Virus record (IMG/VR): IMGVR_UViG_3300022198_000011 | Direction: 5' to 3' (one strand) | Origin: an uncultured virus (IMG/VR IMGVR_UViG_3300022198_000011) | Lineage: Duplodnaviria > Heunggongvirae > Uroviricota > Caudoviricetes | DNA: 64,000 nt | Shown: in pieces, positions 1 to 64,000 of the stretch | Layout of the letters: each line of letters starts with the position of its first letter | Numbering within the stretch: position 1 is the stretch's first letter | Notes under the pieces: model-generated | The model's input: only the letters and a program-made list of their open reading frames with translations | The model's database searches: none | What the model was told of the DNA's origin: nothing | Made by a program: the position numbers and the translations under genes

Positions 1-3
1 GAA

Positions 4-111
4 CGGTGTGCGGTCTATAGAACGGGGCACCGGGGCCTTGCTACGCCGCCCCCCTTAGCCGGAGCAATAGGCTACGCCGTTATGCTACGCTCCTTATGAC
101 CGCGCACACCG
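4..111. repeat. Imperfect inverted repeat enclosing three GCTACGC direct repeats, followed by an A-rich tract
   Basis: CGGTGTGCGGTC (4-15) pairs with GACCGCGCACACCG (98-111, 2-nt bulge); GCTACGC at 40, 71 and 84; A-rich run at 116-140. Confidence 0.55.
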
Positions 112-204
112 CTCCAAAAAAAATTGAAAAAAATAATAATTTTACCTACAGAACTACCTTTCATTACCGATGGCCTCAAAATCTCAAGCACCTTAGGCCC
201 AGCC

Positions 205-729
205 ATGTCGGAAGCGTTTGAGCAGGCGTGGAGCGTCCTCAAGGCTCTCAACCCTGCTTTTCAGGACGACCCGAATGCTCCTGAGCAAGACTTGCGTCAT
301 TATCAAAACATGCAATCCATGCTCGACACCTACACGCCTCGTGGTAACACCAATCCACGGTGGCTTCAACCTGCTGGACACAAACCGCTCACGCCCTTCC
401 CGCAGGGCTTTGTTGACCTGAATCCGTGGATGGAAGCCGCCAATCTCGACCATCAAGCAAGGACATCTCGCAACCCCGCTGACGCTCGCATGTTTGCTCA
501 GCAGGCCATAGAGGCTCGCAACGCTCCCATAGCGGTTGAAGACCCCGAAGGAAGCCTCCCTGAAGCAATCCCATGGGAACAGGGCATCGACATGGAAGAG
601 ATACAGCGTTACCTTGCCGAAGCGCATCGACGCTCTATCGCTCCGCTCTCCTATCGTCGCAAAATCAAACCATTGAGCGATGAAGAAGTTGCTCGTGATT
701 TGAGGCGTCTGCGTGATTACAGGCGGTAA
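205..729 (+). CDS. Hypothetical protein with N-terminal AFxxAWxxLK tag
   Basis: Starts MSEAFEQAWSVLK at ATG 205, inside the 124..729 ORF; the same start is seen in the next gene. Confidence 0.75.
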   Translation: MSEAFEQAWSVLKALNPAFQDDPNAPEQDLRHYQNMQSMLDTYTPRGNTNPRWLQPAGHKPLTPFPQGFVDLNPWMEAANLDHQARTSRNPADARMFAQQAIEARNAPIAVEDPEGSLPEAIPWEQGIDMEEIQRYLAEAHRRSIAPLSYRRKIKPLSDEEVARDLRRLRDYRR

Positions 730-733
730 AAGC

Positions 734-1828
734 ATGTCGGAAGCGTTTGAGCAAGCGTGGTTGCTGCTTAAACAAGTCAATCGGCAGTCAAGGCTTCCCG
801 GCTACGAAGGGCAGATGATTGCTGATAGCAGGCGAAGCAGGCGAAGAGATGGCCGTGGCTTTGCGGATGAGGGGCCTCGTCAGATGGGGCCTTTCCTCGA
901 AGGTCTTGAAGAAGTTCTGAATAACCCACGGCAGCGTGAGCGTTATGTCGCCCGCAGAAGAATGCCTGCTCGCATCGTAAGGACATTTGAGAATCCAACT
1001 GCAGCAGGGTTTCAATTTGATGACGCTGTCACCTATGCCCTTGAAGACGAAGCAGGGGAACGGTTGGCTGAAATCCACACTAACAGAGAAAATCAAATCA
1101 GCGATTTTGCCGGTGAGGTCCCCGCACAGCATCGACGCAAGGGCTACTACCGTGAACTGATTGAAAATCTCATTCGGCATGGTTTCCCATTGACTTCACA
1201 TTCACGCAACGAAATGTCCGACCCGTTTCACAAAAAGTTCATTCGCACGCTACCTGACGACATAGATGTTAGCACGATATTTGATTCATCGGGTGACAGC
1301 GAATATGACGACCATCACTACACCCACGCTCCTTACTTCCCCGGCAAACACGGGCCGGGCGGCGATTGGGGCGACCTGCGCGGACCGCATCGTATCACCG
1401 TGCCCTTTTTTGACCGCTCAAGCGAGTCTTATCGAACTCGTGACCTTGAGGTGCCGGGACCAATAGCAGGAAGACCACATTACCATCGTAACCGGGACAT
1501 CATTGTCCCGACCGAGGCGGCTCGTGAAATCCTTGCTCGTGATAATGGTGGTTTTGACTATGAAAGACGAAGAGTGATTAACAGTCTAAAAAACGCACAG
1601 CGCGAAAAGGGGATAGATTCCCATTACAGCAATCCATCCTACGGGCTTGTGCAAGATGCGCCTATGCGTCTTCCCAATCCCGCTTACGGTTCGCGAATCT
1701 TTTCACAAAGTCGGCTTCCCGGTCTTTTGGAGTCAGACTACGCCGCTTGGGAGGCCAATCAACCGCTTTTCCCTATGGACGACGCATCGGAGATGGCTCG
1801 AAGGACACGGGCAAATTACATCCAATAA
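734..1828 (+). CDS. Tagged protein with a GNAT acetyltransferase-like segment
   Basis: Starts MSEAFEQAWLLLK; VPAQHRRKGYYRELIENL resembles the GNAT acetyl-CoA-binding motif A. Confidence 0.6.
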   Translation: MSEAFEQAWLLLKQVNRQSRLPGYEGQMIADSRRSRRRDGRGFADEGPRQMGPFLEGLEEVLNNPRQRERYVARRRMPARIVRTFENPTAAGFQFDDAVTYALEDEAGERLAEIHTNRENQISDFAGEVPAQHRRKGYYRELIENLIRHGFPLTSHSRNEMSDPFHKKFIRTLPDDIDVSTIFDSSGDSEYDDHHYTHAPYFPGKHGPGGDWGDLRGPHRITVPFFDRSSESYRTRDLEVPGPIAGRPHYHRNRDIIVPTEAAREILARDNGGFDYERRRVINSLKNAQREKGIDSHYSNPSYGLVQDAPMRLPNPAYGSRIFSQSRLPGLLESDYAAWEANQPLFPMDDASEMARRTRANYIQ

Positions 1829-1830
1829 TC

Positions 1831-1838
1831 TTTTATCA
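1831..1838 (+). promoter_or_regulatory. Archaeal TATA-like box for a leaderless transcript
   Basis: TTTTATCA begins 28 nt before ATG 1859; no SD sequence. Confidence 0.5.
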
Positions 1839-1858
1839 AGCAGCCTTGTCAGAAGTTT

Positions 1859-2287
1859 ATGGTCCGACCCTTTGACGCCGCTTGGTCCATCATCAAGCAA
1901 TACGATGTGAACTCCTATCGTGGTCAGCGCACGCTGGGCCGTGAAGGGCGCATGGCGCTTCGTGACGATGCTATGGCTGGCGCTAACGCATTCCATCAGG
2001 CCCGCATCGACGCTATGCGAAACTTGCCTGACCCCCGAGATAGCCGGGGTGCGTTTTCACAGCCCGGCGGCGAGCCATTCAACCCGTTCGTGGAGCAGGC
2101 TCCTGTAGCGGCCGCTCCTCGCCCCATCGACACCGATGTTCCTCTTGGCTCAACGGGCCAAACGATGCCGCTCTCAGCGGGCAAACCCCGTGAGATGCGT
2201 CGTGGAGAGCGAGCGCCAACGACACCTCGCCCCGGTTTCCGCACCCGTGAAGCCATGCCGTTAACTGATTATCACTTCGGAGAGTGA
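1859..2287 (+). CDS. Tagged hypothetical protein
   Basis: Starts MVRPFDAAWSIIK. Confidence 0.75.
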   Translation: MVRPFDAAWSIIKQYDVNSYRGQRTLGREGRMALRDDAMAGANAFHQARIDAMRNLPDPRDSRGAFSQPGGEPFNPFVEQAPVAAAPRPIDTDVPLGSTGQTMPLSAGKPREMRRGERAPTTPRPGFRTREAMPLTDYHFGE

Positions 2288-2292
2288 AACCC

Positions 2293-2823
2293 ATGAGAGC
2301 CTTTGACGCAGCATGGTCCGTTATCAAAGCGCTCCCTGAAGACCAAGTGTTTGAGCAAAGGGGCGATGGAAGGTTTGAAACACAGCCTACACAAGAGCGG
2401 TTTGGAACCGTTCACCCCGCAATTCGAGGATTGCTGCAACGCCTTCATCGTGGAGTTGGGCCGGATGGATATACGGACTTTAATCGGGCAAGACCTTCAA
2501 TGCAATTTGACCCTCCCCGACATTGGTCGTCACCCGGTCCAAAAATTGAAGACTTAGGCACACTCTACGAAGACCCTGTCGAAACCATAAAACCAAGTCC
2601 GGGCTCTTCTCAACACAGCCTTGATATTGCTCAAAGGTCACATGGTGTGAAAGAATTACCTTACTTTGAAGATGAAGACCAAAACCTTGCTTTCTTTGCT
2701 CAATATCCAACAAGAAGTCTCCGAGAAGCCGCAATTCGTCGGCGCGAACAAGGGCAACCTATGAGGCCGTCGCACATATTTTCTCGATTCAGCAGAGATT
2801 CTGTTCCTTACAGGGAGTTTTGA
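2293..2823 (+). CDS. Tagged hypothetical protein
   Basis: Starts MRAFDAAWSVIK; shares TVHPAIxG and PS..F with the next gene, so probably a distant paralog. Confidence 0.75.
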   Translation: MRAFDAAWSVIKALPEDQVFEQRGDGRFETQPTQERFGTVHPAIRGLLQRLHRGVGPDGYTDFNRARPSMQFDPPRHWSSPGPKIEDLGTLYEDPVETIKPSPGSSQHSLDIAQRSHGVKELPYFEDEDQNLAFFAQYPTRSLREAAIRRREQGQPMRPSHIFSRFSRDSVPYREF

Positions 2824-3377
2824 TGATGAGAGCCTTCGATGCAGCATGGTCTGTTCTCAAAGCGGACCCTCGTCAACGAATGTTTGGCCCTCCTTCGGGC
2901 GGGCCGGGGAACATCTCGGTCAGTCAAACAGTTCACCCTGCTATTGCCGGTATGGTTCAGCGGGCCACAGACCCGTATGGATTGCCGCCGTCAGTGAGCA
3001 AACCTTTCAATTTTGACTCAAGCCGACCGCGACCGTTCGACACCGTCACTCACACCAACCCACAGACCGGTGAAAGTCGCTCATCCGCTTCAGACCTTGA
3101 ACGAAGAAGTCTCAGCAATATCAATTCTTACGAAGCAGGGACTCCTCATTCAAAACTTATGACGGCTTTGGATAACGCCTTTGTTCCTGATTTTAGAGAA
3201 GGGGCTACGCTCAACCGACCACCTTATGTCACGAGTAGGCCCATGACACCGGAAGAGATTGCTACCGGTGAGCCGGATGCGACATCACCCATGGCTTTCA
3301 GAAACGATGTGAGGGAAAATAGGGAAGGACGAGAGTTCCGAGACAGCCTCAAAACAGCCCGTCAATACGGCCTTTGA
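2823..3377 (+). CDS. Tagged hypothetical protein
   Basis: Starts (M)MRAFDAAWSVLK; contains QTVHPAIAG. Confidence 0.75.
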   Translation: MMRAFDAAWSVLKADPRQRMFGPPSGGPGNISVSQTVHPAIAGMVQRATDPYGLPPSVSKPFNFDSSRPRPFDTVTHTNPQTGESRSSASDLERRSLSNINSYEAGTPHSKLMTALDNAFVPDFREGATLNRPPYVTSRPMTPEEIATGEPDATSPMAFRNDVRENREGREFRDSLKTARQYGL

Positions 3378-3416
3378 GTCAATAAGTTTAATTTCCACAC
3401 CGCCCTCGGCTCACAC

Positions 3417-3572
3417 ATGCTGTTGCCGACGCTGCTCTTCCTCTCTTTCATAGCGGGGTTTGTAACGATGTGGCTGGCTACCCCCGACCCCACTGACACT
3501 GTAGTTTTCATTGAAGACGAGGCGGCCTTTCACCAAGCCTGCTTCAACGGAATGCGGAGGGGCATCCAGTGA
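3417..3572 (+). CDS. Small 51-aa membrane protein (not in ORF track)
   Basis: MLLPTLLFLSFIAGFVTMWLATPDP...RRGIQ*; N-terminal hydrophobic helix; TTTAATTT at 3387; its stop overlaps the GTG of the next gene (GTGA). Confidence 0.6.
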   Translation: MLLPTLLFLSFIAGFVTMWLATPDPTDTVVFIEDEAAFHQACFNGMRRGIQ

Positions 3573-4414
3573 AAGTCACCGTCTACGAGGTCGGTCCTCG
3601 GGACGGTTTGCAGTCACTTTCGCATGTCGTGCCGACTGAAAAGCGTCGTGAACTCATCAATGCTCTCTACAACGCCGGTATCGAGCACATCGAGGAAGTT
3701 TCGTTCGTTCATCCCAAGATTTTGCCGCAAATGGCCGATGCCGAGGCGGTTTTCACAGGAAAAGGGTCGGTTTTGGTGCTCAATCAGCGTGGATTTGAGC
3801 GTGCGATGGCCTGCGGCGCTGAAAAAGTGAACATCGTCCTCTCACCGTGCGAAACATTCTGCATGCGCAACATGGGTAAGCGACATGGTGAGTTGATGCT
3901 TACTTATCGTCAAATGTTGAACAACTACTCCAAGGAAAAGGTCCGAGTCTACATCTCGATGGCCTTTGGAAGCCCTGATAGCGGCTCTTTTGGTCGAAAA
4001 CACCTGCAAAACATGGTTCGAGACGCCAAAATGTTCGGCGACACGGTGGTTTTTGCCGATACGGTCGGCTGTGCGAGTCCCAGCGACATCTCGGTAGCAG
4101 CATCGGTCGCTTTTGAAAATGAAATGACGCCAGCGCTGCATTTGCATCATCGTGGAGACGAATCACAGGCGATTTCACTCGTTCGAGCCGGTTTGCTTGC
4201 CGGAATCCGGCAATTTGACTCGTCCATCGGGGGTCTTGGTGGTTGCCCATTCGCTGAAGGCAGCGGTGCTAACCTTGCTACCGAAACATTGGTTCGCCAT
4301 CTCAACGCTTGGGGCTTTGAAACAGGCATTGACGAGCGTAGCCTGCAGGCTGCGGAGCAAATAGCGATGCGTCTCAAAAATGCTTTATCAAGCGACATCA
4401 TGACAGTGGTATGA
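3569..4414 (+). CDS. hmgL: Hydroxymethylglutaryl-CoA lyase (DRE-TIM metallolyase), auxiliary metabolic gene
   Basis: EVGPRDGLQ, SFVHPK..PQMAD, ADTVG, HLH and DSSIGGLGGCPFAEGSGANLATE motifs are all present. Confidence 0.92.
   Translation: MKVTVYEVGPRDGLQSLSHVVPTEKRRELINALYNAGIEHIEEVSFVHPKILPQMADAEAVFTGKGSVLVLNQRGFERAMACGAEKVNIVLSPCETFCMRNMGKRHGELMLTYRQMLNNYSKEKVRVYISMAFGSPDSGSFGRKHLQNMVRDAKMFGDTVVFADTVGCASPSDISVAASVAFENEMTPALHLHHRGDESQAISLVRAGLLAGIRQFDSSIGGLGGCPFAEGSGANLATETLVRHLNAWGFETGIDERSLQAAEQIAMRLKNALSSDIMTVV
4384..4401 (+). promoter_or_regulatory. TATA-like box plus shared AAGCGACATCAT element
   Basis: TTTATC-AAGCGACATCAT begins 27 nt before ATG 4411; the same 12-mer occurs at 6061-6072. 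Confidence 0.55.
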
Positions 4415-5142
4415 GCGGAGCCTTTGACGCAGCGTGGGCTGTGCTCAAGATGGCTCGCTACACCGCAGGCCCCTACGAGATTTGGGACAGCAACGAGCGT
4501 GTTCGTGGCTCTGAAGGCGATGCTCAATTTGCTCACCTACCGCAAACCTACACTGTGCCCAACTTCAAGCAAGATGAAGAAACAGGTGAGTGGATTGAAA
4601 GCGGAACAAGAGAAGAAAAGCAATACTACCCCATCGGTGAAAACTCGGGCTTTGAACTCAAAGCCGGTAAAATGATGATGACCCCCGAACAATTTCACCA
4701 ATTGGTAGGGGCTCCCGCACCCGAACACCGCTCAGGTCAACAAACGGCCATTCGTGAGTTTATGGACCAAGGTGCGCCGATTGCCGCCCCGTTCCTCAAA
4801 GTCATGCCCGAAGAAGGCGGTGGATTCAGAGTTGTAGGACACGAAGGTCGACATCGCATGCAGGCACTTCGTGATGCAGGCTACGGCGATGTCCCTGTTC
4901 CGATTGAATTGCAGAGTAGCAAATACCTCTTCGGTCATGACATGACCAATGAGAAGTTAAGAGAAGCATTGATGAACGCTATCCTGCGTCCCGAATACGG
5001 TTACTACGGAGCAGATGAACTCGCACAAGCACGCTCACATCATGACGCTGATGAAGAATACCGAATGGGTTTGCATCGGCTCAATAAGCCTCTGTTAATC
5101 AACAACATCGACCCCGTGTGGACACGAGGTGAATACCGATGA
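4411..5142 (+). CDS. Tagged protein with ParB/Srx-like N-terminal-fold domain
   Basis: Starts MSGAFDAAWAVLK; FRVVGHEGRHRMQALRDAGYGDVPV matches the ParB/Srx GxxR signature. Confidence 0.7.
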   Translation: MSGAFDAAWAVLKMARYTAGPYEIWDSNERVRGSEGDAQFAHLPQTYTVPNFKQDEETGEWIESGTREEKQYYPIGENSGFELKAGKMMMTPEQFHQLVGAPAPEHRSGQQTAIREFMDQGAPIAAPFLKVMPEEGGGFRVVGHEGRHRMQALRDAGYGDVPVPIELQSSKYLFGHDMTNEKLREALMNAILRPEYGYYGADELAQARSHHDADEEYRMGLHRLNKPLLINNIDPVWTRGEYR

Positions 5143-6041
5143 GGGCTTTTGATGCAGCATGGGCTGTGTTGAAGGCGGAAAAAGTGAGCGTTTCAGGATT
5201 ACCCATGGGTGAAGGGTCGTTCCGACAGGTCTTTCCAAACAGAAGGAACAGGAACGAAGTCATCAAACTCCCTAACATGGGCGGGCAGCAAATGACAAAC
5301 ATCGCCGCCATGGACGCCTTGGCTCAACTGGGTTATCCGGTCATGCCTGAAACACCGGTTTTAGCCTACAAAATTGGAGGCACTGTGCAAGGTCCTTACC
5401 CCGGAACAACGCAGCCGAGAGCGAACGCTGTGGTGTCGGATGAAAAGGCTCGTTTGTCAAACGACCCCGACACTACATGGCAAGAGCAAACTGATTTTCA
5501 GAATCAATTCAGAGACACAGTGCGGCACCCGCTCATTACCTACGGGCCGATTCAGGACCCCTTGATGCAGGCCATAGGCGTTACGGATGTTCGTGAAGCA
5601 AACACGGGCATTTACGACGATGGTATGAAAGCCATTGACTTTGAAGTGATGAATCTTGGCGCTCATAGAGAGCCAACTTACGATGAAAATGGTCAGAAGT
5701 GGGCATCGACGATGCCTCGTTTGAAAGATTGGTTGAAAGTGCCCGATGAGCAACGACGCAGTTTCATCAACATTTACGGGGACACTTCACGCTTTGAGCC
5801 TTGGAATGACGCTCGCAACCCTCGCACGGGGTATCTTGGAACACAAGAAGAACTCTACAGAAGAGGGCTTCGTAACCTCCAATTGATGAACGACATGATT
5901 GACAACCCTGAGCAGCGTCGTTTGTTTGAGTTTGTTGGTGAAGAGGAAAAAGACCGCGGTGAAAGTGAGTATTACTGGGGTCAGAAACTTGGTGCTCAAA
6001 AATGGCGAGACATGATTCAAAATCGAGAGCCAGTGGAGTAG
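5139..6041 (+). CDS. Tagged protein with a protein-kinase-like fold
   Basis: Starts MRAFDAAWAVLK; MGEGSFRQV (Gly loop), VIK, DVREAN (DxxxxN) and AIDF occur in canonical order. Confidence 0.65.
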   Translation: MRAFDAAWAVLKAEKVSVSGLPMGEGSFRQVFPNRRNRNEVIKLPNMGGQQMTNIAAMDALAQLGYPVMPETPVLAYKIGGTVQGPYPGTTQPRANAVVSDEKARLSNDPDTTWQEQTDFQNQFRDTVRHPLITYGPIQDPLMQAIGVTDVREANTGIYDDGMKAIDFEVMNLGAHREPTYDENGQKWASTMPRLKDWLKVPDEQRRSFINIYGDTSRFEPWNDARNPRTGYLGTQEELYRRGLRNLQLMNDMIDNPEQRRLFEFVGEEEKDRGESEYYWGQKLGAQKWRDMIQNREPVE

Positions 6042-6054
6042 CCAGCGCAACCGC

Positions 6055-6072
6055 TATATGAAGCGACATCAT
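6055..6072 (+). promoter_or_regulatory. TATA-like box plus shared AAGCGACATCAT element
   Basis: TATATG-AAGCGACATCAT begins 27 nt before ATG 6082. Confidence 0.55.
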
Positions 6073-6081
6073 CGCAGTTGC

Positions 6082-6423
6082 ATGAGCCGTGCTTTCGCTG
6101 CCGCCTTTGACCTCATCAAAATGAATCACTTCAACGCCACCTACGGTGCTGCGTTATTCGATGCCTTGCTCATGAAGGCCTTGGACGACGGTGTGCTGCG
6201 TAAGAACATTCAGGATTACATGCACATGTCTCTTGCCGAACTGGCGGATTTGCCTCCTGAAGAAAAGGAATATGCTTTCAGTCTCCTTCAGGAGCACCTT
6301 GCCGCTCAACCCAAGGCGACGGAAAACCCTGAGGGCGAAACCCCCGCTCCCGAAGACGCTGTGCCTGAGCCTGTCGCCAAAGCCTTCTACTCGGTGATGA
6401 ACGATTACTTTGGCTTGTTGTGA
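6082..6423 (+). CDS. Small acidic protein with a variant tag
   Basis: Starts MSRAFAAAFDLIK; internal LLMKA and VAKA. Confidence 0.7.
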   Translation: MSRAFAAAFDLIKMNHFNATYGAALFDALLMKALDDGVLRKNIQDYMHMSLAELADLPPEEKEYAFSLLQEHLAAQPKATENPEGETPAPEDAVPEPVAKAFYSVMNDYFGLL

Positions 6424-6429
6424 TGTCCA

Positions 6430-9399
6430 ATGACATCCTCGTTCGACCCGGACGATGTTGAAAAGTTCTTTCCAGCGATTGCCGCTGTCGCACGAGCCGG
6501 TCTTGGTGCAGCCAAAGCAGGGGCTAAAGCCGCAGGTAAAGCAGCAAGCGCTACCGCAGGTGCAGCCAAAACAGGGGTCGGTAAAGTCGCCGATGCTGCT
6601 AAGACCGCTGGCTCTAACATCACAGAGGGTCTTGGAGAACTCAGAGAGCAAGCCAGCGCCGCTATGCAGAGCGGCACGCCGCAAAACAAAAAATTGCAGC
6701 GAACCATGATGGTTCAACAAAGCATTCAACAGCGGCAGCAGGCAGCCGAGCAGCGAAAGCGGGAGCAGGAGCAACGAGCCACTGAGATGGCTCGCAGTGC
6801 AGCATCTACGGGGACAACCATTGGTAAATCTGACGAAGCGTTCGAGATTGATTACAATGAGCCTTCACATCTTGAAACTGGGACACTCAATCCTGATGAT
6901 ATGTGTCAACTCTGCAAAGAGCAACCCGCACAATACAAAACTGGATATTCGGCACGAGGTCGACCGCATAGCCCAGTTACCTACAACCTCTGTGAATCGT
7001 GCTTTGACTCGTTCAGTCACGGAGGGCAAATGTCAACCTATTCCCAATTCATCAAAGGTGAACCGATGGACTTTGCTTGGCGGTTGTTGAAAGAAGAAGT
7101 GCTCGGTGGCGACCAACACGCTTCTACCGGGGACCCTCGTTTTTGGGACATCATGAGGCATTACGGTTACTACGACCCTTACGCTATCAATCAAGCCTTT
7201 GAACCATACCCACTTCAGCAAATGAGTGAACTGACACCTCATGTTGACGAACTCCTCGCATCTTACGGTTATGAGCCGTATTACTTCGGCGGGCGTTATC
7301 CGATGCCCGACCTCAACAAAAAGAATTACGAAACTGGTCATCTCGCGATTTACGACCCGGAAGTTCGCACGGCTGGGTTCAGTGACACGGCATTTACCGA
7401 CAACTGGCGAAAATTGCACGAACTCGGGCATGCCCTTGGTCTTGAAGACATCAACGCAAAGTGGGGTGAAGGTCGTCGCTTAGGGAAACTCGGCGTTCGC
7501 ACTCCTCGTGAAATGTTGCGTGCAGTCGACTGGGAGCGTGCGGCCATGGAAAATCAACGAGATTTGATGAACGAGGTTGGTCTACAAATTACCCCTGAGG
7601 CTCGCTATAACAGGGATTGGAACACGACGATTGGCGATGCTGCTTTCCGGGCCATTACTGGGAAGTTCACATCCCCTGAAACAGAGGGCTTTGTTCCCTT
7701 CAGCGAGAAAATACCTTTGGACATCGCCATGCGAAAAGTCCGTGAGCGTGCGGATGAGTTGGGACTCGACATGGATGAGACATTGAGAGACAAGCGAGGT
7801 GGCGCTCGCAAAATTGCATCAGAGCCGATGGACCTCGCTTGGCGTCTGCTCAAGCAGCAGACCTTCAACGACTACTTCGGCATCAAAGACCAGTGGGTTT
7901 CACTGCCCAAAGAAGGTATGGATGAGCGGCCTGAACTCTACAATGAAGTGGCTGAGGCCATGAACATCGCCTATGCTCCGATTGGCGGCCATGCTAAATA
8001 CAAGAACGCCGATGACCTTCGTGGCGAAAGTAAGCATGCTCGCTACGACTTGATTGACAACGACGAAGACCCGTATGTCGACGCTGCGCATGTTTTCCAA
8101 GAAACTGAGCACGGCTTCAAGTCATCAGTGCTTGGACAAGACGGCTCTCAGGCCGGTAGGCGTGCTGTTGTTGGTCACGCCGTTGAAGCGATGAACACAC
8201 CGGGGCATTTCATGGAGGCCAGCGGTCCAATGGCTTCGGTGCTTGAGCGCAATCAAGTCGGTGTCGTCGAGAGTCCTGAGATGATTCAACGAGTGTTGGC
8301 GGGTAAGGACATTCGCATGCACCCCGATGGCGGAGGCGTCTACACTCGCACCATTGGAGACGAAGAGCACGACAAGCGTATCTTTGGTCAACCGCTTGAG
8401 AACGCAGTCGCCGTTACTCAACCTTTCATGGAGCAAGTCTACAACCGACAAAGCATGACCAATCCGTTCGACCTCTTTGGAAAATCAGATGAGTTTATAG
8501 ACGAAGCGTTTGACATGGGTTATCCCCTCATTCCTTACGATGAACTGCATGACAAGCAACGAGTCATCGCTGACTTTATCTCCAACAAAGATGGGCAGCA
8601 TGTTCCATCTTACTGGACTGACCCGGCCAGTCGTGAATATGAAACTGAATACTACAGCGGCATGTTTCGGTCGGACAAACACCATCTTTACCCTGATGAA
8701 GCGTATGACCAATATCATCGTTACCTGCAGCATTACTTTGATGCTGCAAAAGACACCGCCGCTCTACCTCGTGAAAAGCAGTTTTTCTTGATGTCACAAG
8801 AGGCTAAATCGCACCCTGAACATCCCAACAACATCGCTCTTGCTCGAATGGCTGAGGAGTTTCCTGAATGGGATGTCGAAAATCCCCATAAAGCCTTTTG
8901 GGAACGCTATAATAAATCTCAAGGAGGGCTTGCGTCTCGCATGGCATCCGGCGGCTTCCTTCGCTCGGAAGTGCTTGTTAAAGAGCGCAAATCACCTGAG
9001 GCCATGCGTCACAAGCGGGAATACGACGCTGCTTACAACAAGCGTCCTGACCAAGTCAAGTATCGTGAAGAATTGAACCAAGAGCGACGACGCCGTGGAA
9101 TCATGGGAAGTCACAATCACATGGATGTCAGTCACACACAAGGCCATCGCTTGACCCTTGAGCCTGAGCATTCCAATCGGGCTCGCCACTTCAGGGAAAA
9201 GGGCACACTGCGTGTGGTGAAATCAATGAAAGAGGACCTTGAACTCCTACGCAACTTGATGCAGGGTCCAATGGATGAGCAAGACAAGAAAATCGCTACG
9301 GCCATGGTCGGCATGCTCGAAGAGCGCCACGGTGAAGACGAAGACGATAAGGATGACCTGACCCGCCCGATGTTTGGCGGTGGCGACCTCTTCCTCTGA
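6430..9399 (+). CDS. 989-aa multi-module polyprotein-like protein (Ala/Gln-rich region, Zn finger, HExxH peptidase-like, HNH-like)
   Basis: CQLC...CESC; LHELGHALG; internal EPMDFAWRLLK (7060) and EPMDLAWRLLK (7822); GKSDE twice; basic C-terminal module with DVSH...SNRARH. Confidence 0.75.
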   Translation: MTSSFDPDDVEKFFPAIAAVARAGLGAAKAGAKAAGKAASATAGAAKTGVGKVADAAKTAGSNITEGLGELREQASAAMQSGTPQNKKLQRTMMVQQSIQQRQQAAEQRKREQEQRATEMARSAASTGTTIGKSDEAFEIDYNEPSHLETGTLNPDDMCQLCKEQPAQYKTGYSARGRPHSPVTYNLCESCFDSFSHGGQMSTYSQFIKGEPMDFAWRLLKEEVLGGDQHASTGDPRFWDIMRHYGYYDPYAINQAFEPYPLQQMSELTPHVDELLASYGYEPYYFGGRYPMPDLNKKNYETGHLAIYDPEVRTAGFSDTAFTDNWRKLHELGHALGLEDINAKWGEGRRLGKLGVRTPREMLRAVDWERAAMENQRDLMNEVGLQITPEARYNRDWNTTIGDAAFRAITGKFTSPETEGFVPFSEKIPLDIAMRKVRERADELGLDMDETLRDKRGGARKIASEPMDLAWRLLKQQTFNDYFGIKDQWVSLPKEGMDERPELYNEVAEAMNIAYAPIGGHAKYKNADDLRGESKHARYDLIDNDEDPYVDAAHVFQETEHGFKSSVLGQDGSQAGRRAVVGHAVEAMNTPGHFMEASGPMASVLERNQVGVVESPEMIQRVLAGKDIRMHPDGGGVYTRTIGDEEHDKRIFGQPLENAVAVTQPFMEQVYNRQSMTNPFDLFGKSDEFIDEAFDMGYPLIPYDELHDKQRVIADFISNKDGQHVPSYWTDPASREYETEYYSGMFRSDKHHLYPDEAYDQYHRYLQHYFDAAKDTAALPREKQFFLMSQEAKSHPEHPNNIALARMAEEFPEWDVENPHKAFWERYNKSQGGLASRMASGGFLRSEVLVKERKSPEAMRHKREYDAAYNKRPDQVKYREELNQERRRRGIMGSHNHMDVSHTQGHRLTLEPEHSNRARHFREKGTLRVVKSMKEDLELLRNLMQGPMDEQDKKIATAMVGMLEERHGEDEDDKDDLTRPMFGGGDLFL

Positions 9400-9404
9400 G
9401 CCCC

Positions 9405-9545
9405 TATACGCATACGCATAAAGAGGAAGGTTGTCCATGTTGTATAGTTTATATTATTTACAATAGTAGTAGTATAATATGTTGTAAGGACTTTTTTCAA
9501 GACAACCTGAACAACCAGCGACAACCAGCCGAGGAAGGTTTATCT
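9405..9545. other. AT-rich intergenic element flanked by GTTGT/ACAAC repeats (origin-like or regulatory)
   Basis: AT-rich core about 9440-9485; AGGTTGTC (9428) and GACAACCT (9501) are inverted; ACAACC x3; GAGGAAGGTT direct repeat at 9423 and 9531. Confidence 0.5.
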
Positions 9546-9577
9546 CTACCTGCTCAGTGCCCTCACCAGTGGTCGCT

Positions 9578-10147
9578 ATGGATGATGACACGCAGCACGA
9601 AGCAGAAATCCGCCTTCTTGGCTTGATTCTCGCACAGTCAACGCTGGTTGGAGTCGGCATCGGACTCTTTGATGCTGACATATGGCTAAAGAACGAAACA
9701 CCGATGTTGAATGGATTTACCTACGCCATGGGGGCGTTCTTCATCCAAGGCATCGCTTACTACATGTTCAAGGTCTTTTTTGAGCAAGGCATGCGAGAGC
9801 GTGCTCGTATGTCACAGATTGACCGAGAACGCAACAGCAAGTATCGCACCATGCAGTATTCCTTCGACCAGCGCCGTGCTGAAATGGAACTGCGAATGCA
9901 GGAAGCCCAACTCGAAAAGGAGTTGCGGTGGATGGAAGCCAATCCCGGTCAAATGCCTCCGAGTTGGGGCGTCCAAGGTGGCTCACCTTCACTGGTTGGA
10001 ACCTACGACCAGCAGCGTGCTGACAACATGCGCATTCCCACTCATGCCGCTCAAGCCCCCGCTCCACTTAGCCTCGGCGTCGAAGAAGAGGTAAAGTCAG
10101 ATGTTCCTCGAAAAAAGGACGGCACATTCGCCAAGAAGGGTGAGTGA
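9578..10147 (+). CDS. Membrane protein with two TM helices and a coiled coil
   Basis: Hydrophobic segments LLGLILAQSTLVGVGIGLF and FTYAMGAFFIQGIAYYMF, then a charged helical region; ATG 9578 preferred over GTG 9557. Confidence 0.7.
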   Translation: MDDDTQHEAEIRLLGLILAQSTLVGVGIGLFDADIWLKNETPMLNGFTYAMGAFFIQGIAYYMFKVFFEQGMRERARMSQIDRERNSKYRTMQYSFDQRRAEMELRMQEAQLEKELRWMEANPGQMPPSWGVQGGSPSLVGTYDQQRADNMRIPTHAAQAPAPLSLGVEEEVKSDVPRKKDGTFAKKGE

Positions 10148-10152
10148 AGTGC

Positions 10153-10407
10153 ATGGGTCGTATTTTCAAGACGGTGTCGGACAATGCAACTGAAGAAACC
10201 CTTCGAGCGATTCATCTTGCTAACACGGTTGATACGGCATATGAACGAACATTGGGATGGGTCAAAGCGCTCATCGCATCTTTTCTAACCGCTCTCGTCG
10301 TAAGCGGCATCGAGTTTCATAACACCGAGTTCAGCGTCTATGAATCAACGATTGATTGGACAGTTGAAAAACTCAAAGACTTCACCAACTGGTTGAAGTG
10401 GTGGTAG
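10153..10407 (+). CDS. Small membrane protein
   Basis: WVKALIASFLTALVVSGI hydrophobic helix; amphipathic Trp-rich C-terminus. Confidence 0.65.
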   Translation: MGRIFKTVSDNATEETLRAIHLANTVDTAYERTLGWVKALIASFLTALVVSGIEFHNTEFSVYESTIDWTVEKLKDFTNWLKWW

Positions 10408-10417
10408 AGGTGAGTCG

Positions 10418-11143
10418 ATGGTTGAACCTGCAGGGACGGCACTGGTTGGCGCTGCCGTGTGGGGACAGTCCCTCTACAATTCGTGGCGACCACGACGAGT
10501 CGGCATCTACGGAGCCCCCAAAGTCGGAAAAACAACCCTTGACCGATTCATGACCACGCCCGGTGAGATGGAAGCCATTCCTGACGAGGAGCGGACCACG
10601 CACGAAAAAATGTTCAAAATCATCGGGGCTTACAGCATGCCCACGCCGACACGCAAACGCATCGGCTGGGACGGGCAGAAGCGAGTCGTTTATTCGGCCG
10701 ATGTCGGTGGGCAAGAGCGGTTTTGGAACCTGTGGATTGAGGATATGGTTACGCGTGGAGTGGAGGCTGTGGTCTACATGTTTGACGAGCGGGCCTTCAA
10801 AGGAGGCGATGAGGGTCTGCAACAGATTGCAGGCTTCCGTTTTCTTGTCGACCGTCTTATCACCCGTGATTACCGCTATCGTTCGCTACGCTCTCGACTT
10901 AAAGGACGCCGCTACGCTCCTCGGGTTGTCATGTTGGTGGCCAATAAGGCTGACCGCTTCTTCGATGAGACAGCGTCCAAGTTATGGCACGACGGTCGTA
11001 TCGGTGAACACAAAGTCTTCGACCCCTTTCGTGATGACCTCATTCGTCTGCAAAAAGCAGGCATACCGTCAAAGCGCTCTTTCATGGCGACGCGCATCGG
11101 TTGGAATGTTGAAAAAACGATGGTTGACCTGTTGACCTCATGA
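10418..11143 (+). CDS. Ras-superfamily (Arf/Rab-like) small GTPase
   Basis: G1 GAPKVGKTT, G3 DVGGQERF, G4 NKAD, AVVYMFD strand; GAGGTGA SD upstream. Confidence 0.88.
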   Translation: MVEPAGTALVGAAVWGQSLYNSWRPRRVGIYGAPKVGKTTLDRFMTTPGEMEAIPDEERTTHEKMFKIIGAYSMPTPTRKRIGWDGQKRVVYSADVGGQERFWNLWIEDMVTRGVEAVVYMFDERAFKGGDEGLQQIAGFRFLVDRLITRDYRYRSLRSRLKGRRYAPRVVMLVANKADRFFDETASKLWHDGRIGEHKVFDPFRDDLIRLQKAGIPSKRSFMATRIGWNVEKTMVDLLTS

Positions 11144-11189
11144 TTGACCTGTGGGGAACCCTTTTATTTGAAGCACACTTGGTGAAAGC

Positions 11190-11396
11190 ATGGGCAGGAA
11201 TGTGACCACGACCACGCTGCACGCTGCGTCGTCTAAGACCGGTAGCCTGCGGACCACTGTTCCCATGTGGATTATCAATCACTTCAACCTATCAGCCGGA
11301 GACGATGTGGATTGGCGCTTCCATGTGCAGGACGGGAAGATGGTCGTTGTCATGGCTCCTGTGGAGGGTGCTTCTCATGATGCTGCGACCGAATAA
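11190..11396 (+). CDS. AbrB/MazE/SpoVT-type DNA-binding protein
   Basis: GSLRTTVPMWIINHFNLSAGDDVDW swapped-hairpin pattern; TTTTATTT at 11162, 28 nt upstream. Confidence 0.75.
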   Translation: MGRNVTTTTLHAASSKTGSLRTTVPMWIINHFNLSAGDDVDWRFHVQDGKMVVVMAPVEGASHDAATE

Positions 11397-12318
11397 TCCA
11401 TCTTTGTATCAAACCAACGAAGCGCATCTTGCGATGTTGGCTGCACAGGGCAACGAGCAATTGACTCAAGCCGCACTTGCTGAAATGATGGCTGCTCAAC
11501 AAGGCATGCAGCGAATTGCTGCTGCTCAAAACATCGAGGTGCCGAAGGTCAACTTCTATCCCAGCACTCACCCCGACCCTCGCAAGGCTCGCCGTCGTGA
11601 CATTAAGCAGGCTTACAAATTACTGCGTCCCGCTAAACGGAGTCGTATTTCACCGCTGCGCTGGCTTGGTAACAAGTTCCGTTACGACAAGGACACTGGG
11701 ACCTGCGTCATTGATGGTTGTAACTGTGCTGCGTTGATTCAGCATGACAACCTCTACATGCGCATTTGCGACGAAGATAGCGGTCGTAGTCTGTGGGAGA
11801 TGTATTGGTCGAACCCCGTTACCGGTCAGCCCGAGGCGTTTATCGCTCGTGACCGCGTCACCAGCGGTAAAAAGATGCGAGGGACTTACTGTCCTGAGCA
11901 CCTCCATCTTTTCCATCTTCTGACCAAGTGGGAGTCCGAAGAGGACAAGCAGAGCGAGATGAACCCGAACCGTTTGCGTGACAAAGTTAAGCGAGGCGTG
12001 TCTATCGTGACCGTGCCTGTGTCTTCAGTGAGGCAAAAGGACCCGCAACCTGCGATGCTGCAAAAGTATGAACCCTTCTTTGCTGAACTTGAGCGTGACC
12101 AAGGCAAAACAAAGGGCATCAGCATCCTTCATTACAAAAACCCCGAGACAGGCATCAACGATGTCACGATGATTGTCTTCGACCTGCGCATTTTCCAGCA
12201 TGAAATGCAGCAGATGAACATGCCTACAGCGGAGTTCCAAGCCTTGCTTGCACAACAACAGGCCATGTTGATGCCTCAACAGAACCTTGATGGCGAAGGA
12301 GTCGCTGGGCAGGTGTGA
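11377..12318 (+). CDS. Hypothetical protein with Gln-rich ends and a Cys/His cluster
   Basis: GGAGGGTG SD before ATG 11377; CVIDGCNC...YCPEH. Confidence 0.7.
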   Translation: MMLRPNNPSLYQTNEAHLAMLAAQGNEQLTQAALAEMMAAQQGMQRIAAAQNIEVPKVNFYPSTHPDPRKARRRDIKQAYKLLRPAKRSRISPLRWLGNKFRYDKDTGTCVIDGCNCAALIQHDNLYMRICDEDSGRSLWEMYWSNPVTGQPEAFIARDRVTSGKKMRGTYCPEHLHLFHLLTKWESEEDKQSEMNPNRLRDKVKRGVSIVTVPVSSVRQKDPQPAMLQKYEPFFAELERDQGKTKGISILHYKNPETGINDVTMIVFDLRIFQHEMQQMNMPTAEFQALLAQQQAMLMPQQNLDGEGVAGQV

Positions 12319-12986
12319 GTCAGATGTTTAACTTCAGCCAGCCCCAACCCAGCAGTGGATTGAATCTTTCGGCCACTGGAGCCCCAATGAGTGGGATGAA
12401 CGCCATGCAGCAGGGTGGTATAGGCCTTGGTGTGAACACCATGCAACCTCAGCAGAACACCTTCATGTCCGGCATGGTCGGTGGTATGGGAATGCAACAG
12501 CAGTATGGTCAAATGCAACAATATGCTCAACAACCGATTGCTCCTCCCAGTGAAATGGAGATTCTCAACGCTCTGCTTCAATCGCAGAACCCTATCCATC
12601 GCTTTATTGCTACTGGCGGTCTTGCTGCAGTCATTGACCTCGTGGCTACGGCTACCTCACTTTCGTTGCTCAACATCCTGAAGGACGCTACTTTCGTCAT
12701 TGATGATGATGAAGGAACGATGAAACTCAATATCGCTTCGTTGCCCGACTCACTCAAAACGCTCAGTGCTGAGAATGTCGCTATGGTTCTCAATCAAATC
12801 GTGAACAACAGCCAGCAGACAATTCAGCAGGCTGAGATGCAGCGTCAACAGATTCTCACCATGAGTCAACAGTCCATGATGGGCGGTGCTCTTCAAGCAG
12901 CATTGGCTGACGAGGGCATGATGGAACGAGTGGGCGGAGGCATTGGAAGCGTCGCACGGTCCTTCATGGGACTACCTAAACAGTGA
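12315..12986 (+). CDS. Gln/Met/Gly-rich hypothetical protein
   Basis: Low-complexity N-terminus; hydrophobic middle segment; GTGA coupling to the previous gene. Confidence 0.7.
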   Translation: MSQMFNFSQPQPSSGLNLSATGAPMSGMNAMQQGGIGLGVNTMQPQQNTFMSGMVGGMGMQQQYGQMQQYAQQPIAPPSEMEILNALLQSQNPIHRFIATGGLAAVIDLVATATSLSLLNILKDATFVIDDDEGTMKLNIASLPDSLKTLSAENVAMVLNQIVNNSQQTIQQAEMQRQQILTMSQQSMMGGALQAALADEGMMERVGGGIGSVARSFMGLPKQ

Positions 12987-12995
12987 GGGATAAAC

Positions 12996-13253
12996 ATGCA
13001 GAGAAACCCACCGAACTATTCGCAGCAAGCCATTACTTCGTTTTCACAAAGTAGTATGCAGGTTTTCGCTCCTTCACGCAGCGTTATCACAGACATGATT
13101 ATGGTGCAGTTCATCAGCATGATTCTGATTTTTGGTTTGATTCTCATGCTCAAGGGCAACACGCTGAGCGCTGACGCAGTCAGCGCCTACCTCATTGGTA
13201 TCATGGTGTCCTCACTCATTCTTGGGCGCATCTACACTCGACTCACTCAATGA
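12996..13253 (+). CDS. Small two-TM membrane protein
   Basis: IMVQFISMILIFGLILML and AVSAYLIGIMVSSLILG. Confidence 0.7.
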   Translation: MQRNPPNYSQQAITSFSQSSMQVFAPSRSVITDMIMVQFISMILIFGLILMLKGNTLSADAVSAYLIGIMVSSLILGRIYTRLTQ

Positions 13254-13481
13254 CCAGCGCCCGAGTGGGCAGTCACCTGAAGGTAACGCAGCCTTCACTT
13301 TGGTAAAGCACCCACACTGACGGCAGACATTCACCGCTTTGAGCAGATACTCGCAATCCATGCAGACTTCTAAACGGCGGATGAACTCTTCTTTGCTAAC
13401 TCGGCGGCGTTTTATGATGTCTTTGCCTGCATTCTTTAGTTCAGTGACTTGTTTCGGGACCCGAGGCACCTTCCTGAACAT
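13212..13481 (-). CDS. Small Cys-rich zinc-binding protein (DUF6171-like pattern)
   Basis: RLEVCMDC...CRQCGC..KVK...CPLGRW; fills the gap between two + strand genes. Confidence 0.7.
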   Translation of the reverse strand: MFRKVPRVPKQVTELKNAGKDIIKRRRVSKEEFIRRLEVCMDCEYLLKAVNVCRQCGCFTKVKAALPSGDCPLGRWSLSESSVDAPKNE

Positions 13482-13514
13482 GCAACGGGGAGAGCGTTTC
13501 TTGAGAAAAGGGTT

Positions 13515-14228
13515 ATGTCCGATGCTGCTTTAGAAGGACGCATGGGGGGTGCGGAGCGTGTCACAAAGCGGTCCTGCCCTTTTTGTCAACATCCGTCTCG
13601 TGAAGAACTTGAACAGGGCATGTTGCTGGGTGAAATAGCAGCCAAGCAACTCGATGAGGACATGGGTTGGCGCTTTAACACCAGCGACCGCCATTACCGC
13701 AACCACATGGGTCAGTTCCACATGGCGTCTAATCCCCAGTGCAAGGTGTGCGCCGACCCACGACGCTCTGAGTTTGAGCAGCGTTACTTTGCTGACGGCT
13801 CTGAATCGGACGCCATCGCAGAAGAGTTGGGCATCCGTGAAGAAAGCGTCTACCACCACATGAAGCATCACTTTCAACCGCTGGTGCAACGCGCAGCCGT
13901 GGCTGAGGTGGCCATGGTTGTCGGTCAAGAGGTTGATACACTGCGCTCGAATGTTGAATTGCTTAATCACAAATTGTCTGAACTGCTTAACGAAGGCAGC
14001 GTGCATGAAGACGGCTTCGTTCGTGACGCTGTGATGCTGCACAAGGAAGTCAGGGAGTCCATCAAGGACCTCGTGAAAATGCAAGAAAACTGGGGCCCGA
14101 CTTCAGAAAACGGCGAGATTCACAACACCATCAACATCCTCAAGGTTGAACTGGGCAAAGAAAGCCCCGAGTCGTGGGCTCGTATTCGTGAGAAACTCAT
14201 TGGGCATGTCGAGGAGGAGTTCGTTTGA
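13515..14228 (+). CDS. Duplicated Zn-finger/HTH protein with coiled coil; terminase small subunit candidate
   Basis: CPFCQHP...HYRNH and CKVCADP...HMKHH repeats, then a helical region; start is 13515 or 13542. Confidence 0.5.
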   Translation: MSDAALEGRMGGAERVTKRSCPFCQHPSREELEQGMLLGEIAAKQLDEDMGWRFNTSDRHYRNHMGQFHMASNPQCKVCADPRRSEFEQRYFADGSESDAIAEELGIREESVYHHMKHHFQPLVQRAAVAEVAMVVGQEVDTLRSNVELLNHKLSELLNEGSVHEDGFVRDAVMLHKEVRESIKDLVKMQENWGPTSENGEIHNTINILKVELGKESPESWARIREKLIGHVEEEFV

Positions 14229-14629
14229 TGGAAGTCCCTGTTCCCGACTTGTTGCAGGTGGCTCATCCCGGCTACCGCCTCGTTATCGCTCGACCTCATC
14301 TCAACGATGAAGACATCATGAGCGTTGTCGACTATGCTCAGCGAATGGCCGAGCGTTTTGAGCACTACGGTCAAATCGTGGTGACAGCACCCTTTTTGTT
14401 TGAAATGCTGAAGGAGAGTTTCCACACTTTGCTCAACAACGATGACCCTTCAGTTGTAATCCCGGTGCGTGAACTTACAGCCCGTTTGCTTCAAGAACAC
14501 GAACACATGACGAACAACATGGTCCGGGCCTTCCCAGTCAACCCGGTCGTTAAAGGCGTCTATACTGACCTCAGCGAAGTGCTCTTCGACGCCTTCGATT
14601 CACTAACTGGAGGTGACATGGATGACTGA
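14228..14629 (+). CDS. Hypothetical protein
   Basis: GAGGAG SD; translationally coupled to its neighbours. Confidence 0.65.
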   Translation: MEVPVPDLLQVAHPGYRLVIARPHLNDEDIMSVVDYAQRMAERFEHYGQIVVTAPFLFEMLKESFHTLLNNDDPSVVIPVRELTARLLQEHEHMTNNMVRAFPVNPVVKGVYTDLSEVLFDAFDSLTGGDMDD

Positions 14630-16046
14630 GGGCATGATGGGTCGTGGCTCGGACACCCGCATCTACGCTCCACGCTCCGAGTCTTCGCACATGTTCCGTG
14701 CAAACCACGAAGACGAGGAAACCCCTACTGGCTTGGAAGATGCTCGTGACAAAGAAGCACGGATGGACCGCAAGCAGAAAAAGCAGGAGCGGGAAGAAAA
14801 GGAGGACCGTCAGATTCGACACATCAAGGTGCGTCGTCATCACATGGGTCTTGGTGACAAACCCGAAGAGGGAATGGAAGAAGAAGAGTCTTTGTTCAAA
14901 CCTCGTGAGTCACCCACTGAACCAACGCAACCTGCTGGTGCCGGTGGATTCTTGACCAGCCTCGCTGCTCAGGCTAAGGGCCCCGGTGCTGCCGGTGGTG
15001 AAATGATTCAGATGAGTGAGTCGATGGCTTACGCTTGGTCTGATATTCTCAAGTTCGACCGTTCGGATGAGTTGTATGAACTTGCTATGGAAGCCATGGC
15101 TTTGGGTTATGCTGATAATTTGGAGGATGCTTACAAAATCGCTGAAGAAGAGGCTGAGTTGACTGCTCGTATGCCTTTACCACCCGAACTCGATGATTCC
15201 ATTCCTGACCCTGAGTTTGACCCCCAGTTCCAACAGAAGAACGCCAGTGAGCCGATGGTCTACGCTTGGTCTGAATTGTTGAAGTCCAAGCGTAAGCAAG
15301 AGAAGCGTCGTAAGACTGAAGAGCGAGCCAAGTGGCGGCCCTCCACTGGTAAGTTCAAGCGTCCTCGTGGCGGCTACACCGGTCGCTCAGGCACCTCGGC
15401 TCGGGCTAAATTGTTGTCTCGCAACCTCCCCATGGGTCGCAAGACGGGGTTGATGCAACCTCACTTGTCAGTTGAGATGTCTCACCGCGGTATCGCCAGT
15501 AAGCAGCCAATGTCCAAGGACCCTCAGGCCTACGGACAGTGGCGAGGCTACCAAGAGCAGCAGAGCATTCGTGGTCAAATTGCTCCTCAAAGCGGAGCGG
15601 CACTGCCCTTTGGGCAGGTTCGGATGCCCAGCGCCCCTCGACCTCGTCTTCATCCTGTTCGTGCTCCCCCAATTCAGCCGCCTAAGATGCGCATGCCTCA
15701 CTTAAACCGACCAAGTATGCCGGGTATGGTGACCATGAGCGAAGACCCTGTGCCTGAAGGTGACCTCCTGAAAGCGGGCACAAATCACTACCTTCTTGCT
15801 GAAGCCCGCACTGCTCTCCGTGAAATGCGACAACTCATGCGTCGCATGAAAGACAAGGATGACAAAAAGAAAAACATGGGTGCGCCTGACACCGCTGGTG
15901 CGGCGTCAACGCTACCAAAATACCCCGGTAACAATCCAAAGCAAACCACTCGTGGTGAAGGAGGGACGGAAGACGAAAACGACCCTCGAACATGGGGACT
16001 TGACCCCATTGGACAACTCGTCGGACGAGGGGGTAACCGAGCATGA
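14622..16046 (+). CDS. Multi-module protein with two internal tags
   Basis: GGAGGTGA SD; ESMAYAWSDILK (15018) and EPMVYAWSELLK (15249); alternating acidic and very basic blocks. Confidence 0.75.
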   Translation: MTEGMMGRGSDTRIYAPRSESSHMFRANHEDEETPTGLEDARDKEARMDRKQKKQEREEKEDRQIRHIKVRRHHMGLGDKPEEGMEEEESLFKPRESPTEPTQPAGAGGFLTSLAAQAKGPGAAGGEMIQMSESMAYAWSDILKFDRSDELYELAMEAMALGYADNLEDAYKIAEEEAELTARMPLPPELDDSIPDPEFDPQFQQKNASEPMVYAWSELLKSKRKQEKRRKTEERAKWRPSTGKFKRPRGGYTGRSGTSARAKLLSRNLPMGRKTGLMQPHLSVEMSHRGIASKQPMSKDPQAYGQWRGYQEQQSIRGQIAPQSGAALPFGQVRMPSAPRPRLHPVRAPPIQPPKMRMPHLNRPSMPGMVTMSEDPVPEGDLLKAGTNHYLLAEARTALREMRQLMRRMKDKDDKKKNMGAPDTAGAASTLPKYPGNNPKQTTRGEGGTEDENDPRTWGLDPIGQLVGRGGNRA

Positions 16047-18382
16047 GGCCCGTGTTCGTGTTGAAGTCAGCGGACATTCTGCTGAAAGGGCACGGTAACT
16101 ACGCTTTTTTCAACGGTGTGCCGCATCTTTTGACGAACCCCCCTCCCGAAGCGATTAACCCGGACCCCGAAGGGCCGGATGTCCCACTTTTTGCTCACTA
16201 CGGTAACTCTCGACCTCACCCTTCCGGTCATGCGGGCATGGGTGAATTGCTTGAGGGTGAGTTTCAACGAGGCAAACACGGGGAGATGACCTATCACACT
16301 GACGGCTTCGACCATCACCACGGGCACGACGGTGTATGGCATCATCTCGGTGAGGCACTTGAGCGAGCCGGTTACGACCCACGCTTGGCTAAGGAACTCC
16401 TACAGCGAGCCATTAACGAATACAATGACACGCATAAGGACCGAAGCGGAGCGCACCATCTACCTGATGTTGACTCCATGGAGTGGCGAAAACTCAAGGC
16501 CACTCCTTACAACGCAAACATGGAACCGACCCGTCGTCCTAACCGTAGCGTTGATGGACATTTTGTTACGACTTTTACCAATCGACCGAACCGAAACGAA
16601 AAGGTCGGTCACTTTGTTGAATCCTATTCGATTCCTTACTGGAAACAACTGGCGGCCATTGTCCGAGAATACGGACTCGACGACATTGCTAACATGGAGT
16701 GGACGACACGAGGCCACATCTCAATCGACGACCTTCATCCAGCCGGTCGGCGTTTGAAAGGTCGCGGTGGAGATGTCATTGGTCAGGGTGGACAACTTCC
16801 TGATTCACACATCACCAACGCTCCCGGCGGTGTCAACTTTAATCCCGCATTTGACTCAGTGCAGTCGTGGTCGGTTGCGCACCACATGCCTGATTTGATG
16901 CACTACAAGTTGGCTTCGCAAAAAACGCCACCGTCTGAAACCATGCGCAGTGCTCGTGGTCATATCAAGGAGGCTTTGAAGCGGGCTGCTGAAAATCCCG
17001 ATATTATCCCTGATGTGCAGGTGCCTATCAACACGGCTCAAACTGCTGGCGGGACCAACTACACGATGCAGCCTCTTAAGACGGTCTTGTCCAATGAAGA
17101 GATGCTGAAAAATCTCCTGAATGAATTGGGCTCAACTTCGGCCCTCACGGCCTTATTCGGTCGACTTAAGTCAGGTGGTCAGAAGCGTCCCAGTTCAGGT
17201 GCTCGTATTTTCAGTCACTTGTTGGATGCGTTCGGTGGCGACCCTGACGAAGAAGGCAAGCGAACTCAGTTTGATAATTTGATGGAGCATGCTCTTCAAG
17301 GTGAGCACATTCCACTTGAGCCTGAGTTCATGTCGGGCACAAAGCATCCGACGAAGAACGGGAGCACACACAAGAACATGGCTCAGATGTATGTCAAGGC
17401 CATGTTGGCTCATCACAATGAATCCCTTCCTCAGTTGAGAGATTACCAGCCGGATGCTCAGACGCTTCAAGCCTTGGGCGTGAGTCACGAGGGTATTAAG
17501 GAAGAGCAAGTCAACGCTCGCCGTCAGGCTATCGAAGGTATCGCCGACATGATGGCTCGTGCGTTTGGGCATGAAGAGCGTCGTGCTGTTCCCGATGAAC
17601 TACCGACGACCGGTCTTGCTGGGCGAACGGTGATGGGTTACCCTGAGGAACTTATCCCGTCCGTCCCTGAGCATGTCCCACTCTTTACTGACTTGTCCAT
17701 GGGAGCAGCATCGGTAGCACCTACAGCCGCACCTCGTCCTGAACCTGCACCTCGTCGTCCTGTGACTGAAGGAGTGGTGGCTCCGCCTGCCGCTACGCCT
17801 CCGATGGCTGCGCCAGCACCAGCACCTGCACCTGAGGCAGCACCTGCACCTGTGGCAGCACCTGCACCTGTGGCCGTTCGCCGCACCGGGGGCATCCCAA
17901 TTGGGCAATTGTCGCCTGAACAGCAGGCTGCCCGTATGGGTGTGGGTCAGGCTGACCCAGCGACCTTGCGTCAATTCATGGAATTGAGCGGCATTGGTCC
18001 AAAGCCCGGCACAGGTGAACTCACTGAGCAAGAGCGACAATTCCAGCAGACTTTTGGTGACCCACGGCAGCGTCTTCTTACAGAATACATGAAAAGTCAG
18101 GACAACATGTTGCCTGAAGCGGACCGGTTGATGAAGGCCATGGAGCAGATGCAGCGCGATGACGCCATGAAGAGTGACCGCGTCATGAAGCACGCTTTGA
18201 CTCGTCCAGTTAACATCGCTGATGAGCACGGTGTCCGCCATCTTGCTAAGCACCTCAATCTCACACCTGTCGATATTCGCTCCATCGCCCATCAAATGGG
18301 TGACTGGGAGCGCATAGCCAAGCGCCTCAACATCTCATCGGATGTGGTCAAGGTTGTCAAAATCAGTGTAGGGGGGATTTGA
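16043..18382 (+). CDS. 779-aa hypothetical protein with a Pro/Ala linker, possible head-internal protein
   Basis: Starts MRPVFVLKSADILLKG; PAPAPA tract; C-terminal HTH-like helices. Confidence 0.7.
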   Translation: MRPVFVLKSADILLKGHGNYAFFNGVPHLLTNPPPEAINPDPEGPDVPLFAHYGNSRPHPSGHAGMGELLEGEFQRGKHGEMTYHTDGFDHHHGHDGVWHHLGEALERAGYDPRLAKELLQRAINEYNDTHKDRSGAHHLPDVDSMEWRKLKATPYNANMEPTRRPNRSVDGHFVTTFTNRPNRNEKVGHFVESYSIPYWKQLAAIVREYGLDDIANMEWTTRGHISIDDLHPAGRRLKGRGGDVIGQGGQLPDSHITNAPGGVNFNPAFDSVQSWSVAHHMPDLMHYKLASQKTPPSETMRSARGHIKEALKRAAENPDIIPDVQVPINTAQTAGGTNYTMQPLKTVLSNEEMLKNLLNELGSTSALTALFGRLKSGGQKRPSSGARIFSHLLDAFGGDPDEEGKRTQFDNLMEHALQGEHIPLEPEFMSGTKHPTKNGSTHKNMAQMYVKAMLAHHNESLPQLRDYQPDAQTLQALGVSHEGIKEEQVNARRQAIEGIADMMARAFGHEERRAVPDELPTTGLAGRTVMGYPEELIPSVPEHVPLFTDLSMGAASVAPTAAPRPEPAPRRPVTEGVVAPPAATPPMAAPAPAPAPEAAPAPVAAPAPVAVRRTGGIPIGQLSPEQQAARMGVGQADPATLRQFMELSGIGPKPGTGELTEQERQFQQTFGDPRQRLLTEYMKSQDNMLPEADRLMKAMEQMQRDDAMKSDRVMKHALTRPVNIADEHGVRHLAKHLNLTPVDIRSIAHQMGDWERIAKRLNISSDVVKVVKISVGGI
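17813..17874 (+). repeat. Coding tandem repeat (GCACCT-based; 18-nt unit duplicated)
   Basis: GGCAGCACCTGCACCTGT x2 plus partial copies, encoding APAPAPEAAPAPVAAPAPV. Confidence 0.8.
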
Positions 18383-19653
18383 TGAGTAAAGTCCTCGTGC
18401 TGAAATCGTTTGAACTCTACGCTGACCCTGCGGGAAACTTGACTCAGCAGCAACTAATTGGCGGCCCTGCTCCGAAAGGGTTGCCGCTGGAAGCGCAGAC
18501 GCAGCGAACGCCCGAAGAAGTCTATGTCGCAAGGCGAGATGCGGCACTCACCGCTCCTAACTTGGAAGGTGCTGCTTCGCCTTCTGAGTTTGAAGACCCT
18601 GACCTCGCCGCTCAGCAGCGGCGGGAACTTGCTGAAATGAAGCGCAAGGTCAAAGCCGGTGAGTTTCGTAGTCATCAAGAGCGCTACGGACATCAGGGCT
18701 TCGCTGGCGTTGTTGAAGGGGGTAGGAGAGGACGACAAGGACCGATGACTGAACAGCAGATAGGTGACGCTCGCACTGCTGGTCAACGGGCAGGTAAGGT
18801 CGGCGTCTTTGGGCGAAGGCTTGGTGCTGGTCTTGCCGGAGCACTCGGTGGCCTCTCGGCTGTCACTGCGCTTGAGCAGGCCGGGGCGTCAGGTGCAGGT
18901 CTTGAACAGGGTCTTGGCTCGGCTGCTATTCGGGGGATGACAACCACCAGTGCTGCTCGCCCTCATCTTGAAAGCGCTGCTGGTGCAGCGGGAGCACGCC
19001 TTGGCGCTGGTTCAGTTGGTGTTCAACGCAGAGCCCAGCAAGGTTTGGAGCGAGGGCGTCAGGCTTTGGAAAACCGTCGTGCAAATCGTGTAGCCGTCGC
19101 TCAGCCCACCGTGGCTCAACCCACACCTGCACCTGTCCCGTCAGGTCCTACTCCCCCTCCTTACGCCGAATACCGAGCCGGTCTTGAGGCTGAGCGAGCC
19201 CGACTGCAAAGGGCTCTTCAATACAACCTGCCCGGCACGCTACGAGGGGCAGAGCAGCGTTTGATTGGTGTTGAACGACTCCTCAACCCAACCACAGCGA
19301 GGCAACCGTTTGACATGCGAGGAGGCGCTTACAACACCGATGTTTTCGAGCCCGTGCCTCAATTTAACCCAGCATCACGAGCGCCCAATGACCCAAATCA
19401 AACACAACTACCCGGTGCACCTGTCACGGCATCGCCAACCACCGCTTCATCGACGGAGCAAAGCAAACTCCCCATACCCCCCAAGACGGCGGAAGGTATG
19501 GCTGCTGCGTTTCCTCAATCAACTGCTGCTGACCCGTCAGATGGAATTGCTGAGCCAACGACTGGTAAAGACGCTGCTGAAGCAGGTGCCGCTCTTGCTG
19601 AAAAGTTCAGTGGGAAGAAGCAAAACATGTCGACAATGGGGGTTGAGGAATGA
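18382..19653 (+). CDS. Gly/Ala-rich hypothetical protein
   Basis: Starts MSKVLVLKS; LGAGLAGALGGLSAV glycine-zipper-like segment. Confidence 0.7.
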   Translation: MSKVLVLKSFELYADPAGNLTQQQLIGGPAPKGLPLEAQTQRTPEEVYVARRDAALTAPNLEGAASPSEFEDPDLAAQQRRELAEMKRKVKAGEFRSHQERYGHQGFAGVVEGGRRGRQGPMTEQQIGDARTAGQRAGKVGVFGRRLGAGLAGALGGLSAVTALEQAGASGAGLEQGLGSAAIRGMTTTSAARPHLESAAGAAGARLGAGSVGVQRRAQQGLERGRQALENRRANRVAVAQPTVAQPTPAPVPSGPTPPPYAEYRAGLEAERARLQRALQYNLPGTLRGAEQRLIGVERLLNPTTARQPFDMRGGAYNTDVFEPVPQFNPASRAPNDPNQTQLPGAPVTASPTTASSTEQSKLPIPPKTAEGMAAAFPQSTAADPSDGIAEPTTGKDAAEAGAALAEKFSGKKQNMSTMGVEE

Positions 19654-21134
19654 GCGACAAGTCTGCTGAGATGCAAGAACTTGTCATCGAGATGGACAAG
19701 AAAATGTCCGCTCGGTCGTTCAAATACTTCTTTGAGACGGTGCTTGAGTTCGACTATGCTAACCACCACGGCATGTGGGACAAGGGATTGGCTGACAACC
19801 GCTACTACTGCGTGAAGGCATCTCGTGACCACGGTAAGTCCGTGTTCTTCATGTCCTACGCCCTGTGGATTGCTGCTTTCAATCCCGGCACGCACATCAT
19901 GATTTTCTCTCACTCGTTGGAGCAGACGCTTGAGCACATGCGTTTCATCCGACAGAACATTCAGAACTCACCGTGTTTGAAGGATTTGATTCCCTCGGGT
20001 AAGCCATGGCGTAAGACCTACTTCGAGTTCACCAACGGTAGCCGTATCATGGCCAAGTCAGTCGGTGGTGGAACTCGTGGTTTCCACCCGGATGTTGTGT
20101 TGTGTGACGACATTCTGTGGGGAACCACTGGGTCTGAACTGCAGCGTGCTGCAGACTGGTTTTACGGTGTTTTGCTTCCTGTTCTCCACCACACGGGTCG
20201 CTTGATGATGGTGGGCACACCGTTCAGTTACAACGACCTGTATGCTCAACTTGAGAAGACGGAGACATTTGTCGTTGAAACCTACCCTGCTATCAACAGG
20301 GAAGGTGTGGCTCTGTGGCCTGAGCGTTGGAACCTTGAAGCACTCGACCAGCGGCGCATGTCGATGCCTGCTATTCAGTTCACTCGTGAGTATCTCTGTG
20401 AACCAATTCACGATGTCGCCAGTATGTTCCCAATGACGCTGCTTGAAAAGGCCCGTGACCATGAACTCAAACTTCTCGATGTCGCTGACGCTGAGTATGA
20501 TGAGAACGGTGAGCGAGTCGGTGTGCTCGGTCATCATTTCATTGGTTGGGACACGGCCATCGCATCGGACAAGAACGCTGACTACACAGCCATAACAGTT
20601 TTACGCACGCTACCTGACGAAGATGTCAAGCAAATCGTGGGCAGTGTGCACGAGCAAGGTATGGGGTCAGCAGCACAGAAGCGAGCCATCATCCTTCTCA
20701 ACAACAAGTTTCAGCCCGACCTCATCGAACTCGAAGGTAACAACTTCCAGCGTATGTTCGCTATGGAACTGCAGGATATTCGCCAAGATATTCCAATCCG
20801 CACTTTCATGACGACTCGCACCCGCAAGGAGAGTTTGTTTATGTCACTCTTGATGGCGTTTGAACAGGGTCAAATTAAGACGCCTTACGGTGACGACCGC
20901 TCTCGTCGTTTTACGCACAAACTCGAAGAGGAATTGACCCGCTTCGGTATGCAGAAGAATGGACGACTCGAAAGCGTAGGTGTGCATGATGACCTCGCCA
21001 TGTCCCTCGCTCTCGCCAACTGGGCGACCAAAGAGTTCCGAGGAAGCGTAGTGATGCTTGATGATTACATGCCCGGATTCGATGATTGGCTCACGGGCGA
21101 ACCAAGAAAAAATGATGGATGGATGATACCATGA
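19650..21134 (+). CDS. terL: Terminase large subunit
   Basis: Walker A ASRDHGKS, Walker B VVLCDD, VGTP, LWPERW, nuclease GWDTA...DYTA and HDDLAMSLALA. Confidence 0.95.
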   Translation: MSDKSAEMQELVIEMDKKMSARSFKYFFETVLEFDYANHHGMWDKGLADNRYYCVKASRDHGKSVFFMSYALWIAAFNPGTHIMIFSHSLEQTLEHMRFIRQNIQNSPCLKDLIPSGKPWRKTYFEFTNGSRIMAKSVGGGTRGFHPDVVLCDDILWGTTGSELQRAADWFYGVLLPVLHHTGRLMMVGTPFSYNDLYAQLEKTETFVVETYPAINREGVALWPERWNLEALDQRRMSMPAIQFTREYLCEPIHDVASMFPMTLLEKARDHELKLLDVADAEYDENGERVGVLGHHFIGWDTAIASDKNADYTAITVLRTLPDEDVKQIVGSVHEQGMGSAAQKRAIILLNNKFQPDLIELEGNNFQRMFAMELQDIRQDIPIRTFMTTRTRKESLFMSLLMAFEQGQIKTPYGDDRSRRFTHKLEEELTRFGMQKNGRLESVGVHDDLAMSLALANWATKEFRGSVVMLDDYMPGFDDWLTGEPRKNDGWMIP

Positions 21135-22552
21135 AGGAAGAAAAAGTTGGAAAGAAAGGCAAGGGCATGGTCCTCGTTATCTCTGTAGGGAAACCCTCAG
21201 ACAAGAATCCTGCAAACGCTGCTGACCCGGACAAGCAAGAAAAGATGGACCAACTTAGCAGCGAACTCTCAAGACGCGGAAAAGTTTTGTCAAATGCAAA
21301 CGCTCGCATGGGCGCTGGGCGACAAGTTAGGAATCAAGTTCGTTACCAACAAGGTGACCTCGACGACCCCAACGCTGAACCTGAAGAAGAAGCCCCAAAA
21401 CTCGCTGATGATGTTTCAATCGGTCACAGTGGGCGACGAGGAAGTAAAGAAGAGGCTGAGGCTTTTGAGAGCGGCAAGCCGTTGATGCAGCGTCTACAAG
21501 AAGAAGAGGACAGAAAGAAGCCTCAAACAGAAGAAGAAGACCTCTACGCCAACATCTTCGACAGTATGAAGCGAGCCAGTTTTGACGCAACCGACCCCTA
21601 CGCTGGTTTTCATGTAGAACCTCCTGCTTCCTCAAGTCCTGCAGATGTAGAGGCTTTTCGTGAAAGAACACGGCAGAAACTGAAAGAGATGAAAGAGCAG
21701 GGATTGATTCATCCTACTGAAAGCAACCCTGCAGGATTACCACCACCCACCCTCGCTCAAGAACGAATGGGAACCTCCCTTACTCCCGCCTTCATATCAA
21801 AAGCCACTCCGGCTGAACTCATGGAAGAAGCACAACGCTTGCGTGAAGCCGGTGAGAAGGGACAGGCTCGTCGTTTCAGCGATGTTGCTTCACAAATGGA
21901 GCGAGGTCCAGCCCTTGCTGAGTCAACCATCAGTCGTCTCGGTATGCAGGCTGCTCAAGCCCTCGACCCTGAAGAGGAAGACCAAGAAGCCTTTGCTCGC
22001 TTCCTTTATGGTGAGGGTAAAGCCGGTGCTGATTATCAAGACATGCGTCTGAATCCAAACTTCTACGACCCCGCCCAGCGTCGTGAGTTCATGCGACTTA
22101 TGTCGCAAATACAGCGACAGAAGAATCGTGCTGACTCTATGGGTGCTGAGGGAGAAGCGCAACTTGCAGCACTACGAGAGGAAGACCCGACTCAGTTCTT
22201 TGCTGACCAAGACATGGTGCAGCGGGCTTATCCTTCACCGGCTGACCTCGCATGGGTGGTTTTGAAAGCGCAAAAGCGTGACCCTCGTCTCGCTCGTGCC
22301 GGTGTGAGTGGATTCAACAAACCCAAGCGAACGCCCAAGCATCCGAAAAAGAGCCATGTTGTCGTGGCTCGGGAAGGTGGGAAGGTCAAAACTATTCGCT
22401 TCGGTCAGCAAGGTGTTTCAGGCTCTCCTAAGAAACAGGGCGAGTCTTCCTCATACCGCAAGCGTCGTGAGTCGTTCAAGGCCCGTCACGCCAAAAACAT
22501 CAACCGTGGAAAATTGAGTGCTGCATACTGGGCTGATAAAGTAAAGTGGTGA
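21131..22552 (+). CDS. Acidic protein with an internal tag followed by a basic C-terminal phage domain
   Basis: PADLAWVVLK at about 22238, then KTIRFGQQG...RRESFKARH...SAAYWA. Confidence 0.72.
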   Translation: MKEEKVGKKGKGMVLVISVGKPSDKNPANAADPDKQEKMDQLSSELSRRGKVLSNANARMGAGRQVRNQVRYQQGDLDDPNAEPEEEAPKLADDVSIGHSGRRGSKEEAEAFESGKPLMQRLQEEEDRKKPQTEEEDLYANIFDSMKRASFDATDPYAGFHVEPPASSSPADVEAFRERTRQKLKEMKEQGLIHPTESNPAGLPPPTLAQERMGTSLTPAFISKATPAELMEEAQRLREAGEKGQARRFSDVASQMERGPALAESTISRLGMQAAQALDPEEEDQEAFARFLYGEGKAGADYQDMRLNPNFYDPAQRREFMRLMSQIQRQKNRADSMGAEGEAQLAALREEDPTQFFADQDMVQRAYPSPADLAWVVLKAQKRDPRLARAGVSGFNKPKRTPKHPKKSHVVVAREGGKVKTIRFGQQGVSGSPKKQGESSSYRKRRESFKARHAKNINRGKLSAAYWADKVKW

Positions 22553-22558
22553 AATCGC

Positions 22559-22720
22559 ATGTCCTCAGCCTTTGACATTGCTTTTGACGACCTTCGCAAG
22601 AAGTTGTGTCCTGAAGGCAAGGCAGCGGCCAAGAGGAAGTTCAAGGTCTACCCGTCAGCCTACGCCAACGGATGGGCCGTGCAATACTGCAAGGGTAAGT
22701 TCAGGGGGAAGAAGAAGTGA
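22559..22720 (+). CDS. 53-aa basic tagged protein (not in ORF track)
   Basis: MSSAFDIAFDDLRKKLCPEGKAAAKRKFKVYPSAYANGWAVQYCKGKFRGKKK*; GGTGA SD; GTGA overlap with the next gene. Confidence 0.75.
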   Translation: MSSAFDIAFDDLRKKLCPEGKAAAKRKFKVYPSAYANGWAVQYCKGKFRGKKK

Positions 22721-23319
22721 ACCCGTTTGATTTTGCGTGGCTTTTATTGAAAGGGGATGTGAGCGCTCGTAGTGTAATCGGGTATCAGCACCTCCCTACT
22801 GAGATGAACTACGATGCAATTTCACAATTCCTTCAAAATAACCCCAATTCTACTCTTGGAGATATGATGACTCCTTATCTTACTGGTCAATTCACTCAGC
22901 CTACTTCAGAAGTGGTCACCGACCCTCGTTCGTATCAAGACGGTAGTCTACCCTTTCCTATGACCGCTCAAGAGGCTGAGTCTTTTACGGGTCAGTTCAA
23001 AACTCCCGATGGTTATGCTTTACCTGAGCGTTACATGGCAGCGGGTCGCGGTGGACCTACAGACCGTCCTTTGTTGATGAATACGCTACGCACACTTCAG
23101 GGAAGGATGCGTCAAATGCCTGAAGCCTTTGCATTTGAGCCTGTAGAAAGTCGTATCAGAGGAGGACAGGAAGACTCTCGCCCTACTGGTAAAATGGGTC
23201 GTCTCGGTGCGAGACTTGAAAATTATATGAACACCCCAATATCAGTGCGTCAGGCGACAATGGACCCTTCTTCTATGATGGGCGCATCTAACACTCAAAT
23301 GGTAGGGGTGACTGCGTGA
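22717..23319 (+). CDS. Tagged hypothetical protein
   Basis: Starts MNPFDFAWLLLK. Confidence 0.72.
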   Translation: MNPFDFAWLLLKGDVSARSVIGYQHLPTEMNYDAISQFLQNNPNSTLGDMMTPYLTGQFTQPTSEVVTDPRSYQDGSLPFPMTAQEAESFTGQFKTPDGYALPERYMAAGRGGPTDRPLLMNTLRTLQGRMRQMPEAFAFEPVESRIRGGQEDSRPTGKMGRLGARLENYMNTPISVRQATMDPSSMMGASNTQMVGVTA

Positions 23320-24224
23320 CCGACCGCTGCACTTGTCACGATGTCCTTGTCATCAAGGATTTGAACCGTTGGTTCAAGGAAAAGTGGGTGGATGTTTCAC
23401 GCAAGGACAAAGACGGCAAGCATCCGCCATGCGGTCGTTCCAAAGCCAACACTTCAAGCAAGGGCTACCCGAAGTGTCGCCCATCCGTCAAGGTCAGCGA
23501 CAAGACACCAAAGACCAGTGGCTCCATGAGCGAAGGGCAAAAGCGTGCGGCGACTAAGCGTAAGCGAGCCAAGAAGCAGGGTGTCGGCGGTAAACCGACG
23601 ATTGTCAAGGCCGACTACCAATACGACATCACCGATGACCGCATCGTGACGGGCGAACCAATGGACATCGCTATGCGGTTGCTCAAGACTCGTATCGCAT
23701 CACCGGATGAAGACCATCCTCAAATTGGCAGAACTGTGTATGACCCCGAAACGAATGAAGTTTTAGATTCATCAGTAAGACTCATGCCGACCAAACATGG
23801 TAGGCATAACGAACCCGAAAACTTCATCCGTGATGTAATACATGAAGATATGCACACAGCAACATTACCCGAAGTAGGTCATAGCAATATCGTCCATGCG
23901 GAGTTCCCTGCATTTTTGGGTGAAGAAGTGTATTCACAAAGATTGGCAGAAGAAGGTAAATCAGAAAGGCGACGAGAACCTTATGATTTAGAAAGAACAA
24001 CTCCTTTCAATCAAGCATTGTATCGTGTGAGCCAACACCCTAATGTTCCCGCTGAAGATAGGGCAAAAGCGAAACAATTGTGGTTTAACACCATACAGAC
24101 AGGTGAACCAATGGACCTCTCTTGGCGACTACTCAAGCGACCAGTCAGTCCCGAGGCCAAGCGAGCCAAGAAGCAAGGTGTTGGCGGTAAGCCGACCGTC
24201 GTGAAGATGGTGGGCGTTAAATAG
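23316..24224 (+). CDS. Basic phage domain plus a tag-bracketed HExxH module
   Basis: LNRWFKEKWVD...CGR...YPKCRP; TGEPMDIAMRLLK; VIHEDMH; TGEPMDLSWRLLK; KRAKKQGVGGKPTxVK twice. Confidence 0.75.
   Translation: MTDRCTCHDVLVIKDLNRWFKEKWVDVSRKDKDGKHPPCGRSKANTSSKGYPKCRPSVKVSDKTPKTSGSMSEGQKRAATKRKRAKKQGVGGKPTIVKADYQYDITDDRIVTGEPMDIAMRLLKTRIASPDEDHPQIGRTVYDPETNEVLDSSVRLMPTKHGRHNEPENFIRDVIHEDMHTATLPEVGHSNIVHAEFPAFLGEEVYSQRLAEEGKSERRREPYDLERTTPFNQALYRVSQHPNVPAEDRAKAKQLWFNTIQTGEPMDLSWRLLKRPVSPEAKRAKKQGVGGKPTVVKMVGVK
23562..24206 (+). repeat. Two pairs of in-frame direct repeats
   Basis: 48-nt repeat at 23562-23609 and 24159-24206; 39-nt tag repeat at 23649-23687 and 24099-24137. Confidence 0.85.
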
Positions 24225-24246
24225 AGGTATCTCGTGAGGTAGAATT

Positions 24247-25473
24247 ATGTGGGGGTCGGCACTTATCGAGGATGATTTTGTCATCAAGGCTGAAGTCCCC
24301 TATCAAGAGGAAGTTGTCGAGGCTATTCGTAAGACCTACCGTTTCGCTCCTAACGGCGACGGGTGGTTTGAGGCGAAGATGAATTGCACTGCGGACCAGT
24401 TGGTAAAGCGACTACGCAAGGCTCGTCGTCACAACAAAGACACGAGTGGTGATATTGACGCTTTTATTGATGACATCCGAACCATCAAGGCGTTGGAAAC
24501 CGAACTTACCATTCGCAACCTCTCGTGGGCTGACGGCATGGAGCACTGCATCAAAGGACTCGGACTGTCTGACAGGTCCCTTAAGCACCTGCGTCAATTT
24601 GGCGAATCCCGAGCAGTGTCGCTTCAAAAAGCCTGTAGCCTTTGGGAGAAGGCTGAGGCTACGATGAAGATGCTCGATGAGCATGAGGATGTGTGGGGTG
24701 AGGAAGAGCAACAAGCGTGGGCGTCGGCTATGCGTGACCGCAGCGACGCACGAAAAATGTGGCGCACGGCTTTGTTCCAGTCTGACAAACTCACCAAGGC
24801 CGAAGTGTCCTACCTTGAGTTCGTAGCCGAACAACTGAAGAAAGGGCCAATGCAAGTCAGCGACCTGCAAGAAGACATGAATGAAGCGGGGCTAATCCGC
24901 AAGTCATTCACAACCCGCAAGTTCACCACGCTTCTCAACATGTATGGTGAAGAGTTCGACATCATCAAAGGAGCGGAGCGTGGCTCGTATGTCCGTGTCA
25001 CCAACGAAGGTCTTGTCTTGAAGGATGTGTGGGCTTACGGTGCTGGGTTCCTTGACGCAGACGGTTACATCACCATTACCGAGCGTGGGGAGCCTCGTGC
25101 TGGAATGATTGCGACAGGGGAGAGGGGTCGTGTTCACTGTGAAGACCTCTACAAAACGATGGACTGCGGCGTCCTGCAACTGGACAACAAGGTTCACAAG
25201 AACTCCACTCGTAGTCAACATCGACTGCAATTCTATTCCAAGGCAGACCTCCGTAAGTTTCTGAACGGGGTCTTGCCTCATCTCAAAATGAAGGGCACGC
25301 AGGCAAAGGCCGTCCTCGCCTTCATTGACGAGGCAGACCCCGTGAGAAAGGAAGAACTGAAACGCTTGGTTCGTTTCAAAAATTGGGAAGATGACGCCAA
25401 GAAGTCGTCCGAACTGCTTAATTCGTGGGGCGTTGACGCCGATACCATCGGCAAGTATGCGGAGGGTCTGTGA
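24247..25473 (+). CDS. Protein with a C-terminal LAGLIDADG endonuclease-like domain
   Basis: WAYGAGFLDADGYITI, then typical LAGLIDADG strands and FLNGVLPHLKMK; about 260-aa unrelated N-terminus. Confidence 0.8.
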   Translation: MWGSALIEDDFVIKAEVPYQEEVVEAIRKTYRFAPNGDGWFEAKMNCTADQLVKRLRKARRHNKDTSGDIDAFIDDIRTIKALETELTIRNLSWADGMEHCIKGLGLSDRSLKHLRQFGESRAVSLQKACSLWEKAEATMKMLDEHEDVWGEEEQQAWASAMRDRSDARKMWRTALFQSDKLTKAEVSYLEFVAEQLKKGPMQVSDLQEDMNEAGLIRKSFTTRKFTTLLNMYGEEFDIIKGAERGSYVRVTNEGLVLKDVWAYGAGFLDADGYITITERGEPRAGMIATGERGRVHCEDLYKTMDCGVLQLDNKVHKNSTRSQHRLQFYSKADLRKFLNGVLPHLKMKGTQAKAVLAFIDEADPVRKEELKRLVRFKNWEDDAKKSSELLNSWGVDADTIGKYAEGL

Positions 25474-27179
25474 TGGCGGAAGAAGAGCAAGGACCAGTTA
25501 GCCGATTCCTTTCAGCGTTGGCGAACCCGTTCCGCCGTCGAACGACGCCTCAACCGCAGATGCCTCTCTACACAACGGGCATTCAAGAGCCTGTGTTGGC
25601 GCAAGGTATCACTCTCCCAGCCCTCTACGCTGTGAGTCAAGAGAACCTCATTCTGCGAACGGTGCAGTCAAAATTGCGACAGGAGATTTTCCGTCGTGGT
25701 TATCACTGGGAGAAGAAGTTTCGTAAGAAGTGCGTTGAGTGCGAAGAGGAGTTTCACCACGACATCGAGATGTGCAAAACCTGTGGTGGAGAGGTTCGTT
25801 CCCCCGACCCTGAGCAAGTCATCTACCCGAAGTGGCTGCTTGAACAGGAGAACGCTATGGAGCAGACCTTCATGCAAGTGCTCGGTGAGATTGAGAACGA
25901 CCTTAACATCGTCGACGATGCCTTCCTTCTTCTCATCAAGGAATACTATGTCGACCCTGACTCGGGTGAAATTGCCTTTTACCGCGTCAAGGAAATCGTT
26001 CGAGGTGACCCTGTTTTCATGCGTATCATCGCCGACAAGCGCGGTGTCCGTGGCGGGCGTTACAAGATTTGCCGCCTTCACCGCGACCAAGTCGCCTATC
26101 CCGGTCAAGAACCCAAGTGTCAAACTTGCGGCTCTCGCCTCGTTGATGCTCATTATGTCAACATGGCGGGAAGCGGTAAGAACCAGTATTTTACGAAAGG
26201 TGAAGTCATTCATCTGAGCAAATACAACCCAAGCAAACTCTACGGTCGCGCTCCTGTCAACACCATGTGGCGTCAAGCCATGAGCCTCACAGCCATGGAC
26301 AACTACATCTACACGGCTTACCAAAAGCGGCGCACACCTAAGGGTATCATCTCCGTGACTACGGACAACCTTGAGTCAATGAAGTCGTTTTGGAAGTCCG
26401 TTGACGAGAAAATGGAGCGTGACCCCCACTATGTGCCTAAGGTCGGTATTGAGTCATCCTCCGGTCGCGGTGGAGTCAACTGGGTCAAGTTCATGGACAC
26501 GCTGGAAGAGATGCAATACATCGCCGTGCGTGACGAGATTCGTAACCGTATCGCTGCCTTCTACGGCGTGTCGAGCATTTTCATGATTGACAACGGGAAG
26601 TCCGGTGGGTTGAACAACGAGGGTTTGCAGATTCTTGTGACCAACCGTGCTGTTGAGTTTGGACAAAAGGTCTACACCGAAAACCTGTTTCCTCGCATGC
26701 TCAAAGAGATGGATGTCACCGATTGGAAACTGACGCTCTACCCCAACGAGGAAGAGGATGAAATCACTCGCCTACGCCGTGACGAGATGGAAGTCAACCT
26801 TGCTCAGCGGATGGCGATGCTGGGCTATAAGCCCGAGTTGCTTGAAGAAGGTGACCGAGACATCCGTTTCGTCTACCGTAAGCAGCCCGGAGGTGAGGAA
26901 CAGGCTGCGGCGGGTCAACAGATGCCCGGTCAAATGCCCATGCAAGGTGCACCTCCTCAAGTTGCCGGTGCTCAAGGTATGCCTCCAATGCCCCCGTCGC
27001 AACCCGGCGGTGAGGGTATGGGTATTCGCACACCACGCTCTCCAGCAAGCCCGCAGGCACGCTCGTCAGCAGGCTCAGGTTCGCCGCTGTCAAGCGTTCA
27101 GCAGCGTGGAATGCCTCCCGGCATTCAGCAACAAAACAGCGATGCGATGTTGAACTCCCGCATGCCTCGGGGTCAGTAA
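25473..27179 (+). CDS. Portal protein with zinc-ribbon insertions
   Basis: EVIH...LYGRAP, PKGII, EMQYIAVR..I...IAAFYGV; CVEC/CKTC and CRLH/CQTC; Gln/Pro-rich tail; lies between terL and the protease. Confidence 0.88.
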   Translation: MAEEEQGPVSRFLSALANPFRRRTTPQPQMPLYTTGIQEPVLAQGITLPALYAVSQENLILRTVQSKLRQEIFRRGYHWEKKFRKKCVECEEEFHHDIEMCKTCGGEVRSPDPEQVIYPKWLLEQENAMEQTFMQVLGEIENDLNIVDDAFLLLIKEYYVDPDSGEIAFYRVKEIVRGDPVFMRIIADKRGVRGGRYKICRLHRDQVAYPGQEPKCQTCGSRLVDAHYVNMAGSGKNQYFTKGEVIHLSKYNPSKLYGRAPVNTMWRQAMSLTAMDNYIYTAYQKRRTPKGIISVTTDNLESMKSFWKSVDEKMERDPHYVPKVGIESSSGRGGVNWVKFMDTLEEMQYIAVRDEIRNRIAAFYGVSSIFMIDNGKSGGLNNEGLQILVTNRAVEFGQKVYTENLFPRMLKEMDVTDWKLTLYPNEEEDEITRLRRDEMEVNLAQRMAMLGYKPELLEEGDRDIRFVYRKQPGGEEQAAAGQQMPGQMPMQGAPPQVAGAQGMPPMPPSQPGGEGMGIRTPRSPASPQARSSAGSGSPLSSVQQRGMPPGIQQQNSDAMLNSRMPRGQ

Positions 27180-27223
27180 CCTCTTTTAATGCGGCATCAC
27201 TACGAAGGACGAGAGGGGAAAAG

Positions 27224-27577
27224 ATGGACCTACTGAAGATGCACCCAATGGCCCGCAAAATGGCTGTGCACAGCGAGGCTTTCGCTAAGGCACTGGAAGA
27301 AGGAAACGCTAACGAGGCCCAAGGTCACATTAACGAAGTCATCAAGTTCGCAGGCTACTTGTCTGAGGACATCCACAGCGCCATCGTGAAGAGTGAGCGT
27401 GAAACCGTTGACTTCGGCACGGTCAACCCCATGCTGCAAAAAATGAATGAGACGGGTCAGAAGTTCGATGTCACCCAGCGTGACGCCGTTCTCCCCGGCA
27501 CCGTCATCGCAGCCCGCACTCACCGCAACATGAGCGTTCACCGTGGAACCTTCGGTCGCTTCGTCCCCGATTCTTGA
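27224..27577 (+). CDS. Hypothetical head-region protein
   Basis: TTTTAATG at 27184 and a purine-rich SD; starts MDLLK. Confidence 0.7.
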   Translation: MDLLKMHPMARKMAVHSEAFAKALEEGNANEAQGHINEVIKFAGYLSEDIHSAIVKSERETVDFGTVNPMLQKMNETGQKFDVTQRDAVLPGTVIAARTHRNMSVHRGTFGRFVPDS

Positions 27578-27586
27578 GGTGAATAG

Positions 27587-27916
27587 ATGAGCGAAGAAAC
27601 TTCGGCTACTGAGCGACTTATGACGACGCTCATCTCTAAAATGGAGAGCATGGACAGCGACCTTCAGTCTCTAAAGCACGAAAACGCTCTTCTTCGCAAG
27701 GCCATTCGTGACCCATCCGCTCTTCTCCGCAAGGCTGGCTTTGTCTCTTCCGCTACTCCGTTGACTGAAGGTGTCGAAGTTGATGCTTTCCGAGCCAACG
27801 ATGACGCTATCATCAAGGGCCACAACGAGTTCTCTAACTCTCAGATTCATCAAATGACATGGGATGAAATCCATGAGATGGCCGAGCAGGCCAAAAACAC
27901 TGAGGTGACCGCATGA
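27587..27916 (+). CDS. Coiled-coil scaffold-like protein
   Basis: GAGGTGA SD; C-terminal MTWDEIHEMA resembles MSWEEVHQLA at the end of the protease/scaffold. Confidence 0.7.
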   Translation: MSEETSATERLMTTLISKMESMDSDLQSLKHENALLRKAIRDPSALLRKAGFVSSATPLTEGVEVDAFRANDDAIIKGHNEFSNSQIHQMTWDEIHEMAEQAKNTEVTA

Positions 27917-28551
27917 AGCCTATTCCCTCCCCCAGCAGCCGTGAAGCCCAAGACCTCCTGAACAAAGCCCAACGCCTTCTTGAGAAAGCAGACGAGTTGG
28001 AAAAGGCCAAGTGTGACTGCGGCAAAGAGCCTTGTGAGTGTAAGGACTGTCCTAAGTGTGGCTCTAAGATGAAAGCAGGCGGCTCTTGCATGAAAGCAGG
28101 TTGCTCTAATGTTAGCAAGGCCCAGCCCGGTTACAACACCACCTTCAACTCTGAACCTCAGAACATTATGTTTGCTGCTGAAAGCGGTGGTCAAACTCGC
28201 AACGCCTACTACAATACCAACCAGCATGAATACACCGGCACGGATGTTACCAACAAAGGTGCAACTTCTGAATCCGTGAACTTCGAGTCACTGGGTCAAC
28301 AGATGAATCCTCATCACGACAGCGTTCCTCGCCAAGTCGAGAACGGCACGCTCTCTAAAGCCGAGGAAGCCTTGGCCAAAGCCAAAGATGAACTCGTAAA
28401 AGCCATGTGTGAACAGTGCGGTGGTAACCAGTTCACTGGTTGCCGCTTCGGCTTCGGTGATGATTGCCCCGGTCTTGAAGGCACGACTGAAATGGGCGAA
28501 GGAGAGAGGGACGACTACCATCCGTCAGAATACATGCGTAGCCGCTATTGA
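27913..28551 (+). CDS. Cys-rich hypothetical head-region protein
   Basis: GAGGTGA SD; CDCGKEPCECKDCPKCG; many xxKA motifs. Confidence 0.7.
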   Translation: MKPIPSPSSREAQDLLNKAQRLLEKADELEKAKCDCGKEPCECKDCPKCGSKMKAGGSCMKAGCSNVSKAQPGYNTTFNSEPQNIMFAAESGGQTRNAYYNTNQHEYTGTDVTNKGATSESVNFESLGQQMNPHHDSVPRQVENGTLSKAEEALAKAKDELVKAMCEQCGGNQFTGCRFGFGDDCPGLEGTTEMGEGERDDYHPSEYMRSRY

Positions 28552-28564
28552 CGGTGGTGTGAAT

Positions 28565-31500
28565 GTGCGAGAAGATGCTACTGACTGGTATCTCCGAGCA
28601 CGCTCAGACCTGTTGAAGTCCATTCTCGATGAACTCGACTACGAGAACGCAGTCGCCAACTTCGTTTTCGCCAGTGAAAACCTTGAGCGTCACGGCTACG
28701 AGGTGATGAAGGGGGCTGATGATTTCATCTGTGACATCGTAGCGAAGGAAGAACTCGATAGGTTGTCTGTTAATAGAGGGCGAGAGGCTCGTCGGGAACA
28801 GCGTCGTGCTGAGCGCGAAGGCATGGTTGAGCGAGGTCGTGAGCGCCAAGGACGCGTCTCCTACTACAGTGCAGGTCGCCTTGCTGATACCATTCCTGCT
28901 CATCATTGGACTGGGCGTTTCAATGAGGCCAGCGTTCACGATTTTGTTTCGCTGTGGCCTAAGGCTGATTTTCAGTCCCATGCGCTTTACCCTAACGACC
29001 ATCCTTTCCAAGAGGAACATCACCCCTTGCTTCAGAAAAATGTCGTGAACGGCTTGCCTGCCTACATCGAAACACTGCGTGACTTATACCTCCCTCCCGC
29101 TCCCGGCCGCCCATCCTTGGCTCAACAGTTAAAGCAACAAGAATCGCTGCAAGAAGAACATCATCGCAAGAAAGGTAACATGAACATAGTGGGACACAAA
29201 GACCCCTACAGCGGAGAGGTGACACATCCCTTTGCCGGTCCTTTACATGACAGTCATCTCCACGACCTCTACTTGCATAATCTTGAAGACTGGAAGCAGG
29301 AGAATCCCGGCACGGTAAAGGCACTCATTGAGCAATACCCCGACCCCGAGGAACATGACTTCGCCATCGCTCAAGCGCACATGGACGACGCCATTCAGGG
29401 TTGGATGAACAAAGAGCCTGACATGAACGGTCTACGCACTTCCCTTGGATGGGGTGGTTACAACCTTGGCCTTGAATGGCTTAAGCCAGCGGACCGAAAC
29501 GCCGTCGTCAAGCACTTGCAGGAGAAGGGCTCTCTTAGGAGCAGTGACGATGTGCAAAAAATTACTCTTAGCGACGGTCGCAAGGTTTCGACAGGGCGCA
29601 TAAAACGCAACATCGCTCATCGCTTTACACCTGAGTTCTTTCACAAAATGCGCGGTCAACTCCACACTTCACAGAATCAACGCAAACACATGGAAGGAGA
29701 AGACGACATTCGTGACATGAAAGACCACGCTTACGAAATCCTCCATACGGCTCTCAACGAAACACCCCATGATGAACACGGGACAATGGCGCAAGCCATT
29801 CTCAGTGCACTCAATGAGAAGCACGACGATGGGGGTGAACCGCTCACACATCTTAGTGCCTTGAAGAGTTTTAGCCAGTTAAAGGGTCACTTGGCGAGTA
29901 GCACTCCACTCGATTCGATGCGCAACGCTGAACAGTCAGAAAAGCAAGGCGTCAATGAAGCCGCATTGAAACACTTGCTCGGTTACAAACAAAACAAGGA
30001 TGGCTCCTTTGAGTTCACTGGTAAGGGTCACTTTTCCGAAGACGAGAGCCCGCTTTCCCTTGAAGACTTAAAGAAACTTGAGCAGGGTAAAGCAGAAGCG
30101 TTCAATGAATTATTCAAACACAAGGGTGTGCGGAATGTAGATTCCCACTCTTACTTGGGTTTCAACGGCCCTCGTGACGAGGCCATTCCTGAGGATGAGG
30201 CTGACCTGTGGGTGCGCACGCCTCATGGGACGGTCGGCAACGGTGCAATTTTTCACCTGCCTTACATCCGTGGCGGTGGTGGTCGTGACCCTCTTGCTCA
30301 TCTTGAGATGCTCCATGATTGGATGCCGAAAGACAAAAGCGGTGAAAGCCTGATTGGTCATATCAGTCAAGACGGTATCATTACTCCCAGTCGCAAAAAC
30401 AGCGGTATGTTTGCTCGATATGTCCCACCTGTGCGTGGCCATGGGATGAAAGGCGACACTCACGCTGGGGCTCAATCGCTATGGGATGCTTCCACTCACC
30501 AAAAATACGGATTCGGGATGGGGATTCGCTACCGCTCTCGCAATACGAAAAACACACCGTATGTCGGCCACTCCACTCTTGACCCTGAAACAGCAAACAT
30601 ACTCGGACCTCTCACACCTGATGAGCGTAAAAGTTTGATTGGAAGTGAGAGGCCTACCCACAGGTTGGAAGAACATCCAACCTCTTCTCACAACCCTATC
30701 ATGTCCGCTGGTGAAGTTGGGAGTGAAACTCGACATCGTCACAATGCCCGTCTCACACATAACATCACAACTCGCCTCGGTCGATTGCACCCGCCTCACG
30801 ACCCTGCTGATTTCATCATGTTGCGTCACGACCAACTGTCGCAACCAAAGTTTGAGCAGGCTCGCTCTCACGACCCCACCAACCCGCAGGTCTTTTCCAA
30901 CTTCCATGGTTTGACTGGACGGAGCGTGATTGAAACCCCGATGCGGGCCAGTCAGGAATACCAAGAGCAAGTCGAGATAGCCATGGAGGAAGTTTCGCAA
31001 CTCGAAGACTTGGTTGAGTCGTTCGCAGGTGCCGAAGAGGAGGTGCCTGAAGACTTGATGGAACGACTGGCTGAAGCAAAGTCCAATCTCCGTCACCTCG
31101 AAGAAGTTGAGGGGATGCGAGAAAAGACAGGAAGGGCCTACAAGTATGCGCATCAGCAGTTTGATGAGAAGATGGGTGCTGACCTACAAGCCATCACCGA
31201 GATGGCGAAGCGGCTCAAACCAATCATGGAGAAGGCAGACCCTACGGCCTTTGACCCTACGAATAAACTGAAGTTTCTCGCAAACACCTCTCGTCTGTTC
31301 TACGACGCTAACCGCATGCTGATGCGAGTGCCGCATGATACACATGGTTTGACTACCTATGGACCGGGTTTGGATGAGGAAGAGCGTGAATCTGCCAGCG
31401 CTGTTGCTTCAAAAGTAACCGGTGAAACCATTGTTCCTCATCGTAACATGCTCACCAGTGTCATGCAACATGGCGTTGACATTACCCGTGACATGAGCAC

Positions 31501-33982
31501 TGAAGATGTGATGCAGGCGCTTGGCTTCCACTTTGATGAGGAAGACCCACTACATGAACAGCACAAGAGACTCGCTGAACAGGTGCGTGACTCTGCACCT
31601 GAAGACGGTGGACTTCGGGCGATGACTCACGGGACTTTGCTCAGCACCGGAATGCAATTTCACCCTCGTGGTCAGGACATCTCGCTGTCGCATGACAAGC
31701 ACATTAACCACATTGAGGAGTTTGACCGAGTCTATGACAATGAGCCTGTTGTTCAACGCTACCGTGAGGCTGAGCGTCAAAAAGCAGCCACGGGTCGAAT
31801 GGCTGAGGACTCGAAGGGGAAGAGCACGAAAGGATTGAGCGATTGGGTAAAGACTGCTTACGGTGGAAAACTCGGCGTCATCCCTCGCTTGTTCAGTCGT
31901 GGTTATGAGGAAGAAGCAGCCAAGTATGGTCTGACTCGCCATCCTATGGGCCCTGTCAAAGACCCACGGAATAGTGCGCTTAAAGAGAGTGTGAAGTCAC
32001 TGATTCACGATGTAGTGACAGTGAACCCTGCTGTCATTGACAAGGACCTTCTTATCAAACCTCAAATTGACACCGACACGACTCGACAGACAGTGCTGAA
32101 TCGTCAACATGGTCGCCCTATTCACCCCGCTACCTCTCTTAAGGGGGCCAACATCGGGGACTACTATGTCAGTGGCGGTATGGAACACGGTTATCGACAG
32201 CAACCGACGGTGGGTGTGGAATGGGATGGTAAGAAGTTCGTTGGTGGAACAAACATGCCGAACCAGCAGTTCCTTCATTCAGTTCAGCGACCTTTGCTCA
32301 ACGAGATTCATGGTGAAGAGATAGTCAATCAAGCACTTGCTGGGCCCGGTCAAGTGATGAGCGTGCCCAACGCCATCACCCCTTCCATTGAACAAGGAGG
32401 TCGAGCGGAGTCTGACATCCCTGTGGATGTCGCTAAGTCTCTCGTGGCTTTGATGGACCCGGATGTTCTCATCAAGAACGATGGTAAGAAGCCGATGCCG
32501 ATTCTCCCGATGCACCGTATCTTCTCTCTCAAAGACTTCGAGGCCCTCCGTGGTTTTAGTGGTGAGTGGGCTGTGTCAATGTTGCCTGAAGGCGAGCGTT
32601 TCATTGTTCGCCGCAAGGGTGGTCACATTACAGCCTACGACACCGAAGGTGATGTTCCGCTGTCTTCGGAAGACAAAACACAGTTCAAGGCCATGAGTGA
32701 AAAGAACTGGATGTTGGACGCTGTGCGCCATGGTGATGAAATCCACATCGTGGACATTATCGAATACGATGATTCCAACATCGCTGACATGAATGTCCGT
32801 GAGCGACTAAAGGTCCTGCGAGGACAGTTTGACAGTCACGAGCACATCATCGTTCCCGGCCCTCATAATCTACGCTTGACCGATGACGAAGGTCTACCTT
32901 CAGTGGTCGAGAGCCTTAGCAAAGAAGACGGGCGCATACTGTTGCGTGACGCTACTTCAACTTACATGCGTGGTGAGCGTCGTCATCCGAAGTGGTTCTT
33001 GCTCCGTCCTGACAAGAAAGTCAGCCTGATAATTCTCGATGTTCGAGGTAAGGGTCCCTACACCTACCGCTTGGGAGCAGGACCATTGGATGCCGAAGGA
33101 TTGGGTAACCGTGGTGTAGAATACGAAGGTGAATCCTACCTCGATGTCGGCACAGTCACCAGTCCAAAGCCATTCAACGAAGGTGATGTTGTCAGTGTCT
33201 CAGTGTCGGGTGTTAAGTCCAAAAAGCGTGGCGATAAGACCATCTACGATGTTACGGCTTCCAAGGTGACTGGTGAAAGCGATGACGCTCCTGTTTCATT
33301 GGAGACGCTTTCGCTATTGACCAAGTCCCATCCTGTTATCCCCGTTCACTTTTCGGTAGACATTGAAGAAGACCGTCTCATCCTGACCTTCCCTGAAGTC
33401 GACACTGTTGTCTACAAAATGGAAACGGGCACCCATGGGACTTGGGCACACTCACCAAAGTCAACAATTGGTGAACTTCAAGGTAGTGAATACCCGTTGT
33501 TGCTGGCTGAAAGCGTTCGACCTCTATGGTCGCCCGCTGCTTCACTGATGATGAAGGGCGTTAAACCCGAGAAGATGGAAGAGGGCAGAAGCATGGCTGA
33601 GCCCAAAGAACGAGAGCAGGCTGAGGAAGAATCAGCAGGCGTTATTGAGGCTGACGATGCAGAAACAGTGCTCAAGCCGAAGAAAGTTGAAGTTATGGCC
33701 AAGACCCTACTACGCATCGCTGACATCGTTGACCGTCTTGAGAAGGAAAAGATGACCGGTGGTCCCGGTGCCCGTGGTATGGGGATTGATGTTGGGTCCG
33801 GTATCGAATCGCCTCGTGGCCCTACAAGCCTCACATCTGAACAATCCATTCCTGACTGGGACATGTTGGACCGTCCTACGGAGGACCCGGAGCCGGAATA
33901 CCCGAGCGCCCGTAGCAAGAGACTGAAAGAGAAAAATGGAGCGCAGTCATTCGCTTATGAAGCAGAATCGGAAAATGAATGA
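28565..33982 (+). CDS. About 1805-aa protein with a C-terminal degenerate ATP-dependent DNA ligase-like domain (NTase plus OB fold)
   Basis: GGTGGTG SD before GTG 28565; ligase-like motif order SMLPEGER / MLDAV / IVDII / ERLKVL / RILLRD / YMRGERRHPKW, then an OB-like region. Confidence 0.72.
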   Translation: MREDATDWYLRARSDLLKSILDELDYENAVANFVFASENLERHGYEVMKGADDFICDIVAKEELDRLSVNRGREARREQRRAEREGMVERGRERQGRVSYYSAGRLADTIPAHHWTGRFNEASVHDFVSLWPKADFQSHALYPNDHPFQEEHHPLLQKNVVNGLPAYIETLRDLYLPPAPGRPSLAQQLKQQESLQEEHHRKKGNMNIVGHKDPYSGEVTHPFAGPLHDSHLHDLYLHNLEDWKQENPGTVKALIEQYPDPEEHDFAIAQAHMDDAIQGWMNKEPDMNGLRTSLGWGGYNLGLEWLKPADRNAVVKHLQEKGSLRSSDDVQKITLSDGRKVSTGRIKRNIAHRFTPEFFHKMRGQLHTSQNQRKHMEGEDDIRDMKDHAYEILHTALNETPHDEHGTMAQAILSALNEKHDDGGEPLTHLSALKSFSQLKGHLASSTPLDSMRNAEQSEKQGVNEAALKHLLGYKQNKDGSFEFTGKGHFSEDESPLSLEDLKKLEQGKAEAFNELFKHKGVRNVDSHSYLGFNGPRDEAIPEDEADLWVRTPHGTVGNGAIFHLPYIRGGGGRDPLAHLEMLHDWMPKDKSGESLIGHISQDGIITPSRKNSGMFARYVPPVRGHGMKGDTHAGAQSLWDASTHQKYGFGMGIRYRSRNTKNTPYVGHSTLDPETANILGPLTPDERKSLIGSERPTHRLEEHPTSSHNPIMSAGEVGSETRHRHNARLTHNITTRLGRLHPPHDPADFIMLRHDQLSQPKFEQARSHDPTNPQVFSNFHGLTGRSVIETPMRASQEYQEQVEIAMEEVSQLEDLVESFAGAEEEVPEDLMERLAEAKSNLRHLEEVEGMREKTGRAYKYAHQQFDEKMGADLQAITEMAKRLKPIMEKADPTAFDPTNKLKFLANTSRLFYDANRMLMRVPHDTHGLTTYGPGLDEEERESASAVASKVTGETIVPHRNMLTSVMQHGVDITRDMSTEDVMQALGFHFDEEDPLHEQHKRLAEQVRDSAPEDGGLRAMTHGTLLSTGMQFHPRGQDISLSHDKHINHIEEFDRVYDNEPVVQRYREAERQKAATGRMAEDSKGKSTKGLSDWVKTAYGGKLGVIPRLFSRGYEEEAAKYGLTRHPMGPVKDPRNSALKESVKSLIHDVVTVNPAVIDKDLLIKPQIDTDTTRQTVLNRQHGRPIHPATSLKGANIGDYYVSGGMEHGYRQQPTVGVEWDGKKFVGGTNMPNQQFLHSVQRPLLNEIHGEEIVNQALAGPGQVMSVPNAITPSIEQGGRAESDIPVDVAKSLVALMDPDVLIKNDGKKPMPILPMHRIFSLKDFEALRGFSGEWAVSMLPEGERFIVRRKGGHITAYDTEGDVPLSSEDKTQFKAMSEKNWMLDAVRHGDEIHIVDIIEYDDSNIADMNVRERLKVLRGQFDSHEHIIVPGPHNLRLTDDEGLPSVVESLSKEDGRILLRDATSTYMRGERRHPKWFLLRPDKKVSLIILDVRGKGPYTYRLGAGPLDAEGLGNRGVEYEGESYLDVGTVTSPKPFNEGDVVSVSVSGVKSKKRGDKTIYDVTASKVTGESDDAPVSLETLSLLTKSHPVIPVHFSVDIEEDRLILTFPEVDTVVYKMETGTHGTWAHSPKSTIGELQGSEYPLLLAESVRPLWSPAASLMMKGVKPEKMEEGRSMAEPKEREQAEEESAGVIEADDAETVLKPKKVEVMAKTLLRIADIVDRLEKEKMTGGPGARGMGIDVGSGIESPRGPTSLTSEQSIPDWDMLDRPTEDPEPEYPSARSKRLKEKNGAQSFAYEAESENE

Positions 33983-34026
33983 TGCCGCTTTATTTATGTA
34001 GGAGAGCAAACAGAGGGGTGGTTAGT

Positions 34027-35373
34027 GTGTTGCTCAGAACTCGACCGGACAGCCTCTCCCTCCTCAAAGGGAGCAACGACCTCGTCGTTGCAGGCTACGC
34101 CAGTGTCGAACTCGTCGACAAGCAGGGGGATTTGATTACTCGTTCGGCCTTGAAAGACGCTTTCAAGAAGTTCATGGCCGACCCGAAGTTCAGGAATGTG
34201 CAACTGGCGCACTCTAACATTCAGGTAGGAGAAGTCATTCCACAATACACAGACAGTGAAGGGAGGTTTTGGAAGAGCGAAGTTGATGACGCCGGAATGT
34301 TCGTCGTAGTTCAACTCAGAAATGACATCGAAAAGGCACGAGAAGTGGCGGCCGAAGTCAGGAAGGGTAACTTAGCGGGATTCAGCATCGGAGGACAAGC
34401 ATTCAAGCGAGTTCGGAAACACGATAGCAGCCACGGCAACTACCAAGAAATCAGCAAACTCGAACTGCACGAAATCACCATCTGTGAAAAAGGAATCAAC
34501 CCTGAAGCAACATTCAAAATCCTAAAAGAAGACAACAATAAGGAGATGAAAAAGATGACCGACGATGTTATGGAACAAATGAACAGCGTGTTGGAGCGAC
34601 TCGAAGGTCGCCTTGACTCTATGGAAAAAGGCGAACTCCCACCGGGCTTGGCCGCTGCTCAGAAGAAAAAGAAAGAAGAGGGTGCTGATGCTCCTTCCAA
34701 AGAAGAAAAGACCGAGATGAAAGACAAGGACGACAAAGAAAAGTCCGAGTTCTCTGATGTCATCACGGCCGAATACCTCGACTGGATGGAAAACACCCTC
34801 AAATCCGCTGGTGTGGACACTGACGGTGCCCGTGCCCACTTCGACGGTATCGCCAAGGCCAACCTTGGTTCTACCCCTGAGGAACTGTCTGACTACGACA
34901 CCCGCTTCGCTGCTCAAGTGAAGGGTCGTGCTCAAGAAGGCGGCTCCCCTTCCACCAACGCTCTGTCCCGTGCAGGCCTCTCCCGTGGCGGCGCTGTTAC
35001 CAAGGCTGACTTCGTTACCTCCGTTGACCCTGTCTCTCTTGAGCACGCTTACGAGGTCTTCAAGGCCGCCAAGCAAGAAGAGGAACTCCGCAAGGCCATG
35101 GAAGGCAACTTCGAGTCCCGCTACAAGGCTGAGCGCACTGAGGAGATTACCAAGGCTCAGGCTCAGGCCTTCGACGCCCGTGGTCCTCTCGATGAAATCA
35201 TGAAGTCGCTGGCTGCTCTCAACGACCGCATCGACAACATCGGCTCCGTGCAATCCACGACCATCGCAAAGTCCGCTTCCCCCGCTATCGAGGTCCCCTC
35301 GACTGCTGACATGGCCAACATGTCATGGGAAGAAGTTCACCAACTGGCTGGAGGCTTGTTCCGCAGCGAGTGA
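34027..35373 (+). CDS. Prohead protease (HK97/herpes-assemblin fold) with a C-terminal scaffold domain
   Basis: VAGYASVELVDKQGD, LAH, GFSIGG, LHEITIC..GINPEA; directly upstream of the MCP; TTTATTTA at 33989. Confidence 0.9.
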   Translation: MLLRTRPDSLSLLKGSNDLVVAGYASVELVDKQGDLITRSALKDAFKKFMADPKFRNVQLAHSNIQVGEVIPQYTDSEGRFWKSEVDDAGMFVVVQLRNDIEKAREVAAEVRKGNLAGFSIGGQAFKRVRKHDSSHGNYQEISKLELHEITICEKGINPEATFKILKEDNNKEMKKMTDDVMEQMNSVLERLEGRLDSMEKGELPPGLAAAQKKKKEEGADAPSKEEKTEMKDKDDKEKSEFSDVITAEYLDWMENTLKSAGVDTDGARAHFDGIAKANLGSTPEELSDYDTRFAAQVKGRAQEGGSPSTNALSRAGLSRGGAVTKADFVTSVDPVSLEHAYEVFKAAKQEEELRKAMEGNFESRYKAERTEEITKAQAQAFDARGPLDEIMKSLAALNDRIDNIGSVQSTTIAKSASPAIEVPSTADMANMSWEEVHQLAGGLFRSE

Positions 35374-35412
35374 ACACTCGACAACTGAAAAAAAACAAAA
35401 GGAGATGAAAAC

Positions 35413-36585
35413 ATGGCACGAAATTATGTTCGCACAGTAACCGACATGGAGCGCTACTACTATGGCGCAGGCAACGCAATGGGCTACTCTTACAGTGGCT
35501 CTGAACTTCTCAAGGCCGACAGCCCTATGCTGTCCACGACGGCTGGAACCTACCAAGCCATCTACGGACGCAAAGTGTGGTCCCAGTTGAACCAAGAGTT
35601 CAACGCCTTCTCAATCCTCCCCAAGCGCCCATGGGAGCGCAGTGGATGGCGAGTCATCACGGACAAGCCCAACGGCGGCGTCCTCACTGGTGGTATCGCT
35701 GAGAACGGCACCTTGCCTGAAACCATCAAGCCAACCTTCCAGCACATCGCTGCAAAACCCAAGACCATAGCACACTCCTTCGATGTGAGCGAAGTCGCTG
35801 TCTTTTTGTCCGACAAGGACGACGGCATGGGTGACATGCGAGCCGTCCTTAAGGAAGAGATGGGCAAGCACCACGCTGAGATGGTCAACAAGATGCTCCT
35901 CACGGACGCTGACACTCTCGCAGGCAACAACTTCGAGTCCATTGACCGCATCACCGGTAACGACGGTGGCGCTTCCGGCGGCCTGACCTCCATGGAGACG
36001 GGTTCCGCTGCTGCTGACCACTGTGGGACCGATGACCTTGACATCTACAGCATCGACCGCAGCGCCAACGCTTGGTCCAACGCTGTCGTCAACTGTGGCT
36101 CTGACCAAGACGCCGCCAACCGACGCACCATGTCCCTCGACCAACTGGATGACACCTTCCAGCGCATGTGGGAACTCGGTGGTAACCCCAAGGTCATCTT
36201 GACGGGCTACGACACCCTCATGCGACTCCAGCAACTCCTCCAAGCCCAACAGCGGTTCATGGAAGAAAAGCGAGTCACCCCCACCTACAACGGTGTGAAG
36301 GGTGTTCCCGGTATCGAGGCTGGTTTCATCGTGGCTACCTACAACGGCGTCCCCATCATCCCCTCAAAGGATGTTGAGAAGGACGGCATCAGCCGGATGT
36401 ATTTCCTCGACACGGACTACCTCTACTTCTCTACTGCAATCCCAACGCAATACTTCGAGTCCGGCATCGAGACTGGCGACCCATTCGCCATCAACCGCCT
36501 CGGTCAAGAAGGCCTCTACCGAACCATGGGCGAGGTGTGGACCACCTTCTTCCGTGCTCAGGGTAGCATCCGTGACCTGCAGTGA
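35413..36585 (+). CDS. Major capsid protein (HK97 fold)
   Basis: 390 aa after the protease; strong AAGGAGATGA SD; strongly C-ending codons; YNGVPIIPS and YFLDTDYL. Confidence 0.9.
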   Translation: MARNYVRTVTDMERYYYGAGNAMGYSYSGSELLKADSPMLSTTAGTYQAIYGRKVWSQLNQEFNAFSILPKRPWERSGWRVITDKPNGGVLTGGIAENGTLPETIKPTFQHIAAKPKTIAHSFDVSEVAVFLSDKDDGMGDMRAVLKEEMGKHHAEMVNKMLLTDADTLAGNNFESIDRITGNDGGASGGLTSMETGSAAADHCGTDDLDIYSIDRSANAWSNAVVNCGSDQDAANRRTMSLDQLDDTFQRMWELGGNPKVILTGYDTLMRLQQLLQAQQRFMEEKRVTPTYNGVKGVPGIEAGFIVATYNGVPIIPSKDVEKDGISRMYFLDTDYLYFSTAIPTQYFESGIETGDPFAINRLGQEGLYRTMGEVWTTFFRAQGSIRDLQ

Positions 36586-36616
36586 GGACAACAAGAAAAC
36601 AAGGAGATGAAAAAAC

Positions 36617-36994
36617 ATGGCAGAAGAATTGACTCTAACTGGAACAGCAACGCCGACCCTTGTCGGTGCATGGGAACTTCGTGCAAACTCGCATGATACG
36701 ACCGAATGGCTCGACGGTGCCGCTGATGTGTCCTACCCCGGCGGTGGACCCGGCACCTTCAACGCCTCCAACTCGGACGGTGCGAACGGCTACGACCCGG
36801 CTCCCAAGATGGCTCTCATCACCACGACTGGTGCAGGCACCATCATCCTCGCAGGCGGCGTGAACAGCATCCTCCTCGCTACGGCCTCTCAGGCTGGCGG
36901 CTCGGCAGGCGCACTCAAAGTCGAAGTGTCGAGCCTCACCATCACCATTACCGGTGTAGCGGCAGCCCACAGTCTGATAGTTCTCTACAACTGA
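36617..36994 (+). CDS. Probable capsid decoration or structural protein
   Basis: Same AAGGAGATGAAAA SD as the MCP; small and rich in Gly/Ala/Thr. Confidence 0.6.
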   Translation: MAEELTLTGTATPTLVGAWELRANSHDTTEWLDGAADVSYPGGGPGTFNASNSDGANGYDPAPKMALITTTGAGTIILAGGVNSILLATASQAGGSAGALKVEVSSLTITITGVAAAHSLIVLYN

Positions 36995-37005
36995 GGTGAA
37001 CCTCA

Positions 37006-37401
37006 GTGCCCGTAGTAACCTACATTGGACGCTCGCATGTCCGTCGTGCAATCGACCCAACCATGCGTGACTGGGAACAAAACCAACCTGTTGAGGTAAC
37101 CTCGGCTTGGTTGGACCGCTTTCACCCACGCCTTGACTCGGACAACTTCCGCATCGAAGGCTGGACCAAGGCTGAGGCTGAGGAACGCACCGTCGACCAA
37201 GGCGGAGACGGCATCCCTGACGCTGGATGGAGCAAGAAGGACATCGGCAAGTGGCTGGAATCCTACAACCTCAAGCCTTCAGGCTACGCTACCAAATCTC
37301 AACTTCTCGAAATCGTCGCAACTGTTATGAGTCCCGACGGTGTCGAAGAGACTGAAGAGATAGCGGCTGAAATCGCTGAAGAATCACAAGGAGATGAATA
37401 A
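37006..37401 (+). CDS. Hypothetical protein with a small helical (HeH-like) domain
   Basis: GAGGTGA SD; WSKKDIGKWL...ATKSQLLE. Confidence 0.65.
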   Translation: MPVVTYIGRSHVRRAIDPTMRDWEQNQPVEVTSAWLDRFHPRLDSDNFRIEGWTKAEAEERTVDQGGDGIPDAGWSKKDIGKWLESYNLKPSGYATKSQLLEIVATVMSPDGVEETEEIAAEIAEESQGDE

Positions 37402-37403
37402 AC

Positions 37404-37658
37404 ATGGCTGTAACGATTGACCCCCGACCAACCTACATGGGCGACCGAATGATTGTGACTGGAACCTACGAATTAGGTGACACGAGCATTGACCTCAGTG
37501 GTCTTCTCGCAAGCATTGATGCTGTCGTTTTGACCCCTACTGCGGCCCCCGGTGCCGCTGACCCCTACCATATCAACGCAGCAGGCACGGGAGTTACACT
37601 CACCGGTGCTGGTGCTACGGCAAATGGTCAGTTCTTCGCAGTTGGTCGCCGCTCCTGA
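37404..37658 (+). CDS. Small structural protein
   Basis: AAGGAGATGA SD; beta-rich composition. Confidence 0.7.
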   Translation: MAVTIDPRPTYMGDRMIVTGTYELGDTSIDLSGLLASIDAVVLTPTAAPGAADPYHINAAGTGVTLTGAGATANGQFFAVGRRS

Positions 37659-37670
37659 GGCGGTGATTGA

Positions 37671-37844
37671 ATGGCGAAAACAGTCACCATTCTCGGGCCT
37701 TACGCTCCGAAAGACTTCAACAACGCCACGGACCGTGCAGCCATTGAGGCAGCCGCCGTCGCAGCCATCGGTGCTAACACGCCTGTGGCTGTTGACCCGC
37801 ACACCATCCTCGGTAACATTTACTTGTTCGTGACTACTCAATGA
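37671..37844 (+). CDS. 57-aa hypothetical protein (not in ORF track)
   Basis: GGCGGTGA SD; MAKTVTILGPYAPKDF...LFVTTQ*; fills the intergenic gap. Confidence 0.7.
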   Translation: MAKTVTILGPYAPKDFNNATDRAAIEAAAVAAIGANTPVAVDPHTILGNIYLFVTTQ

Positions 37845-37859
37845 GCGTGAGGGAGATGA

Positions 37860-38159
37860 ATGGGCTTCGACTTGTCGAAAATCGACTTTGACGACATCAG
37901 TCGTTTTCAGAAGCAAGGCGTTCGCTCCGATGTCACCATCGACCAGTCAGCATTCGTTGACCCTGAAAACCCACTGAAGGGCATTGTCAAGAAGCAGCGT
38001 AATCGCAATAGCGAGGCCGCTGATGTCATGAACATCGGTTCAGGCACTCGCTGCAAGCACTGCGGCATGCTTCACTTTCTATGGCGTGAGACATGCGGTG
38101 CATGTCAACGCCCGATGGAATACAACCTTGTGAGCAGAAGTGAGGAGGCCCGAGAGTAA
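37860..38159 (+). CDS. Zinc-ribbon protein
   Basis: CKHCG...CGAC. Confidence 0.75.
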   Translation: MGFDLSKIDFDDISRFQKQGVRSDVTIDQSAFVDPENPLKGIVKKQRNRNSEAADVMNIGSGTRCKHCGMLHFLWRETCGACQRPMEYNLVSRSEEARE

Positions 38160-39748
38160 TGCCGATGGTCTTCAACCCCGGTGAGGCTGAAACTCGTCCT
38201 CTTGACCCCACAGCCACGGTCTACACGACACCGCAGAAAGTCGCCGACTACCTCGGGATTGGACCTCAAGAGCCTGTGGCTACCTCTGCTGACTCTGTGA
38301 GCGACGGTGTATTCATCACTGGCGAAGACTACCGCCGTTGCGGCACTGAGGTTGGCGATACCATCCTCATCTACAGTGATGCAAACCCTCTCGGTGTTGA
38401 AAAAGAAATCATTGACATCACCAACGGTGGTAGTAGTGGCGTGAAGTTGGTGTTCAGCACTGCTGATTTTACAGCCAGTGACTTCGAGGCTGATGACAAC
38501 ACCTATGTGCAGAACCTCTCTTCATTCACCAACGCTAAGGTTGGACGCCAGCGTGGAGCGACCAAGGCCATCGTTGAGGCTCGTATTCGTGAAGTGCAGG
38601 ATAAGATTGACAACATCACGCACAACGCTTGGCGACCTTATCTCGTGAGCGCTGAATACATCAACTTCGACACCTACAAGCCTTACCGGCGTCGTTACTA
38701 CACCGACTATGTTGGGACGACTCCGCTATTGTTCCGTAATATCCAGCAGATTCTACGCCTCGAACTATGGCAAGGCGACGACTATCGTGAGATTGGTGCT
38801 GCTGAGGCTCGTATCGGCATCCCGAAAAACTACAACGGCAACGCCGATAGCGCTCTTTTCCTATGTCCGGGTAACGCTTCAGCCGCTCGTCTTGATATTG
38901 GAACAGCGACAAACCAATGGCGAGATGATTTTGACCATGTTACTACGGCTCAAAATCTCGCTGACCTCATCAACAAAGAGGACAGGGTGGGTAAGGCGGC
39001 TGTGGAGTTCACACCCACCTTCAAGTTGGAAGGTTCTTCATCCAATGTCGCAGTTCATAACGAGTTCTTGGCCACAGCCAACAGCGACTACGGTAGCGGT
39101 GTGGTGAAAATCACCAGTATGCGCCCTGTCAAAGCAGGTGAGACTTGCACTATCGCCAGCACCGACGACAACCTCTCCATCTCACAAACTCAAGTCAACA
39201 CGGCGACCTTCGTAAGTTCAAGTGGGTCAAGCGTTGTTGTTGATTCAACTGCTGGGTTTGCGCCAAGCGGTGTTGCTTCAAATGGGACAATAGCCTTTCG
39301 ATATGACAGTCTTGACCCCGATGGGGTTACTTTTTCCGGTTGCGCTGTTGTTAGCGCAAGCGGTGACCTTGCATCCATGAGCGGCACCATCACGCAGCAT
39401 CAGTTACAAGTCGACCTACAAGGCGGTAGTTCCAGTGGTGATAACGCTCGGCTCAAGGATTGGTGGATGGACTTTGAAATGGGCATCATTTACTTCAACA
39501 ACTCCTATCCGTTCTTTGAGTGGAACGCCGTTAAGGTGTCTTACATCTATGGGGAACGCTATCTCGAAAAGGCCATCGAGGAGGTTGCTACGAAGATGGT
39601 GGTCATTGACCTGTTGATGTCTGACGACCGCACCGTGCTGTTGCCTGAAGGCACCAGCAACATTGACATCACCGCCAAGGTGCAACTCCTGCAGGCTGAG
39701 ATTGACAAGATTCTCCCACGCTATCAGGAGATTGTTCTCTTCGAGTGA
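38159..39748 (+). CDS. Head-tail adaptor-like protein with large inserted domains
   Basis: YTTPQKVADYLG start; IDNITHNAW; VKVSYIYG...AIEEVATK adaptor-like end. Confidence 0.65.
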   Translation: MPMVFNPGEAETRPLDPTATVYTTPQKVADYLGIGPQEPVATSADSVSDGVFITGEDYRRCGTEVGDTILIYSDANPLGVEKEIIDITNGGSSGVKLVFSTADFTASDFEADDNTYVQNLSSFTNAKVGRQRGATKAIVEARIREVQDKIDNITHNAWRPYLVSAEYINFDTYKPYRRRYYTDYVGTTPLLFRNIQQILRLELWQGDDYREIGAAEARIGIPKNYNGNADSALFLCPGNASAARLDIGTATNQWRDDFDHVTTAQNLADLINKEDRVGKAAVEFTPTFKLEGSSSNVAVHNEFLATANSDYGSGVVKITSMRPVKAGETCTIASTDDNLSISQTQVNTATFVSSSGSSVVVDSTAGFAPSGVASNGTIAFRYDSLDPDGVTFSGCAVVSASGDLASMSGTITQHQLQVDLQGGSSSGDNARLKDWWMDFEMGIIYFNNSYPFFEWNAVKVSYIYGERYLEKAIEEVATKMVVIDLLMSDDRTVLLPEGTSNIDITAKVQLLQAEIDKILPRYQEIVLFE

Positions 39749-39753
39749 TAACA

Positions 39754-40098
39754 ATGGTGAAAGACGAAGCCGATGAGTTTCTCATGATACATCTCACCGA
39801 GGAGATGCTGGACCCTGCTCAGCAAGAAGCGTTGCGTCAAGTCGTGACACAGACGCCGGAGGCTTACCGTCGTGTCGTTGAACAGCAGGAATTGGGGATG
39901 GACGGCATCACTCGCAACGAAGCGGGTGAATACGAGCAAAAAGGGAGCGCCCCTGACCCCAGCACTCTTAAAGCAGCACTGGATAGGGTAGACAAGCGGA
40001 TGCTGTCCGAGTCCCCTGCCCTTGTGACCTACAAGTTGCGACTCAGTGGTGGAAAACTCGTGCCGGATGTCGCAGCCTACAAACGGGAGGTGAAATGA
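39754..40098 (+). CDS. Hypothetical neck-region protein
   Basis: Coupled ORF within the structural operon. Confidence 0.6.
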   Translation: MVKDEADEFLMIHLTEEMLDPAQQEALRQVVTQTPEAYRRVVEQQELGMDGITRNEAGEYEQKGSAPDPSTLKAALDRVDKRMLSESPALVTYKLRLSGGKLVPDVAAYKREVK

Positions 40099-40544
40099 TG
40101 GTCGCAACATGGGCAGAAGGATTGGATTCAGTTATCGCTGTTCTCGGCGACTGGAACCGGGGCAACACCAACAACATCAAGCCCGTCATCGCCGACATCG
40201 CCACTGTCGGTCCTGAGCGTGGGAAGCGCATCGACATGAAAAAGACGGACTATGTTCTCTGTTACGAGACGGCGCACAACGAAGAAGCGCCTGAGATTCT
40301 CTACGATTTTGTCACCACCCGCATCAACATTACCGTGGACATTCGCACCACCAAGTCTCGCAAGCATATGCAAGCGATGGAAAACGAGGTGCGTCGCCTC
40401 ATTCACACCAAGCGCAAGGGTGATGGTGTTGCCTTTGACCGCCTTGTTTTCAAGACCCGGACGGACCTTTCTGACCGGACCAAGAACCTATTCCGCATGA
40501 CCTTCCAAATCGAAGTTGTTATCTTTGCGGAACTCGTGCCATGA
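40095..40544 (+). CDS. Tail terminator/completion-like protein
   Basis: About 149 aa directly before the tail tube; GGAGGTGA SD; beta pattern ITVDIRT...FRMTFQIEV. Confidence 0.55.
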   Translation: MMVATWAEGLDSVIAVLGDWNRGNTNNIKPVIADIATVGPERGKRIDMKKTDYVLCYETAHNEEAPEILYDFVTTRINITVDIRTTKSRKHMQAMENEVRRLIHTKRKGDGVAFDRLVFKTRTDLSDRTKNLFRMTFQIEVVIFAELVP

Positions 40545-40554
40545 GGTGAGCCGG

Positions 40555-42534
40555 ATGCCGTCGACAGTGTATAAAGGGGACTTGACCGAGATTTCATTCG
40601 GTCACGAGACAGGACTTCAACTTGACCATGGCTTCGCAGGGTCCTTTTTGTTCCGTGCGAAGACCGGTGGGAGGGACCTCAAGGCGGACACCAGCGTCAT
40701 TACTTTTGACAGCGGAGCAGCCTCGCAAGTCGTCAACGCTGGCCAACTGAAATACCCCGTCGGGATGCTCGTCGGAGCGAAGGTGTCCTTCCGCATCGCC
40801 AGCAGCAGCCCCAATTTCAGCACCGATGACGATGCAACCATCAGCGGCCGCTCCTTCACTGTTGTTCAGCATACTGTGACATCGAGCGATGTCACTGAAC
40901 TGACCATCACACCTGCGCTGACCACCGACCATTCTGCTGGGGACAAGGACTCCAAATCGGGCGACATCATGTTCATTCACGGCTTTACTGTGCCCTCCGT
41001 CGATGTCAGCATGGCTGCTGACGGCGACAGTGCTTCGGGCTCCAGCGAATCCGTTCTAACTGACCAATTCGTGGGCCTCGCCGCTACGGTGACGCTACCG
41101 GAAACAAAGGTGGACCTCAAGCGCTACCATGTCGTCGGCCTCGGCCGTGATGTGGCCGTGCAAGTGCCGGGACGATTCCTCAACGAAGGCGGCTCTTTTG
41201 AGGTCAACATGCACAACCCCCGCTGGCTCTACTACTGTCTCGGTATGGAAGCGGTGGATGTGAGCAACATCACAGGCCTCAATTCGTTGTTGGTCAGCAA
41301 CGATTACCAATTGAATGGCAAAACTGAAGTTGGCGCTACTGTCATCCCCTTCGACGGCACCGGAGTGCCGACTTTCACCGCTGGGACTTCTGCTGTAGCG
41401 GCAGGCGACTATGTTATCGTCGTTGATGAAACCCGTGCTGATGTCATCACCTACAACGAGGCTGACAGTGCTGACGGCACCGAGTTTGGTGCTGTGGCCA
41501 ACCCTGAGGTCACCTACTTTGACAAGACCGAGACAACTGAGATTCGGCGTATCGTGGCCATCACGAGCACGCGCATCTTCCTCGACGATGCTCTACTTTA
41601 CCCTCACGCTGATAACACTGTCCTGCGCTTTGTCCGTCCCGCTGCAGACAACGCTACGGGTAGCCCCAACCGTGAGTCCAGCGGAAACATTCAGAACCCA
41701 ATCACTCGCCTCCTTTACTCTCGCAGCAGCGTGCCTTCCTTTGCTATGGAAGTCAGCATTCGCCGCCGTGACAGCGACGGTAACACCGACGATGTGGTTG
41801 ACGGCGGCCCCAGCGACACCAAGCAACTGAGTCGAGTCTTCCGTGGCTGCAAAGTCAAGGACTTTTCGTTGACTGCAGACACCGACGCTGCTCTGCGCCT
41901 GAGTGTCAACTTTGACTCCGCTCTCTGTTACACCGACACCGGTCGCCTTGAAAGCACACCGGGGGACCGCTTCAATCCACATCGCATGTTTGAAGACACA
42001 GCAAACAGCGACGCCAATCGCAAGACCAGCGGCATCGCCAAGGGCACGCAGAAACCCTACATGTTCTACAACGGCACCATTGACCTTGCTGGTGTTCGCA
42101 TCGGGCAAGTTGTTTCCTTCACGCTCAACGGCAATACGGGCGTGCAGCAGTTCTACACCATCAACGGCTCCCCCATCGCCGATAGCATCACGGACCAAGT
42201 CCCGCACGCTGGTAGCCGTAACGCCTCCATCGCCGTGGAAGGCAAGACTGAATACACGATGGACATGGAGATTATCGTGGACGACCCTGTCTTCTATCAT
42301 CACATGCGTCGCGCCGTTGACTTCAGCGCCAGCACTGACAACATGATTCGGCTTTCCTTTACCAAAGCAGGTAGCGGCGCTACTCGTGAGCGTATCGACA
42401 TCCTCCTTGATGACTATGTCATCACCGAGGCCCCTCTGCCTATTCCTGAGGACAAGGGACCTATCCGTGCTCCTTTGAAGGTGATGCCGAAAGCCATCCG
42501 TGTTGTGTCGACGGACACACTTTTCCATTGTTGA
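40555..42534 (+). CDS. Tail tube (major tail) protein with inserted domains
   Basis: GAGGTGA SD before MPSTVYKG; FGHET, PSFAMEV, FRGCKVKDFSL; precedes the chaperones and tape measure. Confidence 0.72.
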   Translation: MPSTVYKGDLTEISFGHETGLQLDHGFAGSFLFRAKTGGRDLKADTSVITFDSGAASQVVNAGQLKYPVGMLVGAKVSFRIASSSPNFSTDDDATISGRSFTVVQHTVTSSDVTELTITPALTTDHSAGDKDSKSGDIMFIHGFTVPSVDVSMAADGDSASGSSESVLTDQFVGLAATVTLPETKVDLKRYHVVGLGRDVAVQVPGRFLNEGGSFEVNMHNPRWLYYCLGMEAVDVSNITGLNSLLVSNDYQLNGKTEVGATVIPFDGTGVPTFTAGTSAVAAGDYVIVVDETRADVITYNEADSADGTEFGAVANPEVTYFDKTETTEIRRIVAITSTRIFLDDALLYPHADNTVLRFVRPAADNATGSPNRESSGNIQNPITRLLYSRSSVPSFAMEVSIRRRDSDGNTDDVVDGGPSDTKQLSRVFRGCKVKDFSLTADTDAALRLSVNFDSALCYTDTGRLESTPGDRFNPHRMFEDTANSDANRKTSGIAKGTQKPYMFYNGTIDLAGVRIGQVVSFTLNGNTGVQQFYTINGSPIADSITDQVPHAGSRNASIAVEGKTEYTMDMEIIVDDPVFYHHMRRAVDFSASTDNMIRLSFTKAGSGATRERIDILLDDYVITEAPLPIPEDKGPIRAPLKVMPKAIRVVSTDTLFHC

Positions 42535-42545
42535 GGTGACTAAGT

Positions 42546-43082
42546 ATGCCTACACCAGCCGAATCTGTTCGCAAGTATCGACGCCTAAGCCACGAAGACT
42601 ACGCTGTGTGGTTCGGTGGGCTCCTTGGACTCAGCGAGGCTGAGGCTCGACCTATGGGCACTCACCGTTCAAGGGAACTGATTGAGGAGGCTTTGCGCTC
42701 TCTCATCGACAAACCCTCCGAGGAACCTGCCGAGGTCGTTGAAGAGTCAGTCGAAGAGTCAGTTGAAAGCGCTGGAGTAGAAGACATCCCAAACAGCGAA
42801 GACTTCCCCGCTGACCTTTCTTACGATGCTATGACGCTTACTGAACTCCGTGAGGAGTGTGCTTCCCGTGGTCTACCAGTCTCGGGAACCAAAGCCCAAC
42901 TGGCCCTCCGTCTCAAGCGAGACGATGAGGGCATTACTGAGTCCACACCGACGCCGGAGGCCCCCGCAGAAGCGGCTGCCGAGGAAGAGGTGGATGCCCC
43001 CGCTGATGAAGCGGCTGCGACCGAGGTGGAGATAAATGCCGAGATTACCGAACAAGAGCCAACTACTGAGACAGACGAATGA
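42546..43082 (+). CDS. Acidic protein with a SAP domain
   Basis: YDAMTLTELREECASRGLPVSGTKAQLALRL matches the SAP consensus. Confidence 0.8.
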   Translation: MPTPAESVRKYRRLSHEDYAVWFGGLLGLSEAEARPMGTHRSRELIEEALRSLIDKPSEEPAEVVEESVEESVESAGVEDIPNSEDFPADLSYDAMTLTELREECASRGLPVSGTKAQLALRLKRDDEGITESTPTPEAPAEAAAEEEVDAPADEAAATEVEINAEITEQEPTTETDE

Positions 43083-43407
43083 AACGAAGCACGAGATACC
43101 TGTAGACCCTCATGACCCCGAAGTGGTCATGGAAGTGTGGGTCAGGGACATCTCCTTCTTTGATGTTCAGCGTGCTGCTCAGGAGATGCTTGTTGTAGGT
43201 AAGAACAATGAAATGTCTCTTGACCTCGAATCCTACTGGAAACATGCTTTCACGCACTGGCTTGTGCGAACCAACCCTGAACTCACGGTTGCGGAACTTC
43301 TCAACCTAAAAGGCGACATCGGTCAGCGAATTGCTTCCGTGTTGCCGAGCCCGGAAAAGGTCGGGCAGATGTTGCAGGGGGATTTTACGAGCGGCGACGC
43401 TCAGTGA
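43036..43407 (+). CDS. Tail assembly chaperone (gpG-like)
   Basis: Lies between tail tube and tape measure; slippery site near the 3' end. Confidence 0.65.
   Translation: MPRLPNKSQLLRQTNETKHEIPVDPHDPEVVMEVWVRDISFFDVQRAAQEMLVVGKNNEMSLDLESYWKHAFTHWLVRTNPELTVAELLNLKGDIGQRIASVLPSPEKVGQMLQGDFTSGDAQ
43380..43386 (+). other. Predicted -1 ribosomal frameshift site G GAT TTT
   Basis: In-frame GGG GAT TTT; the -1 frame is open into ORF 43404..43682. Confidence 0.7.
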
Positions 43408-43682
43408 TTGAGGCTTTCCTCAGTCGCAAGACCGTCGCCACCCCCGACGATGTCGGGATGCAAATGGAACTGTGGGGGTATATCGTGGCGAAGCACTACG
43501 GTATTTCACTGAAGGAAGTGCATGAGATGACGCCCGAAACTTTCCAGCAATCTCTCGTTTGGGCGCTTGTCGGCAGAAGTCAAGAGGAAAAGGAAATGAA
43601 GAGGCAGCGACAAGAGGCAAAAAGCGGAGGTCAGGAGACGGTGTCTCTTGATTATGCTTGGCTTGAGACGGAGGACTTTTGA
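43404..43682 (+). CDS. Tail assembly chaperone frameshift extension (gpT-like)
   Basis: In the -1 frame relative to the upstream ORF; YIVAKHYGISLKEVHEMTP. Confidence 0.65.
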   Translation: MIEAFLSRKTVATPDDVGMQMELWGYIVAKHYGISLKEVHEMTPETFQQSLVWALVGRSQEEKEMKRQRQEAKSGGQETVSLDYAWLETEDF

Positions 43683-45016
43683 TGGTTGCATTTGCTGCTT
43701 TGACGGTTGCGCTGAACGGTGCTCTTACGAGCGCTGGAGGCCTAACTGGTATTTTGAGCAGCATTGGAGGAATTGTAGCAGGAGCAGGCTCAGCCATCAT
43801 GGGCGCAATCGGCGGCGCTATGACATTTGTTCAAGAGAAGTTTCAAGGCATCAAGGATTTTTGGAACGAAAACATCGCTCCTGTGTTTGATGAGTTGCTG
43901 GCGTTCGCTCAACCTGCTCTTGAGGCTATAGGGGCTGTCTTTTCAGCCACCTTCGGCACGGCTTTTGACCTTCTTAAAGCAGCATGGGAGGTTCTCATGG
44001 CGGCCTTACAGGTGGTGTGGAACACTGTTGTTGACCCCCTCATCAGCGTCTTTACTGGCCTCTTTACGGCGGGCATGGCGCTTGTCAAAGGAGACTGGGA
44101 CGGAGTCATGGAAGGATTGAAGACCGTTTGGGACGCGGTTATCATGCCTATCATTCAGCCTTTCGTCGACCTCTTCAAAGTCGGTATGGAACTGGCGAAA
44201 GGCAATTGGGACGGCGTTATGGAAAACCTGAAAGCCGCATGGGACAACAGTCTCGGTAAGATTCTCCAGCCGTTCATTGACCCGTTGTTGGCGGCATTTA
44301 CCAGCATCAAGGAGCGATGGGGTGAAGTGGCTACTGCACTCAGCGTTGCTTGGGAAACCTATGTCAAAAATCCAATTATGGCGGTATTCAGCCCTCTATT
44401 CGACTCCTTCGCTCTCATTCAAGACAACTGGGATGTCATCATGGCGGCCATGGGCGTAGCGTTTGATAGGTTCATGAGCCCCATCAAGACCGCTCTCGGC
44501 ATTATTTTGGCTCCGTTCAAACTGGCTTGGGACGGCATCCTCGCAGGCATTGACCTTGCGAAAGCGGGCTTTGACGCTTTTGCTACCGGGCTGCAATCAG
44601 CATACGACAGTTACATCTCACCTGCACTTGATGCGATTTGGGGTATTTTGGGACCCATCGTCGAAGGTATCGGAAAGTTAGCCAGTGGTGTAGGTGGCTT
44701 CATCGGCGGTGCTGTTGACGGCGCAGCGGGCCTTCTTGGCTTCTCTGAGGGCGGCGTAGCCAGCGGACCTACTGGCGGCTACCCTGTCATGCTCCACGGC
44801 ACTGAGGCAGTCGTGCCCCTGTCCGGCGGACGCTCCATCCCTGTAGAGATGAAGGACGGTGGAGGTGGAGGTGGAAACACCTTCAACATCAGCATCAATC
44901 CCAGCGGCATCACTGACCGCACGGACAAGCGTGAGATGGCCCGTCAGATGGGTAACATGATTCAGCAAGAAGTCTCCCGCGCACTGGGCGGCACGACGAT
45001 GCGAGGGAGGGTCTGA
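43682..45016 (+). CDS. Tape measure protein (short)
   Basis: Periodic Trp/Phe amphipathic repeats (GDWDGVMEGLKTVWD / GNWDGVMENLKAAWD); C-terminal FSEGG...LHGTEAVVPL. Confidence 0.85.
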   Translation: MVAFAALTVALNGALTSAGGLTGILSSIGGIVAGAGSAIMGAIGGAMTFVQEKFQGIKDFWNENIAPVFDELLAFAQPALEAIGAVFSATFGTAFDLLKAAWEVLMAALQVVWNTVVDPLISVFTGLFTAGMALVKGDWDGVMEGLKTVWDAVIMPIIQPFVDLFKVGMELAKGNWDGVMENLKAAWDNSLGKILQPFIDPLLAAFTSIKERWGEVATALSVAWETYVKNPIMAVFSPLFDSFALIQDNWDVIMAAMGVAFDRFMSPIKTALGIILAPFKLAWDGILAGIDLAKAGFDAFATGLQSAYDSYISPALDAIWGILGPIVEGIGKLASGVGGFIGGAVDGAAGLLGFSEGGVASGPTGGYPVMLHGTEAVVPLSGGRSIPVEMKDGGGGGGNTFNISINPSGITDRTDKREMARQMGNMIQQEVSRALGGTTMRGRV

Positions 45017-45018
45017 GC

Positions 45019-46254
45019 ATGGCTGATGGCTACGGCACGCCCATCCGTCTGCACTTCGATAATCCGACAGCCATGGCTGCTGCAGGTTACAGTAGTGGTA
45101 TGGAACTCAGCGCTCAGTCCATCGCCTTGAGCGTAGAGCGTAAAGTCGGCGGCATGCCTGCTCCCTTTACTGGCGGTCGTCGTTACGGCATCGACCTCAA
45201 CCGTGTCAACTCCACTATTATCATTGAAGGCGTGTTCGTGGACGATGACCTCAGCCGAGCGACCAAAGCCGCTACGGCTGCTCAAGCGGAGATTGACTTT
45301 GCATTCGAGAGTAAGTTCACCCTCAGCAACGGAGCACTCGCTGCAGTCAACCCTGCTTTCTATCAAAACTTAGCAACTGGACTTGGGACGCTGCAGTTAT
45401 ACCTCAAACTCTCCTCAGGTGCAACAAGCGCTGCTATCATTCAATTCGAGTCATCCTCGGGCTCAGTGGGCTATGTGAGCGGCACTAACATTCGTGTTTA
45501 TGACACCAGCACGGGGGCTTCCATCACCGGTCCTCAACTGGCCACTGCCGTGTCCACGGCCATCAGCACTGCGCCTGCGCTCAGCAGTTATCTCACGGTA
45601 AGTGTAGTGGCTTCCAAAAAGGTCCCGTCTGCGGGCAACACTCGCCTCATCATCAGGCAGATAAACAGCGGGCCAATGAACCGGTCCACGAGCCTCCTCT
45701 TCAACAACTCCGCTGAGTTCATTCCTTACCACACACAGTTCACGGGTGGCTTTGACGCATCGACTACGCTGAAATCAGCAGGTGACAAAGTGCAGGACCT
45801 TTACGGTATTCTGCACAACACGCAGCGAACGGGCTCAGCAGCAGTTGCTGGTGGCTTGATTGCAGCAGGAGCAGTCATCGCCACGGGTGGTGTGGGACTC
45901 ATAGCAGGTGCTGCTATTGTCGGAGGCAGTTCTGCTGCTGCTGGCGGACTCTTTTCCCTCTTTACAGACGGCGACTACCCCATTGGTCTGCAAATCCCTT
46001 ACAACTCGATGATTACTGCACCGGACGGGCAAAAATACGCTGCTCGCAACTTCCTCGTGCCTACTGGGCTGGGCCTCAATGTCAATGATAAGATGTCGCA
46101 AAACAACAACAAGCCCGCCGGTGGTGAGTTTCTGAAGGACGATAAGTTCACAGGCATCAAAGGCGCTATTCAGAAGTTCGATGTCGGCTACTCAGCAGGT
46201 GAACAGGTCTACACCTTCCAAATGGTTTTCGCTCCTATTGATGTGCTCGCTTGA
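45019..46254 (+). CDS. Distal tail-like protein with insertions and a long hydrophobic Gly/Ala segment
   Basis: Follows the tape measure; AAVAGGLIAAGAVIATGGVGLIAGAAIVGG. Confidence 0.55.
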   Translation: MADGYGTPIRLHFDNPTAMAAAGYSSGMELSAQSIALSVERKVGGMPAPFTGGRRYGIDLNRVNSTIIIEGVFVDDDLSRATKAATAAQAEIDFAFESKFTLSNGALAAVNPAFYQNLATGLGTLQLYLKLSSGATSAAIIQFESSSGSVGYVSGTNIRVYDTSTGASITGPQLATAVSTAISTAPALSSYLTVSVVASKKVPSAGNTRLIIRQINSGPMNRSTSLLFNNSAEFIPYHTQFTGGFDASTTLKSAGDKVQDLYGILHNTQRTGSAAVAGGLIAAGAVIATGGVGLIAGAAIVGGSSAAAGGLFSLFTDGDYPIGLQIPYNSMITAPDGQKYAARNFLVPTGLGLNVNDKMSQNNNKPAGGEFLKDDKFTGIKGAIQKFDVGYSAGEQVYTFQMVFAPIDVLA

Positions 46255-46263
46255 GGTGATACG

Positions 46264-49200
46264 ATGCCGATTATGCTCCAGTCAAACCACGCCCTCTTCT
46301 TTGATGGCGTGAGCGACGGAGTCATCATCCCGCAAGGTGTCTTCAGTAAATTGGGCCGAGACACTGCTGACGGCGACCGTAGCGCTTCGGACATCATCAG
46401 CACCTCTTCTCAAGGTGCACGGGTAGCCAGCGCTATCAGCGACGCTCTTGGCGGTCAAATTGCTATTGAAGCGTGGGTCACGCCTGACTGTGGCGGCGTC
46501 GTGTTGTCCAAGGACAAGCAGTTCCAACTCAGCATCGGCAGCGTTGACACGCCCGGCCCCGCCGTGTTTGAGGTCAACATCATCAGTGAGGGTGGTGTGC
46601 GCAAGGTTATCCTCAGCACCGCTACGACGCTCACCACGGGCTACGACGGCACCGTCTACCCCAGCACAACCTACGGTGGCTTTGAGGACTCCTACAACCG
46701 CTTCGACGCCGCCAAGGACGATGCGACAAACCTCAACATCAATCAGCGACCACTCATTCATATCGTCGCTGCTGTCACCAACGGGGCGGCTGTGCTCTAC
46801 ATCAACGGCGAACTTATGGCTCGTGAAGCCATTCCCGGCAACTACACATTACCTGAATCGGACGAACATGTCTACATTGGTGGCTCAGGAGGTCAGTTTC
46901 GTGGCGTCATTGAAAACATCCACATCTCAGCGGTATTCAGTAACGAGATGGTAACTCGCAACGCTGCATTGGTCGGTGAAGATACGCTGGCGTTGTTTCG
47001 CTTTGAGGAGCCGATTGACCCCATCGAAGGCACCTTTACCATCAACTCCATCTCAGCAGACAGCAATCTTTCGGCTATCAACATCAGCACAAGCGATGCT
47101 GCTTTATTAGCGAGTAAATTGACGGGAACCGCAGTCACAGCAGGAATTATTGACTTCACTTCGTCGCCCTACTCCTCCGGCAACTATGCGGTGGTCGATT
47201 ACAAAACCACGCCGGGCACCAAACAAACACACGCTGTGCCCCATGTTCCTTACAATCTCCTCATCAATCCGGGGGCTATCCGACGAGAGAGTGAAAAACC
47301 AAATCAGTCTCCTCCTGAGCGTGTTCGACTCCACCGTATCAATGTCGATACGGGAGCGATACTCGTCAGCAGCGTCCATCTTGACTTCGGCAGTTCCACC
47401 AACGGAGATGGGCTACGCCCTGTATTACACACTCGCAGCGCTGCAACTGGTGATAACTACTTCGTGGTGGTTGCTGCAGACCTTCTCCTTGACAATGGAA
47501 CGGGTCGTCCTTATCAACCACCTCACCTCGCATCGCAACTGATTGACCGCACGGGTCAAATGGTGCTTGACGAGAGTGACTTGGAGCAGCACGGCATTGT
47601 CTTCTCCAGTCGTATGGCGACGACAAGCAACGACCCCAACAACCCCTTCGCCGTTGTTTGGCCCAGCACCCTCAACGAGTCTTTCCAAATCGGTCACTCA
47701 GGTCGGCACACGCTCAACCATGTCATCGGCCACCACTACTTGCGCAACATGCCTCGGGCCAACGAAGAGATTCTTGACCAGCAAGTGGGCAACGCCGACA
47801 TCGTTGAACTCCTCTATGACGAAGGCGCAAAAGGCATTGAGAAGCAATTCCCCATCAACAGTCGTGTTGACTATTACCGTGACATCGCTCAATCCCGTAT
47901 TGTCAATGTTGTGTCCACCAGCACCGTTCACGAAGCGGTTGACAACGGCCTTACCGGTGCCTCACGCCGCTTGATTGCGATTGGTGGTGCTGGGTCCACC
48001 ACCTTCGACCCTATGCCTTTCGTGCTCAAAGGGCCGGTGCCTCAAAAGGTGAGTGAAGTTGACGCCAACATGCGAAAGCATCACTTGCGTCCTTCAGCCA
48101 CCAGCAGAGTCGCCATCCTTGAAGTGGACTTGTCGTCCTACGGGATGGCCCCTTTCGTCGAGATTCACTACAACGCTATCGACTTCACCGGAGTCAGTAT
48201 GAACAAGACGGCTCCGATGCTTATGGTCGAGAAGACTGTGCCTGCTTCTAACCTTCTGCTTAGCACAGGACCGGACTTCTATGTCATCGACGCTATTGAA
48301 GCAGCATTGGGCTCAGCCACGATTCATGCTCCCGGCGGCATTCTTGAAGTCGCTGATGCTCATGAAGGAGGCTACGCTCAAGCCTCGTTTTCGCACGCCC
48401 TCGTGGGTGATAACAGCGAGGGCTACGAAAGCGACGACGAACTGGACGAGCGTTACACACCGCAAAATTATGCGACAGTGCGTGATGAACCTCGTCGCCC
48501 TCCGCAAAACATTTCCGCTTCACACACGACAAAGACGGCTCACGAGTCCGTGTTTCATCACATCATCGTTGAGGCAAATGCGGCGGAAGACTTCGTCCCC
48601 CCAGTGCGCTCGCCGGGCGAAGAGATTGCGTCACCGAGCGCCGGTGAGTTTGACATCGGTATCGCTGCTTCAAGCGGCCCCGTGCATGAAATGTTTGACA
48701 TCGTTGACAACCACGCTGTCGCTTTGCCGACCATCGCTCAGCGTATCTTCGTGCAACCGTCTGACCGTCGTCGAACTGCTCAGTTGCGGCACATCAAAAC
48801 AGAGAGTAGTCATGGTAAAGACGCTCACTACGCTACCGTTATGTTTCTTATGACTCGTGCACGCTTGCGCAGCGTCGCTGAAGAAGAGTCTGACGACGGA
48901 GGCTCTCGTTACACCAAGGTGCGTTGTGTGGGCCTTAACTCGGCCGCTGTTGAGCGGAGCGTCGACGAGATTGGCTCAGGTAGTCCTGATTCGCATGTCG
49001 TGAAGGAGATTGACCCAAACGCTCCTGTTGTGTCCGTGACGCTTGGTGGTGTAGGTCAGGGTGCCTACGACACCAATCCGTCTTTTGACCCGAGTGCTCT
49101 TTCGAGGCTGCCTTATAACACTCGACGAGGCTTCTCATGTTTTGCTACTTCGATTCGTGTTGACCGCAACATAACTGCGGCCGACCGAGTGCAATTTATC

Positions 49201-52200
49201 GAAGTCCGAGCACTCAACAACGGTTCAGATGACCTCAAAGCATGGGGAACCTATCCCTTCCCCAAAAGGGGGCGACTTTACCTCAAGACTGGTGCAAGCG
49301 CCGAATACACCAGCAAGAACGGCGTGGGCTTCTTTTTTACTGACGCCACCGTAGGTAGCGGGCGCTTCGTTTTGCCTGACGGGTCCGAGGTCGCTAACTT
49401 CTACGAATGGGCCGATGCGTCCGGTCTAAGTGCCGAAGCAGGTGCTGTAGCGAGCGGCAGTGCTGGCTCTTTCTCTCTTGGTGAAATTATCCTTGGTGAC
49501 GGTAACTTCTACATGGAAAACGCAGCATCTGACGGCACCACTGTCAACGACCGTATGTTCCAATCCATGGACACCGTAACCCACGATTATCAATTAGGCA
49601 CTCAGTTCGCCAGCACTCGTGCGCTTGTTGAAATCCCACTCTTCAACGAACAGTTCTTTGAAAACGCCGCTGAAGGTATTTTCCCCGGTCCTGATAACTC
49701 ACTGAAGTTGCATCTCGACCCAACCATGACAGCACACACATGGAACCCCTCACCGGTCGGGCGTCGCTACCCTGAGGTATCTCCCGCTGACCGGACGGCC
49801 CACGCCGCTTATGCCTATGCTCTTTCACAAAGTGAACATACCCGCAGTGCGTCAATTCAACACAGAGCAGAAGTCGTCAGTGGTTTCTACCGACTCTATG
49901 TGAGCAACCCCGACATCTTCCCCGCTGCTAACATCAACAAGGTGGTCGGCTCTGAGCCTGACTACTTCTATGTCGAGGAAGTGCAACGCCATCAACGCGC
50001 TTTCTTACCCAGCGGCGATTGGATTATTTACGAGAACGACCCTGCTGCTGACGGTTATTTGGAGTTTGAAGATGAACCTTGGGCCTACTCTGAAAACTTC
50101 TTGCGACTGCATGAGCCGGGCATGATGCTTCTCGTCGGTGGTTTCTACCAATCTGAATCGTTGGTGCCGCTTGAAGGTAGCCCTCTCTCTCCGTCGTCCG
50201 CCATTGAGCGACGCAGCGAATACTACCATGACTCGGCCAGCGTTAAGACGCAGGGTGGGAATGTCGATTATGGTCTGCGTCAGTATGTCAGTGCTGTTGA
50301 GTTCAAAGCAGGGCCGACTACAAACCCTCACGCTCCTCGTGTCTTCAGCGGGCGTGCACGGGGCTCGGTGCTTGGTGTTACTCCTATCATGAACGGTAGC
50401 ACTTTCACCGGGCTCGCAGTCATCTCTTTGTCTGAAGAGGACGCTGACCTCTTCCCAAACATCTCACCTACGCTCGACTCAAACGGTAACATCGTCTACG
50501 AGACAGGAGATTACCACTACGGCCTTGAGACATTTTCACCTGACGGCACCACTCGTCGCTTCATCTACTGGGGTGACGCCTCGGCGACTTTCGCTGCATT
50601 GAGTGGTAGTCCAACCAGCCCCGAGCAATTCCGCAACTCCATCCTTGTTGAAGACATTTTCAACAAGGGCGGTGCTCTACCCAACTACCTCGACCGAACA
50701 CAGCCTGAGTTTATTCTTGACCAAGATGCTCTACTCACCCGCCGTGGTTTTGACCTCGGTTATTCTATCGACCGCTTTAGTCGTGCGCTTGAAGACAATC
50801 TCAACATTAGTGATACTTACCGACCGCCTACCGGTCGACATCCTTGGATTATCAGAGCCACGCCTACTCCAACTCCCGTTAGCATCACCGTAACCAACCC
50901 GACACACAACGGTCTACTGCAAGCCAACACGACCGGGTTGGATGTGCAGGTGGGTGATGAGGTCTATGTTGAGCGTTATGTCATCGCTACGGGTAAAACA
51001 GAGAGCGTGCTCTACCTCGGTCGAGTTCAACTCATTGACGAGGGTCAGGCTCAAGCCATACCGACCACGGACACAATTATTACGCTGGACGGCTCAATGC
51101 TGCCCGATGTCTTGATTGACTTGCAGAATATCGCTGCTGACGCTGCTTTGACGGCTTACTTGCGAGTGGGTTGTCACAATGTCATGAAGAACGATGATGA
51201 GGCCATTCTCAATCGCTCGTGGCTTTTCCCTTACGCCCAAGGTGGTTTGCGTCACGGTGATACGGTGTGGGCTAACATGACTTACAACAATCCGCACGCT
51301 ATTGAAGGACTCTTCGCGAAGAGTCGTGGAGTCTTCAACGAGGGTTTGGTGTGGAATGAGTTCAACGGCGGCCAAGGTGCTCTCAGTGGCGAGGCTCGCG
51401 ATAGTCTACCGCTTGAAAACTTCCTCATCGGCAACACTTGTCGTGAAACGGCCATCAACTACGCTCAGCATGTCAATAAGACCATCGAGGTCAACTACGC
51501 TGAACTGGGTATCAGCAATCCGCCAGTAGTTGCTTATCTCGACCCCATGCTCAACGGTGATGACCACGCTCGTGTCCTTCTCTACGATGTCGCTCACGAC
51601 CGTGAGTTCGTCGCATTCCAAGACCTTCACATGCAGGTTCAAACCAGCGCCAAGGTAACTGAAATCGGGTTCCAACGGCACACCACGGCGCAGAACATCG
51701 TTGACGGTAGCGACCAAATTGACCTTGGTAAATACGGCATTGAGTATAATGGCGCTGGACAGCACGGCTACATCACTCAAATTGACACGGCTGCCGGTTA
51801 TCCCAGTCAGAACAAGTTCGTCCGCAACACTACTCGCTCTCGTTTCATGGAGAGTGCTTATGCTCATGACCTCGCTAACCACTATGCTGCGAGCGTCATG
51901 AAATCACCTATCACGGGTAAAGTCACTGCTCTCACTCCTTACTATAGTAGCGGTGCAAACGGTTCAGGTTACACGGCTGGAACCAAGGCAACGACCACGA
52001 CGGGCACCGGTGCTGGGCTTACCGTCACCATTACAGTGAGCGGCGGGGCGATTGCTACAGCGGTGATTGCATCTGCCGGGACAGGTTATCAGCACAACGA
52101 TGTCATCACCGTGAGCGGCGGCACAAGCGGTAGGTTCCGCGTGAGTGTCGCTCCTTCGGGCACTTCAACCCACCTCACGGCACTTGACCGCATCACGCAG

Positions 52201-55200
52201 TATGGGAAGGCACACGGACACATGGTGCACACGGGTTATTACACCGGCGGTCCGTTTAGCGAGCGGTCGATTGGCGACAGCATTCAGCCTCGAACCAACG
52301 ACGCTACAGTCATCCCCTACTGGGCTAATGAGGCACACACTTACACTCGCAAGGTTCGCTCCAACCTCGACCGCTTTATCGTCGCTTTAACGCTACATCG
52401 TGAGGAGAAGGCAGGGGCCACGACCCGTGACCCATCTACCCTGTTCGATACACCCGACGGCACTCGTGTTGTCCCTGCCTTCCTTGCTCTGCGTGGTATT
52501 CGCTCAGGTGCTCTTGACCTGTCTTCGCACGACGAGCAGCGTTTGCAGCATCTTAAGCACTGGACTGAAATGGACTTCACCCGTCGTCTTACCATTGACT
52601 GCGGTGAAGTCGCTACTCGTGACGGTGTCACCGACATTGAGGCTGCTGCTCGTGAAGTAGTGCGAATTATTAACCAAGCAGGGGCCAAGAACGCCCGCAC
52701 CAATCTTACCAACGGTGAGACGGGCTCTGCTTTCGACCCTGCCGTGTGGTGGGACTCAGACAAGGCGTTCAGCACGCAAGACCAAGGCAGTCACATGGGT
52801 TACTTCCGTGCTCATCTTGGCCGTGTCGTGCAAGACACCAAGGGACGAGAAGGTTTCTCCGTGGTCATTCACAGCACCGTGCCCGGTGCTACCGGTCGCA
52901 ACTTTGCTGTGTGGCTTGACAACGCTCGGGGTCAATCGGCTTACCAACCTGAGTTCTTGATTGGTCACGGTGGTCGCTTCAGGACTTTTTGGTGTCAACC
53001 TGATGAACTCAGTGGCGAGAACATGCACCCAGCGCCAATGCCTCTAAACAAGCACGGGCGACCCTTTGCACCGATTACTTCGCTGCGTCAATACACCCTG
53101 CCCGATGCTTCATCTGCTGATGTCAAGTCCACCGGTGACTTTGCTCAGCGTGGTGATGAATCCTCGGACCCGGTTATGCGAGCCATGTCGATGGTGACGG
53201 GCTCCGGCCAGTCCTTCAACACCGTCAACACGGAATCGTTGGAGGCTGAAGGCTACATTACCAACTACACCGAAGGGCTCCGCACAGGTTCGCAGGCTAC
53301 CGGTCGTGTGAACTTTGGCGGTCTTGTTGCTGCCGGAATCCCCGGATTCGCACCCGATGCCGGGAAGTGGGGCTTTGGTCGCAAGGGTGACAAGCGCTTC
53401 GATAAGCGATATGGTGATATTCAGAACACATCGGGCGACACTCTCCCGGTGACCTACACGGGTCATGTGCCTGCTTCTCAAATCTCACACGACGCTATCG
53501 GTGATTCGCCACTCTACGGGTTTCAATTCATTGACCACCTTGGTAGGCGTCATGGTATTCGCATCGTCTACCGAGCGATTAACAACAACTTCACACTGGA
53601 TGAAACGCAACTGCCTGACACGCTTGAGGATGAAATTGTCATCTACATTGACGACCGAGATGTCGGGCAGGGCGGCTTGACCATCGGTCGCCACATGCGT
53701 GGATTGGGTGACGCTACTGGTCGTTTCGGTGCAAATCCGAGCAACGCTACGCTGATTGGTTGGGAAGGTAACCGGTGGAACGGTGTTCCGAGTGTCAACG
53801 CAGCCTACGACTGCAAGGCCACTTACGACAGTTCAGCCAAGACGCTGACCTTGGAGATGACCGACCCTTACAACAACTGTCCTCACTTCGATGTGCTGGG
53901 TTACATGGGCTTTCCAATTGAAGATGGCGTCATTCAGGTATCAGACCCCTTCAACGCAGCCACCGCTGTTGGCTCATGGGGTCACATGTTTTCCTACACG
54001 AGTCGCACCCGTAACGATAACACAGGCCCCCACATTTTTTACGGCGTCGAAGGCACCGAGTTCATGACTTCACACACTTTCGCTACGGCTTCGACCGTTA
54101 CCGTCGGTGCTAAGCGTTTTGGCCTCAACACGACAAGCATTCGTGCATTGGTGTCGTCTTGCGCTAATTGGACCACATTGGTCACCGACGAACTGTTGGC
54201 GGCAGTGGTCACGACGGCCATCAACCTACCGAATCCAAACATTGAGGAGGGTGTGCCGTTTGATTGCACTGAGTTTTTCGCTGCTGATGGACGCACTCTC
54301 GGTCAATGGGGCGTGGCTGAAGATGCTATTCGCATTCGTGCTTACAACACGGCCCGTAAAGTGCGACCAATCTCTGACTTTTTCACCGCCACGCTACATC
54401 GTGACATGGCGATTCAAGCCGCCCATGTTGAGCACGGGGATGTGCAGTTTGTCAAGATGACCAAGGATGGTGTGACCCTGCCCAGTTCCAACAACCGGGC
54501 AGCCACCGATGCTCAAATTGATGCTGGCTTAAGAGCAGAGTGTGGCTACATTCCCTACACTGTCGTGCAAGTGAGCACCAAGGGGCGCGGCTCTAACGCC
54601 AACACTGCCTCACCGGTTCTCGTCGACTCAAGCAACGAACCTGTTGACACGGAAGTGTGGGAACAAAATCTCAACGGTCAACGCTTTACTGCTTACTCAG
54701 GCGACCACATCCTACCAATGGTCAACAACCCAACTCTTGAAACCGATGCAAACGACTCTTACATCAACTCACCTAAGTTCCCTGAAGTGGGGTTGGCTGC
54801 CGGTAGCGGTAAGCCATGGCACTTCTTCCGACCTGCTGGTAACGAAGGAGACACCATCAGCAGCCTTGCGAAAGTTGCGTCCTTTAGCAGTCAATCCGAG
54901 GTCTATTTTGGAAACTTCTCTTCCGCTCTCGCAACTACTGTCAACGGTGGAACAGCGTCTTCCGGTTTTACTTCACTTGACCACATCTTGATTGATGAAG
55001 CAACATTGACTGGAACTCCACCCGACGCCAAACCGTCCACCGACCCAACCATTCAGCGCTACGGTGCGCTGCGAGCCTTCAGGACTGCCGGTGTGCGTGT
55101 GCTTGGTAGCCTCCACTCACGGTCGCAAGTGTTCTTCCGTGGGGGTCGGGACAGCAGCGACCATTGGGTTCCGTTGTTCTTCGGTGGCGGCTTTAGCGGT

Positions 55201-58200
55201 GTAACCATTGATGTCAATGACGGTAGCGCTAACGACTACAGCGAAAAATACACTCATCCTTATGCAAACGGGCCGACCGGTGTGGCGGGCATTCAGCACG
55301 CCAACGAGACACTCTCGTCCTTCTCATTGGTGGACTGCAACGCAATCATGGCCTTCTTCCCCGGCACAGCACTTTTGAATCAGCATCGTGGAAGCATCAA
55401 TCCACCGTTCTTCAATCAGGATAGCCTCCTCAGTCCTGACATCAAGGGCGGGACTCAGACCGTTCACCCTGACCATCCCAATCCCGCCCCCTACACGGCA
55501 GGCGTTGCTATTCAGGTGCCCATTCCTTTGGTGCTACGCTTCGCTCACCCAACAGCCCGCTACAACGACCACCGTGATGGTGTTGAAAACAAAACAACAT
55601 TCCTCATTTTTGGCCCCGGTCAGGCCTTCCCATTTACGCAAGAGGAGGCGACGCCCGTCAACACCTACGAACCTGCGCCCGGACGGGCTATCACGGTGGG
55701 TAACACTTGGTCTAAAGTGCCTGCTCACACGGGTAGCAACACGGCATTCATGCCCAACCACATCATGAACGACGCCGGTCACTACATGCCGTGGACCAGC
55801 ACCTATCAACTCAACCGCGGTCGATTCCATTGGCGTCAAACCATCAACTGGGAACCTGCTCAGGGTAAGCCCAATGTTGAGATTCTGCGCCAGCGTCCCG
55901 AGGCTGGTCGTATGTATGGTGAAGTGTTCACTTCAGGAGCGACTAACCTCACGGTGTCCAATGTTCATGACTACCGCATGGCTCACCCCAACCGTCACGG
56001 GGTCTACATGGGCTTCTCCATGGCGAGTAGTTCAGACTGGTGTTTCCACATGGATGGCGGTTACCATCCGGGCGGTTCGTGGATGGACAATCAAATTACT
56101 TTCAATCCGCCTCATCCTGATGACAACAGTCGAGTGTCAAAGAGCGCCATTAGCGGCAACGAATTGCATCCCAGTGCTTTCCGTGTTGCCGCTCCACTGG
56201 CGACCAAGATTCTTTACGGCTCTTCGGGTGCCTTTGTGTCTGAAACAGTCACGCGTGACATCATCGACATGGAATACATCGCTGTAGACGCCACTCGCTG
56301 TCAAAACGGAGAAGAGTTAGCCGCTCTACTCGGTGCCGCTATCAACACCTATCCCGGCGGCGGTGCACTCAAAGCCATGGGCGGGACCTTCTTACCGAGT
56401 TTTAGCAACGCCATGAAGCAAGACCGTTACGGGTGGCGGGAACTTGAAGGCGCTAACATTGTCGACTATGCGCAAGGAGGTGGAGGCATCGCTCTCAATT
56501 CGTCCTTCATCACCGTCGACATTGGTAGCAATCCTGACGATGGTTACAACATTCCTGAAACGGGTTGGATTCGCACCACTAACTCGTTTGCTACAACTAT
56601 CCTCGGAGAGAACTCACCGGCCTTTGCTCCCTATCACAGCCGCATCGTCCTGTATGTCGGTGGTAGTTACAAAGTCAAGTTCTTCCTTGGACAGAATCGA
56701 ATCAGCGGTTACGGTGCTTTTGAGAGTGTAGCGACATGGGATAACTACCTTGACGGTAACCCGTTGACCTACCCAACGCTGGGCTCCGGTGTATCGGGAC
56801 TAAAACTGTATGTGTGGGTTAAGGCAGGTGTCCACCAATGGAGGAATACGACGAGGGTGAGCGGTTATGGACAAGTCCACTTCAACGGCCTCGTTGACGC
56901 TATTGACCGAACTAAACCCGTTGGTGTTGCAGGTTGGGCTGGTGAGCGCTATTCCTATCTCAACACACTGAGTGGTGGGCTTAGCGGACAATATGCTGCT
57001 GGTTTGGGAGCATGGCACGCTTCGCTTGGTTTCTCACCCTACGGTGGAAGCATGGGCTGCGCCAGCGTGCTCGGCCATCTACCGAACATCACCCCCATGC
57101 CGAACAGTCCTGAATCTGCACCACCGAACAACGGTTCAGATGGGTTGGCTACCTTCCCCTCCAATAGCAACCCCGATGCGCCGCAAGACCGCTACGATAT
57201 GGGAACAGACTCAGGTTCCTACACCCTCGCCTTTACCGACAGTAGCGACTTCAACACACCGCCCATTATGGAAAACGAGCCTGAGATGCAGAAAGAACTC
57301 ACTCACATGCAAGGTGTGTTCTCCCGTGCGATGCTTGTTATCTCTCATGAGTCAGAATTGGCTCTTGTCGCCAAGACGGACCGTGACGGGCAAAAGAGCG
57401 TTGGTGACTGGCTGCGTCTTGTCGACGCTGCTGATGTCACTAAGGCGGGCACAGTGCGCTGGGACGACCGCATTCACGGTCAAGACCGCTTCTATGCTCC
57501 AGCGCACGCAGGCCCGAATGTCGAGGCACTCATCCACAATGCAACTTCTCGTCCAACTATCTCAGATTACACTGTTACGAACGCTTTGGACGGCGCTCCA
57601 TTTGACGCAGAGTTCTCACTTCATCCGCCGATTACTGCTGAGAGTGACTTGGAAAACGCTGAGCCCTGCTTTACGAAAACCGGCGACCTCTTTTTTGACC
57701 TTGACAAGAGCATCGGCTCCCACTTCTCAGCCAGCGCAGGGGCGCAACGGAATGTTGCTGCTAACTTCTATGCTTCCGCATCTGTCCAACCTTCTACACT
57801 GTTTGGTGGGACGAAGCAAAAAAACACCTTTTGGGTCGGAGATGTCAACGCTTACGAGATGTATGCTCGCTCCCCTGCTAAGAACTTCAACATTGAGCAT
57901 GTTGTGTGGAAACGAATGGACGGTGGTAGCCTCTCGATGCCTGCCGTCAACGCTCGTGGACTTGGTGCTGTGCCTTGGGTGAACCGTGTCAGCGGCGGTG
58001 TAGGCTACACTACGGGTGAGAAGTTGCTTGGGAATGTCCGTTTCTCTTTTGAGACAACGAACAGCGCTATGTTACCTGTCCTGCAAGCGCAGGAACTGGC
58101 GCATCCGCAACTGGCTGAAAAGCACCGTATCAAACTACAGAATGTGCTTGAGATTCCCAACGAGCATCTGCAGTTTGAAGAGATGGAAGTCATTGACGAC

Positions 58201-61200
58201 ACGGGACAAACACACACGCTTAGCGGCGGCTCGCCACTCGGTGTGGTCATTCGTGCCTTCCGTGCTGCTGGTGAGCGCCTCGCCAGCGGTTTGGCTCCTT
58301 CGGTAGCCAACACCTCAACCTCGCCAAACCTCGTGGTCCAACTTCCTGACCCTGAGTCCATCCCCGGTAACATCCTTGTCCGCAGCGGATTTGACCGGCT
58401 GCAAGCCTATCAAAACGAGACAATGGGCGACGGCGGTATGATTCACCCCGACCTTGGTGCGAGCCACCTCGGACATCTGTTTGACAACGCCATCAGCGGA
58501 CCGCGCTACGGTCCGACCATGAACGAAGTGGGTTGGGAGCACATCGCTGAAGGTAGTGCCTTCCCCGACAGCACGAAGAACGGATGGGTTGAAACTACCG
58601 GTAACCGCCCACTGCAGTCGTCTTACGAATTGCACGACCGCACGCTCTTCTTCCATGTCACAAAGATGGGGCACAGCCACACGGACCGCTTCCCAACCGT
58701 CTACACGCACAGCAACGGCGTTGAGACGCAAAGCCTCACCGTGTCTTCTTACAGCAGCGGTGTGTTGACCGCTTCAGCCACCATCAACAGCCGTGTTTTT
58801 GATGCAGCGTTTGCTTCCAAAGAAGTTAGCGACAACCGTCGTTTCTTGCGCCTTTCAAGCAGCGGCGACTCGTGCGTAGTGTCCTACACGGGCATAAGCG
58901 GCGACACCTTCACTGGCGTGGTTGGTGACATTGACTTCACCGAGTTTATCGCAGCCAATCCAAGCGCCACCATCACACCCTCCTACTACATCCCTGCTGG
59001 TAGCACTCGCTTCTTTGCAGCACGCCGCTTGCGTGACCACGCCGAAGTGAGCGGTAACAGCCCTGACATGGCTCATACTGAATACATCACCGGCACTGCG
59101 TTGCTGGCTCACACACGCTACAGCAAACCGCAACTCACACCAATGCCGATGCCTCGTATGGGACATCACTTCGTTAACGCTACGATGCCGATGCTACCCG
59201 GTCACTGGGCTCATCCTGCTTACCAAGGCCTCTACGGCAAGCACGAGGCCGAGCGCAGAGCGACACTCCAAGATGCCGACCTCATCCGTCTACTGGAGAA
59301 TGTGGACCCAACCACGACAACCCTACCGGCCAGCGTCACCGACTACCTACACCCTCTCAACCCGCAACTGCGCATCGGTAGTCTGACCGCTACGCCGAGC
59401 GGTCCCAGCGACATCCATGGTGGGGCCTTCACGCTGATGTTTGAAACAAAGGTGCGCTTTGATGGCTACGGCGTCCTCGCATCCAAGGGCGATGCTGGCG
59501 ACATCAACAAAGCCGGTGGCCACTCCATCGTGCTTGAGGCAGGAGCCAACTACACGCAGGACGGACACTTCCCTGACCCTGCCGAGGTTGGTGCCTATCA
59601 AATTGTCATCCAGCCTAACCTGCGTAAGCAACAACTTACTGGCTTCCATCATAACAACAGTGACGCTTCAGCCTTACCCGACGGCACTGCTCGTGAACTC
59701 ACCGGTCAACAAGTGCACCTCGTGGTCGGCATCAAGTATGACAGCGAGCGAGGGACGGCGATTGGTGCGGCGACTCTCATCCTTTCTGAAGCGACGCTTG
59801 CTGATGTGCGCGGCTGCGAGATTTTCGTCAACGAGGTCATCCTTGACCACGACCCTGACCACGGCAGTCAGTTTAGCAATCTCCCACCGATGCTGCTTTA
59901 CAACGCATTGGGTGTGCAGGGTAGCGAATCGCCCACTTTCACTCGTCGCTCTCACCCCTATCACACGAGCATGTTCGTTGACGCCACACCCGGTTACACA
60001 TTGAACATCCCATGGTGGAGCATTTTGCACAAAAACTCCCCCGATGACGCTACGGCCACAGGTTTCCGCCATCTCGCCCTCTATCGTCTTGACAACTACT
60101 ACGAGTTCTGTCGTGCCTCTCATGGAGCACTTGGCGCTCAGTTGACGCTTGGTGGCTATCCCTCCATTAGCCCTGACATCTACTCCAAGGTGCTGGCTAA
60201 CACCTCCATTTCACCTGTCGCCACGGTGCAGAGCACGGGCGTTGGTTACATTCAGGTCGATGACGCTTCGTTGTTCCCTGAAGTGCCCTACTACGGTCAA
60301 CAACTGGTCTACACCGATAATGACGGTGTGACTCAGACGCTGTCTTACACCAAACGCACAGGCTTGACTTACAGTAGCGGAACAATGAACCAACCCTATC
60401 GTTTCATCACGACTGCTTTGAGTTTGCCGAGTGCGGGCACCGTGCTCCGCTTAAGTCGACCTTACAGTCGTGAAGTTTCGACTTCGCTATTGACCAAGTC
60501 GCAAGGTGTTTTGTCGCTTAATCTCGACCAGTTGCGTGGTGGGACACGAGATACGAACAGTCTCTACACTCCTGACGCATTCGTTTGCGCATGGCATCCA
60601 AACCTCGGTCGACCCCATACTTTCTACTCCGACAGCAGCCGAACATGGGGCGACGCTACTGATGACCGGGCTGTAGACAAAGCGGCCTACAACAGCATGC
60701 CTGAACACTTTGAGACGGTGCATTATCACGGCGTCAACTACGCCGCCAGCCTTGGTCCGTTCCACCTCGATTTCAAGACGCCCGAGCCACCCAGTCAGTT
60801 CTCAGGCACTTTCCAATCAGCGGCCGGTTCACCTTCCACCATCACGATGAATGCTGATGTCAGTAGCGACGGGGCTTCAGCAGGCGATTACATTTTTGTC
60901 GAAGGTAAGGTGTTGGGTAAAATTGCAGGCGGTGGAATAAGCGGTGTGAACATTGTTCTGACTACAGACATCCTCTTTACACCGGCCGTTGGGTCCAAGG
61001 TCTACTTTGGCGCTGACGGAACAGCAGAGACGGCTGCTAACATTCACATTATGTCGGGTTATCAAGCGCAAGGCAGCAACACTGTCATGCTCAGTCACTA
61101 TTGGCCAAGCGGTAGCCGTGGCGGACCACTCGTCAGTCGTCTTGACGGCTATGCTGCTTGGTCTGCTGCGTGGAATCTACCAGCCCTCTACGAAGCAGGC

Positions 61201-63246
61201 GGCGGTAAGCATTGGGAAGACACTGGCGATGCTGCTTCTTATACTGCGAGCGACGGCATCGGCATCGCATCGAGTCTTGTGAGCACCCGCTCTTATCCAT
61301 TCGGCTACCGATTCGGTCTGCGTCAACCGTGGAACCGCCCTCAATGGGGACACTACGGCATGCGTGCCTTCACTGAATCCTCCTATAGTAGCAGCAACCT
61401 GACCCTCGGTTACAAGCCCGGTCCACTGGTCGAATACGAATCGCAAGATTGGAATTACGCTGGTGGTGCTGGTTTGACCCCAAAAACGCTACCAACGACC
61501 TATGTTGGCGTTATGGAAAGGCAGACCAACTTTAGTGGTATGCTCGGGCCCGACAAACCTGAATGGCAGGTGCGCTACAGCGACGGTCGCCGCATGACTC
61601 GCTCGTTTGGCTGTCCTGTTCGCATCATTCGCAACAATGCTGACGCTCCTCGTGACTGGTGGGGTGATAGCCAAGGTCTTGGTATCGGCACCATTGAAGG
61701 TGCGGCGGGCTACTATCTTGTCGACTGGTGGGGCAACACTCGCGGTGAAGATGTCCGCAAAGCACCGGTGCGTGGCTTCGGCATCCGTCCTGCTTGGGAC
61801 GCAGGCGACGCATACGAATACGACCGCACTTACGGTCGTTCACCTTACGCTCGGTTGTGGAACGGAGGTAAGCCGATTGTCAACTTCAAAGGTGTCGTTG
61901 ACCCTCTTACGGGCAAAGTGTTGAGCAGCCCAACTGAAGTCATTCCACGCTTTGGTGGTCGACTCAATGACACAAACAACAACAACGCCTTCGTCCTTGT
62001 CGATGTCTTTGCCCCAACCAACGCCATGCGTGTCGGCGACATGGGTGGTGGGCGTGGTGTGCGTTATCCAACGCAGTTCAACGAGGATGTTCTAACCGAA
62101 TTAAGCGCCGTCTACGAAGGTTCGGGCGTCGTTCTCTCGCATCACACGGCTGAGCCAACCTTCGGTCAAGGGTTGCTGCGACCTCGTGATGATGTGCTGC
62201 AGCCCGACGAAGTCAAGCGTGGTATCAGTGGTCGCCTTGAAATTGCTGAGGACGGTTTGCTTAAGCCCGAGGCTGCAGTCAGCGACCGTGTCGAGAGCAT
62301 CACCGGCACCTCGGTGCACAAAGAGCCAATCTCTCGCTCCTCGCCCCGTATCGGTATTGACGCTGACACGCTTGAGTCCTTCTCCACCGGCATCAATGCC
62401 GACATGGTCGCCATCAACAGTGAGGCTCATAGCCTGCACACTGACCGTGGTGTTGGGCAGCGTATCGTCCTGCAGGGTGGATTGCAGTCAGGTTCGCAGA
62501 CGCTGGAAGACTATGACCTAACGAGCCTCTCCTTCGCTGCTCAACCTCAAGGCGGGGTCATGCGTTTTAGCCACACTGGTAACATCAAGCCCATGGGCGG
62601 CACCTACATCCTTGAGTCCCGCTCGTTCGTCAACCCATTCGATGACACCGGTTGGGGTCGCAGCGGTTCGGGCACAACCAGCAATCCATATCAGACCACG
62701 ACAAGCACGACGACACCTCATAACCTCACGGACACGACAGTGCGATTCATGTTGCGTCCGGTGCGTCTGCTGGACAACCAACACATCGAAGTCTTCCGCC
62801 CTGTTCGCGCTGTCGCCAGCGGCACACCTCAATACGGAAGCACCTTCTACACCGCCACTGCTGGCGGCAAGTATGGGCTCTTCACCTACGAGTCCACCAA
62901 CGCCTCAGCGGGCTCTTACATGCGTGCAACGGTGCCTGACGGAAACGCTCCTTACCAGCCCGTTTATTTGATGGAAAGCAGTAGCGACACTGTGCCGGTG
63001 TCGAAGGGTCCGAAACTCCCCGGTTCGGCGATGCCTACATTCGACACCGGCACACTCAAGTCCACAGTGACTCGTTTGCTCATCAGCGAGAACACGCTGC
63101 AGCACTATCGCAGCGACGCTCCTCGTCGCACAGGTAGCGGTAAGGACTACTCAGTCAAGCCCCGCTTCAGTCAGTCTCTGCATAGCAAGGGACACAAGGC
63201 CGATGTGACTTACAACACATCCGACCACAGTGGTGATGCTCCGTGA
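46264..63246 (+). CDS. Giant 5660-aa virion tail/adhesion protein with an N-terminal LamG (ConA-like) domain
   Basis: Uninterrupted 17-kb ORF with GAGGTGA SD; ALFFDGVSD, IEAWVTP, HIVA...LYING, YIGG...FRGVIENIHIS, ALFRFEE. Confidence 0.85.
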   Translation: MPIMLQSNHALFFDGVSDGVIIPQGVFSKLGRDTADGDRSASDIISTSSQGARVASAISDALGGQIAIEAWVTPDCGGVVLSKDKQFQLSIGSVDTPGPAVFEVNIISEGGVRKVILSTATTLTTGYDGTVYPSTTYGGFEDSYNRFDAAKDDATNLNINQRPLIHIVAAVTNGAAVLYINGELMAREAIPGNYTLPESDEHVYIGGSGGQFRGVIENIHISAVFSNEMVTRNAALVGEDTLALFRFEEPIDPIEGTFTINSISADSNLSAINISTSDAALLASKLTGTAVTAGIIDFTSSPYSSGNYAVVDYKTTPGTKQTHAVPHVPYNLLINPGAIRRESEKPNQSPPERVRLHRINVDTGAILVSSVHLDFGSSTNGDGLRPVLHTRSAATGDNYFVVVAADLLLDNGTGRPYQPPHLASQLIDRTGQMVLDESDLEQHGIVFSSRMATTSNDPNNPFAVVWPSTLNESFQIGHSGRHTLNHVIGHHYLRNMPRANEEILDQQVGNADIVELLYDEGAKGIEKQFPINSRVDYYRDIAQSRIVNVVSTSTVHEAVDNGLTGASRRLIAIGGAGSTTFDPMPFVLKGPVPQKVSEVDANMRKHHLRPSATSRVAILEVDLSSYGMAPFVEIHYNAIDFTGVSMNKTAPMLMVEKTVPASNLLLSTGPDFYVIDAIEAALGSATIHAPGGILEVADAHEGGYAQASFSHALVGDNSEGYESDDELDERYTPQNYATVRDEPRRPPQNISASHTTKTAHESVFHHIIVEANAAEDFVPPVRSPGEEIASPSAGEFDIGIAASSGPVHEMFDIVDNHAVALPTIAQRIFVQPSDRRRTAQLRHIKTESSHGKDAHYATVMFLMTRARLRSVAEEESDDGGSRYTKVRCVGLNSAAVERSVDEIGSGSPDSHVVKEIDPNAPVVSVTLGGVGQGAYDTNPSFDPSALSRLPYNTRRGFSCFATSIRVDRNITAADRVQFIEVRALNNGSDDLKAWGTYPFPKRGRLYLKTGASAEYTSKNGVGFFFTDATVGSGRFVLPDGSEVANFYEWADASGLSAEAGAVASGSAGSFSLGEIILGDGNFYMENAASDGTTVNDRMFQSMDTVTHDYQLGTQFASTRALVEIPLFNEQFFENAAEGIFPGPDNSLKLHLDPTMTAHTWNPSPVGRRYPEVSPADRTAHAAYAYALSQSEHTRSASIQHRAEVVSGFYRLYVSNPDIFPAANINKVVGSEPDYFYVEEVQRHQRAFLPSGDWIIYENDPAADGYLEFEDEPWAYSENFLRLHEPGMMLLVGGFYQSESLVPLEGSPLSPSSAIERRSEYYHDSASVKTQGGNVDYGLRQYVSAVEFKAGPTTNPHAPRVFSGRARGSVLGVTPIMNGSTFTGLAVISLSEEDADLFPNISPTLDSNGNIVYETGDYHYGLETFSPDGTTRRFIYWGDASATFAALSGSPTSPEQFRNSILVEDIFNKGGALPNYLDRTQPEFILDQDALLTRRGFDLGYSIDRFSRALEDNLNISDTYRPPTGRHPWIIRATPTPTPVSITVTNPTHNGLLQANTTGLDVQVGDEVYVERYVIATGKTESVLYLGRVQLIDEGQAQAIPTTDTIITLDGSMLPDVLIDLQNIAADAALTAYLRVGCHNVMKNDDEAILNRSWLFPYAQGGLRHGDTVWANMTYNNPHAIEGLFAKSRGVFNEGLVWNEFNGGQGALSGEARDSLPLENFLIGNTCRETAINYAQHVNKTIEVNYAELGISNPPVVAYLDPMLNGDDHARVLLYDVAHDREFVAFQDLHMQVQTSAKVTEIGFQRHTTAQNIVDGSDQIDLGKYGIEYNGAGQHGYITQIDTAAGYPSQNKFVRNTTRSRFMESAYAHDLANHYAASVMKSPITGKVTALTPYYSSGANGSGYTAGTKATTTTGTGAGLTVTITVSGGAIATAVIASAGTGYQHNDVITVSGGTSGRFRVSVAPSGTSTHLTALDRITQYGKAHGHMVHTGYYTGGPFSERSIGDSIQPRTNDATVIPYWANEAHTYTRKVRSNLDRFIVALTLHREEKAGATTRDPSTLFDTPDGTRVVPAFLALRGIRSGALDLSSHDEQRLQHLKHWTEMDFTRRLTIDCGEVATRDGVTDIEAAAREVVRIINQAGAKNARTNLTNGETGSAFDPAVWWDSDKAFSTQDQGSHMGYFRAHLGRVVQDTKGREGFSVVIHSTVPGATGRNFAVWLDNARGQSAYQPEFLIGHGGRFRTFWCQPDELSGENMHPAPMPLNKHGRPFAPITSLRQYTLPDASSADVKSTGDFAQRGDESSDPVMRAMSMVTGSGQSFNTVNTESLEAEGYITNYTEGLRTGSQATGRVNFGGLVAAGIPGFAPDAGKWGFGRKGDKRFDKRYGDIQNTSGDTLPVTYTGHVPASQISHDAIGDSPLYGFQFIDHLGRRHGIRIVYRAINNNFTLDETQLPDTLEDEIVIYIDDRDVGQGGLTIGRHMRGLGDATGRFGANPSNATLIGWEGNRWNGVPSVNAAYDCKATYDSSAKTLTLEMTDPYNNCPHFDVLGYMGFPIEDGVIQVSDPFNAATAVGSWGHMFSYTSRTRNDNTGPHIFYGVEGTEFMTSHTFATASTVTVGAKRFGLNTTSIRALVSSCANWTTLVTDELLAAVVTTAINLPNPNIEEGVPFDCTEFFAADGRTLGQWGVAEDAIRIRAYNTARKVRPISDFFTATLHRDMAIQAAHVEHGDVQFVKMTKDGVTLPSSNNRAATDAQIDAGLRAECGYIPYTVVQVSTKGRGSNANTASPVLVDSSNEPVDTEVWEQNLNGQRFTAYSGDHILPMVNNPTLETDANDSYINSPKFPEVGLAAGSGKPWHFFRPAGNEGDTISSLAKVASFSSQSEVYFGNFSSALATTVNGGTASSGFTSLDHILIDEATLTGTPPDAKPSTDPTIQRYGALRAFRTAGVRVLGSLHSRSQVFFRGGRDSSDHWVPLFFGGGFSGVTIDVNDGSANDYSEKYTHPYANGPTGVAGIQHANETLSSFSLVDCNAIMAFFPGTALLNQHRGSINPPFFNQDSLLSPDIKGGTQTVHPDHPNPAPYTAGVAIQVPIPLVLRFAHPTARYNDHRDGVENKTTFLIFGPGQAFPFTQEEATPVNTYEPAPGRAITVGNTWSKVPAHTGSNTAFMPNHIMNDAGHYMPWTSTYQLNRGRFHWRQTINWEPAQGKPNVEILRQRPEAGRMYGEVFTSGATNLTVSNVHDYRMAHPNRHGVYMGFSMASSSDWCFHMDGGYHPGGSWMDNQITFNPPHPDDNSRVSKSAISGNELHPSAFRVAAPLATKILYGSSGAFVSETVTRDIIDMEYIAVDATRCQNGEELAALLGAAINTYPGGGALKAMGGTFLPSFSNAMKQDRYGWRELEGANIVDYAQGGGGIALNSSFITVDIGSNPDDGYNIPETGWIRTTNSFATTILGENSPAFAPYHSRIVLYVGGSYKVKFFLGQNRISGYGAFESVATWDNYLDGNPLTYPTLGSGVSGLKLYVWVKAGVHQWRNTTRVSGYGQVHFNGLVDAIDRTKPVGVAGWAGERYSYLNTLSGGLSGQYAAGLGAWHASLGFSPYGGSMGCASVLGHLPNITPMPNSPESAPPNNGSDGLATFPSNSNPDAPQDRYDMGTDSGSYTLAFTDSSDFNTPPIMENEPEMQKELTHMQGVFSRAMLVISHESELALVAKTDRDGQKSVGDWLRLVDAADVTKAGTVRWDDRIHGQDRFYAPAHAGPNVEALIHNATSRPTISDYTVTNALDGAPFDAEFSLHPPITAESDLENAEPCFTKTGDLFFDLDKSIGSHFSASAGAQRNVAANFYASASVQPSTLFGGTKQKNTFWVGDVNAYEMYARSPAKNFNIEHVVWKRMDGGSLSMPAVNARGLGAVPWVNRVSGGVGYTTGEKLLGNVRFSFETTNSAMLPVLQAQELAHPQLAEKHRIKLQNVLEIPNEHLQFEEMEVIDDTGQTHTLSGGSPLGVVIRAFRAAGERLASGLAPSVANTSTSPNLVVQLPDPESIPGNILVRSGFDRLQAYQNETMGDGGMIHPDLGASHLGHLFDNAISGPRYGPTMNEVGWEHIAEGSAFPDSTKNGWVETTGNRPLQSSYELHDRTLFFHVTKMGHSHTDRFPTVYTHSNGVETQSLTVSSYSSGVLTASATINSRVFDAAFASKEVSDNRRFLRLSSSGDSCVVSYTGISGDTFTGVVGDIDFTEFIAANPSATITPSYYIPAGSTRFFAARRLRDHAEVSGNSPDMAHTEYITGTALLAHTRYSKPQLTPMPMPRMGHHFVNATMPMLPGHWAHPAYQGLYGKHEAERRATLQDADLIRLLENVDPTTTTLPASVTDYLHPLNPQLRIGSLTATPSGPSDIHGGAFTLMFETKVRFDGYGVLASKGDAGDINKAGGHSIVLEAGANYTQDGHFPDPAEVGAYQIVIQPNLRKQQLTGFHHNNSDASALPDGTARELTGQQVHLVVGIKYDSERGTAIGAATLILSEATLADVRGCEIFVNEVILDHDPDHGSQFSNLPPMLLYNALGVQGSESPTFTRRSHPYHTSMFVDATPGYTLNIPWWSILHKNSPDDATATGFRHLALYRLDNYYEFCRASHGALGAQLTLGGYPSISPDIYSKVLANTSISPVATVQSTGVGYIQVDDASLFPEVPYYGQQLVYTDNDGVTQTLSYTKRTGLTYSSGTMNQPYRFITTALSLPSAGTVLRLSRPYSREVSTSLLTKSQGVLSLNLDQLRGGTRDTNSLYTPDAFVCAWHPNLGRPHTFYSDSSRTWGDATDDRAVDKAAYNSMPEHFETVHYHGVNYAASLGPFHLDFKTPEPPSQFSGTFQSAAGSPSTITMNADVSSDGASAGDYIFVEGKVLGKIAGGGISGVNIVLTTDILFTPAVGSKVYFGADGTAETAANIHIMSGYQAQGSNTVMLSHYWPSGSRGGPLVSRLDGYAAWSAAWNLPALYEAGGGKHWEDTGDAASYTASDGIGIASSLVSTRSYPFGYRFGLRQPWNRPQWGHYGMRAFTESSYSSSNLTLGYKPGPLVEYESQDWNYAGGAGLTPKTLPTTYVGVMERQTNFSGMLGPDKPEWQVRYSDGRRMTRSFGCPVRIIRNNADAPRDWWGDSQGLGIGTIEGAAGYYLVDWWGNTRGEDVRKAPVRGFGIRPAWDAGDAYEYDRTYGRSPYARLWNGGKPIVNFKGVVDPLTGKVLSSPTEVIPRFGGRLNDTNNNNAFVLVDVFAPTNAMRVGDMGGGRGVRYPTQFNEDVLTELSAVYEGSGVVLSHHTAEPTFGQGLLRPRDDVLQPDEVKRGISGRLEIAEDGLLKPEAAVSDRVESITGTSVHKEPISRSSPRIGIDADTLESFSTGINADMVAINSEAHSLHTDRGVGQRIVLQGGLQSGSQTLEDYDLTSLSFAAQPQGGVMRFSHTGNIKPMGGTYILESRSFVNPFDDTGWGRSGSGTTSNPYQTTTSTTTPHNLTDTTVRFMLRPVRLLDNQHIEVFRPVRAVASGTPQYGSTFYTATAGGKYGLFTYESTNASAGSYMRATVPDGNAPYQPVYLMESSSDTVPVSKGPKLPGSAMPTFDTGTLKSTVTRLLISENTLQHYRSDAPRRTGSGKDYSVKPRFSQSLHSKGHKADVTYNTSDHSGDAP

Positions 63247-64000
63247 CCTTCCTCGCACAGCAACGCACGACCGGTGACACCGATGTCGTGATGAAACAAG
63301 TGCGCAAGCCAGTCTTCGTCGACAACGCAGTGCACCTTGGTGAAATTGCTATGCAGGGCACAACGCAGGCTAAGGTCACCGTCAAGCAACGCAAGACCTC
63401 AACCTACGCTGTCGCATCAACGCACTCTTACACCATCGACGAGCGTCAAGACAGTGTCGTTTTGACTCACACATCAACGCCGGGTCACACTTCACAAAAT
63501 CGCATCTTCTACATGCGTAGCGATGCTGCTTCAAATAGTCCGAGGATGTTGTATTCTATAGACCAGCAGACTGAGCGCCTGTCACTCGGTAGTCACTCCA
63601 CTGGAAACAAGGGTTCTGTTTTTGCAGTGCGGAACATGAAAGGCAAAACGCTCAGTGAACTGGGCTTCAACAGCACGGCAGGTTACGCAGCGCAGCCAAT
63701 TGATGTCGGTTTCCGCACGACCGACATGGCCATGCGTCTTGGTCGTGACATCGCTGATACGCTCACCTCGGTCAACATCGCACTTCCGCTCACTCCCAGC
63801 AACTCCAGCGGTGACCGTCGCCGTCACAGCACCCGCTTTATCGCTACCGACTTCTACGGAGTCAACCTCGTCACGGCGTTGCGTTTCCTTGGGCGTCATG
63901 ACAATCGCATCATCTACTTTGAGCGCTTTGGTAGCCTGCTCTATGTGCCGTTCAACTTCGGTGAAAGCGGTCGTTTCGTCGACGCTAACAACAGGACCGG
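63243..64000 (+). CDS. Partial CDS running off the window end; possible tail-tip hub protein
   Basis: GTGA overlap with the giant gene; frame MTFLAQQRTTGD... stays open to 64000. Confidence 0.7.
   Translation, partial: MTFLAQQRTTGDTDVVMKQVRKPVFVDNAVHLGEIAMQGTTQAKVTVKQRKTSTYAVASTHSYTIDERQDSVVLTHTSTPGHTSQNRIFYMRSDAASNSPRMLYSIDQQTERLSLGSHSTGNKGSVFAVRNMKGKTLSELGFNSTAGYAAQPIDVGFRTTDMAMRLGRDIADTLTSVNIALPLTPSNSSGDRRRHSTRFIATDFYGVNLVTALRFLGRHDNRIIYFERFGSLLYVPFNFGESGRFVDANNRT

What the first reader, a model, noticed from the sequence alone, without database searches (positions are those of the whole stretch)
205..24137. A recurring AWxxLK peptide tag on unrelated cargo domains: candidate capsid-targeting and processing system
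Seen: ten genes begin with the same ~12-aa amphipathic motif ending in Lys and then diverge: 205 MSEAFEQAWSVLK, 734 MSEAFEQAWLLLK, 1859 MVRPFDAAWSIIK, 2293 MRAFDAAWSVIK, 2826 MRAFDAAWSVLK, 4411 MSGAFDAAWAVLK, 5139 MRAFDAAWAVLK, 6082 MSRAFAAAFDLIK, 22559 MSSAFDIAFDDLRK, 22717 MNPFDFAWLLLK. Seven more copies are internal: 7060, 7822, 15018, 15249, 22238, 23655, 24105. Synonymous codons vary between copies, so conservation is largely at the protein level. Established: T4 internal proteins carry a short N-terminal capsid-targeting sequence removed by the prohead protease. Inference: this is an analogous address label that loads a variable set of effectors into an archaeal virus head for delivery at infection. 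I do not know of a description of this motif.
Basis: partly seen in the sequence, partly recalled or inferred. Interest (0 to 1): 0.93.

Follow-up and report, generated by a model that had tools for sequence, protein, structure and literature searches.

The report
Shared address tag on magrovirus proteins
Fourteen mostly unrelated, fast-changing genes beside the head-building genes of this ocean archaeal virus carry the same 12-residue peptide, which most likely docks them into the virus head for delivery into the host, though no loading or cutting has been measured.

Summary
They lie in frame in 14 genes on one strand, and there is no further copy in the rest of the 106-kb genome. Counts are 16 regex matches against 0.18 expected. 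Conservation is at protein level.

The window is a magrovirus-like archaeal tailed virus. The consensus is [SG]-E-P-[MF]-[DE]-x-A-W-x-L-L-K. It occurs at N-termini, internally and, in relatives, at C-termini. It is invariant within cargo families that have otherwise diverged to 33% identity. It is an unstructured appendage in a fold model.

Tagged genes turn over much faster than their untagged neighbours. One cargo is kinase-like and one looks ParB/Srx-like. The tag loosely resembles a W-centred C-terminal tail shared by the protease-scaffold and a 109-aa head protein.

Best reading, about 50%: a portable docking peptide that loads a variable cargo set into the procapsid, possibly trimmed by the head protease. 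Receptor, packaging, cleavage and ejection are all inferred. I found no description in the magrovirus papers searched. This would be a new variant of the T4/P1 capsid-targeting principle.

The parts
205..243 (+). N-terminal tag of gene 205-729 (174 aa, no known family)
734..772 (+). N-terminal tag of gene 734-1828 (364 aa, no known family)
1859..1897 (+). N-terminal tag of gene 1859-2287 (142 aa, Pro/Arg-rich)
2293..2328 (+). N-terminal tag of gene 2293-2823 (176 aa; paralogue of the next gene over about 80 aa)
2826..2861 (+). N-terminal tag of gene 2826-3377 (183 aa)
4411..4449 (+). N-terminal tag of gene 4411-5142 (243 aa). ParB/sulfiredoxin-like is a lead only. 18 of the 19 aligned family members, window copy included, carry the tag.
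5139..5174 (+). N-terminal tag of gene 5139-6041 (300 aa, protein-kinase-like). The tag is invariant in 12 of 12 homologues and unstructured in the fold model.
6082..6120 (+). N-terminal tag (F in place of W) of gene 6082-6423 (113 aa, acidic)
7057..7092 (+). Internal tag 1 of the 989-aa protein 6430-9399
7819..7854 (+). Internal tag 2 of the 989-aa protein 6430-9399
15015..15053 (+). Internal tag 1 (W-x-x-x-L-K variant) of the 477-aa protein 14613-16046
   Evidence: coordinates worked out by hand
15246..15284 (+). Internal tag 2 (W-x-x-x-L-K variant) of the 477-aa protein 14613-16046
   Evidence: coordinates worked out by hand
22232..22267 (+). Internal tag of protein 21119-22552. It lies directly before the C-terminal basic domain, which matches phrog_7595 from residue 385.
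22559..22600 (+). N-terminal divergent tag (A-F-D-D-L-R-K) of the 53-aa basic protein 22559-22720. The phrog_27331 / DUF5872 N-part starts right after it. Orthologues in 53 relatives carry A-[WF]-D-x-L-[EQR]-K-K.
22717..22752 (+). N-terminal tag (GTG start) of gene 22717-23319 (200 aa)
23652..23687 (+). Internal tag 1 of protein 23316-24224 (its N-terminal 100 aa match the DUF5872 C-part)
24102..24137 (+). Internal tag 2 of protein 23316-24224
27854..27883 (+). W-centred C-terminal tail (M-T-W-D-E-I-H-E-M-A) of the 109-aa head-module protein 27587-27916. This protein is a candidate scaffold, and the tail may use the same receptor as the tag.
   Evidence: coordinates by hand
35320..35349 (+). 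Matching tail (M-S-W-E-E-V-H-Q-L-A) at the C-terminus of the S78 prohead protease with scaffold-like extension, 33979-35373
35413..36585 (+). Major capsid protein (HK97-type; 34% identical to the HVTV-1/HCTV MCPs). Candidate receptor, not shown.
19650..21134 (+). Terminase large subunit. It marks the late arm that holds the tagged genes.
25470..27179 (+). Portal protein

Best explanation
The tag is a portable docking peptide of about 12 residues, with consensus [SG]-E-P-[MF]-[DE]-x-A-W-x-L-L-K and hydrophobic residues at i, i+3, i+4 and i+7. It probably becomes an amphipathic helix only when bound.

Mechanism proposed:
- The tag addresses a large, fast-evolving set of soluble viral proteins to one common viral receptor during head assembly.
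- That receptor is most likely the inside of the procapsid, either the MCP inner face or the scaffold core.
- The protease-scaffold and the 109-aa head protein appear to be addressed to the same compartment by their own W-centred C-terminal tail.
- Cargo would be trapped when the shell closes, possibly trimmed by the S78 prohead protease next to the invariant Lys, and released into the archaeal host with the DNA.
- Multi-tag proteins would be several cargo modules strung together, each with its own tag.

Shown here: the motif, its protein-level selection, its portability between unrelated domains and positions, the hypervariability of its carriers, its restriction to the late arm, and its spread through the clade.

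Inferred: the receptor, packaging, cleavage and ejection.
For: 1. Non-random, protein-level motif.

2. Context. All 14 carriers lie on the strand and arm that hold TerL, portal, S78 protease, MCP, tail tube and tape measure. The opposite-strand part of the remaining 42 kb holds PolB, RFC-like clamp loader, SNF2, ERCC4, PD-(D/E)XK and thermosome, and no copy lies anywhere in those 42 kb.

3. Selection and portability.
- In the kinase-like family the tag residues M1 F4 A7 W8 V10 L11 K12 are invariant in 12 of 12 sequences, while identity elsewhere falls to 33%.
- In the ParB-like family 18 of 19 carry the tag.
- PHROG/Pfam families that exist without a tag begin exactly after the tag here: phrog_27331 at residue 14, and phrog_7595 at residue 385 just after the tag.
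- Among 102 unique instances from 4 genomes and 80 loci, 39 are N-terminal, 52 internal and 10 C-terminal (one met none of the three position rules), and nothing is conserved after the Lys.

4. The tag is an appendage. Residues 1-28 of the kinase-like protein have pLDDT below 50 and no secondary structure, in a model with mean pLDDT 70.

5. Carriers are hypervariable. The 13 tagged genes scored have a homologue in a mean of 1.38 of 3 sister genomes, mostly short and 25-41% identical. The 13 interspersed untagged genes score 2.77 and the 19 structural genes 2.84. This is the pattern of the T4 internal proteins as described in PMC3012670 (passages).

6. Cargo types fit packaged effectors.
- Kinase-like: invariant G-x-G-x-x-R, D..N and D-F-E; all 50 top Foldseek hits are protein kinases at E about 1e-3, TM about 0.3; Atlas leads.
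- ParB/Srx-like lead at score 0.90. ParB/Srx domains occur in capsid-packaged phage proteins such as P1 DdrB (PMC5512222, passages).

7. A W-centred tail, M-[STD]-W-[EDS]-[ED]-I-H, ends the 109-aa protein in 81 of 81 homologous ORFs found in 83 sources. A matching tail ends the protease-scaffold in 4 of 4 genomes and 70 of 80 MCP loci. Similar tails occur in a distant clade and in HVTV-1. A generalised pattern Phi-[AST]-W-x-x-[ILV]-[KRH] hits 10 tags, both tails and only 2 other sites in 100 products, against 0.9 expected. That pattern was written after seeing the tails.

8. Clade-wide. About 8, 13 and 10 copies occur in three sister genomes. Of 45 strict hits around TerL, 44 are on the TerL strand. 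One exact 30-nt degenerate form occurs at 49 sites in 41 IMG/VR contigs; my rough chance estimate is about 0.05.
Against: - No direct evidence exists for binding, packaging, cleavage or ejection.
- The resemblance between tag and scaffold tail covers only 4-5 residue classes and was recognised post hoc.
- The nearest cultured relative, HVTV-1, has no such tag in its first 100 kb, so nothing can be transferred from its virion proteomics.
- Many carriers are low-complexity, Pro/Arg/Glu-rich proteins with no recognisable enzyme, so 'effector' is unproven for most.
- Internal and C-terminal copies do not fit a simple cleavable N-terminal leader.
- In sister genome G004, 3 of 10 copies lie outside the block upstream of TerL, at 68 kb and 96-97 kb. 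I did not examine them.
- One natural homologue of the ParB-like cargo has a different N-terminus (P0308).
- Host proteomes were not searched, so a host-derived motif is not excluded.
Confidence: 0.5

Rival explanations
1. The tag is a short linear motif that binds a conserved host hub protein after ordinary intracellular expression. It would recruit many different viral proteins to one host machine, with no role in packaging.
For: It behaves like a SLiM: short, disordered when unbound, position-independent, and carried by hypervariable proteins.
Against: - All carriers sit in the late/structural arm and none among the replication-arm genes, where takeover functions would more usually be expected; expression timing was not measured.
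- The tag resembles the tail of the virus's own head proteins.
- Multi-tag strings of modules are hard to explain this way.
- Not tested directly.
Confidence: 0.15
2. The tag docks proteins to another virion or assembly component, such as the portal, the conserved 1857-aa protein between portal and protease, or a tail or baseplate part. Carriers would be minor structural or decoration proteins and not internal cargo.
For: Same late-arm context. Some carriers lie between TerL and portal. Phages with several tailspikes use conserved N-terminal adaptors on otherwise unrelated proteins (recalled, not checked here).
Against: Carriers are small, often disordered, and turn over far faster than any structural gene. 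A kinase-like and a possibly ParB-like domain are not typical structural parts. None of the recognised tail genes carries the tag.
Confidence: 0.12
3. The tag is a recognition handle for the virus-encoded group II chaperonin (thermosome), or another folding or proteolysis factor, that services a set of difficult viral proteins.
For: The genome encodes a full-length Cpn60/TCP-1 chaperonin (E 1.6e-122).
Against: I know of no precedent for a linear chaperonin tag (recalled). Many carriers look intrinsically disordered. The MCP, the classical chaperonin client in phages, has no tag.
Confidence: 0.05
4. The tag is a membrane-binding amphipathic helix that takes the carriers to the host membrane.
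For: Hydrophobic residues at i, i+3, i+4 and i+7 with a terminal Lys.
Against: Conserved acidic residues (Glu at -2, Asp/Glu at +1) give the tag a net charge of about zero. It occurs in the middle of long soluble proteins. No transmembrane segments accompany it.
Confidence: 0.04
5. The shared segment has no function of its own. It would be a remnant of common ancestry or a DNA-level recombination joint that shuffles gene modules.
For: Two carriers are paralogues. Modules are clearly reshuffled between genomes: the DUF5872-like domain is N-terminal here but internal in a 747-aa four-tag ORF in G003.
Against: Third codon positions are near random (0.37) while the peptide is kept. The tag is the most conserved stretch in families that have diverged to 33% identity. 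Most carriers share nothing else.
Confidence: 0.04

Closest known systems
Capsid targeting sequence (CTS) of phage T4 internal proteins IPI-III and Alt (PMC3012670, passages read; Mullaney and Black 1996, seen only as a reference in PMC9024508)
   Same: A short conserved peptide is the only shared part of a highly diverse, fast-evolving set of proteins encoded near head genes. In T4 it encapsidates them into the scaffolding core, and the cargo counters host defences. The virus also has a prohead protease.
   Different: - I know of no sequence relationship (T4 CTS recalled, not compared).
- The T4 CTS is N-terminal and removed by the gp21 protease. Here the tag is also internal and C-terminal, and cleavage is unknown.
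- The protease is S78 (HK97-type), not the T4 gp21 family (recalled).
- The host is an archaeon.
- There are many more carriers: 14 genes in this genome.
N-terminal packaging signal of phage P1 DarB (PMC9024508, abstract and passages)
   Same: An N-terminal stretch of 30 residues or fewer is sufficient to take a large anti-restriction protein, and a reporter, into the capsid. A ParB/Srx-type domain (DdrB) belongs to the same packaged set (PMC5512222).
   Different: The paper reports no consensus among the N-termini of the Dar proteins. Here one consensus is shared by all carriers.
Encapsulin cargo-loading peptides (recalled; the review PMC11664910 was seen only in the search listing)
   Same: A short terminal peptide docks unrelated cargo enzymes to the inner face of an HK97-fold shell. 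It is portable and can be fused to foreign proteins.
   Different: Encapsulins are cellular nanocompartments without DNA, portal or protease. Their peptides are usually C-terminal with a different consensus. The docking site in this virus is unknown.
Polyvalent proteins of phages and conjugative elements (PMC5512222, passages)
   Same: Arrays of conflict-related domains (ParB/Srx, kinases, peptidases) are encoded next to virion genes and predicted to travel with the DNA. Some are processed proteolytically. Multi-tag proteins here look like strings of modules.
   Different: Polyvalent proteins are single giant polypeptides with no described common address peptide. Here most modules are separate small genes, each with its own tag. 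This genome's MPTase-PolyVal/ArdC-N protein lies in the replication arm and has no tag.

Membership tests
T4-type capsid targeting sequence system | A short conserved peptide is the only shared part of otherwise unrelated, polymorphic proteins | tested here: met
   Only 2293/2826 and weakly 205/734 share more than the tag.
T4-type capsid targeting sequence system | The peptide is at the extreme N-terminus of the precursor | tested here: not met
   10 of 17 copies here are N-terminal and 7 internal. Of 102 instances in the clade, 39 are N-terminal, 52 internal and 10 C-terminal.
T4-type capsid targeting sequence system | The peptide is removed by the prohead protease at its consensus site | not testable with these tools
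   An S78 protease is present. The Lys is nearly invariant (94 of 102), but no residue after it is conserved. 'L-L-K'-like strings near the MCP N-arm and the protease-scaffold junction are not significant, and K-A-D in the MCP is simply conserved.
T4-type capsid targeting sequence system | Carriers are present inside virions and the peptide is sufficient to load a foreign protein | not testable with these tools
   There is no cultured magrovirus and no proteomics was examined.
T4-type capsid targeting sequence system | Sequence homology to the T4 CTS or to the T4 gp21 protease | not tested
   The T4 sequences were not fetched. The protease here matches Peptidase_S78.
Encapsulin-type cargo-loading peptide | The peptide binds the inner surface of an HK97-fold shell protein | not testable with these tools
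   The MCP is HK97-type by family match. Docking of the tag to it needs an experiment.
Magrovirus (Magrovirales-like marine archaeal tailed virus) | Genome of about 100 kb with terminal redundancy; MCP, portal and protease nearest to haloarchaeal siphoviruses at about 33% identity; own replication module with PolB, clamp loader and related genes | tested here: met
   The unit is 106,358 bp with a repeat of about 702 bp. The MCP is 34% identical to HVTV-1/HCTV. PolB, RFC-like, SNF2 and thermosome are present. This matches the description in PMC5434244 (passages). The host was not tested here.
Protein-kinase-like fold (cargo 5139-6041) | Gly-rich loop, catalytic Asp/Asn loop, DFG-like motif and bilobal fold | tested here: met
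   Invariant G26, R29, D150, N155 and D167-F168-E169 in 12 of 12 sequences. AF2 model pLDDT 70, pTM 0.75. All 50 top PDB hits are kinases, but weakly (best E 9.6e-4, TM about 0.3). There is no Pfam hit.

The most novel reading that the evidence does not exclude
Magroviruses use one peptide code both as the docking helix and as the processing mark for a capsid-borne arsenal.
- About one gene in seven is a cargo module.
- Modules are freely shuffled, fused into multi-tag polyproteins and cut apart inside the head by the S78 protease.
- The tag works by mimicking the W-centred tail through which the scaffold and the protease themselves enter the shell.

This would be the first protein-delivery addressing system described for an archaeal virus. 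It would also be a ready-made handle for loading foreign proteins into HK97-type shells.
Probability: 0.3. Interest if true: 0.85.

Novelty: new variant of a known kind. Interest (0 to 1): 0.72.

Why it matters
Magroviruses are described as abundant viruses of one of the most abundant archaeal groups of the surface ocean (abstract of PMC5434244), and most of their genes have no known function.

- A single recognisable tag would assign a common fate, loading into the head and delivery to the host, to about 14 genes per genome and to hundreds across the clade.
- It would point to the proteins that act first in infection, such as kinase-like and possibly ParB-like enzymes and small basic domains.
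- It would show that the T4/P1 strategy of injecting a polymorphic protein arsenal also exists in archaeal viruses.
- Practically, a 12-residue tag that loads cargo into an HK97-type shell could be tested with recombinant procapsids, without culturing the virus.

Tried and rejected
- **Complex prediction**. MCP with a 124-row alignment, plus residues 1-32 of the kinase-like cargo. Verdict: 'no answer', score 0.00 in both runs, controls not run. This is neither for nor against binding.
- **Host census.** The single genome-contig scan went to the viral thermosome in the hope of reaching a Poseidoniales genome handle. It returned only a probably mis-binned 9.6-kb contig and an Altiarchaeales contig. 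The genome search needs a genome handle as centre (error). The motif's frequency in host proteomes therefore stays untested.
- **Cleavage logic.** I looked for 'L-L-K'-like sites in the MCP N-arm, the protease-scaffold junction and the small head protein. Within the clade the MCP N-terminus is too conserved to be informative. Across 124 diverse MCPs only K-A-D is conserved. I dropped this as evidence.
- **HVTV-1.** It has no tag system in its first 100 kb; the last 2.3 kb were not fetched.
- **A distant MCP (P0151) as a bridge to another clade**. This gave one usable 10-kb fragment (L191) with a similar protease tail but no tags. That is too little to test covariation between tag and tail.
- **Family searches on the carriers.** Pfam at E up to 5 and NCBIfam found nothing beyond DUF5872.
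- **Literature.** 'HVTV-1' with 'N-terminal sequencing' gave 0 papers. 'DUF5872' gave 1 irrelevant paper.
- **Coordinate script.** The coordinates of four parts (15015-15053, 15246-15284, 27854-27883, 35320-35349) were worked out by hand and could be off by a codon.

Full report
**What the window is.** The window is the late arm of a head-tailed archaeal virus. Pfam and PHROGs identify these genes, all on the + strand:
- terminase large subunit, 19650-21134
- portal, 25470-27179
- Peptidase_S78 prohead protease with a long coiled-coil-like C-terminal extension, 33979-35373
- HK97-type major capsid protein, 35413-36585
- tail tube, 40516-42534
- tape measure, 43679-45016
- a 5660-aa ORF, 46264-63246

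The MCP's only relatives among 50,697 phage records are haloarchaeal siphoviruses (HVTV-1, HCTV-1/5; 33-34% identity) and one Methanofastidiosa virus.

The window is contained in a 107,060-bp IMG/VR record (G001, CheckV 100%). It runs across that record's ends, giving a unit of 106,358 bp with a repeat of about 702 bp. The remaining 42 kb is transcribed mostly from the other strand. It holds PolB, an RFC-like clamp loader, SNF2 helicase, ERCC4 and PD-(D/E)XK nucleases, an ArdC-N/MPTase-PolyVal protein and a full-length group II chaperonin. This matches the published description of magroviruses (PMC5434244, passages). The host assignment to Marine Group II archaea comes from that literature and was not tested here.

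**The observation.** All 17 copies are present, on one strand, in frame in 14 genes.
- A loose regular expression matches 16 of them in the 27 products of 205-25473, against 0.18 expected from residue shuffles (maximum 3 in 500).
- Over six frames of the whole genome it matches 18, against 3.55 +/- 1.87.
- No copy lies in the structural genes downstream of 25 kb or in the remaining 42 kb of the genome.
- Third codon positions of the nine core codons are 37% identical between copies, against 64% for positions 1+2. The invariant Ala uses all four codons.
- Nine of the ten N-terminal copies start within -4 to +40 nt of the preceding stop, so they are real N-termini.
- Apart from 2293/2826 (42% over 83 aa) and a weak 205/734 match, the carriers share nothing else.

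**Anatomy of the tag.** I collected 102 unique convincing instances from four complete genomes and 80 TerL-centred loci. The consensus is [SG]-E-P-[MF]-[DE]-[IL]-A-[WFM]-[RQ]-L-L-K (Ala 90/102, Lys 94/102, Pro 62/102). No position after the Lys is conserved.
- 39 instances are N-terminal, 52 internal and 10 within 12 residues of a stop.
- In N-terminal copies the initiator Met simply replaces what precedes S-E-P in internal copies.
- The hydrophobic residues fall at i, i+3, i+4 and i+7, after a Pro that could start a helix.
- AlphaFold2 leaves residues 1-28 of the kinase-like carrier without structure (pLDDT below 50) next to a reasonably modelled domain (mean pLDDT 70, pTM 0.75).

Together these features describe a tethered short linear motif that would fold on binding. 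It is not part of the cargo fold.

**Selection and portability.**
- In the family of carrier 5139-6041 (12 sequences, down to 33% identity), M1 F4 A7 W8 V10 L11 K12 are invariant.
- In the family of 4411-5142, 18 of 19 start with the tag. One (P0308) has an unrelated 95-residue N-terminus.
- The 53-aa basic protein 22559-22720 has orthologues in 53 of 83 sources, all with a variant A-[WF]-D-x-L-[EQR]-K-K.
- Families that exist elsewhere without a tag begin right behind it here: phrog_27331 at residue 14, and phrog_7595 at residue 385 just after the tag at 375-386.
- The DUF5872-like domain at the N-terminus of 23316-24224 sits behind an internal tag inside a 747-aa four-tag ORF in sister genome G003.

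Modules and tags are therefore reshuffled as units.

**Carriers evolve fast.** The three sister genomes have TerL 76-91% and MCP 76-93% identical to this one. Against them, the 13 tagged genes scored have a detectable homologue in 1.38 genomes on average, and three have none. Matches are mostly short, at 25-41% identity. The 13 untagged genes interleaved with them score 2.77, and the 19 structural genes 2.84. The sister genomes nevertheless carry about 8, 13 and 10 tags of their own, on other proteins, mostly in the 20 kb upstream of TerL. Three copies in G004 lie elsewhere, and I did not follow them up. Around TerL, 44 of 45 strict hits are on the TerL strand. One exact degenerate 30-nt form of the internal tag occurs at 49 sites in 41 contigs of IMG/VR; my rough chance estimate is about 0.05.

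**What the cargo is.** Most carriers have no family match, even at permissive thresholds. Several are rich in Pro, Arg and Glu with strongly negative hydropathy.
- **5139-6041 is protein-kinase-like.** It has an invariant Gly-rich loop, D150..N155 and D167-F168-E169. ESM Atlas gives leads to Kinase-PolyVal, T7 kinase and APH. All 50 top Foldseek hits in the PDB are kinases, but weakly (best E 9.6e-4, TM about 0.3).
- **4411-5142 may be ParB/sulfiredoxin-like.** It has an invariant H-E-G-R-H-R-M-Q-A-L-R-D-A-G block and an Atlas lead at 0.90. This is a lead only.
- **Three carriers hold small basic domains** of the DUF5872 / phrog_7595 / phrog_27331 / phrog_23735 kind, of unknown function.

ParB/Srx domains and kinases are among the domains that Iyer and co-workers found in phage proteins predicted or known to be packaged in capsids, such as P1 DdrB (PMC5512222, passages).

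**A second shared motif.** The 109-aa protein 27587-27916, just after the portal, and the protease-scaffold both end in a W-centred tail (M-T-W-D-E-I-H-E-M-A and M-S-W-E-E-V-H-Q-L-A).
- The tail is present in 81 of 81 homologues of the small protein found in 83 sources. It is also present at the protease C-terminus in 4 of 4 genomes and 70 of 80 MCP-centred loci.
- A similar tail ends the protease-scaffold of a distant clade (K-M-P-W-N-E-L). HVTV-1 has a similar string close to its C-terminus (K-S-W-E-Q-E).
- In HK97-type systems, scaffold and protease are taken into the shell through terminal segments (recalled). This tail is therefore a good candidate for that role.
- The cargo tag resembles it in residue class at five of seven positions: aliphatic, small, Trp, x, x, aliphatic, basic/His.
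- A pattern written to cover both hits 10 tags, the two tails and only two other sites in 100 products, against 0.9 expected. Because the pattern was written after the fact, I treat this as a resemblance and not a test.

Earlier notes of this scan on other magroviruses made the same suggestion. Those notes are unchecked and are not independent evidence.

**Mechanism.** The best-supported reading is that the tag docks a variable cargo set to a common viral receptor in the assembling head. The cargo would then be enclosed and delivered with the DNA, as for the T4 internal proteins and P1 DarB.

The reading differs from T4 in three ways. The tag works from any position. Many carriers hold several tags. 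The protease is of the S78 type.

Whether the protease cuts at the tag is open. The near-invariant Lys and the tag-domain-tag-domain strings suggest it. No conserved residue follows the Lys, however, and I found no independent cleavage evidence.

Rivals that remain are a host-hub-binding motif, docking to another virion part, a chaperonin handle, and a membrane helix. A functionless remnant or DNA-level joint is disfavoured.

**Novelty.** Searching three magrovirus papers for 'N-terminal', 'motif', 'prohead' and, according to the paper, words such as 'paralog', 'internal', 'signal', 'targeting', 'scaffold' or 'peptide' found no mention of such a tag (PMC5434244, PMC11706807, PMC10160649). A full-text search for 'archaeal virus' / 'capsid targeting' / 'N-terminal' / 'cargo' listed nothing relevant among the 10 of 62 hits shown. 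Supplements were not read. The principle is known from T4 and P1. A clade-wide, position-independent tag on about one gene in seven of an archaeal virus appears to be undescribed.

Noticed in passing
window 27854-27883 and 35320-35349: A W-centred C-terminal tail (M-[ST]-W-[ED]-[ED]-[IV]-H-x-[LM]-A) is shared by a 109-aa protein after the portal and by the protease-scaffold. It is conserved in all 81 homologues seen. Similar tails occur in a distant clade (L191) and in HVTV-1. It is probably the signal that takes scaffold and protease into the shell.
   Followed up: partly
window 3569-4414: An HMGL-like (HMG-CoA lyase / pyruvate carboxyltransferase family) gene sits untagged in the middle of the tagged block (Pfam E 2e-24). 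It is conserved in 3 of 3 sister genomes at 45-67% identity. It is a possible auxiliary metabolic gene.
   Followed up: no
window 10418-11143: A conserved untagged protein (74-87% identity in the sister genomes) has a P-loop and a D-x-x-G-Q motif, with a weak small-GTPase match (TIGR00231, E 6.5e-4). This would be a Ras/Arf-like GTPase in a virus late arm.
   Followed up: no
window 12315-12986: This protein has a Gln/Met/Gly-rich low-complexity N-terminal half followed by a conserved C-terminal half. It is conserved in 3 of 3 sister genomes and its function is unknown.
   Followed up: no
window 46264-63246: A single 5660-aa ORF lies downstream of the tape measure. It is 70% identical over 5735 aa in sister genome G002. 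It is presumably a giant tail or fibre protein.
   Followed up: no
window 28409-33982: A conserved 1857-aa protein lies between the portal module and the protease. It occupies the place where HVTV-1 has its 1313-aa gene 115 (annotated 'zeta toxin') and its 'head assembly' gene. There is no family match here. It may be a large packaged or head-assembly protein.
   Followed up: no
window 22559-22720 and 23316-24224: Pfam DUF5872 is split. Profile positions 9-40 match the 53-aa protein and positions 55-114 match the N-terminus of the gene after next, with an unrelated tagged gene (22717-23319) in between.
   Followed up: partly
window 24247-25473: A 408-aa protein between the tagged block and the portal matches an HNH endonuclease family (phrog_5046, E 1.4e-8). 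It is conserved in 3 of 3 sister genomes.
   Followed up: no
window 42546-43082: A SAP (DNA-binding) domain protein lies in the tail module (Pfam E 6e-12).
   Followed up: no
G001 record outside the window (full-genome coordinates 68314-69789 and 97021-97971, minus strand): The virus encodes a full-length group II chaperonin (Cpn60_TCP1, E 1.6e-122) and an ArdC-N + MPTase-PolyVal protein. Neither carries the tag.
   Followed up: partly
L191 4409-7282: The portal gene of a distant relative is 957 aa long. It appears to hold an intein-like insertion: a Cys-led block ending in H-N before the portal sequence resumes.
   Followed up: no
L187: A thermosome gene 49% identical to the viral one lies on a 9.6-kb contig binned into a 'Parvibaculum sp.' MAG. 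It is probably a mis-binned viral contig.
   Followed up: no

Follow-up and report, generated by a model that had tools for sequence, protein, structure and literature searches.

The gene at positions 6430..9399 (+) of the window, i.e. the whole 64,000-nucleotide stretch of uncultured-virus DNA analysed here, probably encodes a polyvalent virion-cargo protein, whose peptide tags would direct loading into the head and cleavage after the tag lysine; we give this reading a probability of roughly 60%. The ORF opens with ATG and specifies 989 aa, and the evidence supports viewing its product as a chain of independent modules bordered by Lys-ending motifs, with the following parts (residue numbers in parentheses):

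6430..9399 (+): putative modular (polyvalent) cargo protein of 989 aa, the gene under study
6430..6828 (+): module A (1-133), the constant N-terminal part, with a conserved FDPDDVEKF start
6823..6837 (+): GKSDE no. 1 (132-136), a broken half-tag at a site where relatives have a full tag
6829..7092 (+): module B (134-221), a CxxC...CxxC zinc-ribbon-like cassette, missing from some close relatives
7060..7092 (+): tag 1, EPMDFAWRLLK (211-221), a predicted helix
7093..7854 (+): module C (222-475), an HExxH zincin-like domain with HELGH at 7417-7431
7822..7854 (+): tag 2, EPMDLAWRLLK (465-475), a predicted helix
7855..8484 (+): module D (476-685), an alpha/beta domain with weak but consistent GNAT-fold matches
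8479..8493 (+): GKSDE no. 2 (684-688), the first half of a variant tag
8485..8982 (+): module E (686-851), a helical cassette, in relatives the first module behind an N-terminal tag
8971..8982 (+): VLVK (848-851), a degenerate tag whose K aligns with the K of full tags
8983..9222 (+): module F (852-931), basic (pI 10.4), the most widespread module, matching phrog_6437
9214..9225 (+): VVKS (929-932), the natural end of module F, many relatives stopping after G-T-L-R-x-V-K
9223..9399 (+): module G (932-989), an acidic helical tail (pI 4.2) that travels with module F

The initial annotation had described this motif layout, and it is borne out, all six motifs lying where they had been placed, with CQLC at residue 159, CESC at 188 and HELGH at 330-334. 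Composition agrees with the Ala- and Gln-rich start (23% Ala and 10% Gln in module A), the basic module and the acidic tail that had also been proposed. In module A an Ala/Lys-rich stretch is combined with a long predicted helix rich in Gln, and the half-tag T-I-G-K closes the module. One claim has to be given up: GKSDE is no independent Lys-ending motif. It is the front half of a variant tag, x-F-G-K-A-W-x-x-L-K, interrupted where a module has been inserted. Where module E is missing, relatives show F-G-K-A-V-L-V-K at the site of GKSDE no. 2; full tags precede module F in most relatives, and VLVK aligns with their L-L-K. Each joint of the 989-aa protein is a tag, or a degenerate or broken copy of one.

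The modules behave as separate units of exchange. Among 197 homologues there are 56 distinct module orders, permuted ones included, and the full order of the window protein is repeated in none (0/197), so that colinear full-length homologues were not found; the commonest frame is A-x-F-G. In the relatives the same modules stand alone, in other orders and in other combinations, with deletions and permutations common. Module F alone makes up a 92-aa protein, and E-tag-F makes up proteins of 258-278 aa, with the tag at their own N-terminus; module G accompanies module F even in stand-alone 143-aa proteins. At the other extreme are a 1866-aa relative with 9 tags and a 1027-aa relative with 6. Since single modules with an N-terminal tag of their own exist, fusion and fission of individually tagged cassettes is the natural reading, fusion having been suggested at the outset. 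The joints coincide with the motifs: of 329 internal BLAST breakpoints (182 homologues), 233 are no more than 15 residues away from one of the six motif lysines, where a uniform distribution would give 19%. The full-length structure model is poor (mean pLDDT 47.8); in it, each of the six motifs falls in a low-confidence segment flanked by better-predicted blocks. Module C modelled alone is far better (pLDDT 90.6) and its fold spans residues 227-458, so both full tags lie outside it. The breakpoints and this model uphold the proposal that domain borders fall on the Lys-ending motifs, and comparison of predicted structure with motif positions placed no motif inside a folded domain.

Searches with the whole protein and with each module against Pfam, PHROGs and NCBIfam returned only phrog_6437 (module F) and sub-threshold ZZ-finger matches (module B in Pfam, E 0.0019, below the cut-off); against PDB sequences, neither the protein itself nor profiles of modules C and F produced a meaningful match. 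Foldseek and VIA comparison of the full-length model yielded weak GNAT rows for module D and otherwise generic helical matches. In module C, the HExxH is invariant in 46/46 aligned sequences, and there are weak fold matches to ArdC (6sna_A; Z 4.6, rmsd 7.3, 133 residues) and PprI, together with weak matches to phage peptidase (E 0.008-0.3), M48, SprT-like and lethal-factor-like models. It has no Pfam match, and its model has no Foldseek match to the PDB at E <= 0.001 and none by VIA at Z >= 5. The peptidase-like label given to HELGH in the initial annotation finds some support in the invariant HExxH and in these weak zincin fold matches. Distant proteins with module C combine S-AdoMet lyase, NUDIX, LigT, InPase, mCpol and GNAT domains. 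For module D, also without a Pfam match, the Foldseek top rows are all GNATs, at E of only 0.02-0.2 (model region pLDDT 55-85), and VIA gives Z 5.1-5.4 to GNATs over 85-138 residues; the model thus offers a GNAT-like fold as a lead only. Module F has a beta-beta-alpha prediction (hairpin plus helix at residues 898-924) and an invariant D-x-S-H...N-R-A-R-H, with no Pfam or PDB sequence match; in the atlas comparison the ranking reaches an HNH_3 cluster only at place 20 (score 0.87). An HNH-like nature is likewise just a possible lead.

The full tag is an amphipathic helix of about 11 residues, with the consensus E-P-M-D-I-A-[FWMY]-[RQ]-L-L-K, and the 197 homologues hold 229 internal copies (159 distinct), which share a strict consensus. 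It is not confined to this protein. Within the window it occurs, on the coding strand only, in twelve other ORFs, N-terminally in nine and internally in three, and many more N-terminally tagged ORFs occur in the related loci L082-L099. These genes, with the head genes that were annotated, are:

124-729, 713-1828, 1859-2287, 2284-2823, 2820-3377, 4411-5142, 5139-6041 and 6058-6423 (+): eight N-terminally tagged ORFs within 124..6423
3569-4414 (+): HMGL-like gene, untagged, amid these eight
14613..16046 (+): second multi-tag ORF, with two internal tags; relatives are 401-925 aa, with up to 4 tags
21119-22552 (+): tagged ORF with one internal tag
22717-23319 (+): tagged ORF with an N-terminal tag
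23316-24224 (+): tagged ORF with two internal tags and a DUF5872 domain
33979..35373 (+): prohead serine protease of the S78 family (PF04586, E 4e-9), extended at its C-terminus by a scaffold-like part
35413..36585 (+): major capsid protein, 34% identical to that of Haloarcula virus HVTV-1

TerL is at 19650-21134 and the portal gene at 25470-27179, upstream of the protease and capsid genes; the 989-aa protein is thus encoded near the head genes of a virus with a portal-terminase packaging system.

Tag counts far exceed chance, on regular expressions that were built from the very data they count. A degenerate 9-residue expression has 12 matches in the + coding frames and 0 in the - frames; in 1000 residue-shuffles of the 43 ORFs it averaged 0.011 matches per shuffle, with a maximum of 1. 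The window holds 11 occurrences of the DNA pattern for A-W-x-phi-phi-K, where 100 dinucleotide shuffles give an expectation of 0.27 and a maximum of 3. The codons of 43 distinct internal tags vary synonymously while the peptide stays fixed, and selection therefore acts on the peptide rather than the DNA. The same codons bear on whether the internal tag Met, with the G/S-E-P codons before it, could be an internal ribosome-binding site and start, giving nested tagged proteins without proteolysis. Stand-alone relatives do begin exactly at the tag Met (M-D-L-A-F-R-L-L-K...), and one tag in the window has GGTGA four bases before its ATG. Yet the codons preceding the ATG vary (GGC, GGT, AGC, AGT, TCT, ...) across the 43 tags, so that no Shine-Dalgarno-like word is kept, and the N-terminal type of tag has Phe where the internal type has Met; we reject internal initiation, which seems scarcely credible.

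Tags are clustered in the genome. In the nearest record (G001; 107,060 bp), all 11 A-W-type tag sites are on the structural-gene strand, from ~13 to 35 kb upstream of the capsid gene, and none are in the other ~83 kb. Five further near-complete genomes show the same clustering, with 24 matches, 0 on the other strand and 0 in controls. A looser phi-phi-K signal in the first 40 residues is found for 17/32 ORFs up to and including the capsid gene (2.9 expected) and for 1/11 on the tail side (1.0 expected). It is improbable, then, that the tag has nothing to do with the virion and serves for targeting to a host structure or membrane, for recruitment to a viral factory or chaperonin, or as a recombination-promoting linker. 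Hybrid and half tags at joints do show recombination inside tags, and no tagged protein has a function match in Pfam, NCBIfam or PHROG; against this stand the fixed peptide over free codons, the restriction of tags to the neighbourhood of the terminase, portal and protease genes, and the presence of tag-like sites in the protease and capsid protein themselves.

These last sites bring in the prohead protease as the candidate processing enzyme. S78-type proteases have Lys specificity, the HK97 capsid protein being cut after Lys. The assignment of the protease ORF is firm (PF04586 at 37.3 bits against a cut-off of 21, with further matches to PHROG head maturation protease families). In 27 aligned proteases, an L-K before the S78 domain and an F-x-I-L-K at the domain end are invariant. 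The border between domain and extension reads A-T-F-K-I-L-K|E-D, and its P-E-A-T-F-K-I-L-K resembles the tag's M-D-F-A-W-R-L-L-K. The capsid protein N-arm carries S-E-L-L-K|A-D, kept in 80/80 related loci and aligning with M-S-K|A-D of HVTV-1, although this L-L-K conservation says little alone because the capsid N-terminus is conserved throughout. From the tag-like invariant sites in these two proteins and the confinement of tags to the head-gene side, we infer the link to the protease.

Whether tagged proteins are cut at all is a separate matter. The tag might be a docking or address signal only, its bearers being loaded in the head, or bound to another viral structure, uncut, with the repeats adding avidity. 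The 11-residue consensus far exceeds the need of a protease site and looks like a binding helix, and the degenerate joints GKSDE, VLVK and VVKS are tolerated. The virion RNA polymerase of phage N4, packaged unprocessed, is an analogue. Some polyvalent proteins are described as transferred full-length (Iyer et al., PMC5512222). The invariant final Lys, together with the tag-like sites at the protease domain borders and the capsid N-arm, suggests a scissile bond instead, and N-terminal placement on single-module proteins is typical of propeptides; we consider docking without cleavage unlikely, though by no means far-fetched. That the cuts are made by the HExxH module C itself or some other non-capsid peptidase, whether ahead of packaging or once the protein is injected, is very unlikely. 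Iyer et al. proposed such a role for the zincin domains of polyvalent proteins (PMC5512222), and the invariance of the HExxH and the weak matches to ArdC, PprI and phage peptidases would fit it; but in its distribution the tag was shown to be independent of module C, which is found in one and absent from four of the five near-complete tag-bearing genomes, while 0/135 distant module-C proteins are tagged and many relatives of the 989-aa protein keep tags without module C.

Under the preferred reading of tagged, cleavable head cargo, the protein would have a constant frame, N-terminal module A and C-terminal modules F-G, with exchangeable cassettes between; those of the window would be zinc ribbon B, zincin-like HExxH domain C, GNAT-like domain D and helical domain E. 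Four steps may be envisioned: (i) A tagged protein would dock, through its tag, into the prohead during assembly. (ii) The S78 prohead protease would then cleave behind the final Lys of the tag, just as it would cleave itself at two phi-L-K sites and the capsid protein in its N-arm. Cutting only after the K would leave the next module's tag on each C-terminus, which is untidy unless there is a second cut. (iii) The freed modules would leave the head together with the DNA and be active early in infection. (iv) The tag being common to all cassettes, recombination inside the DNA that encodes it could swap, insert and delete them, and the hybrid and half tags (GKSDE, VLVK) would be remains of such events. 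A broader form of this idea, quite possible although we would not wager on it, is a 'load-and-release' code: any bearer of the 11-residue L-L-K helix would enter the prohead, the HK97-type protease would release it by a cut behind the Lys, and the same tag DNA would be the recombination joint by which cargo cassettes are added, lost or rearranged between genes and genomes.

Comparison with known systems places the tag among several precedents. The T4 internal proteins IPI-III and Alt carry a capsid targeting sequence (CTS) that brings them into the prohead and is removed by the prohead protease, and the proteins are injected with the DNA. The likeness is a short N-terminal peptide common to unrelated proteins, here shared by nine ORFs near the head genes and proposed to serve head loading and cutting. 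However, the T4 CTS is N-terminal only, weakly conserved and cut after Glu by a different protease family, whereas the present tag is strongly conserved, Lys-ending, reiterated in polyproteins and encoded beside an S78 (HK97-type) protease. In encapsulins, a short conserved cargo-loading peptide on unrelated cargo binds the inside of an HK97-fold shell; those peptides are usually C-terminal and uncleaved and belong to a cellular nanocompartment, while the tag here is viral. The cleavage motifs of the giant phages phiKZ and SPN3US are short (A/S-x-E). Their ejection or inner-body proteins are described as sharing a motif at which the prohead protease cuts them, and as being ejected into the cell (PMC5694885, PMC7411985, PMC10052503); these head-internal proteins form paralogous families, in contrast to the shuffled cassettes with a portable tag seen here. 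The Dar system of phage P1 (DarA, Hdf, DarB, DdrB) builds anti-restriction cargo into the head, and DarA loses its N-terminus to the prohead protease, next to the cleavage site of the capsid protein (PMC12810830). As presented in that account, it has no common transferable tag, loading being hierarchical through DarA and Hdf.

The closest likeness in architecture is to the polyvalent proteins of phages and conjugative elements, as described by Iyer, Burroughs, Anand, de Souza and Aravind (2017; PMC5512222). These string together unrelated enzymatic and binding domains, typically a zincin-like HExxH with GNATs, their genes adjoin portal and terminase genes, and they are predicted to be packaged in the capsid, delivered with the DNA and possibly processed. 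The 989-aa protein has two or more unrelated effector-type domains in variable combinations (seven modules), and distant relatives of module C sit in exactly such polyvalent proteins. Unlike the polyvalent proteins of that description, it has a conserved tag at every joint, and the tag also heads single-domain genes; further differences are a probably archaeal host and the prohead protease, in place of a zincin, as the candidate for processing. A targeting peptide joined to a prohead protease, and polyvalent cargo, are thus concepts already known from T4, phiKZ-like phages and P1. Literature text searched for the tag strings gave one unrelated immunology paper and no paper naming the motif, and the main text of the magrovirus papers PMC5434244, PMC11706807 and PMC10160649 makes no relevant mention of the motif, an N-terminal tag, a polyprotein or ejection proteins.

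The virus itself is a magrovirus-like, abundant marine tailed virus, probably with Poseidoniales archaea as hosts. Magroviruses, assigned to Poseidoniales (Marine Group II), have a genome of ~100 kb, and their capsid protein, portal and protease are ~33% similar only to those of haloarchaeal siphoviruses (PMC5434244). Genome length (107,060 bp in the nearest record) and capsid similarity agree with this: the capsid protein of the window shares 33-34% identity with those of the group of HVTV-1, HCTV-5 and HCTV-1, the sole other match being a Methanofastidiosa virus. The head-module genes of HVTV-1, the nearest cultured relative, bear no such tag, a point against the preferred reading.

At least 13 ORFs of the window are tagged, and dozens of cassettes occur in relatives. 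If the tag is read correctly, the head-carried, injected proteins of abundant uncultured ocean viruses could be listed from sequence alone, and should the 'load-and-release' code hold, the sequence of an uncultured virus could by itself reveal its complete set of injected proteins. The system would also be a testable example of polyvalent protein assembly and disassembly, which Iyer et al. left as a hypothesis, and would provide, for an HK97-type capsid, a short peptide of natural origin that serves both encapsidation and release. The exchange of cassettes at defined joints in the peptide chain would be a mechanism for fast turnover of the early-acting, probably counter-defence, proteins of archaeal viruses.

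The initial annotation read the ORF at 6430-9399 as a polyprotein of modules punctuated by short motifs, every one of which was found and mapped as follows (positions after the first line are residues of the product):

6430-9399, + strand: modular protein, ATG start, 989 residues
132-136 and 684-688: GKSDE
159: CQLC; 188: CESC
211-221: EPMDFAWRLLK (full tag)
330-334: HELGH
465-475: EPMDLAWRLLK (full tag)
848-851: VLVK
929-932: VVKS

The seven pieces between motifs were named A (1-133), B (134-221), C (222-475), D (476-685), E (686-851), F (852-931) and G (932-989). Module A is 23% Ala and 10% Gln, module B bears a zinc-ribbon-like CxxC pair, and the pI is 10.4 for F and 4.2 for G; beyond composition and the CxxC pair, no assignment was obtained for modules A, B, E and G.

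That the protein is modular, tag-delimited and shuffled is well supported. A 5.8-billion-protein collection yielded 77 near-length, 120 shorter and 4 longer homologues, almost none colinear with the entire query. Among close relatives, module B is missing from P0001, E from P0002, C from P0004 to P0006, and both C and E from P0010; others are permuted (C-E-D in P0012 and P0014, D-C-F in P0017). The 197 near-length and shorter homologues display 56 architectures, none with the order A-B-C-D-E-F-G, which bears out the proposal of concatenated, reshuffled modules. Where the start can be identified, the most frequent frame is A, unrelated sequence, F-G. Nine tags occur in a 1866-residue relative built as A...C...F-G, and a 1027-residue ORF at one relative's locus (L088) carries six, one at the N-terminus and five internally. 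Module borders do fall at the Lys-ending motifs: 233 of 329 internal BLAST alignment ends (182 proteins) are no more than 15 residues away from one of the six motif lysines, against 19% expected by uniform chance.

The motifs are not all joints of the same kind. In most relatives a full tag directly precedes module F, its final K aligned with that of VLVK, so VLVK is a degenerate tag. VVKS is the natural end of module F, since many proteins terminate there, at G-T-L-R-x-V-K. At the first GKSDE position some relatives have the full tag T-G-E-P-M-E-I-A-F-Q-L-L-K and others a variant (A-F-A-K-A-W-V-L-L-K or T-I-G-K-A-V-G-V-L-K); at the second, relatives without module E have F-G-K-A-V-L-V-K. By these alignments GKSDE reads as only the front half of a variant tag, parted from its back half by an inserted module, and recombination inside tag-coding DNA would be the simplest explanation of such split tags.

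Structure prediction agrees with the motif positions. Modelling of the full-length protein gave a poor result (mean pLDDT 47.8), with both full tags predicted helical and all six motifs within low-confidence segments (116-152, 195-377, 382-496, 669-711, 830-855 and 925-933). Module C modelled alone (46 sequences) reached pLDDT 90.6 and pTM 0.88, with disorder confined to the first 5 and last 6 residues; its fold is thus residues 227-458, and both full tags lie outside it. The module C family comprises 314 representative clusters; the proteins containing it range from 185 to 2933 residues, the module can lie anywhere along them, and its H-E-x-x-H is invariant. In the PDB the module C fold was matched weakly, by plasmid R388 ArdC (Z 4.6, 133 residues, rmsd 7.3), by PprI (Z 3.8) and by a zinc peptidase from Bacteroides (E 0.19). 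The viral models gave one true homologue (E 1.7e-21), followed at E 0.008-0.3 by entries for phage peptidase, M48, SprT-like, lethal-factor and polyvalent proteins; weak as they are, the PDB and viral matches have a common theme. A Pfam scan of 30 distant family members found module C joined to other domains in 13: S-AdoMet lyase, NUDIX, LigT, InPase, mCpol, GNAT, DUF7178, DUF3293 and DUF5661. These are the repertoire of the polyvalent proteins that Iyer et al. 2017 (PMC5512222) predict to be packaged in the capsid and processed by zincin domains. For module D, GNAT entries alone topped both fold searches, scoring weakly (E 0.02-0.2; Z 5.1-5.4). Module F, a predicted hairpin plus helix with an invariant D-x-S-H...N-R-A-R-H, had no family match, and HNH is only a lead.

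The tag recurs across the window:

ORFs starting at 124, 713, 1859, 2284, 2820, 4411, 5139, 6058 and 22717: F/M-D-x-A-W-x-phi-phi-K (phi, hydrophobic) at the extreme N-terminus
ORF 14613-16046: two internal copies
ORF 21119-22552: one internal copy
ORF 23316-24224: two internal copies

A degenerate expression, built from the very copies it counts, matched 12 times in the window's + frames and never in its - frames, with 0.011 matches per residue-shuffle of 43 ORFs. As an 18-base degenerate DNA pattern, A-W-x-phi-phi-K has 11 matches against 0.27 expected. Tags differ by synonymous codons, both within the window and across 43 distinct internal tags of relatives, so selection is on the tag peptide rather than on a DNA repeat or ribosome-binding word. 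Internal tags number 229 (159 distinct) in the 197 homologues, with the consensus E-P-M-D-I-A-[FWMY]-[RQ]-L-L-K, followed mostly by E, D, A or Q. The tag sequence had no relevant occurrence in the full text of about 8.4 million papers and preprints, and no such motif appears in the main text of magrovirus papers (PMC5434244, PMC11706807, PMC10160649).

Two tagged ORFs have further features. The DUF5872 protein of 23316-24224 (+) repeats a basic stretch, K-K-Q-G-V-G-G-K-P-T-phi-V-K, once after the DUF5872 part and once C-terminally. The 243-residue product of 4411-5142 (+) had no profile match; it contains G-H-E-G-R-H-R-M-Q-A-L-R, which we take to resemble the ParB/sulfiredoxin-type motif of DdrB-like domains, known from polyvalent proteins.

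The window corresponds to a tailed-virus late region:

19650-21134: large terminase
25470-27179: portal
28409-33982, +: giant ORF, 1857 residues
33979-35373, +: S78 prohead protease with long C-terminal extension
35413-36585: major capsid protein
43679-45016: tape-measure-like protein
46264-63246, +: giant ORF, 5660 residues

Apart from one Methanofastidiosa virus, the capsid protein's matches among 50,697 phage records were confined to Haloarcula viruses HVTV-1, HCTV-5, HCTV-1 and relatives, at 33-34% identity; IMG/VR contains more than 599 capsid-gene relatives, on contigs up to ~105 kb. The nearest record, 107,060 bp and rated complete, has all sampled words in common with the window. Magroviruses are described (PMC5434244) as ~100 kb with a capsid protein ~33% identical to those of haloviruses only; the window virus fits this description, from which we infer its group and archaeal host.

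Several neighbours deserve mention. (i) Immediately following the tail genes, the single ORF of 5660 residues probably encodes a giant fibre or adhesin, its sole family match being a Laminin_G_3/concanavalin-like domain near the N-terminus (E 3.4e-6). (ii) The 1857-residue ORF, between portal and protease, had no match in Pfam, PHROG or NCBIfam; it stands in place of HVTV-1 genes 113 and 115 (1048 and 1313 residues, 115 annotated 'zeta toxin') and, assuming a GTG start, has phi-phi-K at residue 24. (iii) A small tail-module ORF (42546-43082, +) encodes a SAP domain (PF02037, E 6e-12), a domain characteristic of DNA-binding proteins in eukaryotes and archaea. (iv) A 408-residue ORF (24247-25473, +; HNH endonuclease phrog_5046, E 1.4e-8), flanked by the tagged genes on one side and the portal on the other, may be a homing-endonuclease-type insertion. 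(v) Among the tagged ORFs lies an untagged HMGL-like gene (3569-4414, +; HMG-CoA lyase/aldolase family, PF00682, E 2e-24); Philosof et al. 2017 report auxiliary metabolic genes as not seen in magroviruses.

Tags are confined to the head side of the genome. Over its full length the 107-kb record has no A-W-x-phi-phi-K sites beyond the same 11, all lying upstream of the capsid gene, at a distance of ~13 to 35 kb. Five more genomes, with completeness ratings of 89-99%, have 24 tag sites in total, all 24 on the structural-gene strand and clustered with one outlier; controls gave 0. A phi-phi-K within the first 40 residues occurs in 17 of 32 ORFs through the capsid gene (2.9 expected) and in 1 of 11 on the tail side (1.0 expected). 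A role unrelated to the virion is improbable beside this distribution. The head-module genes of the cultured relative HVTV-1 carry no tag. The two large ORFs that immediately precede the terminase start with V-F-V-L-K-S-A-D-I-L-L-K-G (16043-18382, +) and V-L-V-L-K-S (18379-19653, +); the former start is kept in relatives as phi-L-V-x-K-S-x-x-I-L-L-K-G-D-G, and its ORF has a sub-threshold Death-domain match (E 3.3e-4).

HK97-type proteases cleave the capsid protein after a Lys. The 27 aligned proteases are variable before phi-L-K|G/A, with L-K and all beyond invariant; a second invariant, tag-like site, A-T-F-x-I-L-K|E-D (here A-T-F-K-I-L-K|E-D, residues 175-185), sits precisely at the junction of the S78 domain with the scaffold-like extension, which suggests that the protease cuts itself free of the extension. 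The third conserved Lys comes after D-E-I-M. All 80 of 80 loci preserve S-E-L-L-K|A-D in the capsid protein, aligned with M-S-K|A-D of HVTV-1; this is weak on its own because the entire capsid N-terminus is conserved.

The best-supported mechanism, with a probability of about 0.6, is that tags would direct loading of the protein into the head and the S78 protease would release the cargo by cutting at them. Cleavage solely after Lys would leave each module with the next tag on its C-terminus; that the tag is an address only, set beside the tag-like protease site, seems unlikely. Processing by another peptidase is improbable: none of 135 distant module-C proteins is tagged, so the tag is independent of module C, which occurs in just one of the five near-complete, tag-bearing genomes. 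With head loading and S78 release, the tag system would be a variant of T4-type capsid targeting, and the 989-residue protein a variant of the polyvalent cargo proteins.
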